A stretch of 64,000 nucleotides of DNA from Octopus bimaculoides (taxonomy: Eukaryota): the NCBI RefSeq assembly GCF_001194135.2, contig NC_068994.1:17854558-17918557 (forward strand), in the 5' to 3' direction. The first letter of the stretch is position 1. The number at the start of each line of letters is the position of its first letter. The position numbers were made by a program, and so were the translations under genes. This document shows positions 1-64,000 of the stretch, one piece after another. Below the pieces are notes generated by a model. The model did no database searches. It saw only the letters and a program-made list of their open reading frames with translations, and was not told the DNA's origin.

Positions 1-13
1 AATGATATACATA

Positions 14-406
14 GGTGCGGGAGTGGCTGTGTGGTAAATAGCTCGCTTACCAACCACATGGTTCCGGGTTCAGTCCCACTGCGTGGCACCTTGGGCAAGT
101 GTCTTCTACTATAGCCTGGGCCGACCAAAGCATTGTGAGTGGATTTGGTAGACGGAAACTGAAAGAAGCCCGTCGTATATATGTATATATATATATGTGT
201 GTGTTTCTGTGTTTATCCCCCCAACATCGCTTGAGAACCGATGCTGGTGTGTTTATGTCCCCGTAACTTAGCGGTTCGGCAAAAGAGACCGATAGAATAA
301 GTACTAGGCTTCCAAAGAATAAGTCCTGGGGTCGATTTGCTCGACTAAAGGCGGTGCTCCAGCATGGCCGCAGTCAAATGACTGAAACAAGTAAAAGAGT
401 AAAAGA
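14..406 (+). mobile_element. tRNA-headed SINE family A (internal TA/TG microsatellite), young copy
   Basis: GGAGTGGCTGTGTGGT A-box-like and GGTTCAGTCCC B-box-like head; near-identical to 17082-17487; many more copies in the window. Confidence 0.85.
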
Positions 407-549
407 TACCCTCAGGCCTTCAAGCCGGCTATCCACATACTAGAAATAACAGCCAAATCTCACAAAACTGCGATAACATTTGGAAATTTCGAAAATGCGA
501 TTTTCACCGGAGCCAAGAAACAAAATAAAAATAGTGTAATATATGTAAA

Positions 550-1275
550 NNNNNNNNNNNNNNNNNNNNNNNNNNNNNNNNNNNNNNNNNNNNNNNNNNN
601 NNNNNNNNNNNNNNNNNNNNNNNNNNNNNNNNNNNNNNNNNNNNNNNNNNNNNNNNNNNNNNNNNNNNNNNNNNNNNNNNNNNNNNNNNNNNNNNNNNNN
701 NNNNNNNNNNNNNNNNNNNNNNNNNNNNNNNNNNNNNNNNNNNNNNNNNNNNNNNNNNNNNNNNNNNNNNNNNNNNNNNNNNNNNNNNNNNNNNNNNNNN
801 NNNNNNNNNNNNNNNNNNNNNNNNNNNNNNNNNNNNNNNNNNNNNNNNNNNNNNNNNNNNNNNNNNNNNNNNNNNNNNNNNNNNNNNNNNNNNNNNNNNN
901 NNNNNNNNNNNNNNNNNNNNNNNNNNNNNNNNNNNNNNNNNNNNNNNNNNNNNNNNNNNNNNNNNNNNNNNNNNNNNNNNNNNNNNNNNNNNNNNNNNNN
1001 NNNNNNNNNNNNNNNNNNNNNNNNNNNNNNNNNNNNNNNNNNNNNNNNNNNNNNNNNNNNNNNNNNNNNNNNNNNNNNNNNNNNNNNNNNNNNNNNNNNN
1101 NNNNNNNNNNNNNNNNNNNNNNNNNNNNNNNNNNNNNNNNNNNNNNNNNNNNNNNNNNNNNNNNNNNNNNNNNNNNNNNNNNNNNNNNNNNNNNNNNNNN
1201 NNNNNNNNNNNNNNNNNNNNNNNNNNNNNNNNNNNNNNNNNNNNNNNNNNNNNNNNNNNNNNNNNNNNNNNNNNN
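550..1275. other. assembly gap (N run)
   Basis: Other gaps: 2383-2419, 14558-15371, 25900-26136, 29294-29303, 46558-46884. Confidence 0.99.
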
Positions 1276-2958
1276 CAAAAAAATTTTTTTGCATAATTGT
1301 ATCAATTCCATTATGCAGAAGACAGAATCGGAAAAGTTTTATAAAAATTCGTAAAAATAAAAAAAGTTATTAGGGGTTTTAGCACATGCTTAATTTCCAT
1401 TCTTTCTCGATTTTTTTTTTCTTTTTTTTAAATCATAGTTTTAAAATATGGACATTAGCAACATTTTTCTGAAGATTCCAAAAAATAAAAAAGTTATGAG
1501 GAGTTATAATGGAGTGCTTGAACTAGAATTCTGCCTAAGTTAAAAAAAATAAAATTACCTTTTTCAGAGTCCGAAACAAAAGGATGGGGAAAATTTTCTT
1601 CCAGAATCATTATCTACCTTGAATACAATACATAAAAGAATTTTTTCTAGTCAAAAGTGAACTTGTTACAACTGGCTGCAATAAAATGGGTGGATTGACA
1701 GAATCGCAATTTCCAGTACTTAAAAAAAACCCTATAAATTTAACCCATAAGCATTTAGAAATTTTAGGGAGAAAAAGTAATGGAAGTGCTTGTTTCAAAA
1801 TGCTATCACAGTTTAATGTAATTTATGATAAAAAGCACAAATGAATTACAGTTGATAATCGTCTATAACTTTACACAAAAATGTGAAAACCACTTTTTTC
1901 TCCACACAAATTCCTTTATCTATGATGGGAAAAGTAAATTTGGTATTCAAAGAGAAACTTGTTGGCCAAAGCTAATCCATAAAAGACTGGTAGTTTATTG
2001 CGAGAAGATGCTTGTTCTTGAGAGAGAGAAAACTATGCCAACATCACAGTTGTTGACTGAGAAGAGAAACGGGGTAATTTGTTAGGTGTAGTAAACTGGG
2101 TTGTGTTGGAAGAGGTGTTAGGAAATTAAAGTAAAGGTGAGCGGTGGTGAAGTTAGTCTCTAGGACTAGGTCAGTTGAAAAGAGGGCAGTGAGGTTCGGA
2201 AAATTACGAACTTTGAGAAGTTGGAAGGCAGAACAGTAGGATGGTGGTTAAGAAGGTTGAACTAATTTTTGGCATCTGGGTTCAGTCCCACTGCATGGCA
2301 CCTCAGGCAAGTGTCTTCTACTATAACCTTGAGCCGACCAAAACCTTGTAAGTGGGTTTGATAGACACAAACTGAAAGAAACNNNNNNNNNNNNNNNNNN
2401 NNNNNNNNNNNNNNNNNNNACACACTGCTTGACAACTGACATTAGTGTGTTTACGTTCCCATAGCCTAGTGGTTTGACAAAGGAGACTGATAGAATTAGT
2501 ACCATGCTTGAAAAACAAATACCCGGGGTCCATTCATTCGACTAAAACTTCTGTGTGTCTTTGTCCCTTACCACCTTGACAACTGGTGTTGGTGTATTTA
2601 TGTCCCTGTAATTTAGTGGTTCAGCTTCACAAAAACAAAAGCTCTGAGGTTGATTTGTTATACTAAAATTCTTCAAAAATGGTGCCCCAGCTTGGTTGCA
2701 GTCTAGTGACTGGAACAAATAAATGATAAAAAATGCCTACTCAAGTGTGCCCTTCACCCCACCTGTGTTTCCTCATGACTTTCAGTAAAATGGAAATGGA
2801 TTATATTTAATTAAATTTTCTACAAATATCTTTCAGTTGGTGTAGATTATGATTACATCAAAATTTAATTTGGAAAAAAAATGGTGGCCGTGCTCACATA
2901 TTGACACATCCCCCATTTTCCTTTTATTTTTCTAGTATCATAATTTATGTGCTTAGAG

Positions 2959-3116
2959 CAGTGCTCCGCAACCTTTGTTCACTTGCAGCACACTTACATT
3001 CTTTTCAAAATTCAGTGGCACACCTAAACTAAAAGTATAGGGAAAAAAAAACTATATCCAGGTTACTCTGTGGTACACCTAGCATCATCTTGTGGTATAC
3101 CAGTTGCAGAGCACTA
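2959..3116. mobile_element. hAT-type MITE with 8-bp TSD
   Basis: CAGTGCTC...GAGCACTA ends; TSD gcttagag / gcttaaag; second copy at 42008-42188. Confidence 0.75.
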
Positions 3117-5699
3117 GCTTAAAGCATATTCATCCAAAGAAATTAAGGTTTCTTGCAGTGTAGATAATTTCCTACCCTCTCCTGTAGTAACACACAATGC
3201 CTGTTTAGCTCTCATCTTGAAGGATTCTGTCAACTTCATGAATATTATCATCAGGATCAACAAAGTTTGTCATATTTAAGCACATCAAGTACATACATCC
3301 TATCATCAAGTTGGTAGAGTGATGGATGAAATGTTCTGAATTTCATTGTCTTTTTGCATTCTGATTTCAAATTCTGCAGAAGTTCATAAAATATGTACTC
3401 GGTATAATCAATTGAACCCTGTCCTCAAAACGGTGACCTTGCATCTCTGTTCTACTCCACCAGACCTAATGTCTTTCAAAGCTAATAATACTTCGTTACT
3501 GCTGCTCCTTACAGGAATTCTGTAGTTGTTGGGCTTCATAACCTCATACACCATTTAAATCAGCCATATCACATCCAAATATTCTACCCGTATTTTCTAC
3601 AAACTGACCAGATCTAGCCTGTCATACAATGTCATTGTAGCCATCTGACTCACCAGTCCTCAGTCAAATCGTCCAACCCATGCTAGCATGGAAAGCAGAC
3701 ATTAAACAATGATGATGATCATCATCATTGAAATCTTGAAGCTATGAGATAATGCATGATTAACCCTTTATTCACATTGTTTTGAATTAGTCTTGAATTA
3801 TCTTATAGCTTATAGATTTCAATATGATTATTTAATTTTTGTTTTTACATTCTGAGTTTAAATTCCACCAAGGTCAACTTTGCCTTCGATCCACTTGGGG
3901 TCCATAAAATAAGTACCAGTTGAGCACTCAAAATTACTGGCCTTATGCCAAAATGTGAAACCAGTATGATTGCTTAATTTTAGAAAGACAATGTAGAGTA
4001 GGTGTGAGAAACTAGATCTGGCTAGTTTGAACAGAAAACAATATTTGGCTTGGGCATGGCCATTTTGAATACTAAAGGGTTAATTTGAAACAATGTGAAT
4101 AAGCAATTATTACATTTGACAGTAATCTGAATGCTAAAGAGTTAAAGCATATGAAACACTAAGATTTGCTTGGAATTTTCACTCATAGTGTCGTGCACTT
4201 AGAAACCTGGAAAACACCAACTCCAGTCAATTAAATCTACTCCAATATTTAAACCAGCACTTTGTTTATTGACCCGAGATGGATGAAAGGTATGGTTAAC
4301 CTTGGTAGGACTTGACCTCATGATGTAAAGTGTCTCTACATTCTGAGTTAAATTCTTACCAAAGTCAATTTTACCTTCCATCCTTATGGGTGGAACGGAG
4401 GTGGGACATTAAGTATTCAAATTGATTTGATTGATAGCATCACCCTCTCCTCACAAAAAAGTGTGGCCTTGTACCTATGATAGTTCCCCCCCCCCACTCC
4501 CTTTTCTGCTATAGGCACAAGGCCTGAGATTTTGGATGATGGAACTAGTCAATTACATTGACCACAGTACTCAATTGGTATTTTATTTTATTGACCTCCT
4601 TGAAAGGATGGACTGCAAAGTTGACCGTGACAGAATTTGAACTCAGGATGCAAAGCCAGAAGAAAAGCTGTTAAGCATTTTGTCCAGCATACCAATGATT
4701 GCCTTCATTATGAAGGCAGTCAGCTGACAGAATTGTTTGAGGATTGGAAAATGTGCTCAGTGGCTTTTCCAGCTTTAGACTCAAATGTTGCCAAGGTCCA
4801 CTTTGCCTTTCATCCTTTTGGGGGTTGATAAAATAAGTACCAGTTGCGCACTGGGGTTGATTTAATTGACTAGCTTCCTCCCACCAAGTTCATGCCTTGT
4901 GCTTATAGTAGAAAGAATTATTATTATCGGTGACACATAAAAGGCACCCATTGCTGGTAACCTGTAAGAGGGTCCCCAGTACATTCTGTTGGGTGGTTGA
5001 CATTAAGAAGGGCATCCATCTGTAGAAACCAAAGCAGACTGGAGCCCTGTGTAGCTCTACAGCTTGCCAGCTCCAATCAAACCATGTTACCCATGCTAGC
5101 ATAGAAAACAGATGCATGATGGTGGTGGTGGTGGTAGTAGTAGTGATGGTGATCATTATTATTGACTTATTCATGAATGTCAAGGTCTGTTGTCACATTT
5201 GTCTGCCTTTTTCAGTTATATCTGCTTTGTCCATGAAATTCTTATATCTGCATTTATTTGTGTTTAGCCGCAATTCTCAATCATGTTACATGTATATTAT
5301 TTTTCTTAACACAAAGAGAATATACTTAACCCTTTTGTTACCGTATTTATTTTGAGATGCTCTGTGTTTCTTTGAATTACTTTAAATATAACAAAGAATT
5401 TAGTAAAATAACTTAGTTATCATTTAGCTAGTGTTAGGAACATAAATTGTGACTAAGGTTTGGAGAAAGATTTTAATTCAAAACTTATAAAAACAATTGG
5501 TAACAAAAGGGTTAATACACTAAAAAAAAACATTGCCACTGTTATAAGTGTTTTGTTTTGTCTTAACTAATGATAATTATTGATTCCATTACACCACAAA
5601 ACAGTATAATTTACCATGTCATGTTATAGTGTATCACTGTATTGTCTCTATATGCATTGCCATTGTACTTATGTTTCTTTTCTCTTCTTTCTCTTTCAG

Positions 5700-5781
5700 T
5701 TCTGAACGTAGTATGGATAGTACTACTTTGTCCCCACATCGTCTTGTGGACCTGGATCTATCTGATTTTGATGAACACCAG
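5700..5781 (+). CDS. copy 1 exon A (phase 2 to 0): [27 protein letters not shown]
   Basis: Long pyrimidine tract + CAG at 5697-5699; CAG|gtatag donor; paralogous exon at 54724-54802. Confidence 0.8.
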
Positions 5782-7732
5782 GTATAGAAAAGTATATTTG
5801 ATTTGATTTTGGTAGGGATCTTTTCCCACTAACAGTAACGGAGAAAGTGTAGATCTTTTTCCATTAGCTTTAGGATCACACACAAGCAATCTGGATGCAA
5901 TTCCTGAAATGGAAAATATCTACATTTACATTAAAAAAATTTTTTAAAGATTATAAATTTACAACAACAAAATGAATTAAATAAAATTCTTGTTTTAATA
6001 ACTGTCCCTCTTATTTCTTTATTGCCCACAAGGGGCTAAACATAGAGGGGACAAAGAAGGACATACTAAGGGATTAAGTCGATTACATCGATCCCCAGTG
6101 TGTAACTGGTACTTAATTTATCGACCTCGAAAGGATGAAAGGCATAGTCGACCTCGGCAGAATTTGAACTCAGAACGTAACGGCAGACGAAATACCGCTA
6201 AACATTTCGCCCGGTGTGCTAAAGTTTCTGCCAGGTCGCCGCCTTTTATAACTGTCCTCTGTCACACTCTAACCTCTCATCACCTAGCACTAAGCCACTT
6301 CCTCCAATGTCCCACCTCTCAAAGGATCTTTGTCTTGCAAGTTACTTGCTGACACCACCAGTGCTGGTACCACATAAAAAAAAGACATTCAGTCCACACT
6401 GTAAAGAGGTTGGCATTTGGAAGGACATCCAGCTGTAAAAACCATGCCAAAATAGACCTCACTAGTGCCACGTAAAAAGCACTGTCCACTCTGTAATGTG
6501 GTTGGTGTTAGGAAGGGCATCCAGCTATAAAAGCCATGCCAAAATAGACTGTGAAGCCTGGTGTAGTCTTCTGTCTAGCCAGCTCCTGTCAAACATTCCA
6601 ACTCCTGCCAGCATGGAAAACAAACGTTAGATGATTATGAATGTAGGACAATTTAACCTTTTGATAGCAGCCTGCCCAAAACTGCCCCAAGTTCTATGAT
6701 ACAAGCTTCTTGTTCTAAGATAACCTAAATTAAAGTTTTCCATCAAAATTGCATGTTATCAGGTTATTAAGAATGAAATGTCCGATTTTCTTATGCACCA
6801 TGTTTGACAGTCGTTAACTCTTATGTTTTATCCTGACAATTCTTTGTTTTACAATGTTGAAGAGTCACATCATCACTTTCTGAAATGCAGTTCATGATGT
6901 CTGATTATATTGAGTTTTCTCATGTAAATCAATTTTTGTGAACCCTTGGATAGATCAAAAATTCATGTTGTTTATGAATATGAGTTCTGTTGTGAAACCA
7001 GTGCATTCCAGACAGCTTGAAACATCAATGAGGCGTTTAGTGAAGATGTGGTTAACGAGCACACTATGTTAATGGTTTGAAAAGTTCCGGTCTAGTGACT
7101 TTATGGATCTTTCTGAATTGACGGGCACCACTTTTCATTTATGTTTTATGTAGTGTTTTTGGTACCGAAACACTTTCAAACTTCATATATTTCTATATTT
7201 TGTGTTATAGAACAGACAAAAATTTTTGTATTCGAAGTTATTTCATGTAAAAAATTATCGTATTTCGGTAATTTCAACCAATCACTGACGTCTATTTAGG
7301 TGAAAAGATTTACTGCTATGAAATATAAACAACATATTCTAGCGGTGTAATGGGATCTTTTCCCTTGAATAAAATTAGCCTGCTCGTGAAATTAACGTGC
7401 AAGTGGCTGAGCACTCCACAGACACGTGTATCCTTAACGTAGCTCTCAGGGATATTCAGCGTGACACAGTGTGACATGGCCGACCCTTTGAATTACAGGC
7501 ACAACAGAAACAGGAAATAAGAGAAAGTTGTGGTGAAAGAGTACAGCAGGGTTCGCCACCATCCCCTGCCAGAGCCTCATGGAGCTTTAGGTGTTTTCGC
7601 TCAATAAACACTCACAACGCCCGGTCTGGGAATTGAAACCGCGATCCTATGACCGCGAGTCCGCTGCCCTAACCACTGGGCCATTGCGCCTCCACACATT
7701 CACTCTTATAAATGTATATATATGTACATACA

Positions 7733-7773
<41 letters not shown>

Positions 7774-10700
7774 TTACTAGATTGCTAACATTTATTAATG
7801 GTTTTCCCCATTGTATTGATGTGCCGTTTTCTATCATTAAGTAAACTGCCGACACAGGTATGCTAGTATATATATATATATAAAATACACACACTCACAC
7901 ACAGAGCAGGCTTCCACACAGTTTCTGTCTACCAAATTCACTCACAAGTCATTTATTAGGCTGATAGTAGAAGACATTTGCCCAAGGTCTGTGCATTGAG
8001 ATTGAACCCAAAACCATATGGTTACAAAGCAAGCTTCTAAAAAACAACTGATACCTTTATTTATTTTTAATAGCATGTGCTAATTTTTATTTGAGATAAG
8101 TTATTTAACAAGCTAAAACACTGTTAATGTAATGATTGTTTTATTGTTTTGTCTTAATTTTTAGGTCAAGGGTTGTGATTCTTCCAAAGAGAATAGAAAA
8201 GTTGAAATTTTTGACGTCAGTTCTCATTTGGAAGCTCCTTCCAACTGTGAGTCTGGTTTTTCTGTATTGGAAATTACTTGCTCTGTGGAACAATCTCCTG
8301 TCAAAATAGTTCCCAACGAGAAGCCAAGGAAGAAGAAGTTGATGACAAAACAGTGAGTGCTTTTTTTTTTCTTTTTTTTTTTCCTTTTTTTTTAATGTAT
8401 TTTAAGTCCTGTTGGTGTATGGTGGTTAAAATCGGTTTCAAATTTTGGTGTAAAGCCAGAAATTTTGAGGTACAGGATAAGTCAATTACATCAACTCCAA
8501 CGCTCAACTGGCAGTTATTTTATTGACCCTGAAATATGAAAGTCAAAGTTGACCTTGGCAGAATTTGAACTCAGAACATTAGTGTTCAAAATGCTGCTAA
8601 GCATTTTGCCTGGCATGCTAACAATTCTGCCAGCTTGCCACTTAAATAGTGTGACTGAAATTGAGTAACTTATGGATAATCTATAATTTTGAATTTTTTT
8701 TTTTTTTTTCTCTCAATTTTATTGATTCCTAAATGGAACCATTTCCAAGTGTTTTATATTCTTTTACTAGTTTCAGTTAGCAAATAGATGGCCTCTTGAG
8801 GCTTTGAGTGGAGCAAACTGGTGATAACCTTGAAGGAGCAAAATCAGGACTATGTAAAGGATGTTCCAATATTTTAAATTTTGGTTTCTTGTAGATTTCA
8901 ACAAAGTAAAAACAAACTAACATGAGGATAGGTATTATCATACAACACAATGCCTTTGACAGTAGTCTTCAGTGTTTGCTTCAAATTGCAGGTTGCTAAA
9001 ATGAGTGCTCTGATAACACTCCAGTATGGATCATTGCAAGTGCAAAATCAACTGTCAGTATCACTTTTCCTAATGGGTGATTGTGGATTGTGTTTACACT
9101 CCATTCTCTGGAGTTTACTGTCCAGTAGTGATGTGTTCATGTTTTATCATCAGTTGTTTCTTTCCAAGACGGTTTCAGTTTTGTTACCATAGCCACCCAA
9201 TGATCGTGTCCTTAATTATCACCTGGTCTGCTATCAAAGCTCAGATTTTTCCCTAACCATAAAAATGGTCTTGAAATTATCTCCCCTTCTTTAAAAGTCA
9301 TTAAGATTTACTGCTAAGCTTTTGTTTTCTTTCTCCTACCAAGAGGGAAATTTTTAACTAATTAAATACATGTATATATCTTAGGTTTTTGTCTCTGCTA
9401 TTATGTTCATGTACATATGGATATAATTATCTATTGGATTTATCCTATAGTGTTGCTTAGTGAAATTGATCTGAAATCAGCCATTGCAAAGTGAATTCTT
9501 TAACTACAACTACACTATACAAACATATTGTCAGTGCCAGATCTGATCCACATTGAGTTTCTGGGAAGGTGAGGGTAAGATGGTTAATAACTTTGGCAAA
9601 GATCTTACCAATAAGAATGAAGAGGGATATATTCCAATGGATCTCTGGGATAATGTTACATATACAGATGCATAACTTGGAGATCAGGGAGTCTCACATT
9701 GGGAAACCACAGCTCTGGTACTATGGATATTTGGTTAGAATGCTGCAGGAAAGGATTGCAAAACAGATTTTTCAAGCTGAGTCAAGTGGTGAGAGACTTA
9801 GGGGTAGACCACAAGTGAGATGGTTGGATAATATCCACAATCACAGTTGGTTATTTTTGGGAATCCAACAGGAAAGTTTAATGACAGTTGTTTCTGATAG
9901 GACCCCTATGGAGAAGATGCCTAAGCACTCTAACCTTCCCAGGAATAATTAGCAGCAGAAATGGATGGATGGAAGTTACTTAACCACTTTGGTTGTTTCT
10001 GCAATCATTTGGATATTGTTGAGTACAGCAGTCATTGGAGTGTGGGGTATTCGTCAAAGGCTTCGTCAACGATTACACTGTGTTACCCAATTTTTGTCCT
10101 TGGGTGGCAGTTATTATTTCCTAGTTGCTTACGCCTAGAAAGAACGAAAAATGGTTAGCATTTTCTTCAAAATTTGCTTTTGTTACATTTATTCAAACCC
10201 TAAAGAATCCCTCTCAACACATGGTTTGGATGCTCCCCCACTACTCCTGCTCGTGATCAGAGATGCACATATTGTCAGTCACTAAGGGAAACGCTCAAGT
10301 GGTTACGGTCAAGCAACTGACAAGCAAATCTGTGATATTAAGCAGAATATTTGCTCTATCGATATTTCTGCTTCAGCAACTCAGCACTGAATTTGTCTGA
10401 AATGTAATGGAAAATAGGTCAGTTTGAAAACATTGATGTCCAGATGACAAAAGTAAAGTTTGAAGGGAATAGTAATTTTCTTTGATTTCTAGAAAGAAGC
10501 AAATAGGAAATAACACTTACTGACCAAAGACAAAATAAAAAATTAAAGTTTTGTTACATAGTGTCATCAGTGTACTAATTAACAATGTCATAAACAATAG
10601 CTTCAGCACAGTAAACAAGAAATTATGTTAACTAATGAGCTTGAACAAAAAGGCCAAAAGACTGCTAATATACAATAAGGCACAAGCATAGGTGCTTGTT

Positions 10701-13700
10701 AAAAATGTTCACTTTGCAGCCATTTGGTTGCATATCTATCCCACTGCGTGGTGCCATGGGTAAATGTCTTCTACTATAGCCTTCAGTTTTATATGGTAAT
10801 GAAACATGGACTTGGTACTGCCAACATGTGGTGGTAGGTGGTGGGGATGACACAAAACTAAGTTAGTTTAACCTAAGATGCATTTAGAAAATCATTATTT
10901 TAAAATATTAAATTCTTGATTAAAAAATTTTTTTTTTTGCATCACAATGTCATTTAAAATCATTGATTAGTTGTAAAATAATCCCTTTGTCTATATTATC
11001 AGTACATTGAAGTAATTGTAATGCTTGTTTTTTCTCTTTAATGAACTTTTCAGGAATATACCAAATATTTTAGTGGATGTTATATCACCACAATTTAAAA
11101 GTAAGTTAGTATTTTATATTTCCTGTAATGTCTTTGGTTTTGCTTTGGTGTTTTTTATTATATCTTATTAATTTCTTTGTTAAATCTCAAACAAATTATT
11201 GTAAATGAAAGTGCAGGCTATGCGGTTAAGAGGTTTTCTTCCCGACCACATGGTTTCAGGTTCAGTCCTACTGCATAGTGACGAAAGCAAGTGTCCTCTA
11301 CTATAATCCAAAGCTGACCAAAGCCTTATAAGTGAATTTTGTTGATGGAAACAGAAAGAAATTCTATTTGTGTTTATGTATACCAAGACGGCGATCTTTG
11401 TCTCTCCTTCTCTTGGCATCACATGATCATTGTAAATGAGCATCACCATCATACAAGCAGTGTCATTGATTTCCAATCTGTGAAAATGTGTCTGGCTATG
11501 GGAGAATACTATCTTACTTGATGATAGGTAGGGCATCCAGCTGAAGAAAATCTGCCTCAATGCATTCTGTCTAACCCATGTAATCACAGAAAAGTGGATG
11601 TTAAAACAATGGTGAGTTGTTGCTTCTAATGGATTATAATTTGGATGCTTCAAACCCCAAAAGTTCAGAATATGAGATTAGTACTTGATTAGGGTTTCTA
11701 TTTTCAGGTCTGGTTTGTAGTTGTTGGCAATAACTGCAACAGATTGATATGCTAAGCTTTTTATTTCTTTAAAATAGGCATACTAAAGTCACATTTTATT
11801 TCCTTAAAATATGGATACTAAGTTGACACTTTCTAGGTCCAATTGAATTGTATAAAAGATAGCAACAAGCATTCTATTTATGGCAATTAATTCACACTCT
11901 ACCAAGTAGCTGGTGGGCAGGAAATGTTGAAAATTACTTCAGTTTTTTAATCAATCTATTTCTTAAACTTATTTAGTAATTTGCAAAGTTTTACTCTATA
12001 GGTTTGACCATGTTAACTTGTCTTACTACAAGGTTTTTATTTGTAATAACACAAAACTGCAAATACATTAAACATGTACAAACACATCATGCAGGCAATT
12101 ACATACTGTAAATCACGTACAACATGAGTAACAATCAAGAATTTTGGTATTTCCTAGAGAGAAAAAAAAATAAGATGTTGGTTCTTCTACTACCTTTTCT
12201 TAACTGTATTAAATTAGATAATTCTAAATGTGAATATGACATGAGTTATTCTCTTTTCAGGTAATTTCAAAAAGAATACCAGTACAGAAAATAATAGCTT
12301 TATTAAACCTGATAAAGATTATGAACTAAAAGGGTATGTTGATTTTTTAAAAAATTTTCTTTTTCAAACGCTGTCTTATAACTTGCAAAACTGCTCACCT
12401 ATGGGTTTCATCTGTCTTGTCTCATGGATTGATTGCTTCCTGCCAATCTTTATACTATATACTGCTAGAGCTCTCTGTGACCAATAAACTCTGGTATTTC
12501 AATGTTCAGGTTTGTCTCTCCCACTCTTCATCTTATATATCAACAAGCTTCTTATCACCTCCAGTAATGCCCTCCAGAAGGAGAGAAAGCATTCTTCCCT
12601 CACCTTGTGCAGCCAAGCATCATTGATATATAATCTAGTTACTTTATGCCGAATCAACACTGACTCTATAAACAGAGACTTCAAAAATATCCTCTGTTGC
12701 CATTGCGCTAATCTTGTCTCCTTCAATAGCACAAGGACATGTTAATTATATGCATCAAGAAAATATTATACCCTTACATTTCTGGCTATATGAAATCTTG
12801 AGGGTTTCTGACTGTATGAAACCCTCAAGATTACTGCAAATGTTTGGTCTTCTTATTTAGAACCAGAAAATACTTTAGTCCCTAACAATTACTGGCCCTC
12901 TGCAAGTTTCAGGTGAAACCTACAATAGAGAATTATTCTGACATCTTGAACAATGCTGCTGTTCCACACGCTGATGACCTAAATCACATATAAAGGCCAC
13001 TTGACTGTTTGGCATGAAGATACTCATCAATACACTCTCCCCTTAGACATGCTGTCTCCTTTCTCTGCCTTTCCGAGGTTTCTGCTCTGAGCTGGCTGGT
13101 CTTGTGCCACTTCTATTTGGGCACTTACAATTTATCTTTCTCTCATCATATTGCGTGCAACAATCTCACACTAACCTCTATACCCAGAACTTTGCATTCA
13201 ATTTGTTGGCCCTCTGGAATTCTCTCCTTGAACATGTTTTACATGCAGCTGTCAACCCACAGCTGCTTTGGAAACATGTTAATTGCATCAATCCCAAGTC
13301 TCAGAGGACCTGTGTGGGACATGAGCACAAGCCATTTCCTTCACATTGAGACAAAGAAATTAAAATCTAAAGGAAAGCCTGGGTTTAAAAAGTTGCTTTT
13401 GAAATGATGCTATTTCTATATTAACTTTGTTCACTTTATTTTTTTCAGTGTAAAATCATCATCAAAACCTCAAAAGAAAGGTAGGCTTTCATTCTACTCT
13501 AGCTGTTATTTGCTATCTTCATCAATTTAGACCAAGTAATTTCATTATAAATTAACTAAGATTTTAATGTAAATTATATAAGACATTACAAACAGTAATT
13601 TGAAGCTGAAAAAGACAGCAGCATTGCTATAGGGGCTCCTGTCACCTGTTAATTCATAGATATATGATATCATTCTTATCTGTGTTTTTATCTTTTAAAT

Positions 13701-16700
13701 TTCAAACTGGGGTTTATAATGTCTACTATCAAGTGGAAACGTGATGTACCATCATATTTCCAATGAAGAGCTGTGTGCACGCATGCATCAGCCTGCAGTC
13801 TCCCACCACGTGTTGGTAAGGACATGTCCTCTACCTCCCATCAAATCAGATCATGCTATCAGGCCCCTGTTCTCATTTGACACAGCAGCTGCAGGCTGGA
13901 AGAAGCCTCATGGCAGACCCTGTCCCATGTGGTTGGATATGATTAAGGAAGGTCTCCAGAGGCTCGATGTTACCTTAGAGTATACAGAGGGGCTGACACA
14001 GGACAACCAGCAATGGGGGCACTGGTGGACCTGGTCAGCTCTATGCATGATTCTTAGTTTATCATTGTCTGGTATCCCTTTTCAGCATATCCAACTACCA
14101 GATAATTAGATGCCACTGTTTTTGTTCTGTTCAAGGATCTGCTCTAATATGGATGTCTGATACTTTAAAAAGGAAAAAAGAAAAAAAGTATTTTATTTAA
14201 ACAATTAAAAAGCAAATTTTTTTTTTGTCTTTATTTATTTTTTAGAAAATTATTAAGTATGTGACTCAGCTTTGTTTAACATTTCATCCGTTGAGAAACA
14301 TGATCAGTTACCAAATTTGTTCCCTAAATACATTTTTATCTATATATAGTGAATTCAAATAAGCAATTCAAATAAATAAAGAAAAAAAAGAGGAAAACAA
14401 TGAACGTGAGAATGTGCACAAGAAGTGTATTGGGTTAATGCTTGGTGAAAGGAGAGAGTTTAACGTTTTGAGTATAAGTCTTTGTTGGAAAGGAGAAAAG
14501 GAAAAGTCCAAAGAAGGAAAAGAAACTGCCAACAGCACGTGTGTAGTTACATTGCTGNNNNNNNNNNNNNNNNNNNNNNNNNNNNNNNNNNNNNNNNNNN
14601 NNNNNNNNNNNNNNNNNNNNNNNNNNNNNNNNNNNNNNNNNNNNNNNNNNNNNNNNNNNNNNNNNNNNNNNNNNNNNNNNNNNNNNNNNNNNNNNNNNNN
14701 NNNNNNNNNNNNNNNNNNNNNNNNNNNNNNNNNNNNNNNNNNNNNNNNNNNNNNNNNNNNNNNNNNNNNNNNNNNNNNNNNNNNNNNNNNNNNNNNNNNN
14801 NNNNNNNNNNNNNNNNNNNNNNNNNNNNNNNNNNNNNNNNNNNNNNNNNNNNNNNNNNNNNNNNNNNNNNNNNNNNNNNNNNNNNNNNNNNNNNNNNNNN
14901 NNNNNNNNNNNNNNNNNNNNNNNNNNNNNNNNNNNNNNNNNNNNNNNNNNNNNNNNNNNNNNNNNNNNNNNNNNNNNNNNNNNNNNNNNNNNNNNNNNNN
15001 NNNNNNNNNNNNNNNNNNNNNNNNNNNNNNNNNNNNNNNNNNNNNNNNNNNNNNNNNNNNNNNNNNNNNNNNNNNNNNNNNNNNNNNNNNNNNNNNNNNN
15101 NNNNNNNNNNNNNNNNNNNNNNNNNNNNNNNNNNNNNNNNNNNNNNNNNNNNNNNNNNNNNNNNNNNNNNNNNNNNNNNNNNNNNNNNNNNNNNNNNNNN
15201 NNNNNNNNNNNNNNNNNNNNNNNNNNNNNNNNNNNNNNNNNNNNNNNNNNNNNNNNNNNNNNNNNNNNNNNNNNNNNNNNNNNNNNNNNNNNNNNNNNNN
15301 NNNNNNNNNNNNNNNNNNNNNNNNNNNNNNNNNNNNNNNNNNNNNNNNNNNNNNNNNNNNNNNNNNNNNNNTATATATATATATATATATGTATATATAT
15401 AGCTACATAGCAACACAATTTCTTACATATTTTAAGTTATAACAGTAAAGAAAAATACATTAAATACTGACCACATGTAGAATAGAAATTTAAGTTTGTT
15501 GTAAGGTTAATGATTTGTTTAATATCCAATCAAATATTTCAAGTAGGGCAATAGAGGTCTATTTGATTGTTTTCTTCTTGCAATACAACCTAAGTCAATG
15601 ATCAAACTGAAGCATTTTACTTTTGATCATTCTTATGCTGCCTAATGGAATGCAGGTGAAGTAAATTGTTTTAATTTCATTCAAAATCACAAACTTGTCA
15701 AAAGTTGTGAATTACCAGAGTTTAAGTCAGTTATTCCCAACACGGGGCATGAGATGAAAATTTTTTTTTCTTTTTTCCTTTTTCTTTTTTTTTTTCATTA
15801 TTGGGACATGGAATTGTGAAAATCTTTTTTTTCACAGCAAACATACTACACCTATACTCAGCCAAGCATACTGTGTGAATACTGCTACAGTATAGCACTA
15901 TCCTAATGCCCTAGTGTGGATATTTCATTAAGGAAAGTATATAAGCCAGCACTTAATAAAAGAGTTACCAGTAGATTCTTTTATATCAAAGAATTGTGAT
16001 GAAATATTAAAAATAAAGTTTTGTCTTTTTTCCCAATCACTGGTGGGACATACATTTTTCTGGAAAGTTATAGTGGGTCCTGGGGGAAAATAGGTTGGGA
16101 AACACTGATTTAAGTTTTGGTCTTCTGAATAACAAGGGCTAACAGTTTATATCCCATCACTGTCATTATATTATGCTATGTTCATAGTAAAGACCCATAA
16201 TTCTTGCTAGTTCTGTCCACTTAGTCATAATGGGGAGCAATGTGTAATTGCTAAGTAATTTGATAAATTGAGGGCAAAGTTCAAATTGACCTTTAAGAAA
16301 ATATGCTATTTAACTGACAGCTCATCATGGATTCAGAAAGAAATATCATTTAATTATTTAATGTTTTAAAAATTAGGAAAAGCTGCCCTACACAGTCTGT
16401 TAATAGTGCTGAATAAAAAATAAAATTGAAGCTACCAGAAATGTGTTATCTTTGTTGCAGTGTGTTGTTTTATAAAAGAGATATAAAGACTGGGAAAGAG
16501 ATAGGTCATTGACGAGGCATTAACATTTTTCATTATGTGGGTAATATTTTCAACTGAGATGTTACATCTTATTCTTCAAGTGCTTTAATTCTGTGTCTAC
16601 ATATATTTACTAGATTGCTGACAATTATTAATAGTTTTCTCCATTGTGTTGATATGTCATTTTCTATCATTAATAAAACTGTCAGCATTTTTGTGGGCAC

Positions 16701-19700
16701 GGGTATGCTAGTAATTATAAGTAATAAGCTTATAATAATTATTTACCAAAATATATATTTATAATTGTGTATGTCTTTGTTTACACATCCATTATATGTT
16801 TAAGTACTAGAATATGTTTTTAAAAAAAGTTTTCTGCTTTTAGGAAAATACGTTGCATCTCGATACATGCAGTCTGCTCAGAATTTCAGAACTCGAACAC
16901 CTACAAAAAAGGCATGTTTATTTTTTTCACTTTCTTTCTTTATTGGAAAGACTGTTACAAAACATAGCTGTGCAAAAAAAAAGCGTTCTGTGTGAAGACT
17001 GTTTGCTACAGTATAGCACTATTCTATTCTAGTACCCCAGTGTGGATATTTCTTCAAAGAAAAAAAAAATCAGGCAATATAGGCGCAGGAGTGGCTGTGT
17101 GGTTAGTAGCTTGCTTACCAACCACATGGTTCCGGGTTCAATCCCACTGTGTGGCACCTTGGGCAAGTGTCTTCTACTATAGTCTCAGGCCGACCAAAGC
17201 CTTGTGAGTGAATTTGGTAGACGGAAACTGAAAGAAGCCCGTCATATATATGTATATATATGTATGTGTGTGTGTTTGTGTGTCTGTGTTTGTCCCCCAT
17301 CATCACTTGACAACCGATGCTGGTGTGTTTACGTCCCCGTAACTTAGCGGTTCGGCAAAAAGAGACCGATAAAATAAGTACTAGGCTCACAAAGAATATG
17401 TCCTGGGGTCGATTTTCTCGACTAAAGGCGGTGCTCCAGCATGGCCGCAGTCAAATGACTGAAACAAATAAAAGAGTAAAAAAGAGTAATGAAGTAGGTG
17501 CAAGGAGTGTAATATTGCATCTAGGTGAACCCAGAAGGTTGGGAGGAAATAAGGGACTCACAATGTTGAATGGAAAGCATTCAACTGTTTCACATCACAT
17601 GTAAACTTAAAGAGTACTCAAGCATTTAAGGCCTCAGCTGATATGGATGCAGACAGTTATATACAGAAGTGCCGATCACTTAAAATGGATGGAACTTGTG
17701 GAAGAGGGAGACCCAGCCTTATGAAGGAGATGACTGAGAACCAAGATATCCGGCGCATTGCTATACTCAAGAAGATCTGTTCACTACAGCAGAATTGATA
17801 CTGGTGTTGATGTTGCGTTAAAAGCACCCAATACACTCTGTGGAGTGGTTGGCGTTGGGAAGGGCATCCAGCCATAGAAACCATGCCAGAACCGACTTGT
17901 GGTTTAAATGGATGAGTGCTGAATGAAAGATACCAAGTGGGAGATGCCCATAGTAGATGATGTATGGCACCAGCACTAGATCTCAAGATATTGGGCCTCA
18001 CAAAATAAATGATATTGGATTGAGATGAATAAAGATTTGCTGTTAGCACACCTGTCCAATGCCAGCATGTTGACATGATGGTGTTGAAAATGTTTCAATA
18101 GATATAATATATTCGTTTTTGAGGTGCCTTTCTATTGATAAATATTGATAAGCAATGTAGGGGTAAGTTACCAACAATTTAAATCGATAAATCCAGTATT
18201 ATTATCATTCAGCTGTAGTGTTAGTTTTATGGAATGGCATACACATCTCGTATTTCTATGTTTAAAATATGTGCCTGAATCATGATCTCTTTCAACATGA
18301 ATAATAATTTCTTGCATTTGTATACTGCAGTTTGTTTTAATTAACCTAGTAATAACTGCCCTATGGCTCATAATGGCAACAGCTTTGGGAGTAATTGGAT
18401 CAATATAAGGTGATTAGCATTGAGCTTTGTTTTTAACACTAGGTTTAACCTTTATAGAAACAAATTTATATCAATGCTCCAGCATTGATAACAAGCTTAA
18501 CAGCTGAGACAGGATGCTGAACCAAAAAACTATGTGTATGGTTTCTTGTTTAACTTCAGGTCAATTCCATGATTAAAAGCATTCAAATCCTGATTATCTC
18601 CTCTTATTTTCAGATATACCATATGCAGGGTACACTTTACTATGTGTCTTGCTTTTTTTTTTATTTTTAAAGATAGCAGAGAGGATGATTTGAATACAAT
18701 TTGACTATTCCCTGCATGTTGTGTGATTGAAGAAAGAGTTCTTCATGGGTTGGTGGTAGTGTTTGGTTTTTGTCTCTCTTGTTTGTGTGTTAACCTTTGA
18801 GCATTCAGAAATTCTTTGTCAAATGTAATGATTGTTTATTCATCATCATCATCTAACAGCTGGATGCCCTTCCTAATGCCAACCTCTTCAAGAGTGTAAT
18901 GAGTGCTTTTATATGCTACTGGCATGGGTGCTGGTTGTGTGACACTAGTATCTGCCATGACTACAATTTAACTTGATGGATTTTCCTTCTGAAGCACAGA
19001 ATATTGCTAAAGGTCTCAGTCATTTATCATGCCTCTATGAGACCCAGTACTCAAAAGGTTCATTTCACTTGCCACCAGCTTGGATGCTAGTTCCACGACA
19101 CCAACATCGGCCACATTGCCTCCACGAGGCCCAATGCTTGAAAGGTCCTTTTTATGTGCCACTAGCATGGGTGCCAGTTATATGACACCAACAACAGCCA
19201 ATTGTTTTGAATTAATCATGCATTATCTTGTAGCTTTAAGATTTCAATAGTGTGTTTGTATATTTTTAGAATGACATTGTTGGCGTTAGGAAGGGCATCC
19301 AGCTGTAGAAACTCTGCCAAATTAGATTGGAGCCTGGTGTTGCCATCCGGTTTCACCAGTCCTCAGTCAAATCGTCCAACCCATGCTAGCATGGAAGGCG
19401 GACGTTAAACGATGATGATGATGATTGTAGCATAAATGTAAGCAGTTGAATCTGGTTGTTTTTAACATAAAACTGGTAGAATATTTGGGCCAGATTAAAT
19501 GCTAAAGAGTTAAATATTTGCCCTTCATCCCTCTAGAATGAATGAAATAATTTTAAAAACATAGGATTGATATATCTCCTTTATAAAATTTTAATTGATG
19601 CTTATGTCATTTCTTTTATAAGTAACTGTTTTTTTTTTTTTTTTTTTTTTTTCAGGAATCCAAAAGTGGTAATAATATGACTCTGACTGAAGCAAATTGT

Positions 19701-20606
19701 GAGTCATCTGAAGAACTTAGTGTACTATCAGGAAATAGTAACACTAATTGTAACAATCAGTCTAGAAAGAACAGCAGTGAAGAATCCACTTACTGTTTCA
19801 CTAGACTCAAAAGGAACAAAAAAGTGGGGGAAACCGAGTCTAAGCAAACGTCGACTCCAAACAAAGACGATCTTCCTTTACCATATTCAGATGCATCCAC
19901 AATTATTCAAGATGTGTCAACATGTAAGATCCTTCACTAATCCGTATTGCATTTTTGGTTTAGTTTTGGTAGATCAGATCAATTATGATGTAATATGAGG
20001 CAAACATTTGTCTTTCAAATATTTTACCTCAAAATCTTATAAAATCTGTAAATGCTTGTACCTAATTGTAATACAGAATTATTTTTAACCCAAGTCACAA
20101 ATTCTCTCTCTCATTCCTTTCTATTTCTGTCTACATCATTTCTTCTTTCTCATTCATGTGTTGTCTCTTCTCTTTCTCTCTTCCTCTTGCTCTCTTTCCC
20201 ACTTTTCTCTCTTTTCCTCTCTTGTTTATTTCTGGTTCTTTCTTTAGTTCTTCTTATATCATTCCTTTTTCTTCTCATCTTAAACTCCAAATATATTTTA
20301 TAAACTATCCCCATGTAGTTCAGAAACTTACTTCCCGACCATATACGTAGTTTCAAGTCCAGTCCTACTGCACAGCACCTTAGTTGACCAAATCCTTGTG
20401 AATGGATTTGGTAGACAGAAACTGAAAGAAGACCATTATGTTTGTGTATATATATATATATAAAATATGTGACACTTATTCGGTAGCCATGATAAAACTC
20501 CCGAATAAGTGGCTACCGAATAAGTGTCACATATTTTTTACAGATAAATTCCTCTATTTACATAATATCGAGGTCTCTTTCTTTCTTTTGTTGTCCTTCC
20601 TATCAC

Positions 20607-20640
<34 letters not shown>

Positions 20641-23600
20641 AAATAAGCATTAGGAAAAGCATCCAGCCATAGGAACCTTACTAAAGCAAACACTGGTGCA
20701 TTATGCAGTATATAAGAATCTGATTTTGTTATTAAGGAAAATAAATGTAGCTATTTTTTCTTTAAGAAACTGGGTGAGGAGAAGCTTTAAATTTTTAGAA
20801 CTGGCCAAGTTGTATTAAAATGTAATATAAAGGGATACAAAAGTATGAATAGACTTAGTATCACTGGTAAGTAAGCTTAATAAAACTTAGTTTAGAGGGT
20901 TGGAAGCTTAACTCATTAACATTTAACCCAGCCAAAATATTCTATCTGTTTTTTTGTTCAAACTGGTCAGATCCAGCCTGTCACACTTACCCTATAATGT
21001 CATTCTAAAAGTAAACAAACACAAAAATCTTGACGCTAAGAGATAATACAAAATTAATTTAGAACAAAGTGAATAAATAAACATTGTGTTTGACAGTAAC
21101 CTGAATGCTAAAGGGCTTAAAGTCTACTTCTGAAACTGTATGAATTGATCTTTCTATGTTACTAGGGTCTGAAGGACCTAAACCCAATTGTCGCAGAGAT
21201 ATTTTCAAAACTGCCAAGAACAAGGAAGCTTCACTGCCATTGGAGGAGCCTGAAGTAAATAAAGAAGTAATATCTTTTTTTTTATTTCTTAATTCTGATA
21301 TATCTTTTTTAGTTTATTTTGATATCATCTTCATCATTTAACATCCATTTTCCCATGCTGGCATGGGTTAGATGGTTTGACAGGACTGGTAAGCCAAAGG
21401 ACTGTACCAAGCTCCACTCTTTTTTGGCATGGTTTTTATGGCTAGATGCCCTTCCACTTCACAGAGTGGACTGGCTGCATTTTACATGGCACCAGCACTA
21501 GTAAGGTCTGTTTGGCAGACTTTTATGGCTGGATGCCCTTCCTAATGCCAACCACCTTAAAGAGTGAACTGGATGCCTTTATGGCCGTGTAGTTGAGAAG
21601 CTTGATTCCCAACCATATCTCATGTTCAGTCCCATTGTGCAGTACTTTGGTATTCTTTTACTATGACTCCAGGCAGACTAACCAAAAAGCCCTGTGAATA
21701 GATTTGGTGGATAGAAAGCTGAAGAAGTCCACCATGTATGTGTGCGTTTCTGTGTACTCTTATCCTGACATCACATGATGTTATAAACAAGCATCATCAT
21801 CATACAAGCAATGTTGTTTGTTTTCAGTCTATAGTGAGAAACGTGGAGGCGAAAACACCTAAAGCGCACGAGGCTCCGGCAGGGGATGGTGGCGAACCCT
21901 GCTGTACTCTTTCACCACAACTTTCTCTCACTCTTTCTTCCTGTTTCTGTTGTGCATGTAATTCAAAAGAGTCAGCCTTGTCACACTGTGTCACGCTGAC
22001 TGTTCCCGAGAACTATGTTAAGGGTACACGTGTCTGTGGAGTGCTCAGCCACTTGCACGTTAATTTCACAAGTAGGCTGTTCCGTTGATCGGATCAACTG
22101 GAACCCTCAATGTCGTACACGACAGAGTGCCAACAACATAGTGAGAAACACATTTGGGTATTGGAAATTATTACCTTGCCTGGAAACATTTGAGGGTTGA
22201 TGACTGGAAGGGTGTCCATCTGTAAAAAAACCTACCTTCAAGAATTGTGACTGAAGCATACAAGCATAGAAAAATGGATTTTAAATAATGATCAATATTT
22301 GAAGAAGAGAAATGGTAAATAAGGTAGCTTTGTCTAATTGTTACTATCATGTAGTTCAAATTATAAATTGGCAAGTCAGCTGACTGAATTGATTGCATAT
22401 CAACTAAATAACCAAAGGTTTGACAGTCAATACCCTACAAATGGCGGCATGCTAAGTTAAAGATCAATACACTAAACACTGAAATGGCTCTGTCCACTCA
22501 AATGTAAATAATTTACTTTGGCATGGTAAACTGGATCAGTAATGTATAATTGTATGTTTCATTAACCTGTAATGTTGAGTTTAAATCTTTTTTGTAAATA
22601 TGATTTTGAAAGATGAACCTTATCTAGGCTGACTTGCCTTAGATACACTTATGATTCTCAATTCTTCAGGTAGTGCTACTGTAATTCAATAAGTTTTGGG
22701 ATTCTTGCAAGTATATTGTGAAAATGATTTGTGATAGGCTTTGTTTTCTGTAAGTATTATATCAGGAGATTATTTAAATTTTACTATTGATTTTTGAATA
22801 GAATTATTAGATTTTTTTAAAATGTAGTTTATACTCAAAATATATAATTTTTTCCTTCCTGATTTTAATGCAAGTATACTAATTATGTGCATATTTACAT
22901 GCATGCACATATTTATTTGATTCTTTTTATTTAATGATAATTGTAGCAAAAAGCGCCTCTCAACCAGACAGAAGTGGATATTTTATACAACAATTACATC
23001 CAAACTCTTTATCTTGATAAAATGGTGCAGAAAGCAATTCAGAAGAGAGAAGCTGATGCGGCAGTAAGTAGTTATATAACTGCATGCTTTATTTATTTGT
23101 TGATATAGGTATGGAAGCTGCTGGACATAGGTTCATAGAAATACAAGTTAATGCATATGATGAGAGAAAGGAGGAAATTGGGGTTATGACATACAAGACA
23201 ACTAAGAGTTTATATGAGACAACCTATTGCAAGCCACAGACCAGATCTGTGGATGGTGGAACAAGCTCTCAGCCAGACAAGTTGGCATGGCAGTAGAATA
23301 GAACACCAGACAGAGCTGTGAAAGTTAAACTACTGAGAGATGATGGAAGTAAGAGGTTTGCTAAGGATTTGCAAAGGATTAGAGGTGGATTGCATAACGC
23401 AAGGTATTGGTACAGTTTGAGATGTCATTTGGGAAATGTGTTAACAGAAAAGTGGCACCCTTGCCATCACTAACATTCACATGAAAGAAGCATGTAATTG
23501 TTATTACAAGAGATTATAGAATGCTGGGAGAATGTGTGGTGATAGAGAGGGACTACCCCAAGTAGACCAACAGAGGGACCAGCTATTGAAGCAGCTAGCT

Positions 23601-26600
23601 GTACAATTGAAAGCACAGTTAAAGATGTAAAGGTGGGAAAAGCAATTAGACCAGGAATAGTTGCTGAGATGCTACAAATATCCATCTAAGTAGGATGAAT
23701 TGTAGTCATTATCACAATCGGTCAGGTAGTACAAAGTAGTGTCATACCCTGTGACTGGTGTAGCAGTATAATTACCGATTGCTACAAAGGCAATGGAAAT
23801 GCCCAAGACAAGCAACTACAGAGGTACTAAATTGATAGATTAGGTTATTAAAGTAACAGAAAGAATTATAGCAAACTGCATAATCTTATTATATTATTAG
23901 AAATTGTATTAAAAAATTCTTAAAATATTTTGTGCATTGTAGAAATAAAACCAATTTATTGCACATAATTTTTAACAATATAATCTTATATGGACCCCAG
24001 CTGAGAATCACTGCTCTATACCTAGCATTCATTGAGCTGGAGGTCAGTGTTCTGAAAGCATAGTAAAAACTGTTTGTGGAGTCATTACTTTATCACCATT
24101 TAATGTTCGTTTTTCCATGCTGGCATGGGTTGAATGGTTTGACCAGAGCTGGCACCAGGTTCCAGTCTGATTTGACATGGTTTCTATGGCTGGATGCCTT
24201 TCCTAATGCCAACCACTTTGCAGTGTGTGCTGGATGCTTTTAAAGTGGCACCACATGAGCGCTGTAATGTGGAACTTGCACAGGACTCTGGCAGACCAAT
24301 ACTCTTCACCAGGGGGAGTGGCCTTAACATTTCTGCTGTGGAATATGGATCTTCTTGAGTACAGCAGGGTACCAGGTATCTCGGTCCTTTGTCATCTCAT
24401 CTGAAAGGTTCAGCAACCTGAGGTCGTCCTTCAGTAATTCATTCCATGTCTATTTGAGTGTCCTTCTTTTATGTATTCCGTCTACAAAATATTGGCACTT
24501 CTTTGTAGAACTTATCAATGAAGGGATTTCCTCTTCAAGTGAAGGGCAGATGGTACGGTGCTTGTGTACAAAGTGCAATGTTGCAAGATAGTGAAACATG
24601 GGTATTGAATGCAGGGCATGTGTAATGGTTGGAAAGTAGTGAGGCATGTATACTCTATTGTGTTTTAGAAGTATTTGTGGAACCTCATGGATTGTGACTT
24701 ACCATTCGCATAAAAGAATGGCTATCATTTTTTTGTGTTCGTTTTACCATATTGGCCTTGGTTGGAAAGGTCATTATTATCTCCATCAGTTTTTATTCAG
24801 AGTTACTTCCCTTCTTTTTTTTTTTAATACACCCACCACTAGAGAAAATTTTATGCGTAGAGGATTAGAGACGCAGCCTCTTTTAGTTGTCTTTGAGAGT
24901 TACTTCCCTTTTATCGTTACATTACTGGTAGTAGCGATTTCTGTTCCTTGTGAGTACTTAAAGAGTCACCTGTTGTATGGCTTGACCCACCATGGTCCTT
25001 TGCCATCAGGCCTAGAATGTCATTATTTTCAGCACAGCATTCACATATCAGTTTATAGCACGGACAGGGTGCATTTTCTGCTATCAATATTACAGTTGTC
25101 AGCACAAGAAAAGATCAAGCGGCTCTTTTGTGTTGTCTCTGCTAATTTGTTCCTTTATTTTCGTATTTCAACTACTTTTTAGCATAGGATGGGAACATGT
25201 TATTGTGCTACCACAGCACTTGAGAGACTGTTATTGAACTTTATCTAGTATGGTTTTTATTCTTACTGTTCATGGGTCAGTTTGGTGTGCACATTTTAGG
25301 CTGGATCTCATTGCTACAATTGAAGATCCATGCATCTCCATGATGTAGGTAGGAGTTTAGCTAACAAAAGGTTCTAAAAGGACTGATAGTTTGAAGGATT
25401 ATCTCTGTCCTAGTTTTAAAGAGATAACCTGAGTGTTGCTGTCTAGAGCCTCACTATACACACTCACACATTCTATGTTGTAACCAAGAAAAACATTCCC
25501 TTAAGGAAAATACATTTTTATTCTGTGCAATGAACGGTCTGTCAGTTGCTGGTCTACTGTGGTCAGCATTGTTGATCAGTGCTATGGACACAAGTTCAAC
25601 ATTCTGTGGAATTTTACCATAACATAAAATGTAAAGTCTCACTGAGTTCTATGGTAATAGAGATAATCATCATCATCATCATCATCGTTTAACGTCCGCT
25701 TTCCATGCTAGCATGGGTTGGACGATTTGACTGAGGACTGGTGAAACCGGATGGCAACACCAGGCTCCAGTCTGATTTGGCAGAGTTTCTACAGCTGGAT
25801 GCCCTTCCTAACGCCAACCACTCAGAGAGTGTAGTGGGTGCTTTTACGTGTCACCCGCACGAAAACGGCCACGCTCGAAATGGTGTCTTTTATGTGCCAN
25901 NNNNNNNNNNNNNNNNNNNNNNNNNNNNNNNNNNNNNNNNNNNNNNNNNNNNNNNNNNNNNNNNNNNNNNNNNNNNNNNNNNNNNNNNNNNNNNNNNNNN
26001 NNNNNNNNNNNNNNNNNNNNNNNNNNNNNNNNNNNNNNNNNNNNNNNNNNNNNNNNNNNNNNNNNNNNNNNNNNNNNNNNNNNNNNNNNNNNNNNNNNNN
26101 NNNNNNNNNNNNNNNNNNNNNNNNNNNNNNNNNNNNCCCGCACAAGCCAGTCCAGGGGCACTGGCAACGATCTTACTTGGCTTGCCGGGTCTTCTCACGC
26201 ACAGCCCATTTCCAAAGGTCTCGGTCCGTAGTCATCGCCTCGGTGAGGCCCAATGTACGAAGGTCTTGCCTCACCACCTCAGCCCAGGTCTTCCTGGGCC
26301 TACCTCTTCCACGGGTTCCCTCAACTGTTAGGGTGTGGCACTTTTTCACGCAGCTATCCTCCTCCATTCTCACCACATGTCCATACCAGCGCAATCGTCT
26401 CTCTTGCACGCCACAACTGATGCTTCTAATGTTCAGCTTTTCTCTCAAGATACTTACACTCTGACGGGTATTCACATTGACATTACACATCCAACGGAGC
26501 ATACAATATGATTTATTATTTCTTCCCAATCTCCATGTATTTTAATTTTATATTCTACTTCATTTTATGTTGTTTTTTTTTTATCGTTTTTGGTAAAGAT

Positions 26601-27190
26601 GTTTTCATCATGTTAAATAAACCCTTCAATGTTAGTATTGGCCATAAAGGGGCTTTTACCCATTATCTTAGCATGACATTTTGTGGTCTTATTTCTATTT
26701 TGTTTTAAATTTGTTGGAGGAAAGTTTGAGCATTGTATATTGTTTGGACTAAATGTTTTACATTATTTACTTTTGCCCCTCTACATTCTATTTTCAAATC
26801 TTTACTGGGAACAGCATTGCTTTCCAGCATGCAAAGATTAATAAATGAAATACATGTCATATATTAAGTCATTTATATAACTATTCACCTCTCCTACAAA
26901 TTCATGACCTTGTACTGTTATTCATTTACATTGTATATGTGTATTTTTTATGTTTATTATTATAGTTTTGTTTCATGATTGTGATTTTTCTCTTAATCAT
27001 AATTTATCAAACCACATTGTTTAAAATACTTAACAGAAGCAGATTCAAGATTTCTGTTACTTGACTCAATCTGATAATGAGAAAGAGTTAGATTTACATC
27101 TGCAGCTGAGAAAAATGAATCACAATAAGCTGGTTACCCGTTTAGGTGAACTTCAGGTATGTATGTAACTTCATACACATGGATATGCAC

Positions 27191-27273
<83 letters not shown>

Positions 27274-30200
27274 GATTCCATATAAATGTGGGACAGGCAT
27301 GAAACTCACCATCTCAGATTTTCACTAAATTTTGACCAGTTGTTCCAATCAGTAAGAACAGAAAAAGTGCAAAATTTCAGGCCCCCAGCTCCCAACAGTT
27401 CAAAAGTTAGGAGGATTTGAAATTTGGCCCAAATCACCCATTTTTAGACTAGCAGTGGCCATCTTAGATTTCAATGCCACAACAAATAATGTAATGACTT
27501 TCAATGCACATGGACTTTTTTCCTGAAAATTTGTACCTGATCATTTTTTGGGGTACTGAATCTCAATTTGAGGAGAAAAGAGTGTATTTCTCGCGGTAAA
27601 GTGTTTGTTTGCTTGAATCTATGAAAACATTTCACCATTTTCCCCTGACATTGCTGTGTACTCAAAGCCAAATTCTCAGAAGTGCCCATGTCCTACTGCT
27701 TTAAAACTTTTAGCACATAAACTGGACATAATCTTTTACTTGTGTGTGAAAAATCTCAATGGTACTCTCAAGACATCAACAATTTCAAACCACCAAGTTG
27801 AGCCATTCATTTGATATTTTCCAACCACAATCACAGGAAACACAGCAGTCAGAGGAAATTGTCACTTCTTGTTTTCTTCTTCAAATTCTGTTCTCACAAT
27901 GGTCATATAGATACAGCTGATTGTGGTGTTGGTTTGAGTTGTATTATTGTCAGTTCATCATGTATAAACATTCATCTTGGTCTGCATAATGTTTCCCTGT
28001 TATGAAAAGGGAAGCCACGTTTGTGATTTTAACTTTTCTTCAGCTTGTCTGTGTTTTGATCATCAGAGCAAGTGAATGATCTTGATCTGTCCCCAGTCAA
28101 GATTCACTCAGTCACTCCACATTCCAAGACTTCTCTTTGCAAGAGAAAATTGAAACAAGTTGAAGGTTCAGTTGCAAAGAAGCTTGCTTGTGTGCTAAAA
28201 GTCAACGATTCCAGTCTTCAAGAAGAAAAACCAGTGAACATTGGTAAAGAGACACAGTTATGAGCAAATGATCTAGATTACTTGGTGCAATGAAGGAAAA
28301 AATTAAAAGTGCTGGCCAAAAGCAAAAACTTCAGATCTTGACTTTGGTTCCAAATTTTTGGTCTGTAAGAAAAGCTGCCAAAGAATTCTGTGTGTTAAAA
28401 AAGTACCATTCAAATAGCCAGGTTGTTGCATGATAATAAAGGCATCATTGGATGTCCTGATATGACAGAAGACCAATCAGAAGATTCTTGATGCAGTTGC
28501 AGCTTTCTTTTGTGATGATGAATTTTCCAGGACAAATGCCTGGATAAAAAGATTTTGTCAGTGTGGGAAAGAACATTCATATTTCCAAATGATTGCTCCT
28601 TTCTAATCTGAGAGAACTGTATACTGCATACAAATTGAAAGATCCTGAACACATAATTGGCTTCTTTAAGTTTGCAAGTCTCCCTCCTAAATGGTGTGAT
28701 CTTGTGGGACCAAAAGGCTCTCATTTGGTGTGTGTATGCGCAATACATCAAAATTTGAAATTGATGCTGAGCTCCATTGGTCTGGAAAAGTCCTATCACC
28801 ACTTGATTGAAAAAATGGTGTGTAACAGAGATTCAAAGGAATGCATAATTCACTGCTGCGAAAATTGCCCAGCAATAGAACCAGTTCAGGAATTTTTGAA
28901 ACAACAAGGTGGTGCTGGAGAAGTTGAGGATGGTTATGCCACTGACAGTGATCAAGTTTCTGATGAAATTCAATTTAATGAATGGACAACAACTGGCAGA
29001 ACTGAACTCATTACTGTGTCACTGTCTGTTCAAGAATTTGTTGACCTGACAGAAAAAAATTGACAAAAATCACCTCACACTAATTCATTTCTCGTGCCCA
29101 GTCAACTTATTTGAAATACCTCAAAGAAACGATAGGGCCAAACAAGGCTATAGTTTTTACTGTGTCACTGTCTGTTCAAGAATTTGTTGACCTGACAGAA
29201 AAAAATTGACAAAAATCACCTCACACTAATTCATTTCTCGTGCCCAGTCAACTTATTTGAAATACCTCAAAGAAACGATAGGGCCAAACAAGGNNNNNNN
29301 NNNAAGAAATTTATCGAATTCCTTTGCTGCTATCCCAAATTAAAACATTTGTTCCTTTTCAACCTAGTAAACACATTTTTGCTGACAAATGTCCATCCTT
29401 TTTAGAGTTTTGACTTTTCATGGCTTGATTTAGGTGAATGTTGACTTTTTGGAGAAATCCGCTGTTTGCATTTCATACTCACTATGAGTGTTTGAGAATA
29501 CAGTACATTTTAAAACTTTGTTCAACAGATCATGAAAACTGCTGAGTTTTGAATTTCCATTGATTGTACCTGATTTCAAAATCTAGTGCTTACCACAAAA
29601 TGCTTTCATACTGCCTGAAACTGAGTGTTGTTGCAATACTAGGCTCCAGATTTCAGACCTACTTCCAGGGCACTGAATTGAAATAGCCAAGTGATAAGTT
29701 ATTGAATCAAACAAACCCCCTAATTTTCTTTCCTTGTGACTTTGTTTCACAAACAGCTGGTCTGAAAAGTTGTCTAATATATGCAACTGAAATTTATCTA
29801 CTGTTGTTTCAAAACAAAAACAAGCTTCATATCTGGTGTAGTTTTCTCTTGGCAGCCATTTAGCAATTTTGCTGAAGGTGAATAGACCAAAATATGGTGA
29901 AAATTCAAGCTCTTTTCAATGTTGCACCAACATGTTTTGGAAAATATTGGCTGCTCAGAAGTAACTGATGACAATATTTCTGGAAGAACACCATACAAAG
30001 CAAAATGTTTGAAAAAGATGGCATGCAAACTTTACTGATACAGAATGCATGACATTGTGTGCAGTGTTTCATCATGGTATAAATAATCCTAGAACTTGTG
30101 AAAATTTGGTGTGGATTCAAGAGTACAGTCTCTTGATCACAACAGGATTAATATGACTCAGAAATGTTATGTGTAAATGATATTAAGTCTGAAAATGATA

Positions 30201-32985
30201 TCTGTTGCATTATTACCTCTTGGACCATGATTTGCCATCAATACTGGATGCATTGATTGTCTTTAACTGACTGGTCAAACACAATCAATTTTCTGACACA
30301 TTTGCTTTTGAGAAAAATTCAAAACTTATGCTTCTGAGATGAATGATTATAACTTTTGATGTCTTGAGAGTATCATTGAGATTTTTCACGCACAAATAAA
30401 AGATTTTGTCCAGTTTATGTGCTAAAAGTTTTGAAGCTGTAGGATTTGGGCACTTCTAGGAATTTGGCTTTCAGTACACAGCAGTGTTGGTGGGAAATGG
30501 TGAAGTGTTTTCATTTCAATTCAAGAAAACATGCACTTTACCATAAGAAATACACTCTTTTCTCCTCAAATTCATGATTCAGCACTCTAAAAAATGGTCA
30601 GGTACAAATTTTCAGGAAAAAAGTCCATGTGGATTGAAAGTCATTACATTATTTGTTGCGGTATTGAAATCCAAGATGGCTGCTGCAGGCCTAAAGACTG
30701 GTGATTTGAGCCAAAGTTAAAATCGGCATAACTTTTGAACTGTTGGGAGCTGGGGCCTGAAATTTTGCACTTTTTCTATCCTTACTGATAGTAATAACTG
30801 GTGAAAATTTGAGATGCTAGGTTTCAAATTTCCTTTTTGTCTCTAAGACAAGGCATAAATAATGGTCATTACATATTTTTCTTTATTGTAGTAAATCAAA
30901 CTTAAAGCTTTTTCAATTGCATAAACTAAAAGTTGGAGGGCGATGAGATAAACTACCTGCATCAACTTGCTATAAAAGCAGGTAGTAATTTTACCTTGTG
31001 CTTATTCTTAGTACAAGTTTTGAAGAGTGCAGTTCGATTTTAACAGGTATTTTATCAAAGATATAATGGAAGTGGCAGAGGAACATATTCGGCATATTTT
31101 GCTTTGTGAGTTCAACAAAGACATCAATGCACCGGAAAGTGCGAGGAATATTAAATGCAGTATATGGGGATCAGACAATAAGCATAAGCCATTGTCAGTG
31201 GTAGTTCCAGAAACTGGAGCCTAGATGACGAGCCTCATCCTGGAAGATCTGCAAACCCTGGTGGAACAAAATCCCATTGTAACTGTTGAGGAACTAGCTG
31301 AAAAGCTTGGATTTGGTCATTCAAGTCGGCACTAGAAGAAAAACGACCATCTTTAGTTTCAAAACAGAAGGTGTTCTTCCATCAGGATAATGCTCGACCA
31401 CTTACAGCGAGGATGACATTCTAAAGGCTGGAGCAGTTTGAATGGGAAACAATGCCCCACCCACCATATTCACCAGATATTGCCCCATCTGATTATCATT
31501 TATTCCACAGTCTTCAGAATCATTTGGACGGAAAAAATATGAATTCTGTAGATGAGGTCAGAACAATACTGGAGGAATATTTTTCGTCACGGACAAGTGA
31601 AATTTGGAAGAGGGGCCTTGCAGTTCTACCAGATAGATGGAAGAGCATTGTAGAAAATAAAGGAGAGTATATTTTAGATTGAAAAAGAATTTTGTTTATC
31701 TTAATTTTTAAAAATAAAAAGTATAATAAAACCACATTATTTATGGGATGACTCAATATGTGCTGTACATTAGCTCATAAATAATAGTAATAATAATAAT
31801 AATAATCCTTTCTGCTAAAGGCACAAGGCCTGAAATTTTGGGGGAAGGAACTAGTTGAATACATCAACCCCATTGTTTCACTGGTACTTAATTTATCGAC
31901 CCTGAAAGGATGAAAGACAAAGTCAATCTCAGCAGAATTTGAACTCAGAACATAAAGGTAGAAGAAATGCCACTAAGCATTTCATGCAACATACTAACAA
32001 TTCAGCCAACTTGCTGCCTTGATAGAAATGATATTTTCTACTATAGGCACAAGGCCTGAAATTTTAGGGCAGGAGATAGTCAATTACATTGACCCCAGTA
32101 CTCAACTGGGACTTATTTTATCAACCCCAAAAGGATGGATAGCAAAGTTGACCTCGACAGAATTTGAACTCAGCACATAAAGACGGATGAAATACCACTA
32201 AGCATTTTGCCGAGTGCTAATGATTCTGCCATACTTGCCACCTTATAAATAATAATAATAACGACGATGATGATTATCGAGTCTCTTATCCAAGATGATG
32301 TATGAGCATTCAGCTTTTGCCAAACAATCTGCACAAATGATTTGTTTATAGTGATCAAATGTATGTACTGTACATTAGCTCATAAATAGTAATAATAATA
32401 ATAATAATGTTTTAACATTTTCTTTTATAAACAGAGAAGTGCAGTTTCCAAAGTAAATAACTCATTATCTGATATGAAATCAAAACATCATAATTTAGCT
32501 GAAGTATTGGATACAGTTCCGCATCAGATTGCTACTGAAGGAATTTTTCATTCAAATGATGAATCTTACATTGGTAATTATTCATTTCATTTATTCCCTA
32601 TTTTCATTTTTTTTTTTTCATTTTATCCAGTTTCAGCTCATGAGCTGTGGCCATGTGAATGTATTTTATTTTTATTTTGTGCAACTCCAAAATATGAGAC
32701 TCTACTTAATATTTCAGCCTTTCTGTTTTGGTGAATTTGTACTGCAGTTAGTATTAGTACTTTTGACGTGCTTCTACATTTCTGTTTATTTCATACTTCC
32801 TGCAGTATTTTTGGTCATATTTATTTTTCAACTTCGGACAGATGCAGGAGTGGCTGTGCAGTAAAAAGCTTGCTTCTCAATCACATGGTTCTGGGCTCAG
32901 TCCCACTGCAAGGCACCTCGAGCAAGTGTCTTCTACTATAGCCTTGTGAGTGGATTTGGTAGTCGGAAACTGAAAGAAGCTCATC

Positions 32986-33056
<71 letters not shown>

Positions 33057-34627
33057 CATATATATATGTATGTATTTGTGTGTCTGTTCTCCTGCCATCA
33101 TTTGACAACCGATGTTGGTGTGTTTATGTCCCTGTAACTTAACGGTTTGGCAAAAGAGACCAATAGAATAATTACTAGACTTACAAAGAATAAGTCCTGG
33201 GGGTTGATTTATTCGACTAAAGGCTATGCTCCAGCATGGCCTCAGTCAAATGACTGAAACAAGTAAAAGAATAAAAGAACATTGATGACAATATGAACTA
33301 CAGAACTTTGACAGAGATCATCTGGTATCCTATTGACTCAGCTGTACAAAAGACAGAAAGACTGAGGAAAAGTAAATATAGCACCTTGATAAAAAGAGGG
33401 GGTAGATGTGTCCAGTGTGTTTAAGTGGGGGTGGTACAGAGCTGGATATTTCAGAAAACTGGAAACTTGTCAAAAGTGTAAGAAATGACAGACAGGATGG
33501 GAATAGATTTTTAATTGTCAAGTGAAGAATTTGCTTTATATTTTATCTTTTCAGAGGCTGCTAAGGATGTGTGTGAAATTGAAATGAAATTTTAATTTTA
33601 GTTTTGCTTCTTCCGTTTTTTTTTTTTTAGATGATTTGACAAATAATTTTGTAGAAACAGAACAGCTTTTGGAGAAAATAAATGATGTAACCGAATCTAA
33701 GATGCCATCTTTGTCCTTGTACAATTCCCATTTGAAACATTTAGTTGAAACAATTTCCACAGAGAAAAGTGAAATTGTGCAGTAAGTGTCAATTTGGGCT
33801 TCAGTACTTACCACTTCCATCAATTTCTTTCCTTACAAAGTAATTAATCCATTAATTAAGCCATAAACATGTTCTTGTATCTATATAAAACTTAAGTGGA
33901 TATATCGAGATAAGACTTAAAAAATATGACCACAGGTAAAGGCATGACTGTATGGTTAGAAATTTCACTTTGCAGTCATAATGGTGTCAGGTTCAATCCC
34001 ATTGTGTAGCACCTTGGCCAAGTGTCTTCTATTATAGTACCTGACTGATGAGTGAATTTGGTAGACAAAAACTGTATGGAAGCCAGTCGAGTGTGTATGT
34101 ATTAATATGTGTGTGTATATATAAACTAATTAATTAATATGTATTTGTGTGTTTATGTTCCTTCCACATGGCTTGCCAGCCAGCATTGCTTTTGGTTGTC
34201 TGGCAAAAAAGATCAGTTGAATAAGTACTAGGGATGATGCATTCAACTCATCTCTTGAAGATCATGCCCCAGCATAGCTGCAGTCCATTTACTGAAGATA
34301 AAGTGTATTACTGGGGGTGGGGGACACAATTACTGTCCAATTCATGTATCATTGGCAAAGATTGTTTTTAAGCTCGTCAAAAATCTTGTTTTTTTAAAAT
34401 TATTATGTAATTTTCTATATAAGAGAAATATTGTTTTGTTTTAAATAATTTAACTTATGCATTATTAGAATTGCTCTCATTTTTCTCTCTTTTCTTTTCT
34501 CTTAAACCCTAGGATCAATGAGTTATTAGCTGCCATTGAATCTTTAACAATACAACAATCTTCTCTGAAGTTCCAGCATTTAGAAGAGGAAGTAGAAGTG
34601 AAATCTGGACTGATTTTAGATATTTGA
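5700..34627 (+). CDS. HAUS8: HAUS8/augmin subunit 8-like gene, copy 1 (5'-partial). Exons: 5700-5781, 8165-8352, 11054-11100, 12261-12333, 13449-13480, 16844-16911, 19656-19923, 21166-21254, 22947-23063, 27037-27156, 32435-32573, 33631-33781, 34513-34627
   Basis: All 13 exons have AG acceptors and GT donors (one GC), and their phases chain without a stop to TGA 34625-34627. The protein has [31 protein letters not shown] (QWRF-like helix) and [19 protein letters not shown]. These resemble recalled HAUS8 motifs (ESRYLQ; FATALDTTRHELPV). No database search was run. Confidence 0.8.
6007..6243 (-). mobile_element. SINE family D, young copy
   Basis: Core TTCTGAGTTCAAATTC..CCGAGGTCGAC..GATAAATTAAGTACCAG; many copies, e.g. 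3840, 4500-4920, 8430, 57706. Confidence 0.8.
6770..7105 (+). mobile_element. mariner 5' fragment (HTH region)
   Basis: [35 protein letters not shown] resembles mariner N-termini. Confidence 0.6.
7376..7694 (-). mobile_element. tRNA-headed SINE family C
   Basis: Minus-strand head GGAGGCGCAATGGCCCAGTGGTTAGGGC; copies at 21845, 39314 and 55513. Confidence 0.85.
8165..8352 (+). CDS. copy 1 exon B (0 to 2): [16 protein letters not shown]...[11 protein letters not shown]
   Basis: TTAG acceptor, CA|gtgagt donor, open frame; paralog at 56196-56404 shares CDSSKENR. Confidence 0.85.
9560..9960 (+). mobile_element. RTE-type LINE 3' fragment
   Basis: [29 protein letters not shown]; related fragment at 55010-55300. 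Confidence 0.7.
11054..11100 (+). CDS. copy 1 exon C (2 to 1): [15 protein letters not shown]
   Basis: ttttcag acceptor and A|gtaagt donor; phases fit exons B and D. Confidence 0.7.
12261..12333 (+). CDS. copy 1 exon D (1 to 2): [23 protein letters not shown]
   Basis: ctcttttcag acceptor and GG|gtatgt donor; decayed homolog near 58740-58803. Confidence 0.75.
13449..13480 (+). CDS. HAUS8: copy 1 exon E (2 to 1): [10 protein letters not shown]
   Basis: Poly-T + CAG acceptor and AAG|gtaggc donor; exon and both intron flanks align with 59117-59157. Confidence 0.8.
13730..14050 (+). mobile_element. RTE-type LINE 3' fragment
   Basis: [21 protein letters not shown]...LTQDNQQW in ORF 13741-14109. 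Confidence 0.6.
15728..16107. mobile_element. hAT-type MITE with 8-bp TSD
   Basis: CAGTTATTCCCAAC / GTTGGGAAACACTG termini; TSD gtttaagt / atttaagt. Confidence 0.65.
16844..16911 (+). CDS. HAUS8: copy 1 exon F (1 to 0): [23 protein letters not shown], putative microtubule-binding motif; GC donor
   Basis: ttctgcttttag acceptor; SRYMQ matches the recalled HAUS8/QWRF N-terminal SRY motif; AAG|gcatgt is the only nearby donor that gives the required phase 0. Confidence 0.75.
17082..17487 (+). mobile_element. SINE family A, full length
   Basis: Collinear with 14-406; GTAAAAGA-type tail. Confidence 0.85.
19279..19425 (+). mobile_element. short young 3' tail of the same LINE family
   Basis: Reverse complement of 25680-25820 with 3 mismatches; ends in (GAT)n. 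Confidence 0.8.
19656..19923 (+). CDS. HAUS8: copy 1 exon G (0 to 1): Ser/Asn-rich, contains [20 protein letters not shown]
   Basis: Long poly-T + CAG acceptor, T|gtaaga donor; same frame as ORF 19677-19940. Confidence 0.8.
21166..21254 (+). CDS. copy 1 exon H (1 to 0): [14 protein letters not shown]...LEEPE; alternative in-frame donor after 21266
   Basis: CTAG acceptor; paralog at 61002-61093 ([10 protein letters not shown]). Confidence 0.75.
21845..22138 (+). mobile_element. SINE family C, 5'-truncated
   Basis: Aligns with the reverse complement of 55513-55800. Confidence 0.8.
22947..23063 (+). CDS. HAUS8: copy 1 exon I (0 to 0): [39 protein letters not shown]
   Basis: TAG acceptor, GCA|gtaagt donor; resembles the QWRF/HAUS8 helix LLYNRYLQ; paralog at 62331-62447. 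Confidence 0.9.
23100..23880 (+). mobile_element. degenerate RTE-type LINE RT fragment
   Basis: [33 protein letters not shown] motifs with frameshifts. Confidence 0.6.
24095..25460 (-). mobile_element. older degenerate RTE-type LINE with 3' UTR
   Basis: Minus strand reads [26 protein letters not shown] near 24370-24450, followed by a UTR of the same family at 24095-24240. Confidence 0.65.
25670..26480 (-). mobile_element. young RTE-clade LINE 3' end (ORF2 C-terminus, 3' UTR, (GAT)n tail), spanning a gap
   Basis: ORF 26173-26529(-) [14 protein letters not shown]...[17 protein letters not shown]; the UTR is near-identical to 36618-36830 and 19279-19425. Confidence 0.88.
27037..27156 (+). CDS. 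HAUS8: copy 1 exon J (0 to 0): [40 protein letters not shown]
   Basis: AACAG acceptor, CAG|gtatgt donor, 40 open codons, coiled-coil-like. Confidence 0.8.
27195..27268. repeat. (TA)n microsatellite
   Basis: Direct reading; others include (TA)n 32988-33050 and 62482-62521, (TG)n 7738-7768, (CA)n 63348-63385. Confidence 0.95.
27270..30826 (+). mobile_element. decayed DNA transposon with about 490-bp TIRs (probably Sola-type), in copy 1 intron J-K
   Basis: About 27295-27780 is the reverse complement of about 30355-30826. Frameshifted transposase pieces at 28072-29060 ([10 protein letters not shown]...[13 protein letters not shown]...[12 protein letters not shown]). The left end GGG follows a (TA)n run. 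Superfamily call is from memory. Confidence 0.75.
30852..31759 (+). mobile_element. internally deleted mariner (Tc1/mariner) element
   Basis: ORF 31452-31682 [17 protein letters not shown] (YSPDxAPxD motif), HQDNARP upstream, N-terminal HTH remnant near 31080-31200; TIR-like CATAAATAATG / CATTATTTATG ends. Confidence 0.85.
31805..32260 (-). repeat. tandem pair of SINE D units
   Basis: GGCACAAGGCCTGAAATTTT at about 31820 and 32046, each followed by the same body. Confidence 0.75.
32435..32573 (+). CDS. HAUS8: copy 1 exon K (0 to 1): [46 protein letters not shown]
   Basis: AACAG acceptor, G|gtaatt donor; LDTxxHQI is similar to recalled HAUS8 LDTTRHEL. Confidence 0.85.
32841..33277 (+). mobile_element. 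SINE family A with expanded (TA)n
   Basis: Collinear with 14-406. Confidence 0.8.
33631..33781 (+). CDS. HAUS8: copy 1 exon L (1 to 2): [18 protein letters not shown]...TEKSEIV
   Basis: Poly-T + AG acceptor, CA|gtaagt donor; phases fit exons K and M. Confidence 0.85.
34513..34627 (+). CDS. HAUS8: copy 1 terminal exon M: [37 protein letters not shown]-stop
   Basis: Pyrimidine tract + TAG acceptor, phase 2 start, TGA at 34625-34627. Confidence 0.8.
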
Positions 34628-34698
34628 ATAATCTTTGTCATTAAATGGAAAAATTAATTTATTGGTTTTAATTCATTTTAAATAACAGTAATTCTAAG

Positions 34699-34704
34699 AA
34701 TAAA
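34699..34704 (+). terminator. candidate polyadenylation signal AATAAA of copy 1
   Basis: First AATAAA after the stop codon; the hexamer is common in AT-rich DNA. Confidence 0.3.
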
Positions 34705-36617
34705 CTATAGATGCATTTATACTATTCTAAAAAGAGAAAATATATTTTTACATTTTTTATCTTGTAAATTTTGTTCATCTATAATCCTTAAATTAAAAAA
34801 ATTTTTTTCTTTATTTTTTGCAATGCAAACATTGAGAAAATATTTTAATAGTCTATTTCATTATGAAGATTCATAGATTAATACATATTCTTTGAAATCT
34901 AAAGAAGATAAAATATTAAAATTAACATGTTCTTGTATTGAAGAAAAAAAAGTTAAGCAAGTTGAAAAGATTTTCTCATTTAAAAGTATTTTTGTTGTTT
35001 CTTTTAGTAAATCAACAAAATTCATTTTCTCTCAAGTTCATAAAAAAAAAAACATCCTATTTGGTAGAAATTGTATTTATAAATAAGTTGTATTTTTCTG
35101 AGAGAAGGTAAGACTATTGAAAAGGTTGCATGACGTAACGAAAATTTTAGGAAAATAAAAATAAGGAATAAGTGGAAATTTTACTGGTGAGTGTGTTAAA
35201 TTATAAGCACAAAAAGAAAATGACTCTCCCCAGACACAACAGAATATTTTAATCACTTTTTCACTAAGTGACTTCATGAGAATCATTTTGGTCTCTGGTT
35301 AGAAAACAATTTATAAATGAAGTCCTTGGGAAGGTGAAAACTGATTTCATGGTTCAAATTTTCATTATCATCATCATCATCATCATCATTTTTAACATTT
35401 GTTCTCCATGCTGTCATAAGTTGGATGGTTTGACAGGAGCTAGCCAACTGAAGAGCTGCCTGGGCTCCATGTCTGTTTTGGCATGGTTTCTACAGCTGGG
35501 CTCCATGTCTGTTTTGGCATGGTTTCTACAGCTGGATGTCCTTCCTAACACCAACCACTTTACAGAGCATATTGGGTACTTTTACACAGTACTAGCACCA
35601 GTGCTTTTACATGACACCAGCATAGGTGCTTCCATGTTGTACTGGCACTGGTGTGTTTTACATGGCACCAGCATCCATGAACCTGCAAGATTAGGAGCAC
35701 TCAACTGAAGAAGGATGCAAAGAACATTGTAATTTTATGTGAACATCAAGGACAATTTCTCAGACCCATCGGACGTTGGTCTAAAATGTCATTTAACTGT
35801 TAGACTATTTTCTTATTCATGCAACAGTATAGCTTTCATCCATCTGTCACTGTAAGGTATCTAGTTCTAGCTGACCTGTCTTAAGATGGTAAAGAAAACC
35901 AATAATTGCTAGATAGATAATAAAATGGTTGATAAAAGATCTAAAAAAGAGCTTATGTATGTTTTACTAAAATATATATATAAAATGAAATTTTAAAAAC
36001 CACTAGTCCAGTGTTAGGTGTGGCTGAGAAGCTTGCTTTCCAATCATTTGGTCTTGGACAGGTCTTCCATTATAGTCCCAGGCCAACCAAAGCTGTGTGA
36101 GTGGATTTGATAGACAGAAACTGAAAGAAGCTTGTCATATATATATGTATATGTGCGCTTGTCTGGACATGACATGATGGTTGTAAATAAGCATTGTCAT
36201 ATAAGAGAGGTTGTTTGTTATCAGTCTTCTGAAAAGCATGTTTAACTTGGAGAAAATATTACCTGGCTTAGAAACTGGTGAAGATTGGTGTTAGGAAGGG
36301 TATCTGATCATAGAAAATCTGCCTCAAATTTAGTTTATACTCCTGCAAGTATGATGATAGTTATATCCTCACTCCAGTGAAAAACTGGCTTTATATCATC
36401 AAAATAAATCGTTACTGTACTTAGCATTGAGTTGACAGAAATGTTAAAGTGTCTTTATAGTATACAAGTACAAGAATGATTTTCCAAACATTGGTCTGGA
36501 ATCTCATAGTCTGCGATAATTTACAAGCAGAAACTTTAAATTCCCACAACTGCTAGACTAGTATTCTGGTACCTTATATAGTTCAGTATTTATAAACTTT
36601 TATCATATTAACAAATA

Positions 36618-37015
36618 TCATCGTTTAACGTCCGCCTTCCATGCTAGCATGGGTTGGACGATTTGACTGAGGACTGGTGAAACCGGATGGCAACACCAGG
36701 CTCCAATCTAATTTGGCAGAGTTTCTACAGCTGGATGCCCTTCCTAATGCCAACCACTCAGAGAGTGTAGTGGGTGCTTTTACGTGTCACCCGCACGAAA
36801 ACGGCCACGCTCAAAATGGTGTCTTTTGTGTGCCACCCGCACAAGAGCCAGTCCAGGGGCACCGGCAATGATCTCGCTCGAAAAACCTCATGTGTCACTC
36901 GCACAAGAGCCAGTCCATGGGCACTGGGAACGATCTCGCACGAAAGATATCATGTGTCGCCCGCACATGAGCCAGTCCAGGGGCACTGGCAACGATCCTG
37001 CTCGAAAGATTTCAT
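36618..37015 (-). mobile_element. 3' UTR of the same LINE family, with three units of about 62 bp
   Basis: Near-identical to 25685-25899; repeated CCGCACAAGAGCCAGTCCAGGGGCAC units. Confidence 0.8.
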
Positions 37016-37559
37016 GATGAATGAATGAAAATATATATAATATTTTGCTTGGACATTACAATACCAATAACCTCGTTTAGAACTCCGTATATATATCTTC
37101 TGAACGAAGCCGTAGTCAAGTATAGAGCGGAAATAAAATGACAAAAGGATAAAATGATTTTCATATGAATGTCATTGGCTTGCAGCTGTTTCCACGAATA
37201 GATACGGTGGACTCATAGTTGAGTGATTGAATAACATCTTACAGTTTCATCAGAGCATCAAGTATTTTGAATATAATTGTATCTATATAAATGAAATTTT
37301 CTGTAAAGATTTTTAATTTGAGAATAATCTTCCAGTGATTCCTATAATAGGAAAAACAAATTCATTTTACATTCTACTTCTCTTTTTACTGTAAATAATT
37401 TTTTAAAATGCATGGAGATTGAAGCACACAAGTAATTAAAATTTTATGATTTTTATTTATAATAAATAATTCTGTTGACTTTTAATTATTATTGATATAT
37501 CATAACCAAATGCAAAGTACTTAATGTATACAACTAAAATGGTATTAAATCAAAATAGT

Positions 37560-38580
37560 CATGTGTACCATATCTAACACATATACACCATTGAAAGGCA
37601 TGATGCTGTAGTTTTTGTCTGAGAGAAAACCTCTTCATAGACATGTTTTTGAAAACTGAATATATATCAAAATAAGCATCCCAGCAATGAGAACATCAGA
37701 AGTATTTTGGCCTTGGGTTTTGTCAATGACATGTACCGGGTCATAACATGCTTAGACAAAAATTCACTTCACTCCAATATATACTGTGTATTTAACTATA
37801 TATCAGAAAGAAATTTTCTCTCAGACAATAACCACAGAATCATATCTTCCAATTGTGTGTATACATTAGGTATGGTACATAGATAGCTATCTTAATTTAA
37901 TACTGTTTTAGTTGCATAGACTATGTTTATTTCAGCCTGGCAAGCTTTCCGCAGTATTAATGAATATATTATTCTTTGTTCTCCATATGTGACAACCAGG
38001 CATACATCTTTGACAATGCCCAAGAAGACCAAAAACAGTCTGATGTTTCTGTTAGTCACTGCTGGAACAATGTTCACCTTGCTTCAATATATTGTTTTTA
38101 ACACGTTTATGAAGAGGTTTTCTTTTAGACAAAAACCCACAGCATATCTTTCACCATCCGACATTCTTTTGTCAACCCTAAAACACAACAATAACCTAAT
38201 TTCTATACTAACAATCTCAAGACCTGGACCTGACGTACGTAAACTAGACACACTTTGTTACAAAGTTATTTGCATGTTTGACTGAACCCTGAGCAATAAC
38301 AACACCCACTTCAAATAATAAAATCTTCCAATAATATCTTTCCATCAGCACCCACCAAACAAACATACTTACCTCCTACCTTCTTCCATCACACTACCAA
38401 TACATCTACTTCCCAAATGTATATACACCAAGCTTAATTATCATTTCACGTAGCTCCACTTACCCCAGAAATCAACCTACCAGAGATTATATAAAGCCAA
38501 GAGGAGCACAAATGTACCACAGTCCAATGAAGACTGGCAGGCTAAAACTTCAAAGCCACTGTCACCACTCTCTGAAAAGT
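37560..38580. mobile_element. cluster of Penelope-like GIY-YIG 3' fragments in both orientations
   Basis: CSFCLRENLFI (+, about 37605-37640), GFCLKENLFI (-, about 38105-38140), KATVTT (+, about 38553-38572). Confidence 0.5.
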
Positions 38581-38585
38581 ATTTT

Positions 38586-38621
<36 letters not shown>

Positions 38622-38664
38622 CAAGGTGTATGTACGCTGCTATATATATATATATATATATAAT

Positions 38665-38885
38665 ACAGAACGGGACAAGGATGTAAAACATCCAGACAGT
38701 TAGGTGATACAAGCAATATCGAGAATAGCCAGCCGAAATTGCAAAGATAATCTGGATCTCAACTGAAGAAAGAAAACTCAGAATGACCTGGCCTTGTTTT
38801 CTTTGTATCGTCTATCTGGATGTTTTGTCCCTTTCTTGTATTACCTAACTGTCTGGATGTTTTGCGTTCTTGTCCCATTCTGTAT
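38665..38885. repeat. inverted-repeat element between TA runs
   Basis: CAGAACGGGACAAG..CATCCAGACAGTTAGGTGATACAAG versus CTTGTATTACCTAACTGTCTGGATG..CTTGTCCCATTCTG. Confidence 0.75.
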
Positions 38886-39313
38886 TATTTATATATATAT
38901 ATATTCAAATATGAAACAAGCTGCACTGGCACTTTAAGAGAGTACTCTCCATACCAAATTGTAGCCTACCAGCAAATACATGATGCATATATGTGGTTGA
39001 TAATGTTTATTAGTCTAGCTCTGCTATTTCATATTTGGATTTATTCTTACATATATGTTGTCCAGGCATACTTGCACATAATTTGCATGCTATATGCATG
39101 GACTGGTGAAAAGATTCATTTCCGATCCTGTTTGTGGTGTGATGTTAAGCCACAAAAATGGCGAAATATTGATGTCCATCACTCCTGGTTGGGATTAGGG
39201 GTAAATTATCTCGCCTGTCTATGACTCTCAGGTGTTTTAACACCTGGTGCTTTGAGAGAGTACTCTCCACCATGCCAGTAAATACACAAGTCGTTAACAT
39301 TTATATATATATA

Positions 39314-39679
39314 GTGTTGTTGGCACTCCATCGCTTACAACGTCGAGGGTTCCAGTTGATCCGATCAACGGAACAGCCTGCTCGTTAAATTAACGTGCAA
39401 GTGGCTGAGCACTCCACAGACACGTGTACCCTTAACGTAGTTCTCAGGGATATTCAATGTGACAAGGCTGACACTTTGAATTACAGGTACAACAGAAACA
39501 GGAAGTAAGAGTGAGAGAAAGTTGTGGTGAAAGAGTACAGCAGGGTTCACCACCATCCCCTGCTGGAGCTTTAGGTATTTTCGCTCAATAAACACTCACA
39601 ACGCCCGGTCTGGGAATCGAAACCGTGATCCTATGACAGCGAGTCCGCTGCTCTAACCACTGGGCCATTGCGCCTCCAC
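39314..39679 (-). mobile_element. SINE family C, full length
   Basis: Same head and body as 55513-55895. Confidence 0.85.
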
Positions 39680-39859
39680 ATATATATAGTGTATAGATGT
39701 AATTAAATGTAGATATTTTATTTTAAATGAAAACATAGTTGAAAGTGCTGATGATTCATATTTGTAGAGTAAGTATATATTAAAACAAAGGCTGAAAAAT
39801 TTGGTATTATTTTTAATTCCTTGTTATATGTGTTTCATTGAAACACTTAAGAAAAACTG

Positions 39860-40610
39860 GGGGTCAGTGTAATCAACAAGTCCCTTCCAACCAAATTTAA
39901 GGTCATGTGCCTATAGTAGAAAGGATTATTATTATTATTAAGGTGGTGAGCTGGCTGAATCATTAGCACACCAGTTGAAATGCTAAGCAGTATTTCGCCT
40001 GTTGCTATGTTCTGAGTTCAAATTCCGCTGAGGTCAACTTTGCCTTTCATCTTTTCAGGGTTGATGAAATAAGTACCAGTTATGCACTGAGGTCGACGTA
40101 ATTGACTAGCCCCGTTCGCCCCAAAATTTTCAAGGCCTTGTGCCTAGAGTAGAAATAATTATCATTATTAAAAAGGCAGTGAGCTAGCAGAATCGTTAGT
40201 AAGCTGGGCAAAATGTTTAGTGGCATCTCGTCCCTGTTTACATTCTGAGTTCAAATTCCGCTGAAGTCATCTTTGCCATTCATCCTTTTGGGGATCGATA
40301 AATTAAGTACCAGTGAAACACTGGGGCTGATGTAATCAACTAGGCCCCTCCCCTAAAATTCCAGGCTTTATGCCTTTAGTAGAAAGGATTATTATTATTA
40401 TTACAACAGGAAGCTGGCAGAATCCTTAGCATGCTGGGTGAAATGCTTAGTGGTATTTGGTCTGTTGCTATGTTCTGAGTTCAAATTCTGCTGAGGTCAA
40501 CTTTGCTTTTCATCCTCTTGGAGTTGATAAAATAAGTATCAATCAATGTGATCAACTGTTCCACACCCCACAAATTCCAGGTCTTGCGCCTATAGCAGAA
40601 AGGATTCTTA
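39860..40610 (+). repeat. head-to-tail array of 3-4 SINE D units joined by (ATT)n tails
   Basis: GAGCTGGCAGAAT..TTCTGAGTTCAAATTC..AAGTACCAG..GAAAGGATTATTATT recurs about every 230 bp. Confidence 0.8.
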
Positions 40611-41544
40611 TGAATATCATAAATATAATAAATAATAATAGTTGCATATTATCTTTGAATCTTTGTATGAAGAGTTAGTTTAGATCTATATGTTCTCTAC
40701 ATGCATATAACTACTGTGAATTTATATTATTATTAATAACAATATTTATATTCATGTATTTCCTATACTATAATGAAATACATGTAACAAAGAATTAAAA
40801 ATATATTAAATTCACCAGTTTTTTCTCTTATATATGTGTGTGTATATATGGAATAGGGACTCTTGTTGATCATAATATATGATATATATATAATCACACA
40901 CACAAACACATATGTATATATACAAGGCTTCTTTCAGTTTCCATCCACCAAATCTACTCATGATGCTTTGGTTGGTATAAGGCTATAGTAGAATATACTT
41001 GTCAAGGTTATATATATATATTTGTGTGTGTCTCCTTGTCTTGATATCACATAATAGTTATATGCATCACTGTCATACAAGCAGTGACTTTTATTTCCAG
41101 TCTTCCATGAAAACATGTCTGGTCATGAGGAAATATTACCTTACTTGGAAACAGGTCAAGGTTTGCAACAGGAAGGGTATCTAGCTATAGAAAATTTGTC
41201 TCAATGAATTCCATCTGATCAATGCAACCATGAAAATATGAACAACAAATGATGATGATAGTTTATTGGTCCAGTGGACTCTTGTTACTCCGGAATTTCT
41301 ATGATATGAAGCTGCTTCTCCAAACAAACCAAACTGGGTCTTGAGTCCAGAAGTGATTGCATGCCATTGAAACTCTTCAGTAGTGGTTCTCAACAGGGTC
41401 CATATGGCCATTGTGGTTCCATATAAGAATTTGTTGTTAAAATTTACGTGCAATAAATTTCTCATACTTCTAGAATACAGAAAATATTTTTATTTTTTAA
41501 TAAAATTCCTAATATTCAATTAAAAAAATATTCAAGACTCCCTT

Positions 41545-41850
41545 TGGTCATGAATGACCATGGGATTGCACCTTCAAAGTTACCCTCCGAGGTACAAGTC
41601 TGGGCAATGTTGTTTATGGAAGACCAGCAGTTGCCCATGCATTCCAGCCTCTCCTCTCGATGCCACCGATGTTATCCAAGAGAAAGGTAAAGGCCGATAC
41701 AGTTTGGCACCAATGATGTTGCAACTCATTTCTACAGCTGAGTGAACTGAAGCAATGTGAAATAAAGTGTCTTGCTCAAGAACACAACACACAGCCCAAT
41801 CCAGGAATCAAACTCACAACCTCATGATTTTAAGCTTGACGCTCTAACCA
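41545..41850 (-). mobile_element. tRNA-headed SINE family E
   Basis: Minus-strand head GGTTCAGTGGTTAGAGCG...TTGTGTTCTTGAGCAAGACACTTTATTTCAC; a related head lies at 61238-61380 (+). Confidence 0.6.
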
Positions 41851-42007
41851 CTGAACCATGCAACTTCATATAAAAATTATAAAAATATAATAGGATTATT
41901 TTAAGCATTGAATGGTTATGAGGGTGCAACTGAGTTAAATAGGAACCAAGGTAAAAAAATGGTTGAAAATCACTGCTAAAAAATGGTTGAAAATCACTGT
42001 TTTAGAG

Positions 42008-42188
42008 CAGTGCTCCACAACCATTTTTCACTTGTACACATATTCTTTTCGAAATTCAGCGGCACACCTGAACTAAAAATATAACTATAAGTATAGGGGA
42101 AAAAATTATATTCAGGTTACGCTCTGGCACACCTAGCATTGTCTCATGGCACACCAGTGTGCCGCAACATACTGGTTGCAGAGCACTG
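42008..42188. mobile_element. hAT-type MITE, same family as 2959-3116
   Basis: CAGTGCTCCACAACC / GGTTGCAGAGCACTG TIRs; flanks ttttagag / ctctagaa. Confidence 0.75.
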
Positions 42189-42699
42189 CTCTAGAATAGC
42201 TAGTTACTGGATTAGCCTGAATAAATTATTCTACTGGCTTGTAAAGCAGACATAAAATGATAATGATAGTAATGATATTCACAGTTCATGAACAAGCAAC
42301 AGCCATTGCTCATACTGGTTATCAGATCTTAAGAATGTACTCTCACATGATAGATATGATGACTCTATTGTAGGCATGTTTTGTGTACATCAACTGCTGT
42401 CATTTATTTGTATTCTCAGCCTGTATACCAATGTGTTTAAGGCTGTAGAGCTCTTCACATACTGCGCTGAATCACTTCCTTTGTATAGTTGATGCCATGC
42501 AATGTTAGAATGGCATATTGCATTGAGCAATGCTTATCTGTTGCTGCTTGCATTAACATGCTTTTCACAGCTGCATATGCATCTCACAGTTTTTAGTTAA
42601 TCCACACCTTATGCCTGAATAAGATGAGCAAGTCTGAAGTTGAGTCAATTTCCATTATATATATATAGACCCGTGCTGATATTCATAGCTTTGTGTGCT

Positions 42700-43560
42700 G
42701 TGTCAGGCTATATGCACTATTCTACAACACTCCACCAGCATCTAACAAAGAGGACTACTTCACCAACCTGGGCCACCGACCATCCCACTGGACGCCAGTT
42801 CCAAGCAGTCAATCATTTTGTGGGCAGCTGCCAGCTTGTTGTGGACCGGTTTAACTTTCGCAGGCATCCCTGACATCTCAACATCTCTCCAGCTGAACTT
42901 TTGGCCCTTCAATGCCTCTGATACCACAAAGACATTATCATAAAACTGGCCAACAAGGGTGGAGCTGTGGTGGTGTGGTGCACAGGCCTCTGCAAGGCTG
43001 ATTCTCTCTGCCAACTTCAAGACACCGCCTTCTCAACTCGTGGCTCACCACTTCATCCTTCGTGAATATTCCCTCACCACTATCCATACCGCCCTTGCCG
43101 GAGTACGTTCCATGGACCATGCCTCTGCTCTCTCTCCTCACACCCACCCTGCCGTTGCCTGTCTCCTATTCCCCCCCAACTATCACACCTCCACCCTGCT
43201 CCTCCAATGTACCATTCTCTGAGCCTTCAGGCAACTCCAGTCCGTTTTGCACATCTTCCCCAACCTATCCCTTCCCTCCTTCTAATGAACCCACAACCTA
43301 CGTGACCGCCTGATTCACAGTTTCTTCTTTAACCCTACCTCCCAACTTGGCTCATTCCCTTGCTCCTGCCTATGCTGCTGCACTTATCTACCTCATCAAC
43401 ACCACCTTCCTCACAGGCACCCATCATCGTCCCTATCATATCACTAATTCCTTTACCTGCACTTATAGCTATGTCATTTACTGCATCGCCTGCTCTTTCT
43501 GCCCTTCTCTGTACATCGGTCAAACGGGATACTGCTTGGCTGACCGGTTTGCAGACAGAT
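42700..43560 (+). mobile_element. Penelope-like retroelement relic, internally deleted (RT N-terminus joined to GIY-YIG)
   Basis: IIKLANKGGAVVVW near 42935-42980 and FTCTYSYVIYCIACSFCPSLYIGQTG..LADRFA at about 43450-43555. Confidence 0.85.
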
Positions 43561-44249
43561 ATGTGGTAAGGCAAAGGAATTGAAAATGCCCTGTAGGACT
43601 GGAGACGAAAGAAGGACAGACAGGAAGTCAGAATGAAGACAGAAGTAAAGTATTAGGGAGAGCAAGAGAGTGGGAGGGAGGCAAAAGTGATGCATAGAAA
43701 GAGACGTCGCACAAAAAATATTCCAAGAATATTTTACAAATGAATAAAAAAAAAATCACAAGTGTGTAGCGTTACATAAATATATTTTTGAAATTTAACA
43801 AAAACACAACAAACAGGAAAATTTTACAAAAACATAACAAATAGAAAATTCGTAACTTATTCCTCATCAGTCAACGTCTAAAAGATCATCCCAATTTCGG
43901 GCCATAAATGTTGATATTATTCACTTTTGGTGGCATCAATGGTGAAAAGCCACTGGGAGTAGCTAATAAATGTACAGTACAGTGACGGGGATATATGAAT
44001 ATATAAAATTCCAGGCAATTCATTAAAATAGTGTGAAGCTTATTCCATCTGCACATGTCTCTCGATCGACAAACATTATTGCTAACGATTAAAACGAAAC
44101 TTAGATTAAACTTGTAACATTCCGATACATTAAAGAAAATTTCCCAGCATTTTAACACGTGACTTAACAGTTGTCATTTATAAATATTATTTTTTGTAAT
44201 AAGAACGTGGGCAGTTATGTTAATGTGTAAGTTACTAATTACATTTCGG

Positions 44250-44416
44250 TAAAATTTACCACTCCAAAACCAATGACAATACTATAAAACAAAAATACAG
44301 TTTAACTCCAATAGTTCTGCTAACATTTTCGCGGTAACGTTGCACTTTGAAACAATTCGGTAATTTCCGTTGTCAAATTGTCATTTGACGGTCTTTCTTG
44401 GTGCGGGAATTTTTAC
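44250..44416 (+). promoter_or_regulatory. candidate promoter/5' UTR of copy 2 with E2F-like and CHR-like motifs
   Basis: CpG-richer than the flanks; TTTCGCGG at 44327-44334, TTTGAA at 44346-44351, GCGGGAA at 44403-44409. Confidence 0.35.
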
Positions 44417-44457
44417 ATGATGTCAAAGAAACCTTACTTCACCGATGGAATTCCCAG
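44417..44457 (+). CDS. copy 2 candidate first coding exon [13 protein letters not shown] (ends phase 2)
   Basis: ATG in a locally CpG-richer segment, strong AG|gtacgt donor, phase fits 49808. No homolog in the window to confirm it. Confidence 0.55.
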
Positions 44458-45233
44458 GTACGTTTTATTATATATTTATTAAAGCAATACCAATAAATGG
44501 ATGAATTTCTTCCTTTTATCAGTTTCAATTTTTACAAAAGGAATATGTAGTGGACATAAAATATTTCAATCTGTTTATTAATACAAAATTGTTTTGATAG
44601 ATTAAAAGGACTGATTAAACTCACTTAACTTGCTTCTGAACTCGTTTACAATACGTACGTAAGATATTAATAATTGAACAGATTTATAATGTTAAGAGTG
44701 CAGCTTCAGAAAATTATCTGTGAATATATTCTACAACGAAACGATAATTTGTCTCTGACCTTTTTTTTTGCTTTAATTCTTTGTTCCACGGCCTTAATTG
44801 GCATACATTTACAAGATTTTGCTTCCTCATGACGTTCAGAAAATGGATGTTTTTGATATATTTTTGAGAGGTATTTATATAATATGGATATTAAAAGAAT
44901 ATCCATTTCCCCAGAAGTTATGAGGAAACAAAGTAAAAAAAGTGGCACACTTGTGTAAGCATGTCCCTTGCTTTATGCTTATCTAAAAGCATTCACTGAC
45001 ATAAACCGAATTAATGTTGTCTCAAATATTTATCATTAAAAAAAAAAACCTGACTTGAATATCCAACATATAAACTTATTCGTCTATAAAGCTTTGAATT
45101 TGTTCAAGTTATTATATGGATGACAAGCTCGGCGATTTTCTACTGAAACTTAGTAAAGTAGCTTGTTTTAAAATTTTTTATTTAGAAAAATAATAAAACT
45201 TCGTTAATATTTTTCAATGAATTAGAAGTATTT

Positions 45234-45264
<31 letters not shown>

Positions 45265-48200
45265 GTATAAATAATTTCTACCTTAGAAGCATTCCAAAAT
45301 ATTTTTTTCACCTAAAACTTCAAAATTATTCATGTAATTAAAAGGAGCACTTGTTCGTTTCAAAGGCCTTACGAAAGTAATAGTATTTATCTTGTCTGAG
45401 GTTAGTGTTTTTCGGGTCAGAGTGATTTTCTTTGGGAAAAAAACAAAAATGGGCAAAAATTGAAACTATTTCCATTGGCCAAAAGTTGAATGCAATGGAG
45501 GGTATAATTTTATACAAAATTGTGTGTTGTGGTCAACATTGAAATACGCTTGGGTAATTAATAGCCATGCTTTACCTATGTCAATTAGGAATATAATCAA
45601 TATATTTTATAGGTCTATCTTCAATAATGACAGCTTTACACTAAAAGCGTTGTAAGGATCACTATTTTTTATTTAGTGCGTTTTCTACCGAAACACTTTA
45701 AAACTTCGTATACTTGTATATTTTGTCTTATAGAACAGAAAAATTTTTATATTCGAAGTTATTTCATGTTAAAAGTTGTCATATTTCGGTAATTTCAACC
45801 AATCATTGACGTCTATTGAGGTGAGAACAATTACTGCTGTGGATTGTCAACAAGACGTTGTGGCGGTGTAATGGGATCTTTTTCCTTGAATAAAATTAGT
45901 GCCGTTGTTTGTCAACAACAACTATCTGCGGTACTGTTATTTATGACATCGTTCATGCGTTTGTACTAGTTTTAGCTTTAGGGTGTTAGGGTTCGGGTTT
46001 TAAGGTTAGGGTTATGAGAATTTTTGCCAAATTTGGTGAAAATCTGTTCAATACACCGCCACAAATTTTTCACCAAATTTGGCAAAAATATTCATAACCC
46101 TAACTCTAACCCTAAAAACCCTAACTCTAACTCTAAAACCCGAACCCTAACTCTAAAACCTGAACCCTAACCCTAAAAGCCTAAAGCTAAAACCAGTAAA
46201 ACGCACGAACGATGTCATAAATAACAGTACCACCGATAGTTGTTGTTGACAAACAACGACACTAATTTTATTCAAGGGAAAAGATCCCATTACACCGCCA
46301 CAACGTCTTGTTGACAATCCACAGCAGTGATTGTTTTTACCTCAATAGACGTCAGTGATTGGTTGAAATTACCGAAATATGACAATTTTAACATGAAATA
46401 ACTTTAAAAATATAAACTTTTCTCAACAACACTAAGAGTAAAAGATGTTTTATATGACACATTCTACCAGTGTCCCAAGTTTGAAAGTGTTTTGTTAAGA
46501 AAACAAATGGTGTCCGCCAAATCAGAAAGATCCTGTTGTAATATTTAGCTTGGACGCNNNNNNNNNNNNNNNNNNNNNNNNNNNNNNNNNNNNNNNNNNN
46601 NNNNNNNNNNNNNNNNNNNNNNNNNNNNNNNNNNNNNNNNNNNNNNNNNNNNNNNNNNNNNNNNNNNNNNNNNNNNNNNNNNNNNNNNNNNNNNNNNNNN
46701 NNNNNNNNNNNNNNNNNNNNNNNNNNNNNNNNNNNNNNNNNNNNNNNNNNNNNNNNNNNNNNNNNNNNNNNNNNNNNNNNNNNNNNNNNNNNNNNNNNNN
46801 NNNNNNNNNNNNNNNNNNNNNNNNNNNNNNNNNNNNNNNNNNNNNNNNNNNNNNNNNNNNNNNNNNNNNNNNNNNNNNNNNNNNAAATTAGTGCAATAGG
46901 AGTAAAACAACATGTAGTAAACGAATATGAAAAAAATGCACGCTGGCGAACGGGGGGTGGGATGAGAGGACTTGGAACATTCCCGATGTGAATTTTCCGA
47001 GTCCTCTCCCCCGTTCGCCAGTATGCATTTTTTTTCATATTCGTTTACTACATGTTGTTTTACACCTATTGTACTTTTTTTTTTCATTTTTGTGACTGGG
47101 TGTTAACGTTGAGTTTTCGGATCGTGTGACTTTTCCGAATCCTTGATATGATCTGGTAACTTGTGGGAATTTCTTGGCTTGGTGAATTTCTACCGGAGAT
47201 TTTTAACCCACTGTGCAGAGATGTTTTTTGTTGATATAGAAAAATGTTTTTTATATACAAAATGTTCTTTGTTTTGTTTTGGTTTCTTTGTGGGTGATGC
47301 AGAGTTACTTGAGTTATGTATGTGTAAATTGTTCATAACCATAAAAAAAAAAAGCAATTTGTTTTTATTTGTTCATGTGGACATTGTGGACTTTTCAATT
47401 GAGAAAATGGGTAGGTGAAGAGTTTGTACTTACTTGGAAAACTTGAACAAATCTTGCGGGCAATCAAACTGTTCTTCCCGATTTGGTGTGCAGTACAAAC
47501 TCTTCATTTACCCGTTTTCTCAATTGAAATGTTCACAATATCCACATCAACAAATAAAAAACAAATTGTATTTTTCTTATGGTTATGAACAATTGCCACA
47601 TGTACATAACCCAAGTGAGTCTGTATCATCTGCATACAACACAAAACGAAAAGAACATTTTGTATAAAAAAAAGCCCATTTTTCTCTATCAATGAAAAAC
47701 ATTTTTTATGCACATTATTCTGCTAATTGAACTGACTGAACATTAACTTTTTGCATGAACATTTTCATTTTCATGTAAATTTACATTTTCGTGCATGCAC
47801 ATATGTTTTGCTTTGTTTTAAAAAAATGTTTTCCTCTCTACCTCATACCTGTATGCTGACACACACTTGCACCACTCATATTTTAATGTGTGCTATCACT
47901 TGCTCTCTGTGCAACTGCAATCAATAGAGTTGCACATCTCTTTCAATGCACCAGCATATTACATTTATGCTTCTGCCTAGGCATATACACATCACCTTAT
48001 ATTGCATATACCAACTCTGAACGTTGATTCTTTGCTTTATATTTTTCATTTTTCATTTCTTTCACTTCCTATGTTTTTGACATGTATTCATTTGTTTGTA
48101 AATGGCACTGTCTCTATTTTTCTGCATTACACACAATATTACATGCATCTGTATCGTTCGATCTCTGTGGCTTTCTCACTAGAAGGGCAGGTAGTGTAAA

Positions 48201-51200
48201 AGGTAAGACTTCCTTTTTCCAAGCTGAGATTTGAAACCGAATCTAAGGATTCTCACTCGTCTGATCCACCACTGGCCAAACAAGCATGAAAGAAATTTCT
48301 TTGTCTTGTCAAAAAGTGATGGATGGATTTCCCTTCAATCTACGACCTGAGCTGTGTCATTTAAGGTTCAAGTGGAGAGGAAGCAACCTACATATGTAGA
48401 AATTACTCCTGTCTATGCAGTGGAAACACCCCTCCTCACCTGCTCCAAAGAAGGCCAGGGTCATTTCATTTGCAGGGAAGGTGATAGCCTATGTTTTTTG
48501 GGATGCAAAAGGCATTGTGTTTATTGACTATCTTCAAAAGGGCCACACCATCAATGGAGAGTACTATACCAACTTGCTGAGGCAGTTGTGAAAAGCTATT
48601 AAGACCAAATGCACATGAAAACTGACAGAAGGGATCTTGTTTCATCAGGACAATGCTCCAGCACACAAGTCCTTGATTTCAATGGCTGTTATGTGTGACT
48701 GTAGCTTTGAACTGGTTGATCATCCTCCTTATTCTCCTGATTTGGTCCCATCTGATTATCATTTGTTCCTCAACATGAAAAAACACTTGGCTGGGGACCA
48801 GTATTGCAGTGATAATGATGTCATATCTGCTGTTGATGACGTTTTTGACCAACTCAATGAAAGCTTCTTCACCAATGGGATCCAAGCACTGCAACACTGA
48901 TAGAAGAAGTGTGTGAACCTCAAAGGTGACTATGTTGAAAAATTAGCCTCATTTGGTCACATTCCATGAGAGTATCTTGGTTAGCCTATGAACTTTTCAT
49001 CTGACCCTTGTAAGGCTGCAAATTCTTTTATTCATGAATACTGGAATTCTAAGACTATTAGAAAGACCATATTCTTCACTTATTTTCTTATTTGGCTATT
49101 TGCTTTGGCAGAAGGTACAGTTAGGCACCAATGGAAGAATAGATCCTGAAATGCAAGTGGGGATGGATAGGTCATACCTTAAGGATACTGATATCCTGCA
49201 TTACATGTCTGGCTCTGACCTGGAACCCACAAGGGAGGCAGGAGAGAGGATGCCCTAAAAATAGTTGGAAGTGGGATACTGAGACAGCTGAAAAAGCAGG
49301 GATCCATCTGGTCAGAAGTAGAGAAGACAATTCAGAGTCAAGAACAATGGAGAAAAGTCATTGATGGCCTATGCTTCACAGGGAGTGAAGATGCTTGAGA
49401 TCAAGATATTCTGTATTATTGGCAGAATCAACTGAAGTTGGACAAATGCTTTGGATATTTATTCTGGTTGTTTGCATTTTGAGTTCATTTCCTATTGGTC
49501 CGCTTTGCTTTTCATTCTTCTGGATTTATAAAATAAAATTCCAAGCAAGCATTGGGGGTTGGTTGCCCTCCTCATTCTTAAAATTAGCTGCTCTGTGAGC
49601 AAAACTTTTTTTCCTCCAAGACAACAACTTTCACTCTAATGTAGTGGAAGAGTATAGTTACTAAGACTGTTGCAGAATATGGTTAATAAGTATGTTGGTA
49701 CATGGCAAATGTGATTATTTCAACACACTAAGACAATGCTAACCTTTGAAAGTAAATCATATTCATTGGCTACATGTATTTATTTTCAACTGTCTTGTAT
49801 CTATCAGCAAAATACATTTGGTGCAAGCATTAGTGAATCCAAAGGAATATAAGGATAGACGCCTCAGCCATGGAGCTATTCTACATATAGGTATGTATTG
49901 TTTTATACAATGTACTGACAAAAGATATACTTACATATATGGATCTTAATTTTGTAAAAAAATAAATTAACTGATGTTCTTTGTGGATGTTGATGTCAAC
50001 CTGTTACTTGAAAGTCCCTAACATGATGAAACTACATTACAATTATGATCCAATAATATTCTTTATAATTCATCTGTAACTTTCTGTTTTGCATTTCAAA
50101 TTTTCTATTAAAATTTGTCTAATTAAATGCATTTGTCTTTCTGTCTATATTGTGTTTCACACTCTAACCTCTCATTACCTAGCCCAAGGACACTTCCCCC
50201 AATACCCCCACTTCAAAGGATCTTTGTCTTGCAAGTTACTTGGTGACCCTGCTGCCATGTAAAAAACATCTAGTCCACACTGTAAAGTGGTTGGCATTTG
50301 GAAAGACATCCAGTTATAAAAACCATACCAAAACAGACAGTTGAGCCTGGTGCAGTCTTCTGGCTTGCCAGTTCCTGTCAAACCATCCAACCCAGGCTAG
50401 CATGGAAAATGGATGTTAATTAATGATGGTGATGTGCAAGACCATATGTTCACATATTTCTGCTTGTATTTGTTTATTTTATTGTGTATATATCATCATC
50501 ACTATCATTCTATGTCTGCTTTTCAGCCATAGAGATCATGTTGAAACAGACATTGGAGCAAGACGTGACCCTCTGACCTGTTGGATCCTGTCAGCCTATC
50601 CAACCCATATCAGCATAGAAAGCAAATATAAAATGATGATGATAAGGGTATATGATTTGCTTCCATACAGGTTCTGTCTACCAATACTACTCACAAGGCC
50701 TTACCATGTGTATACACACACACACACACACATATAAAAGCAGCATAGACAGTGTCAATATCAGGAGGTAATATTTATCATCCCTTAAATGTGGAAGTTC
50801 TGTTAGAGCATCCATCATTGATAAGACCAAGGACGGTTGAAATCACATGATCTGGTGGTCTCAGTGCTGGAGATGGCAGAGACTTATCTCCCTGGTAATG
50901 ATATAAACAAGAGTGCATTTTGCACCAAAAGCCGGTATGAGAATTTCTATCATGGTATCTACCACAGTATAGTTTGTTCTAACAGAACATCTACCACAGT
51001 ATAGTTGTAATAGAACATCCATGTTTAAGTAGGGATAGTTATATGTAGCAAAACCTCAGAGGTCACTAAATGGTAATGGTTATGTTTGATAATATTTGCA
51101 GCATTTAGTAGAGAAGTCCTGTTGTTCTTGATTCAGAAGTTTATCAAGTATAAAGATCAATGTGTAGTGATATGTTGCATTGGATAAATGAATGAAGAAC

Positions 51201-54200
51201 AGTATTAATTGCTTGTTGAGATGGCCCCATTTACCTATATGTTTATTATGATGGTTGTTTACAATATAGAAAATACAACTGCTTTGAGTTGCTTGTGTAC
51301 ACATGTTGTTTGTTGTTGCAATAAACAAATAATCTTTAGTTCCATGGTCCATAGTGTAGATAGTAAATTCATGTATGTGTGGCTACTGGAGAGAGAAAGA
51401 GAGAGCTGGTCTAGGCAGGTTGAGAACACAAGCAGCGTGTTGTCCCACATATAAAGGTATTACTTCTCCATTGGTACTGGAAGAAGGAAGGAAGAGGTAA
51501 AGTAGATGTGCTCTCTGATCAGAACCAGCAACCAAAGAGAATGAAAGCAATTTGGCTTTGGTTATTTACATTGTTCTTCACCAAACTAGGTTCAAGCTAA
51601 AACAAAGGATTTCCCAAATCTAATCAGCTTTGACCTATGTTTGACTCAAAAAGGGCTAAGAAGTCAGTTCATTTTCACAAATTTCCTAGTGCAACAGGCT
51701 AGAACAATTGGCTGAGGACTTGTAAGAAAATTATGGATTTGATTTTAAATCCTGGTTTAGACATTTTGTGGCAGTTTTCTTCACATGCACACAAATTGTT
51801 TCTTTCTCTTTCTAATTAAAAAAAAAAAATTTTTTTGAAATGATTAAATCATCCTTTTCTGGTTTTTGAAAGATCACCTTGTATTCCTTTACCATTTGTT
51901 CCTTCAGAGTCCCAAAAATGCTTTGAGCCTTACTTTAAATTATTACTAGGTTTGAGATTGTGTGTTTTTTTTATCCAGTCTCCACTCTAGGGCATTGACA
52001 ATTTCTCTATTTCGCAGATAAATTCTTGTTGTTTCTTTGTCATTATTGTTGACTGCATAGCAACAGAATTTTTTACTGCATTTTAAACTCATTTTTTTCA
52101 TCATCATCATGATCGTTTAACGTCTGCTTGCCGTGCTGGCATGGGTTGGATGGTTTAACTGAGAGCTGGGAGGCTGTATTAGGCTCCAATCTGATTTGGC
52201 AAGGTTTCTATAACTGGATGCCCTTCCTAACACCAACCACTCAAAGTTGTAGTGAGTGTTTTTTATGTGCCACTGGCACAGGAGCCAGTCAGGTGGCACT
52301 GACATAGGCCATGCTCAAATGGTGCTTTTTACATGCCTCCAGCACGGGTGACAGTCAGGCAGCACTGGCATTGATCAAGCTCAGTGTTCCATGAAAACAT
52401 GTCTGACCATGGAGAAATATTATCTTGCTTTGGAACAGGTAAGAGGTTGATGACAGGAAGAGCATCAAACTAGAAAAATCTACCTCGCTCAATTCTGACT
52501 CGTGCAAGCATGAAAAAATGGATATTAAAATGATCACACACACACACACACACATGTAAATCACCTTTTCATTTTATCTTTTTCAAGGAACTTTGGACAA
52601 GGACCAATCCTTTGGTTCCACTTTGGATAATCGGCGTGAAACTATTGGTTCTTCAAAAATAGGTTCTTTTGTCTCAAGCAGCTCTAATTATAATAGAAGA
52701 CATACAATAGTGCCAACAAAAGCATATGAAATTCGCCATAAAATTGCAACTGGAGCACTTTTCTCTCAGAACAGGTAGGGTTTGGATTTTTTTAAAAGAT
52801 GCATTAAACTAATTGAGCTAAATAAAATTATTGAATTAAAGAAAAAAATGCTAAAGATTTCTTAATATTGGTGTTTGTTCAATCTAGTTTCTGTAACACT
52901 AAGTAGTTTACAAAAGAAAAACTTGACAGATAAAATGATAGTGAATGAGGTAATTTTGCAAGAAACCACAGCAGATATCTCCAGTGAAGGGAACTATATA
53001 GCAAGCAGAATCAAATGAGTTTGCCCAGATATATAATCTGAGGCTTGTAATAAAAAATGAACTCAATACTCATGAATCTTCCTAAGTTGTTGTGTTGTTT
53101 TGTTGTTTAGATTTGACCCTCCGATCTTTCTTTAGTTGCATTTAAAATCATCTTTAACCCTTTTATAACCGGTTTTTATTTCAGTTAATTTTGAAAATAA
53201 GTAATTTGTGAAAATAGTTTTATTATTATTAAGCTGGAGTCTGAAACAAAAATTACTAGGAAATTTTACTGGAAGGTTTTGAGGTCACTTTAAAAACAGA
53301 GTTTGTCTCATAGAACCAGGCACAGTTTCAAGCAGGTTGCTATCAAAAGGGCTAATGTGTCTTGCTCTTTTCAAGATGATAGTTTGTAATTTGTGTGAAA
53401 TTTGGCTGCTTTTTCTCACAGTCTCGATTATCATAGTGACTCTCAGCATGCTTGAGTTATTAAGAGATGTAGACATCTTTTTATATTAAATCAATAATAT
53501 AACTTACATATTTAACACACACAATCTTCTTTCATGTGAGCCTGGGACCCTTTAAAACCTTTCCTTTCACATGTTTAGTGGCAGACTGCTCTAAGGACTG
53601 GACAAAAGATATTCCATGTAAACATACTGTTGTCCACAACACAAACTTGTGTGTTTTCTTCCAAATTATTTCAGTTGTTTAATTCTGTAACATTTGAATA
53701 AATCTGTACAATACCACCATGGAAAACAGACATATGATTTGTTACATCAATTTATTTCAGTAATTCAGAAATTTACTCACTTATTTAAATAAGATGATGG
53801 TAGTGCCTGTGACAAAAAAAAAAAAATACCATTACACATTGTAAGGTAGTTAGTGTTAGGAAGGGCATCCAATCATAGAAAACAAAATATGCTGACACTG
53901 ACACTGGAGCATGGGGCAGCTCTGCTGCTTACCAGATCCTATCAATGCATTTGGTCCATTCCAACATGGAAAATAGACCTTAGATAATGACGATGGTGAA
54001 GATAGGATGATTTCCTTGTCGGATTTAGAACTTATAGTATTTTTTGCTTTTTATATTTTTGTGGAACACTAGAAATAAAGGACACTGTATGATGGTGACA
54101 CTTGCTTACAAGTATCACACAGTATCAAGGCAAGGGGACAGTAACCCATGCACAAGCATATATTCATACAATATGGTTTCTTTCAGGTTCCATCTACGAA

Positions 54201-57200
54201 ATCTAGGATTTAGTTGACTTAGGGCTATAACAGAAGATACTTGCCATGCAATGGGACTGAACCCCAAACCCTGTGGTTGGATATTAATGTTTATGTTACT
54301 TTTGTATTAATTACTCTTTTATTTGTTTCAGTTATTTGACTGTGGCCATGCTAGAACATTGCCTTGAAAGGTTTTTTTCAGTCAAATGAATTGGCCCTAG
54401 TACTTATTCTATTGGTCTCTTTTGCTGAACCGCTAAGTTACAGGTTTGTAAACACACAAACACCGGTTGTCAAGCAATGATAGGGGGACAAAGACACATA
54501 CACATACACACATATGATGGGTTTCTTTCAGTTTCCATCTATCAAATCCACTCCAAATGCTTTGGTTGGCGTGAGGCTATAGTAGAAGACACTTGCCCTA
54601 GGTACCATGTAGTGCGACTGAACCCGGAAGCATGTGGTTGGGAAGAAAGCTTGTTATCACACCACCACACCTGCACCTATTAATGTATTTTTCTAATTAA
54701 TGTATTTTTCTCTTATTTTCTAGTTATGAATCTAGTAAGGATAGAATTGCCACACCTTCACGTCGCCGAGACACTGATCTGTCTAATTGTGATAAACGGC
54801 AGGTACAGAAGAATTTTTTGTTTTCTTTTGCTTAATTTTAGTGTGAATTTATTTCCCTTAGTGAGTAACCTTTAGGATTGCACTCAGGTAATCTGGGTAC
54901 AATTCCTAATAAGGAAAATATTTAAATTTAGAATTTTCTTGTAAATTTTACATTAAGAAATTGAATATGGTGTTCTTCTGAAGAATTTCTGGAGTAACAT
55001 TATTCAACAGGGTGCGTAGCTCAGAGATCAGGGAGTCTCTCCAGGTTGAGCTGTTACTTCTCAGCATTGAGAGGTCACAACTCCAGTACTGTGATTAGAA
55101 TGGCACAAGAAAGAATCTCAAGACATTCTTGAAGCCAAAGATACCTAGGGGTAGACCAAGAATGAGATGGTTGGATAATAACCACCTTAATTGGTCATAC
55201 TTGGGAATCCAGCTGGAAAATCTGATGATGGTTGCTTCGGATAGAACCCTATGGAGGAGGTATCTGTGAACTCTATCCCCATGACTCTTCCAGGAATAGT
55301 GGATAGAGAAGATGGGTAGATGGAAATAGATATGGAATAGGGTACTTTAGATTTTAAGGAAGTTAAAGATATGTTAGAAAAAGTGTTGGTGATTTCAAAT
55401 GATAATAGGGGGCTAAATGTCATTGTTTTTCTTTCTTATGATCATAATGACTCTGATAAGTGGATCATGTGTTCTACCCTCCATCTCACTTTAGTGTTTC
55501 AGTTGTTGTTGTTGTTGTTGGCACTCTGTCGCTTACGACGTCGAGGGTTCCAGTTGATCCGATCAATGGAACAGCCTGCTCGTGAAATTAACGTGCAAGT
55601 GGCTGAGCACTCCACAGACACGTGTACCCTTAACGTAGTTCTCGGGGATATTCAGCGTGACACAGTGTGACAAGGCTGACCCTTTGAATTACTGGCACAA
55701 CAGAAACAGGAAGTAAGAGTGAGAGAAAGTTGTGGTGAAAGAGTACAGCAGGGTTCGCCACCATCCCCTGCCGGAGCCTTGTGGAGCTTTAGGTGTTTTC
55801 GCTCAATAAACACTCACAATGCCCAGTCTGAGAATCTAAACCGCGAGCCTATGACTGTGAGTCCACTGCCCTGACCACTGGGCCATTGCGCCTCCATTAG
55901 TGTTTCAGTACCAGTGCTGTAATAAGCTAGTCTTTGTTCATTTGTTCATGAATGTTTCTTTTTCCATGTCAGCATGGGCTGGAAGGGGAATTATTTGGGA
56001 CAGGATCTATAACTGGATGCTCTTTCTGTTACTAACTCTCACTTGTTTATCAAATAAAAGACTTTTTATTCTACAAGCCTTTCAAAGCATAGAGTGAAAC
56101 CTTGTGGTTGGTATGGCAATTTATTTTTAAGAGCATGTGATACTTTTATCATTGCTGTTGTAATTAATGTTAGGATGTTTTGCCTTAATTTTCAGTGCAA
56201 GAATTGTGATTCTTCTAAAGAAAACAGGAGACCCGTTGAAATTTTATACAACAGTTGTCATTTGAAGAATCCTACATCTGTTTGTGATTCTGATTTTCCA
56301 AATGATAAACCTATTTCTAAATTGGAAGCCTCTCATTGTTTGAGTGATTCTTCAGGCAAAATATCTTGTAACAGGAAGCAGAGAGAAAGGTTGACAACAA
56401 AACAGTGAGTGATTTTTTATTTTACCTTTTCATTGTTTTGAGGTTAGTATTTTAATTAAAATTAATGTTTACTATGTAACCAATGGATAATCTATAATTT
56501 TAAGTTTCTTTCTTTGTATCTCTCAATTTTATTAATTTATGAATGGAACTATCTATATTCTTTTATTAGTTCTATTTTCTATTATTAGTTCTATATTCTT
56601 TTATTAGTTTCATTTGAAGTTTGATATGTATTCAACTCAAATATTTGAAGGTGGTACTAGGGTACCATTGTCAAATATTTTAGTTGATTATAATAACCTT
56701 AATACTTTATTTCATTATGGTACATTATTGATTCTAGTTTCTTGAAGTACCTTTTTGATGTAAAGAGGTGTGACTCAACACCAGTATATACTCATATAAA
56801 CGTCCACACACATCCACATATGCCTATCAGAAATCCACTCACAAGATGCTGTGACAATCACAGAAGATACTTTTCTGTTGAGCTAGGAACCATATACTTA
56901 ACCACATGCTGGAAATTGGAATTGAAACCAGACTGCCAATTATTAGCATTATTGTCTCTGATATCAGAGTGATCTGCACCAAATTGGAAGAATGAGTTGG
57001 TAATAAGAGTACATATTAAGTAGGAAAAGTTAGTTGACTTGCAATATGGTATCCTGAGAAGCAAGCCCAAACTGGTCAATATTTGTTGTTGGACTGAGGG
57101 AACCTTTAACCCATTAGCATTTAAAGTGGCTGTATCTGACCCAAATATTCTACCTGTTTCACATTCAAACTGGCTGGATCTGGCTTCTTACACCTCCCCT

Positions 57201-60200
57201 AGAATGTCATTCTAAAAATAATCAATCACATCTTCAAGATATTAAAGCTATAGCATAATGCATGATAAATTCAAAACATAATTAAACAAGCATTATATTT
57301 GACAGAACAATTTGAATGCTAAAAGGTTAACATACCCCATCTGGTTTCATCCCAGTTCTTGGATAAGAACTGGGATGAATTGATGCATAGCATGGCTAAT
57401 CTCACTTAGAAATTACCTGACAGGAAGATATCCTTAAAAAGTTTAATAGAAATGGTTAATGTCAACTTTACTTTGGTGATATATTAGTATCACAGCTAGG
57501 AATTTTTGACTAGATTTTAACATCTGTTCTTGAATGTCTTGTGGAAAGACAAGTTTCTTTGGTTAGAAAGTCTGGAAATTAACTGAGAAAATGATCTCCC
57601 TGAGAGGTTTGGGAAGAGTTGATCGATGTTCAAATCACTTTGGTGATATACTACCACCTGATCTGAGAAAGTCTGATTTGATTTTAATATCTGTTCCTCT
57701 AAAAAGGTGGTGAGCTAGCAGAATTATTAGCATGCTGGACAAAATGCTTAGCAGCATTTCATCCATCTTCATGTTCTGAGTTCAAATTCTGCTGAGGTTG
57801 ATTTTGCCTTTCATCCTTTCAGAGTTGTTTAAATAAATACTAGTTGAACAGTGGGGTCAATGTAATTGACTTACCCACTTCCTCGAAATTGCTGGCCTTG
57901 TGTCAAATCTGAACGTTGTCTCAAAATGCTGAAGCTCATGCAGAGATTTCTTGAAGGAAATGTAGTGGTGGCTATTGTTTGTCAAGCATGTGTCCTCACA
58001 ACTCCTCTCTTTTTAACTGAGCTACAATTCTTTGTGAAGGGATAGGTTGTTGGCATCAACAGTGTTGCCATGCATTTATACTCTCTTTCAGTTGGGTAAT
58101 TCAGTCAGTGGAATGTCAACTTTTGTATTTTATAGGTGACTGAAATCTATGAGCAACAAGATCCTTGGGAATATTCTAAGAAGGATGGCTTACAACTATA
58201 TCACATTGAATGCACTAGTTCTCACCCAATCATCGAAGTTAAGCAACGTCAAACCTAGTTAATACTTAGTAATTGACTTACACCCTTCTCCTAAATTGCT
58301 AGTCTTTTGCCAAAATTTGAAATCTATATTCTGAGAAGGGTGTGTAGAATATTTTTTCCTGGATGATTTCCAGGTTTGGAATTATGGATAATTACAAGAG
58401 TTCTTGGTTTGGCAGTACTACCAAAAGTGATTATCAATTCAAACTAAGCCTCACAGACACATTGTTGTTGTCAGTAAGACTCTTCTAGTATACTGATATA
58501 CTGAAAGAATGTCAAAGCCATCAGTATCTGCAGTTAGTTGCTTTGTTATGTCAAAGGAAGACCATCATATACAATGGACCTGTCTGTTGTTCGAGTTCAC
58601 TGTGAAGATTATTCCATCACGTTTTTTTGGCAATGAAGGGATAGTTAGTATTGTTCTGCATTGTAGTTATGATGAAAGATCTAGTTATGTCAGACGAAAT
58701 TGAATGATATGTGAACAGGACTTTCTTGTGAAACAAAAATTAAGAATGCCACTACATAAAGTATGAGTTCCATTAATGCTGATAAAGGATATGAAAGAAA
58801 ATAGTATGACAACATTTTATAAACAAACTTTGAAAGTGTCAAGTTGTTTGGTATTTTACAGACAAGAAAGTAAATTTCAAATGCAGTATAGCTGTGGAAA
58901 CAGCAGAAAGATTGGCTATTTTTACCTTTATATGATGGAAAAAAAAGTCACCAGCAATTCAAAATTTACTTTCTTGTCTGTAAAATAGAAAATAGTATGT
59001 GTTTCTTAATTTTTTTTTTAACTCTGTGTCTTTATAACTGGGGTTTAAAAAGCTAGGTTTTTAGTGGTATTGATATATCTTTATTAAATCCTTTTTTCAA
59101 TTTATCTTTTTTTTAGGCAGACTTGTGAAAAATTAACACCAAAATCTGAAAAAAAAGGTATGTCTGAATTCTACTCTCTACTATAGCTTTTTATTTTCTT
59201 CATAAGAGATAGGCCAAGAGTTTCATTATTAATTAACTGCAAAGATTTTAATGCAAATATTATAAGACATTATAAAACAACAATTTGAGATTAAAAGAAG
59301 CAGCAGGCCCACCAATGGTACGCAAACCATGTAACTATCTGTCACTTGGCAAGTGATAGATATGTGGTACCAGTTTCATCTGTGGGTTTGTTAATTGTTT
59401 ATATTTCAAATTGGTGTTTGCATTTTTTTCTTTACTACTTTCAACCAGAGAGCTTTGACCATGCTGGGGCACCGCTGTTATTTTTGCTACACTCTCACTA
59501 CTTGAAACCTCCTCTGATATGTGGCATGTGGTGAATGAGGGAGTTTGGTGTTACTGCCTTCATCTGCATTTCCTCCTCCGAGGTAGGTTCATCCAGAACT
59601 CTTGACAGGAGAAGATCCAGTTTTATTTTGAAGACACCTACATCCATCCCTTGTAGGACTTTCAGGTTTTTAGGGAGGATACTGAAAAGCTGTGGACCCT
59701 TGAAACCCAAGCTGTTGCAGAATCTGATCCTGTATCCTGATGCCAATGTTGGGATCTTTGGCATGTTTAATAACAAATGGTTTCATGTTTTATTGAGTTT
59801 TAGAGTTAATCATTGTCTAGCATCCCACATCAAACATGTCCAATTATCAAAAAGTTAGATGCCCTGTTTTTGTCCTATTTACTTGCTTGAGTGTCTACTC
59901 TGATATTTAAGCAGGATATTAAGGCCTGGAAAAGCCCTTAATAAATGATTAAAAAAATAAATTCTTTCTTTTTTTTGGTTTTCATTATTTTATGTTTTTG
60001 TTGTTCACAATTTTGTTTTTTAGCTCATTATTAAATACTTGTAGAAAGACTTCCTTCTGGGCAGTTTTCTACTAGTTGCTAAATGATATTCATTTGATTT
60101 CGAATTTGTGTAATTTTGCTGATGTTTTGTTTAATTTTAATTTGTATCATCTAATAGTACTCACTTGCTCAGTAAATAAATCAAAGGTGTCTTCATCATC

Positions 60201-62447
60201 ATTTAACATCTGTTTTCCATGCTGGCATGTTAGGCAGTTTGACCATTGCTGGTAAGCCGGAGAGCTGCACCAGGTTCCAGTTGTCTGTTTTGGCTTGGTT
60301 TCTATGGCTGGATGCCCATCCTAATGCCTACCACTTTACGGAGTGTACTTGGTGTCTCTTATGTGTCACTGGCATGAGTGCCCTTTTATGTGTTACTGGC
60401 ATGGGTGCTTTTTACATGTCACAGCATAGGTGCCTTTTACTTGTTACCAACACAGGAGCCTTTTACATATTGGCACTGCTCATAACCAAAATTTCACTCT
60501 GCTTGATGTGTCTTCTCAAGCAAAGCAAATCCCTAGAAGTCTTGGTCATTTGTCATCGAAATATGTCCCACCAATGTTGTCTCCTCATAACTTTCTGAGA
60601 AATGAATATTTGTTGATGAAATATTCTACAAATATGTTTCAGATGGTGTAGATTATATCAGAATTCAATGTGAAAAAACAGAGGGGTATGACTGATGTTT
60701 TTCACTCATACATTTTAATGAATTAATTATAATTATGTTGAAAAAAAAAAAAAATTACCTTTGAGTCCCATATGATTCCTGCTATTTCTAGCATATTAAA
60801 CGACAGCATAGAAGATGAGATCTAATTTTTCTCACTGTATTAAGATGTGATGTAAAGGTATATGAAGGCATGAATCAATAAAATATCTCTGGACAATGTA
60901 AATTGAATAAAGTCTACCTGTTGGTATTGCAGAGTTAATAAAGTTTGTATAATAGTGTTGGAAACTCTTAAAACTGTCTGAATTTATGTCTGTGTTACCA
61001 GGTTCTAATATGCTTAAACCCTGTTGTCGTAGAAATATTTTCAAACCTGTTAACTGCAATGATGCATCATTTTCCTTGTTGGATGAAGATCAGGTAAATA
61101 AAGAAGTAATACGTTTTTGTATTTGTACTGTTATGCATATCTTTCTCTTTTCATTTTTAGTTTATTTTGATATCTTTGAAGAAGAAAAAGGGGCAAATAA
61201 AGTAGTTATGTTCGATCTGTTATAGCTATGTAGTTCTGTGAAGGCATGTGGCTAAGTGGTGAGGGCATTTGGCACATGATTGTATGGTCATGAGTTCAAT
61301 TTTTGGCAGTGTATTGTGTCCTTGAGTAAGAAACTTTATTTTTCATTGCTCCAGTCCTGTCAGCTTGCAAAAATGAACTGGCACTTCAATGGGCCAGTTA
61401 TATCGCATTCTATGTCATGCTGAATCTAAGAACTATACTAAGAGTACATGTGTCTGTGGAGTGCTCAGCCACTTGCACATTAATTTCATAGGTGGGCTGT
61501 CCTGTTGATTGGATCAGCTGAAATCCTTGTCATTGTAACCTATGAAGTGCCAGTTTTTATTTTTTAAAGTTATGTAGTCCTAATTATACTAATTAAGTCA
61601 GAGAAACATAAGTAGGTGAATTAACTGGTTGTCAATCCGATAACCAAAGATTTGACTGTCAATATCCTATAAATGGTGCCTCGTTATGTTAAATGACCAA
61701 TACACTTGTAGCAGGAATATCTACTGGAGCATTCCAGTGGGACTTGTCATGCCACTAATCAATCCATTCGATCTCCCTTCTTATATCAGCTGTTGAACTC
61801 TTTACCTGTGTAAATATCTCCTCTTTTGTTGAGAGTAATGGCACTACACATTTTGTTTACTATTAGAAAAATAAATGATTTTCATTTAAAATTTCAATGG
61901 AATGCATGTTCTTTTCAGTCAACATGATACCAATCATTACCTTGCTGATGGACACCTAAAAATATCTTATGCACTAAACATTGAAATAGTAAAAAATTAT
62001 CTTGGCATGGTAAAGAGGATCAACAATGTATAATTGATGTATGCTTTGTTTATCTATGATACTGAATTAAAATCCTCTCTTGAATATAATATTCATTTCA
62101 AATTTTGGCACAAAATGATTTTCTATAATTATTATTTAAGGAGAATATTTAAATTTTACATTTGATATAAAACTACTAAATTTCTTTTTTTTTTTATTCA
62201 AAATATACAATTTCATCTTCATAATGTCTTTTCTTTTTAAATTATAATGTATAATCTTAATTTAAACATGCTAATCATGCTTGAAATTACATGTACTTAT
62301 ATATTTTTTTTCATTCAATTGTATATCTAGCAAAAGACACGTTTCAAACAAAAAGATTTAGATATGTTATACAACAATTACATCCAAACCCTTTATCTTG
62401 ATAAAATGGTGCTGAAAGCAATTCAGAAGAGAGAAGCTGATGCGGCA
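44417..62447 (+). CDS. HAUS8: HAUS8-like paralog, copy 2 (3'-partial). Exons: 44417-44457, 49808-49890, 52588-52774, 54724-54802, 56196-56404, 59117-59157, 61002-61093, 62331-62447
   Basis: Eight exons with canonical AG/GT sites join into 849 nt = 283 uninterrupted codons ([20 protein letters not shown]...[29 protein letters not shown]). Five of them are collinear homologs of copy 1 exons A, B, E, H and I, with homologous intron flanks. Confidence 0.72.
45742..46415. repeat. large fold-back palindrome with telomere-like (TTAGGG-variant) blocks
   Basis: Arms 45742-46043 and 46064-46415 are reverse complements with a loop of about 20 nt; a single-arm relative lies at 7140-7375. Confidence 0.9.
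46890..47075. repeat. short hairpin / MITE-like inverted repeat
   Basis: GTGCAATAGG..GCTGGCGAACGGGG (46890-46958) versus CCCCGTTCGCCAG..CCTATTGTAC (47008-47075). Confidence 0.85.
47225..47705. repeat. diverged inverted repeat, arms about 210 bp
   Basis: The + and - ORFs give near-identical peptides ([17 protein letters not shown] versus [17 protein letters not shown]). Confidence 0.8.
48380..49012 (+). mobile_element. mariner transposase C-terminal fragment (pseudogenised)
   Basis: [24 protein letters not shown] and [16 protein letters not shown] motifs with stops and frameshifts. Confidence 0.88.
49030..49400 (+). mobile_element. degenerate LINE 3' fragment (RTE-like)
   Basis: [17 protein letters not shown] pattern with stops. 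Confidence 0.5.
49808..49890 (+). CDS. copy 2 exon 2 (2 to 1): [27 protein letters not shown]
   Basis: TCAG acceptor, TAG|gtatgt donor; phases bridge exons 1 and 3. Confidence 0.6.
52588..52774 (+). CDS. copy 2 exon 3 (1 to 2): [20 protein letters not shown]...GALFSQN
   Basis: Pyrimidine tract + AAG acceptor, CAG|gtaggg donor; matches ORF 52593-52778. Confidence 0.7.
54310..54678 (-). mobile_element. SINE family A, reverse orientation
   Basis: Reverse complement of the family A head and tail. Confidence 0.75.
54724..54802 (+). CDS. copy 2 exon 4 (homolog of A): [26 protein letters not shown]
   Basis: ttttctag acceptor, CAG|gtacag donor; the downstream intron also aligns with about 5865-5925. 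Confidence 0.8.
55010..55300 (+). mobile_element. RTE-type LINE 3' fragment
   Basis: [12 protein letters not shown]; aligns with 9670-9950. Confidence 0.6.
55513..55895 (-). mobile_element. SINE family C, full length, with (AAC)n tail
   Basis: Same head and body as 39314-39679. Confidence 0.85.
56196..56404 (+). CDS. copy 2 exon 5 (homolog of B): [17 protein letters not shown]...RERLTTK
   Basis: ttttcag acceptor; CA|gtgagt donor identical to that of exon B. Confidence 0.85.
58188..58269 (+). pseudogene. 3'-truncated 5S rRNA pseudogene or 5S-derived fragment
   Basis: GCTTACAACTATATCACATTGAATGCACTAGTTCTCACCCAATCATCGAAGTTAAGCAACGTC aligns with the recalled 5' two-thirds of invertebrate 5S rRNA, including GAAGTTAAGC. 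Differences are mostly transitions. Confidence 0.8.
58742..58803 (+). pseudogene. decayed pseudo-exon homologous to copy 1 exon D, with a nonsense codon
   Basis: Ungapped alignment to the 3' part of exon D (about 70% identity by eye). GAA has become TAA at 58757-58759, and the CAG acceptor at the homologous position reads GTG. Confidence 0.65.
59117..59157 (+). CDS. copy 2 exon 6 (homolog of E): [13 protein letters not shown]
   Basis: Poly-T + AG acceptor, AAG|gtatgt donor; flanks homologous to those of exon E. Confidence 0.75.
59285..59850 (-). mobile_element. CR1/L2-like LINE 3' fragment
   Basis: ORF 59498-59776(-) [38 protein letters not shown]. Confidence 0.7.
61002..61093 (+). CDS. copy 2 exon 7 (homolog of H): [30 protein letters not shown]
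   Basis: CCAG acceptor, CAG|gtaaat donor; matches ORF 60986-61225. Confidence 0.8.
62331..62447 (+). CDS. HAUS8: copy 2 exon 8 (homolog of I): [39 protein letters not shown]
   Basis: CTAG acceptor, GCA|gtaagt donor; 117 nt, the same length as exon I. Confidence 0.9.
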
Positions 62448-62476
62448 GTAAGTAGTTATCAATCCTCTCTCTTTTT

Positions 62477-62524
<48 letters not shown>

Positions 62525-62544
62525 ATGATAAAGGAATAAATAAT

Positions 62545-62785
62545 TATCTTCATTGGCTTACAGCTGTTTCTGCTATAGGAAGCAGTGGACTCATAGTTGA
62601 ATACCTGAATAACACCTTATAGCTTCATCATTGCATACATACAAATGTAGCTCTTTCCCAAATGAGTCTCACTTCATATTCAAGGCTCCAGTGAAACTAT
62701 AAGGCACTCACCTATGAGTCTACTGCATCTTATAGCAGAAACAGTTGTAAGCTAATGAGGTTTGTAAGATTTTCATTTATTCCTT
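62545..62785. repeat. inverted-repeat element; single-arm relative at about 37140-37260
   Basis: TTACAGCTGTTTCTGCTATAGG..GTGGACTCATAG versus CTATGAGTCTAC..TTATAGCAGAAACAGTTGTAA. Confidence 0.7.
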
Positions 62786-63347
62786 TGTCATCTTTCTTAT
62801 TACAGCTCTATTGTTAGTTAATACTTCATCCTGAAACATGTATACTGAGTTCTACACCAGGTTATTAGTCTTGCAATCTGTAAGCAAAATAAATGTGTGT
62901 ATGTGTGCAGGTATGGTTGTGTGGTAGGAAGCTTGTTTCCCAACCACCTGGATTTAGGTTCAGTCCCATTGACACCTTGGGCAAATGTCTTCCACTGTAG
63001 CCCCTGGTCACCCAAGCCTTGTTGGTTGATTTTATAGATGGAAACTAGAAGCCCGTCATATATGTGTGTGTTACCTTCTCCTTCCCATGTCATTTTGTAA
63101 TTGTTATAAACAAGTGTCACCATCATGCAAACTGCATCCTCTGTTTCCTATGTTCCATGCCTGGTTATGAGAGAATATTTCCTTGCTTGGAACCAGAGGC
63201 GAGGTTTGGTGACAGGCAGGGCATCTGGCCATAGAAAAACAAAATTCTTTCTCAACAAAATTCCATCTGAGCTATATGAGCATGGAAGAGTAAACCTCAA
63301 ACTGACTATGATGTAATAACATGAATATTTTTGTATTAAAAGTCTCC

Positions 63348-63388
<41 letters not shown>

Positions 63389-63395
63389 TTTTTTA

Positions 63396-63946
63396 CTTGC
63401 TTCAGTCATTTGACTTTGGCCATGCTGGAGCACTGCCTTGAAGGTTTCTAGTTAAACAAATTGACCCCAGGACTTATTCTTTTAAGCCTAGTATTTATTC
63501 CATCAATCTCTATTGCTGAACTGCTAAGTCATGGGGACATAAACACATCAACACCAGTTGTCAAGCAGTGGGGTGCGGGGACAAACAAAGACACATGCAC
63601 ATAGACATATATATGTGCTAATCCACCCCCAACAATAGAGAACAGTCGCCATATTCCCTTCCATATTAGCTAACTTTGATGAGTGTAAAGTTATATAGTT
63701 GGATTGTTACCTAACACTCCATTGTATTCTTTACGTGAGACTGATTGGTAAGATCAGCTCTGATGGATATCTAATACTATACATTTTGGATAATATATAT
63801 ATATAATGGGCTTTCAGTTTCTGTCTACCAGATCCATTCACAACGCTTTGGTTGTCCTGGGGCTATAGTAGAAGACACTTGCCCAAAGTGCCATGCATTG
63901 GGACTGAACCTAGAACAACATGGTTGAGAAGCAAGCTTCTTACCAC
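63396..63946 (-). mobile_element. SINE family A, reverse orientation, interrupted at about 63610-63800
   Basis: Tail at 63396-63600 and head at 63810-63946. Confidence 0.7.
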
Positions 63947-64000
63947 TTCAATTTCCACTTTTCCTTGTCGGGCAGAATTCATTCAGACAGATTTTTCTGT

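Follow-up and report, generated by a model that had tools for sequence, protein, structure and literature searches.

An old head-to-tail duplication of a HAUS8 (augmin subunit 8) family gene in octopus, with copies that differ mainly in the N-terminal half

Introduction

HAUS8 is subunit 8 of augmin, a spindle microtubule-branching factor. Plants possess several paralogues of this subunit, AUG8, and the augmin complexes that contain them are believed to differ in their roles during the cell cycle; plant AUG8 represents the closest precedent for paralogue swapping of augmin subunit 8. For the vertebrate protein, the main microtubule-binding site has been located in the disordered N-terminus, and an importin-binding motif, KKKDKR (residues 23-28), is found there, just N-terminal to the SRYLQ motif (PMC10323247). 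Here, a stretch of 64,000 nucleotides of the Octopus bimaculoides genome (NC_068994.1:17854558-17918557; the window) is described, which probably contains a genuine and old duplication, in head-to-tail order, of the octopus HAUS8 gene in its entirety, with both copies kept protein-coding and predicted to provide differing versions of augmin.

Results

Gene models and assembly

The window agrees with O. bimaculoides chromosome CM046614.1 without a mismatch over 29,584 shared nt and contains two + strand genes in head-to-tail order, 9.8 kb apart, both of which NCBI labels "uncharacterized" (Table 1). Copy 1 (LOC106880657; 13 coding exons, 5713-34627) is the full ancestral exon series A-M in its canonical layout. 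Copy 2 (LOC106880652; 12 coding exons from 44417) is covered by the window for its first eight coding exons, while the last four (J-M) lie outside and were taken from the same chromosome record. The NCBI proteins of both copies were reconstructed exactly from the DNA using canonical splice sites. The span of the first-pass annotation also takes in the first three coding exons of copy 2, at its 5' end, which were not listed there. In exon H of copy 1, an in-frame donor at 21254, upstream of the annotated one, is the counterpart of the donor used by copy 2.

All four assembly gaps are intronic and touch no exon. Immediately next to the 10-N gap at 29294 lies a perfect direct repeat of 137 nt. 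Those gap flanks that could be aligned are placed collinearly in the matching introns of O. vulgaris; no placement in O. vulgaris was found for the flanks of the 29294 gap or for the sequence flanking the 14558 gap on its left, and these unplaced flanks are lineage-specific transposon sequence. The orthologous loci in the gap-free O. vulgaris assembly contain no extra coding segments and show an identical exon series. Upstream of copy 1, the O. bimaculoides assembly is gap-rich, with a 3.8-kb gap directly before the window.

Table 1. Exons, exon pairs, conversion tract and assembly gaps, in window positions.
Feature	Position	Strand	Remarks
Copy 1 exon A	5713-5781	+	annotated ATG at 5713; acceptor AG just 5' of 5700
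Copy 1 exon B	8165-8352	+	last 2 nt are part of a split codon
Copy 1 exon C	11054-11100	+	aligned with molluscan PQPNFDDS motif; absent from copy 2
Copy 1 exon D	12261-12333	+	missing from copy 2 coding sequence
Copy 1 exon E	13449-13480	+	32 nt, basic patch
Copy 1 exon F	16844-16911	+	conserved HAUS8 SRY(M/L)Q motif; not present in copy 2
Copy 1 exon G	19656-19923	+	absent from copy 2
Copy 1 exon H	21166-21266	+	annotated donor at 21266
Copy 1 exon I	22947-23063	+	coiled coil start; aligned with family LYARYLQWLYLD motif
Copy 1 exon J	27037-27156	+	
Copy 1 exon K	32435-32573	+	aligned with HAUS8 ALDTTRH motif
Copy 1 exon L	33631-33781	+	98% identity with copy 2 exon L
Copy 1 exon M	34513-34627	+	last coding exon; stop TGA 34625-34627
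Copy 2 coding exon 1	44417-44457	+	carries ATG
Copy 2 coding exon 2	49808-49890	+	
Copy 2 coding exon 3	52588-52774	+	
Copy 2 exon A	54724-54802	+	
Copy 2 exon B	56196-56404	+	
Copy 2 exon D remnant	58742-58823	+	decayed; in intron B-E
Copy 2 exon E	59117-59157	+	spliced straight to B and to H
Copy 2 exon H	61002-61093	+	
Copy 2 exon I	62331-62447	+	final copy 2 exon within the window
Copy 2 exon J	65728-65847 (window-equivalent)		beyond the window
Copy 2 exon K	67028-67166 (window-equivalent)		beyond the window
Copy 2 exon L	68320-68470 (window-equivalent)		beyond the window
Copy 2 exon M	70222-70339 (window-equivalent)		beyond the window
Exon pair A	5700-5781 / 54724-54802		offset 49,024
Exon pair B	8165-8352 / 56196-56404		
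Exon pair E	13449-13480 / 59117-59157		
Exon pair H	21166-21254(21266) / 61002-61093		
Exon pair I	22947-23063 / 62331-62447		offset 39,384
Gene-conversion tract round exon L	33503-33885	+	~128 nt upstream and ~100 nt downstream intron
Assembly gap	14558-15371		copy 1 intron E-F
Assembly gap	25900-26136		copy 1 intron I-J
Assembly gap, 10 N	29294-29303		copy 1 intron J-K
Assembly gap	46558-46884		copy 2 intron 1-2

Family assignment

The assignment to augmin subunit 8 that had been proposed in the first-pass annotation was borne out by profile searches, not by the Pfam route suggested along with it. No Pfam family, including QWRF (PF04484), matched the stitched octopus proteins. Pfam contains no HAUS8 model, and human HAUS8 itself matches neither a QWRF nor a HAUS8 model at E <= 10, so that this check does not discriminate for animal HAUS8. 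A profile built from octopus sequences only retrieved 60 relatives among 1.84 billion representative proteins, and the best named ones, from Mytilus, Batillaria, Tegillarca and Owenia, are called HAUS8. The octopus-seeded family profile of 59 sequences then matched human HAUS8 (7sqk_H, E = 2.9e-36), the Xenopus protein (8at3_H, E = 5.5e-35) and plant AUGMIN subunit 8 (9nba_H, E = 3.9e-14); among solved structures, these three subunit 8 proteins are its only significant matches. Conversely, a profile free of cephalopod sequences, scored with a database size of 1.8e9, recovered copy 1 (E = 1e-63, residues 10-485), copy 2 (E = 1.6e-38, residues 124-448) and human HAUS8 (E = 2.4e-31), and matches the octopus proteins and human HAUS8 collinearly over nearly the whole length. 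Among all six-frame ORFs of the window, exon K of copy 1 is the top HAUS8-profile match.

The family motifs can be followed through the exons. The basic region and SRY(L/M)Q motif of copy 1 (exons E/F) align with human KKKDKRVQGGRVIESRYLQ; copy 2 has no SRY(L/M)Q, exon F being absent, and keeps the basic patch of exon E (KSEKKG). In copy 1, exon G ends in a segment that aligns with TSTP..DASAI of the family and is the true counterpart of vertebrate PDLDLSAIN, with which it also aligns. The DLDLS of exon A looks similar to this vertebrate motif but was rejected as a candidate for that role, as it aligns with the LDLSD of the long N-terminal extension of molluscan HAUS8. All five octopus proteins share an invariant CDSSKENR, located in exon B of copy 1. 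In both copies, exon I aligns with LYARYLQW.YL, the plant QWRF motif, with W replaced by T. The ALDTTRH site (ALDTTRHQI in other molluscs, ALDTTRHEL in human) is in place but degenerate, reading VLDTVPH in copy 1 and EVLDKASHQI in copy 2. ALDTTRH is the best-conserved motif of the family and has diverged in both octopus copies.

An unrelated coiled-coil family with a chance resemblance in its motifs would fit the missing Pfam match and the NCBI name of both genes, as well as the weak direct scores: copy 1 finds human HAUS8 only marginally in a single-sequence search (E = 0.11), and the octopus-only profile reaches HAUS8 in solved structures at E = 2. Family membership leans on the intermediate sequences. 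Yet Pfam has no model to match, the cephalopod-free profile hits are strong, collinear and near full length, and the significant solved-structure matches of the family profile are all augmin subunit 8, making a chance resemblance highly improbable. Membership of both genes in the HAUS8 / augmin subunit 8 family is thus supported by sequence comparison.

A probable whole-gene duplication that predates the species split

Five exon pairs (A, B, E, H and I) had been reported to recur collinearly with identical phases and homologous intron flanks, in two copies with open frames. When aligned one by one, all five are present at the offsets given, within a collinear + strand chain (~5.7-23.1 kb against 54.7-62.5 kb) recovered by self-BLASTN and sensitive regional BLASTN. 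Many unrelated interspersed repeats surround this chain. All exon borders of the pairs are AG/GT and all exonic indels are multiples of 3, the frame A-B-E-H-I is open in each copy, and the intron flanks are evidently homologous, since they are 59-85% identical over 100 nt on either side of each exon. All nine shared exons (A, B, E, H, I, J, K, L and M) have the same phases; exons I-L are of equal size in both copies and the others differ by in-frame indels only. Detectable homology between the paralogues extends from ~100 nt 5' of exon A to just past the stop codon. With introns kept at the same positions and phases in both copies, and with J-M of copy 2 located just past the window, a whole-gene DNA duplication, as proposed, is supported over a retrocopy.

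Adjacency of the copies is supported, with independent confirmation from the O. vulgaris assembly, which is free of gaps: copy 1 is followed there by copy 2 at a distance of 7.9 kb, and the pair has a fumarase gene on one side and an ankyrin-repeat gene on the other; the ankyrin gene is also found 3' of copy 2 in O. bimaculoides. As the same gene pair and neighbourhood are present in O. vulgaris, the duplication predates the split of the two species. The p-distance between paralogues is 0.32-0.36 (exons A, B, H and J), compared with 0.03-0.15 between orthologues, and the age of the duplication is several times that of the split. Several N gaps in the region and the 137-nt direct repeat beside the gap at 29294 could point to copy 2 being an uncollapsed haplotype or a mis-join across a gap. 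However, DNA identity between the paralogues is just ~64-80% over most of their length, which rules out a haplotig, their exon content differs, and separate orthologues occur in the same order in O. vulgaris. An assembly artefact is therefore effectively refuted and has next to no probability left.

Exon loss in copy 2 and the origin of its 5' exons

The decayed exon D remnant of copy 2 retains 72% identity to exon D of copy 1, contains an in-frame TAA and has lost its acceptor. Because this remnant survives, copy 2 did lose exons. The losses amount to 120 nt for C+D and 336 nt for F+G, both of which preserve the frame; no trace of exons F and G of copy 2 was found in O. bimaculoides or O. vulgaris. 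The SRYMQ and TSTP..DASAI motifs, carried in the missing C/D/F/G set, are consequently not present in copy 2. Neither species showed a counterpart of its exons 1-3 upstream of copy 1.

These patterns raise the question of complementary loss, that is, subfunctionalisation of an ancestor with exons 1-3 and A-M, from which exons 1-3 would have disappeared in copy 1, and C, D, F and G in copy 2. If true, both copies would be needed to cover the ancestral N-terminal modules. The start of copy 2 resembles, by eye and in one alignment, the molluscan N-terminus MASKR..PLAQGRL (MASKRxLYKP..RRPLAQGRL), no homologue of exons 1-3 exists upstream of copy 1 even in the gap-free O. vulgaris locus, and the exon D remnant shows that exons were lost in copy 2. 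On the other hand, the HAUS8 profile gives exons 1-3 no homology support, the O. bimaculoides sequence upstream of copy 1 is filled with gaps, including the one of 3.8 kb, and later recruitment of exons 1-3 by copy 2 is equally possible. Complementary loss is thus a tentative reading that we regard as rather doubtful.

Gene conversion around exon L

The C-terminal half is far more similar between the copies than the N-terminal half. In a tract of ~380 bp, exon L is 98% and the flanking intron 95-98% identical between the copies. Within the exon L tract, six sites group the copies within species and one groups the orthologues, whereas outside it orthologue-grouping sites are dense; the high similarity of the tract is attributed to gene conversion after the O. 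bimaculoides/O. vulgaris split. The copy 2 partner of the tract is situated beyond the window. Neither the last 87 nt of exon I nor the 12 intron nt that follow contain informative differences among the two copies in the two species.

Constraint on copy 2

Between O. bimaculoides and O. vulgaris, dN/dS of copy 2 is ~0.93 (1.07 in the C-terminal half) and so near neutrality, based on the small counts of 22 synonymous and 82 non-synonymous differences; copy 1 gives 0.58, a difference that is not significant when estimated by hand. The coding divergence of copy 2 (104/1365 nt) is about equal to that of introns (0.06-0.07). Together with the loss of exons C, D, F and G, these values are what would be expected of a duplicate on its way to a pseudogene, neutral and intact in appearance only, with its functional N-terminal exons gone. 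Against this, a frame of ~1,370 nt is intact in two species: 104 neutral substitutions would leave it free of stop codons with a probability of 0.014, and none of the ~8 frameshifting indels expected from the intron indel rate is seen. Splice sites are canonical throughout and both exon losses preserve the frame. A neutral copy would have been disrupted long ago, given how many times the age of the duplication exceeds that of the split. The reading frame of copy 2 is clearly maintained, and decay towards a pseudogene appears improbable.

Discussion

Proposed function of the two copies

A division of augmin function between the copies, for instance mitotic versus meiotic or neuronal as suggested in the first-pass annotation, is a candidate reading; what can be seen in the sequence is that the octopus proteins differ mainly in the N-terminal half, which is microtubule-binding in vertebrate HAUS8. 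Exons E/F (basic patch and SRYMQ) and G of copy 1 align with the disordered N-terminus of vertebrate HAUS8, while the coiled-coil C-terminal half (exons I-M), whose equivalent in solved complexes is the part of HAUS8 built into augmin, is kept in both copies. Both proteins may enter the augmin complex via this common C-terminal half, which would yield two octopus augmin versions with different N-terminal arms, the part that binds microtubules and is regulated by importin: a putatively canonical version with copy 1, and a presumably altered and faster-evolving one with copy 2. The step from two genes to two complexes is one that we infer purely from sequence. Copy 2 retains several basic patches, and loss of SRYMQ therefore need not abolish microtubule binding.

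Comparison with known augmin subunit 8 systems

The nearest relatives outside the cephalopods are molluscan and annelid HAUS8 proteins (Mytilus coruscus CAC5410796.1, Batillaria KAK7488309.1, Lottia XP_009052368.1 and Owenia CAH1783295.1; E = 1e-24 to 3e-28 with the octopus-only profile). These consist of 600-700 residues, and their alignment with copy 1 begins at LDLSD and continues through to the C-terminus. Their N-terminal MASKR..PLAQGRL is missing from copy 1 and at best degenerate in copy 2.

By profile, vertebrate HAUS8 (HICE1; human 7sqk_H and Xenopus 8at3_H) belongs to the same family as the octopus pair, and shares with copy 1 the order of basic patch and SRY(L/M)Q, ..D.SAI.., LY..Y.Q.LYL, LDT..H and C-terminal coiled coil, with LY..Y.Q.LYL marking the coiled coil start. 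In contrast to the vertebrate protein, octopus and other molluscan proteins contain a long additional N-terminal extension (octopus exons A-D), ALDTTRH is degenerate in both octopus copies, and octopus has two genes, of which copy 2 is devoid of both the SRYMQ and the D.SAI segment. At profile level, AUG8 / QWRF of plants, with EDE1 (9nba_H) among its members, is the same family (E = 3.9e-14). Its expansion is independent and comprises many dispersed paralogues, whereas the octopus pair forms a tandem array of two genes in which gene conversion has acted locally.

Identification of the octopus gene pair as HAUS8-like

The two tandem genes were assigned to HAUS8, subunit 8 of augmin, through intermediate sequences (molluscan and annelid relatives) rather than through a direct pairwise match. 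The first-pass annotation had named this family and had pointed to Pfam (HAUS8/QWRF) as the check, where the stitched exons gave no match. This route is uninformative because human HAUS8 itself has no relevant Pfam family and is not recognized by any Pfam model. Searches against solved structures with the copy-1 protein were suggestive only (human HAUS8, E = 0.11, collinear over 183 residues), and a profile built from octopus sequences alone reached HAUS8 at a marginal E = 2; weak matches to ubiquitin, otulin and EspG in the structure searches were rejected as chance. Among 1.84 billion representatives, the octopus-only profile retrieved 60 proteins, the best named relatives being HAUS8 of Mytilus coruscus, Batillaria, Tegillarca and Owenia. 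A 59-sequence family alignment, compared with solved structures, then matched human HAUS8 (2.9e-36), Xenopus HAUS8 (5.5e-35) and plant AUGMIN subunit 8 (3.9e-14), the only chains with E <0.01. Finally, a cephalopod-free profile, with E values calculated for a database size set to 1.8 billion, recovered copy 1 (1e-63), copy 2 (1.6e-38) and human HAUS8 (2.4e-31). The HAUS8 identity is borne out by these matches, and both copies are firmly placed in the family. Two octopus genes carried as "uncharacterized" can thereby be named HAUS8-like.

Gene models and arrangement of the duplication

For gene modelling, a local profile of human and Xenopus HAUS8 (the human sequence being identical to structure chain 7sqk_H) was compared with all six-frame ORFs of the window. 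The top ORF lies on the + strand at 32.4 kb and is collinear with ORFs at 33.6 kb and 5.6 kb; the profile matches added four copy-1 exons, J, K, L and M, which end in a stop codon at 34625-34627. The stitched copy-1 protein of 343 residues retrieved five database proteins, all labelled "uncharacterized" or "hypothetical": LOC106880657 (copy 1, 495 aa) and LOC106880652 (copy 2, 458 aa) of O. bimaculoides, two O. vulgaris orthologues of copy 1 and copy 2, and an O. sinensis isoform of copy 1. Four full coding sequences were rebuilt exactly by spliced mapping with canonical splice sites, giving 13 coding exons (A-M) in copy 1 and 12 in copy 2, namely three 5' exons, then A, B, E, H and I, and then J-M. 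No third octopus relative was found with the stitched protein or with the octopus-only profile among the 1.84 billion representatives, and a homologue search with an N-terminal A+B+H+I query, in which the exon joins were inexact, came back empty. An ORF at 23520-23627 that resembles a coiled coil was not accepted as an exon, since it reads as part of a retrotransposon fragment, and an Rfam scan of the window returned zero families.

Two discrepancies among the database proteins concern single exons. In O. vulgaris, exon J is intact at 27421-27540 of the copy-1 locus L003 (90% protein identity) and missing from the annotated protein P0002, which is an annotation omission and no real species difference. 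In P0005, isoform X2 of O. sinensis LOC115219270, the reading frame is shifted through the latter half of exon G and the whole of exon H, and the protein ends early; the stretch corresponds to window exons G-H at ~19.8-21.3 kb. This pattern suggests alternative splicing inside exon G that would give a truncated product.

Self-BLASTN of the window yielded hundreds of repeat-family matches and a single collinear + strand chain, ~5.7-23.1 kb against 54.7-62.5 kb. When each pair was aligned separately, exons A, B, E, H and I recurred collinearly with the same phases, as the first-pass annotation had described for a tandem duplication, and its exon labels still fit: copy 1 has A to I and four more, of which only these five are paired with copy 2 within the window. 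The offsets shrink from 49,024 (A) to 39,384 (I), also as it had them, the intron flanks are homologous (59-85% identity over 100 nt either side of the exons), and the A-B-E-H-I chain forms an open frame in both copies. Both members of all five pairs are bordered by an AG acceptor and a GT donor, and the exonic indels are all multiples of three (A, 3; B, 3, 3, 18 and 3; E, 9; H, 3; I, none). The adjacency of the copies is likewise upheld by O. vulgaris, which shows the same copy 1-copy 2 order. The locus represents a tandem, lineage-specific pair of paralogues of an already known gene.

Coordinates of genes, gaps and repeats (window positions; + strand or - strand where assigned)
Feature	Position	Strand	Location or description
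Copy 1, exons A-M	5713-34627		13 coding exons
Copy-2 5' coding exons	44417-44457, 49808-49890, 52588-52774		three exons
Copy-2 exons J-M	65728-70339 (window-equivalent)		past window end
Gap	14558-15371		copy-1 intron E-F
Gap	25900-26136		copy-1 intron I-J
Gap	29294-29303		copy-1 intron J-K
Gap	46558-46884		copy-2 intron 1-2
Mariner/Mos1-type remnant	31024-31679	+	copy-1 intron J-K; HTH_48 match 31024-31221
Mariner/Mos1-type remnant	48400-48897	+	copy-2 intron 1-2; Transposase_1 and DDE_3 matches
SINE-like family	11-404, 17079-17481, 33044-33278, 54311-54680 (-), 63391-63946		~400 nt; copies 75-91% identical
Second repeat family	7377-7730, 21849-22138 (-), 39315-39715, 55513-55896		copies 85-93% identical
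Palindromic stretches	45737-46423, 46890-47075, 47221-47702		195-703 nt; arms 78-82% identical
Non-LTR-type ORFs	26176-26541 (-), 9557-9949 (+), 13720-14106 (+), 55099-55266 (+)		

Assembly gaps and repeats

The window is AT-rich (~36% G+C), dense in interspersed repeats and contains six runs of N. It is identical to the O. bimaculoides chromosome record CM046614.1 (GCA_001194135.2), with 0 mismatches across the 29,584 nt common to the fetched locus; a window position equals the position in locus L001 + 34,416, or that in locus L002 - 4,288. The orthologous O. vulgaris loci have zero N and an identical series of exons, without additional coding segments. Both flanks of the 25900 gap match adjoining positions of an O. 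vulgaris intron and the right flanks of the 14558 and 46558 gaps map into the expected O. vulgaris introns, while the other gap flanks are lineage-specific transposon sequence that is not placeable there. The reading frames of both copies are independent of sequence hidden by gaps.

Within a transposon-like ORF of copy-1 intron J-K, a perfect 137-nt direct repeat (29011-29147 and 29157-29293) ends exactly at the 10-N gap and looks like a scaffold-join artefact rather than biology. The three palindromic stretches flank the 46558 gap and may be foldback-type elements. Both mariner/Mos1-type transposase remnants are decayed. The SINE-like family is scattered through both genes; it and the second family produce spurious 'duplicate' matches that do not belong to the gene duplication. 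The non-LTR-type ORFs share, by eye only and without a Pfam match, a C-terminal tail ..GRPR..W.D.V..DL.. that typifies non-LTR retrotransposon proteins; the one at 26.2 kb, together with an adjoining SINE-like repeat, lies within an insertion of ~840 nt relative to O. vulgaris that includes the 25900 gap.

Exon loss and divergence of the N-terminus

In an alignment of the two copies with HAUS8 proteins of molluscs and annelids (seven in all), the whole ancestral motif series is present in copy 1: exon A holds LDLSD, exon B V.V.DAS and SPV.VV, exon C a PQPNF-like motif, exons E/F a basic patch and VPSRYMQSA, exon G KTSTP..DASAI, exon I LYARYLQ.LYLD and exon K a degenerate form of LDTTRHQ; the C-terminal coiled coil completes the series. 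The DLDLS of exon A was considered as a counterpart of vertebrate PDLDLSAIN and rejected, as it aligns with molluscan LDLSD, far more N-terminal, and belongs to a long N-terminal extension of lophotrochozoan HAUS8; the counterpart of PDLDLSAIN is exon G.

Exons C, D, F and G are absent from copy 2. Since C+D measure 120 nt and F+G 336 nt, the frame is kept in both losses; in each copy, B is in phase with E and E with H. A remnant of exon D persists in a copy-2 intron at 58742-58823 (72% identity, an in-frame TAA, acceptor gone), showing that exon D, which copy 1 has at 12261-12333, was lost from copy 2 and not acquired by copy 1. The candidate for an exon-C remnant, at 56668-56703, is of insufficient length for a call, and a search for exon F/G remnants in copy-2 intron E-H of the two species gave poly-T matches only, so that neither exon has left a trace there. 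At the 5' end, no counterpart of copy-2 exons 1-3 was found upstream of copy 1, either in O. bimaculoides, where the sequence is gapped with 3.8 kb of N just before the window, or in O. vulgaris, where the gap-free locus was covered as far as the neighbouring fumarase gene. In the alignment these three exons resemble the molluscan N-terminus by eye, a likeness to which the profile lends no support.

Two further observations concern exon B. The motif CDSSKENR, with a KEN triplet (8177-8200 and 56208-56231), is invariant in both paralogues across three Octopus species, while the remainder of the exon is only ~45% conserved between copies; it could be a degradation or docking motif. P0035, a protein of 107 aa from a public read-set assembly, is an unspliced ORF like copy-2 exon B (~70% identical by eye), which hints that copy 2 may be present in a more distant octopod.

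Age of the duplication and gene conversion

In O. vulgaris, the order is fumarase (-), copy 1, a 7.9 kb spacer, copy 2 and an ankyrin-repeat gene (-), the last of which also lies downstream of copy 2 in O. bimaculoides. Per-exon divergence is 3-15% between orthologues and, for A, B, H and J, 32-36% between paralogues, so that the duplication is several times older than the split between O. bimaculoides and O. vulgaris. This divergence alone rules out a haplotype artefact. Along the gene, paralogue divergence is mosaic, with p-distances of 0.12 in exon I, 0.10 in K, 0.02 in L and 0.19 in M, and synonymous divergence of 0.96 in the N-terminal part against 0.23 in the C-terminal part. High identity in exon L runs into the introns (95-98% over 100 nt per side). 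In a four-sequence comparison, the tract from -128 to +254 relative to the exon L start holds 6 sites that group the copies within species against 1 that groups orthologues, and directly outside it sites that group orthologues recur at intervals of a few bases. In exons K, M, B and I the orthologue pattern is the only one seen. Read from this distribution of sites, exon L lies in a gene-conversion tract of ~380 bp whose activity postdates the species split.

A separate feature is found in exon I, whose last 87 nt, together with 12 nt at the start of the next intron (22977-23075 in copy 1, 62361-62459 in copy 2), contain no informative differences among the four genes, while the flanking sequence is only ~63% identical. 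Coding constraint alone does not seem to explain this stretch, which could reflect nucleotide-level constraint (e.g. a splicing signal) or else a short conversion tract of older date.

With exon pairs lost in frame, a rapidly diverging N-terminus and a conversion tract with sharp boundaries, the locus provides a clean small example of mosaic evolution after duplication.

Coding status of copy 2

In the comparison of O. bimaculoides with O. vulgaris, copy 1 has a dN/dS of 0.58 and copy 2 one of 0.93, with 1.07 in the C-terminal half of copy 2; these values rest on small counts, and the difference between the copies is not significant by hand estimate. When the 104 substitutions observed in copy 2 were placed at random, the frame stayed open in 1.4% of trials. 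Additionally, copy-2 introns carry ~6 frameshifting indels per kb between the species, and zero were seen in the coding sequence, where ~8 would be expected. Both results indicate that the copy-2 reading frame is clearly maintained. Copy 2 is taken as a protein-coding gene under weak or diversifying constraint, and the pseudogene reading was rejected.

Possible augmin variants and comparison with known systems

Augmin nucleates branch microtubules in spindles and neurons, and HAUS8 carries its main, Ran/importin-regulated microtubule-binding arm. Within the complex, it is the C-terminal coiled coils that have been resolved; the profile aligns to residues 18-338 of 7sqk_H. Both octopus copies retain this C-terminal half, and most of the difference between them lies in the N-terminal half. 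The main microtubule-binding site of vertebrate augmin is the disordered HAUS8 N-terminus, which carries an importin-binding basic motif just before SRYLQ (PMC10323247). On the most probable reading, both copies could be built into augmin: copy 1 would enter a canonical complex, and copy 2 a variant complex whose microtubule- and importin-binding arm is without the SRYMQ and D.SAI segments. Altered microtubule binding might go with this, as might a division of labour between the copies, for which the first-pass annotation had suggested mitotic versus meiotic or neuronal roles. It is possible, though we consider it unlikely, that octopus uses two interchangeable augmin versions through a HAUS8 swap, one with the canonical SRYMQ arm, which binds microtubules and importin, and the other fast-evolving and armless. 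Such a swap would be an animal parallel to AUG8/EDE1 paralogue switching in plants, the shared assembly interface being kept compatible by local gene conversion. A long-kept pair with a shared assembly half and a differing arm would amount to a natural experiment on the tuning of augmin-microtubule attachment.

At the sequence level, the locus is an ordinary, though neat, tandem duplication specific to its lineage. Public annotation already includes the two genes, unnamed, and the notable features are the loss of motif exons in one copy and the sharply bounded conversion tract. A literature search found no paper on a HAUS8 duplication in octopus or cephalopods. The closest relatives of the octopus pair are molluscan HAUS8 proteins. 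The closest functional precedent comes from plants, in which the AUG8/QWRF family has several paralogues, and the octopus pair would, if the proposed variants are real, be a second independent example of HAUS8 paralogue diversification after that of plants.

Follow-up and report, generated by a model that had tools for sequence, protein, structure and literature searches.

An octopus tandem paralogue of HAUS8 with an open reading frame, a deleted VxSRY exon and a different N-terminus

HAUS8, also called Hice1 or Dgt4, is subunit 8 of animal augmin (chain H of PDB entries 7SQK and 8AT3). In the solved augmin structures its C-terminal half pairs with HAUS6 and builds the T-II tetramer, where the partners of HAUS8 are HAUS2, HAUS6 and HAUS7, and its basic N-terminal region is disordered. 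Microtubule binding by human HAUS8 maps to a basic KKKDKR patch adjoining the VxSRY microtubule-association motif, which to our knowledge is otherwise conserved from plants to humans. We know of paralogue swapping at subunit 8 only in plants. Residues 1-50 of human HAUS8 bind microtubules (PMC10323247), and the binding has been described as electrostatic and disordered (PMC12578939). Augmin has two microtubule binding sites, this disordered basic N-terminus and the CH domain of HAUS6, and the branch angle depends on both (PMC12578939, PMC10102177). Active work concerns how the tail tunes branch angle as well as affinity and Ran/importin control (PMC10323247, PMC12578939).

In plants, the QWRF motif ties AUG8 to AUG6, the sequence 'VxSRYxSPTPT' has been proposed as the minimal microtubule association domain of QWRF proteins, and QWRF paralogues have been proposed as interchangeable microtubule-binding augmin subunits with different properties (PMC13550708). 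Members of this AUG8/QWRF family (EDE1, which is QWRF5, and QWRF1, 2, 4 and 8) share a conserved C-terminal half that joins augmin and differ in their disordered, microtubule-facing N-terminal halves. The two octopus genes described here have a QWRF-like layout, with exons I to M conserved, one exon homogenised and diverged N-termini that are made up of different exons. The Arabidopsis paralogues examined keep a VxSRY-type motif (PMC13550708), whereas the second octopus copy has lost it. The plant N-terminus is one large exon, whereas the octopus copies came to differ as small exons were lost and gained. The plant paralogues have been shown to differ in expression and function.

The two HAUS8 genes lie in tandem within a 64,000-nucleotide stretch of Octopus bimaculoides chromosome CM046614.1, the whole of which we refer to as the window. 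Exon coordinates were obtained by mapping public protein models onto the DNA, and four out of four models translate exactly. Both genes are labelled 'uncharacterized protein' in public databases. The features are listed here by window position, with primes marking copy 2 exons.

5713..34627, forward strand: copy 1 (LOC106880657), 13 coding exons, 495 amino acids; protein model P0005 maps exactly
Forward strand: copy 1 exons A 5713-5781, B 8165-8352, C 11054-11100 and D 12261-12333
13449-13480, forward strand: copy 1 exon E
16844..16911, forward strand: copy 1 exon F, 68 nt, encoding the conserved VxSRY motif (KYVASRYMQ); no copy 2 equivalent
19656..19923, forward strand: copy 1 exon G, 268 nt, encoding a 'TSTP...DAS.I' block as in other lophotrochozoan HAUS8; no copy 2 equivalent
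21166-21266, forward strand: copy 1 exon H
Forward strand: copy 1 exons I 22947-23063, J 27037-27156, K 32435-32573, L 33631-33781 and M 34513-34627
43900..44416, forward strand: CpG-rich stretch directly 5' of the copy 2 start codon, a candidate promoter
From 44417 past the window end, forward strand: copy 2 (LOC106880652); RefSeq protein model P0007 maps exactly
44417..52774, forward strand: copy 2 N-terminal extension, 104 amino acids, net charge +8, in three extra exons: N1 44417-44457 (ATG at 44417), N2 49808-49890 and N3 52588-52774
54724..54802, forward strand: copy 2 exon A'; AAG stands in place of the ATG of copy 1 exon A, and the open frame is entered from N3
56196..56404, forward strand: copy 2 exon B', ending in phase 2 and spliced straight to E'
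58742..58808, forward strand: relic of exon D in copy 2 (z = 9.7), with an in-frame TAA at 58757-58759, the acceptor lost and the donor changed from GT to AG
59117..59157, forward strand: copy 2 exon E', 41 nt, homologue of exon E, the basic patch just before the SRY motif
59158..61001, forward strand: copy 2 intron E'-H', 1844 bp with no N, exactly the annotated intron between the E and H homologues
61002..61093, forward strand: copy 2 exon H'
62331..62447, forward strand: copy 2 exon I', where the structured region begins; 88% nucleotide identity to exon I
Outside the window, at L006 31312-35923: copy 2 exons J'-M'

Copy 2 has GT-AG boundaries at all 11 introns in both P0007 and the independently produced O. 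vulgaris model P0008, and the N-terminal extension is common to the two models, as are the B'|E'|H'|I' junctions; the O. vulgaris model was possibly built with O. bimaculoides proteins as hints, so the annotations are perhaps not fully independent. In copy 1, exon F has a GC donor, giving a GC-AG intron on its 3' side, and the same GC donor is found in O. sinensis and O. vulgaris. The CpG observed/expected ratio is 1.14 at 43900-44416 against 0.30 in the whole window. Rfam gave no match within the window, and the upstream 'MI' exon of O. sinensis copy 1 had no match there either.

Judged by homology, both copies are HAUS8 homologues, as the sequence-only reading of this DNA had proposed; each matches named HAUS8 proteins (E = 1e-28 to 1e-34). 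Against Mytilus HAUS8, BLASTP aligned copy 1 over residues 94-482, SRY motif included, at E = 2e-34, and copy 2 over residues 232-443 at E = 4e-28. A full HMMER scan returned 34 proteins at E <= 1e-10, those with names being called HAUS8, HAUS augmin-like complex subunit 8 or QWRF motif-containing, and at E <= 0.001 there were 56 matches, the named ones again HAUS8 or QWRF. Comparison of the octopus alignment with human and Xenopus HAUS8 gave an hhalign P of 4.4e-5 (probability 69%), and Smith-Waterman alignment with Xenopus HAUS8 gave z = 5.5. Searches of the octopus sequences against the PDB by phmmer and profile did not reach vertebrate HAUS8, and Pfam returned no family matches. PDB matches to polyubiquitin and otulin were set aside as summed weak matches or chance.

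The resemblance to animal HAUS8 extends to individual blocks. Both copies have the start of the helical region (Xenopus counterpart ESQTLLLTYLTIKM) and an 'ALDTTRHQI' block. A putative QWRF-position motif (animal L..Y[IL]Q.LYL) lies in exons I and I' and is invariant in four out of four octopus proteins; copy 2 retains the entire structured C-terminal half, this stretch included. Copy 1 carries a VxSRY[LM]Q motif beside its basic patch. The DLDLS motif precedes SRY in octopus and other lophotrochozoans, whereas it follows SRY in human and Xenopus. Copy 2 departs from animal HAUS8 in having neither the SRY motif nor the TSTP...DAS.I block, and in its different 104-residue N-terminus.

Exons F and G are gone from copy 2 by genomic deletion, with the reading frame kept. 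The sequence-only reading had the E homologue joined directly to the H homologue, and the mapped models place that intron at exactly 59158-61001, ungapped, with the junction in frame (...SEKKG|SNML...). Its arithmetic was also right: F (68 nt) and G (268 nt) sum to 336 nt and run from phase 1 to phase 1, exon E leaving one base and exon H needing one. Within intron E'-H', two segments (59158-59419 and 59794-59991) show homology to the 5' end of intron E-F in copy 1, and a third (60836-61001) to the 3' end of its intron G-H. Colinear homology stops at 14241/59991 and restarts at 20811/60836. Between these boundaries lie 6570 bp in copy 1, which include an 814-N gap of nominal length, versus 845 bp in copy 2, where a dispersed repeat occupies 60190-60400. 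The second boundary agrees with the sequence-only reading, and the first lies some 110 bp beyond the 14130/59880 given there.

Local alignment of F and G to intron E'-H' and to all of 54.7-64 kb scored at the level of shuffled sequence (z = 0.7 and -1.1), while the same method detected the dead exon D at z = 9.7. Copy 2 of O. vulgaris has the same E'-H' junction, with a 2083-bp intron that is 94% identical to its O. bimaculoides orthologue and holds no F or G relic. A VxSRY[LM]Q-type motif is encoded in copy 1 (exon F) and absent from copy 2. An 'SRYLQ' at 52970-52984 was considered as an SRY exon and rejected, as a stop follows it and it has no splice sites; by rough estimate, about 0.7 matches of this type are expected by chance. 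Two findings that the sequence-only reading named as refuting it, an SRY-motif exon elsewhere in copy 2 and stops or frameshifts in its downstream exons, did not turn up: the motif is absent from the protein and the 3' exons are intact in the mapped models. A microtubule role for the motif region, claimed in that reading, is backed by the plant VxSRYxSPTPT proposal (PMC13550708) and by human residues 1-50 (PMC10323247).

Losses in copy 2 go beyond F and G, which were the only ones in the previous account; that account contained neither the loss of C and D, nor the 104-residue extension, nor the gene conversion of exon L. Exon C is missing from copy 2, and all that remains of exon D is a dead relic. 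O. vulgaris shares its TAA and its donor loss, and a third octopod species (L002) also has the TAA. A candidate relic of exon C at 56672-56703 scores z = 3.5 in O. bimaculoides and is not reproduced in O. vulgaris; it is doubtful. The frame was kept because the losses are multiples of three (120 nt for C+D, 336 nt for F+G), which resembles in-frame exon loss after tandem duplication in general. An origin by fixing an exon-skipped isoform is not supported: nothing speaks for it, with F and G physically deleted and D decayed in place.

At its 5' end, copy 2 has gained or kept sequence for which we found no counterpart in copy 1, and the 104 residues of the extension have no significant match to anything. 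Residues 74-110 of copy 2, a stretch of 37, are identical in O. vulgaris, with two synonymous differences. Net charge ahead of exon I and the coiled coil is +16 in copy 2 compared with +5 to +7 in copy 1, and the basic exon E, homologous to the region of the human KKKDKR patch, is kept in copy 2. Judged by charge, both copies have the basic stretch that HAUS8 carries N-terminal to its coiled coil. Because HAUS8 binding is electrostatic and disordered (PMC12578939) and copy 2 is the more positive of the two, loss of the motif does not imply weak binding.

Several possible sources of the extension were considered. The segment TIVPTKAYE, compared as an SRY-like sequence (RVIPSRYMQ) with human, Xenopus and octopus copy 1, aligned by Smith-Waterman at the level of shuffled sequence (p = 0.16-0.65) and was rejected. 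Homology of N1/N2 to the conserved lophotrochozoan N-terminus (MASKR..YKPAP..RRNRKPLAQGRL) gave hhalign P = 0.24 to 0.44, and an exon K origin for N3 (HKIATGALF against HQIATEGIF) gave BLASTP E = 0.26-0.9; neither is supported. Copy 1 lacks the N-terminal module that is conserved in HAUS8 of other lophotrochozoans, and the 5' exons of copy 2 compared with lophotrochozoan HAUS8 N-termini gave hhalign P = 0.24; 'complementary' exon loss between the copies is a possibility only.

The reading we favour, and consider probable, is that copy 2 is a maintained protein-coding tandem HAUS8 paralogue whose C-terminal helical half was kept and whose disordered N-terminus was rebuilt. Its open reading frame is intact over 455-458 codons in two species, with all 12 retained exons unbroken in both and only the skipped D' broken. 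The O. bimaculoides and O. vulgaris sequences differ at 103 nucleotides without a single stop (P = 0.0006 under random substitution, from a simple substitution model). Introns carry 10.5 indels per kb, 29% of them multiples of three, from which 10.3 frameshifts would be expected in the coding sequence; it contains none, and its three indels are each 3 nt (P = 3.5e-5). For the N-terminal half by itself, P is 0.019 (stops) and 0.004 (frameshifts), so conversion by copy 1 does not account for the frame being open. Constraint over the longer term shows between the paralogues, where dN/dS is 0.38 for exon I, 0.30 for K and 0.46 for M. Since neither a stop (P ~6e-4) nor a frameshift (P ~3.5e-5) has accumulated, we regard copy 2 as a maintained gene, not as a pseudogene.

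The evidence that pulls the other way is the rate of amino-acid change. Between O. bimaculoides and O. vulgaris, copy 2 has a dN/dS of 0.98 over its whole length and of 1.07 within the assembly domain I'-M', indistinguishable from neutral (binomial p = 0.51), and for copy 1 the ratio is 0.61 overall and 0.43 for I-M. Together with the loss of four ancestral exons, the most conserved N-terminal motif among them, and the want of any protein name for copy 2, this would fit an unprocessed or dying pseudogene, its exon losses being decay and its frame open by chance or over-optimistic prediction. We regard this as unlikely. A neutral dN/dS is what a pseudogene would show, but its retained exons would be broken, and these are not; the preserved frame outweighs the ratio. 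Every retained exon has canonical splice sites in O. bimaculoides and O. vulgaris alike, while those of the skipped D' are gone; the 37-residue stretch differs only synonymously, and the 5' end is CpG-rich. The paralogues have a dS of about 0.5 versus 0.08 between the species, placing the duplication roughly six times further back than the species split, so a pseudogene would long since have been broken. In the third octopod (L002/P0004), the frame of exon B' is open with only 3n indels, and its conservation against that species is no better than that of the flanking introns. The sole other copy 2 sequence matched is a genomic-type contig (L002).

Copy 2 could also be functional outside augmin, its coiled coil redeployed with a new N-terminus in, for example, a fast-evolving germline role that would explain a dN/dS near 1. 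The rapid amino-acid change does reach the assembly domain, and the novelty of the 104 N-terminal residues points the same way. Against this, the best-kept parts of the protein are exon I, which holds the QWRF-position motif, and exons K and L. Exon L is nearly identical between the copies, having been homogenised by gene conversion, which favours the same binding partners. A role outside augmin therefore seems improbable to us.

The window comes from a short-read scaffold and contains six N gaps, one being the 814-N gap in copy 1 intron E-F. Even so, it is barely credible that F and G are missing through assembly collapse, or are to be found in another part of the gene or outside the window, as there is no N within 59158-61001, the structure is the same in the O. 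vulgaris assembly, which is free of gaps, no relic of either exon occurs anywhere in the copy 2 gene of either species, and the full-length proteins P0007 and P0008 have no SRY motif.

Under the favoured reading of copy 2 as a maintained HAUS8 paralogue, we propose that an old duplication came first and the changes to copy 2 followed. F and G would then have been deleted from the genome, exon C lost and exon D left to decay in place, and copy 2 would have come to carry the three 5' coding exons missing from copy 1. The protein would be expressed, assemble into augmin and compete for the HAUS8 position. Augmin containing it would probably attach through the HAUS6 calponin-homology domain and a more basic tail without VxSRY, and this may alter affinity, regulation or branch geometry, much as in plant AUG8/QWRF paralogues. 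A dominant-negative action of copy 2 is speculation.

Naming these two 'uncharacterized' genes as HAUS8 paralogues is useful in itself, and copy 2 is a case in which dN/dS is near 1 yet the frame is clearly held open by selection. The two copies form a natural comparison pair, within one species, for a direct test of the role of the motif. Copy 2 may also give an animal a second type of augmin complex. Tentatively, octopuses might make two augmin complexes by swapping HAUS8, one with a subunit bearing a new basic tail without VxSRY; if so, the EDE1/QWRF system would have its first counterpart among animals, possibly splitting mitotic from non-mitotic (neuronal or germline) branching.

Two tandem HAUS8 genes occupy the window, which corresponds to ~17.84-17.91 Mb of O. 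bimaculoides chromosome CM046614.1 and onto which two RefSeq proteins map exactly. Copy 1 (LOC106880657, exons A-M, + strand) is followed by copy 2 (LOC106880652, homologous exons primed, + strand) and an ankyrin-repeat gene (- strand), an order that O. vulgaris shares with O. bimaculoides. Upstream of copy 1 in O. sinensis is a fumarate hydratase gene (- strand). Self-comparison of the window (GC ~35%, six N gaps) reveals a divergent colinear duplication, in which ~5.6-23.1 kb aligns with 54.7-62.5 kb at 60-75% identity. Fragments resembling retroelement reverse transcriptase (...GRPRxRWLD..., recognised by eye) are present at 9557-9949, 54945-55325 and 13720-14106, the last without a match in Pfam. 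The first two sit at colinear sites in intron A-B of both copies, so this insertion predates the duplication. A short dispersed repeat (19279-19425, 25672-25818, 36617-36754) was active recently, since these copies are 98-99% identical; older copies exist, one of them within the E'-H' intron (60190-60400). A second repeat family (7377-7694, 39315-39715, 55513-55896) is 85-92% identical.

Copy 2 lacks exons F and G, which in copy 1 measure 68 nt (with a GC donor) and 268 nt and together make 336 nt, which is divisible by three. The sequence-only reading had placed this in-frame loss at 59158-61001, and the interval proves to be the exact E'-H' intron of copy 2, free of N and joining E' to H' in frame. 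Intron homology between copy 1 and copy 2 stops at 14241/59991 and restarts at 20811/60836. Alignments of exons F and G to the E'-H' intron, and to the full 54.7-64 kb stretch, do not outscore shuffled sequence; the same method recovered exon D at z = 9.7. In the gap-free O. vulgaris assembly the identical junction spans a 2083-bp intron, 94% identical to that of O. bimaculoides, in which neither F nor G was found. Coordinates, shuffle test and the O. vulgaris assembly agree that the junction is real, correctly placed and no artefact. Interrupted homology in the flanking introns, with no relic left, shows that F and G were lost by deletion. The GC donor after exon F of copy 1 (16912-16913, AAG/GCATGT) is kept in O. 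sinensis and O. vulgaris. A candidate 'SRYLQ' in the + frame of the copy 2 N3-A' intron (52970-52987) was rejected: it runs straight into a stop codon and lacks splice sites, and a rough estimate gives ~0.7 chance matches expected.

Three further features of copy 2 had been missed: the loss of C and D, an N-terminal extension and the intact 3' remainder. No convincing relic of exon C was found in copy 2, and exon D has decayed in place.

58742-58808: D', a dead exon carrying an in-frame TAA, its acceptor gone and its donor changed from GT to AG

The D' lesions are identical in O. vulgaris, and the same TAA is present in a third octopod species. Both the deletion of F and G and the decay of D predate the divergence of O. 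bimaculoides from O. vulgaris. Because C and D together make 120 nt, and B ends and E begins in phase 2, the join of B' to E' is also in frame. The exon A start codon of copy 1 is AAG in A'; copy 2 starts at 44417, and three extra coding exons (N1-N3) supply 104 residues of net charge +8. The CpG observed/expected ratio is 1.14 in the 500 bp preceding the copy 2 ATG against 0.30 window-wide, which suggests that copy 2 has its own promoter. About 1 kb upstream of the start, 43000-43499 (500 bp) is very C-rich on the + strand (GC 0.51, GC skew -0.58). Exon K (32435-32573) was the best pairing for N3 (52588-52774) by hhalign and BLASTP, yet the likeness is not significant (E = 0.26-0.9); the N3 stretch resembling the exon K motif is invariant. 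Past the window end, exons J'-M' are intact, with lengths equal to those of copy 1. Both copies keep two donor sites 12 nt apart after exon H (GTAAATAAAGAA/GTAATA; 21255-21266 and 61094-61111), of which copy 1 models use the distal, adding VNKE, and copy 2 models the proximal.

Taken by themselves, rate tests look poor for copy 2 being alive: the comparison of O. bimaculoides with O. vulgaris gives dN/dS 0.98 (dS 0.081) for copy 2 and 0.61 for copy 1. The reading frame of copy 2 is nonetheless preserved. Among the 103 nucleotide differences that separate the two species, none creates a stop codon (P = 0.0006 under random substitution). Introns accumulate 10.5 indels per kb, of which 29% are multiples of three, a rate at which ~10 coding frameshifts are expected; there are none, and all three coding indels measure 3 nt (P = 3.5e-5). 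Taken alone, the N-terminal half, for which no gene-conversion donor exists, yields P = 0.019 (stops) and P = 0.004 (frameshifts). Five copy 2 exons in the window have stayed open since the duplication despite 12-36% of sites differing from copy 1 (P = 0.002 to 0.02), and indels between B and B' are all frame-keeping. In the third species B' is open, with 3n indels only, at 80-84% identity. Residues 74-110 are identical in both species, with two synonymous differences. The disused exon D', in contrast, is broken. From this pattern we conclude that selection probably keeps the copy 2 protein made, tolerating or driving fast amino-acid change.

Identity between the copies varies by exon, from 55-65% (A, B, E and H) through 70% (J) and 78% (M) to 85-90% (I and K) and 98% (L). 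Introns around I and K are not conserved between copies, so the similarity of these exons (paralogue dN/dS 0.38 and 0.30) reflects constraint. Exon L lies at four sites:

Window, 33631-33781: exon L
L006 (O. bimaculoides locus reaching the copy 2 3' exons), 33904-34054: exon L
Locus L005, 31585-31735: exon L
L007 (O. vulgaris locus with copy 1), 26833-26983: exon L

Paralogues within a species are 98% identical across L and orthologues 96%; the flanking intron, for ~150 nt to either side, is 82-87% identical between copies within each species; and some residues are species-specific, such as TESK/LVET in both O. bimaculoides copies where both O. vulgaris copies have TETK/LVDT. Together these point to gene conversion between the tandem copies at exon L.

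Two copy 1 models depart from this structure in other octopuses. In O. sinensis, exon G lacks one T (L001 ~26066, equivalent to window ~19761) that is present in O. vulgaris and O. bimaculoides, and the resulting frameshift cuts RefSeq model XP_036364881 short at 284 aa. Downstream, G, H, I and J all remain open in the original frame, so the missing T would be either an error in the assembly or a lesion that arose very recently. The O. vulgaris model P0006 omits exon J (L007 19421-19540), even though the genome carries this exon intact and with good splice sites. Leaving out its 120 nt preserves frame, and the omission is due either to a gap in the annotation or to a genuine isoform.

Both genes are already in databases, as uncharacterised proteins only, and direct searches against PDB and Pfam did not reach HAUS8. 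With copy 1 as query, a full HMMER scan found 56 proteins at E <= 0.001 (34 at E <= 1e-10). Hits with names include HAUS8 from Mytilus coruscus, proteins from Owenia, Batillaria, Tegillarca and Sinanodonta annotated as 'HAUS augmin-like complex subunit 8', and a Patiria 'QWRF motif-containing protein 4-like'. In pairwise BLASTP against Mytilus HAUS8, copy 1 matches over residues 94-482 (E = 2e-34), covering the SRY-motif region and the TSTP...DASAI block, and copy 2 over residues 232-443 (E = 4e-28), the helical half only. Octopus and vertebrate HAUS8 align by hhalign at P = 4.4e-5, with Smith-Waterman z = 5.5 (Xenopus) and 3.9 (human). These matches establish both copies as members of the HAUS8/AUG8 family, the SRY motif being the one family feature that copy 2 fails. 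The order of short N-terminal motifs in HAUS8 varies by lineage: 'DLDLS' (exon A, 5713-5781) precedes the SRY motif (exon F, 16844-16911) in octopus, as in Mytilus, Lottia and Liolophura, and follows it in human and Xenopus; Owenia has a weaker form, SLEVSD.

Human HAUS8 binds microtubules through residues 1-50 and needs for this the importin-regulated basic patch KKKDKR next to the motif (PMC10323247). Disordered and electropositive, the HAUS8 tail acts with the HAUS6 CH domain to determine affinity and branch angle (PMC12578939, PMC10102177). For plants, 'VxSRYxSPTPT' has been proposed as the minimal microtubule association domain shared across the family, and AUG8 is linked to AUG6 through the QWRF motif (PMC13550708). 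We found no report in the literature of animal HAUS8 paralogues of this kind; the plant AUG8/QWRF family is the closest system to the octopus pair in how it works. With its whole helical half kept, the copy 2 protein would occupy the HAUS8 place in augmin. Weak or altered microtubule binding had been proposed for it. Copy 2 has no SRY motif, keeps the homologue of basic exon E and is the more basic overall (+16 against +5 for copy 1), so altered binding is plausible but weak binding is not implied.
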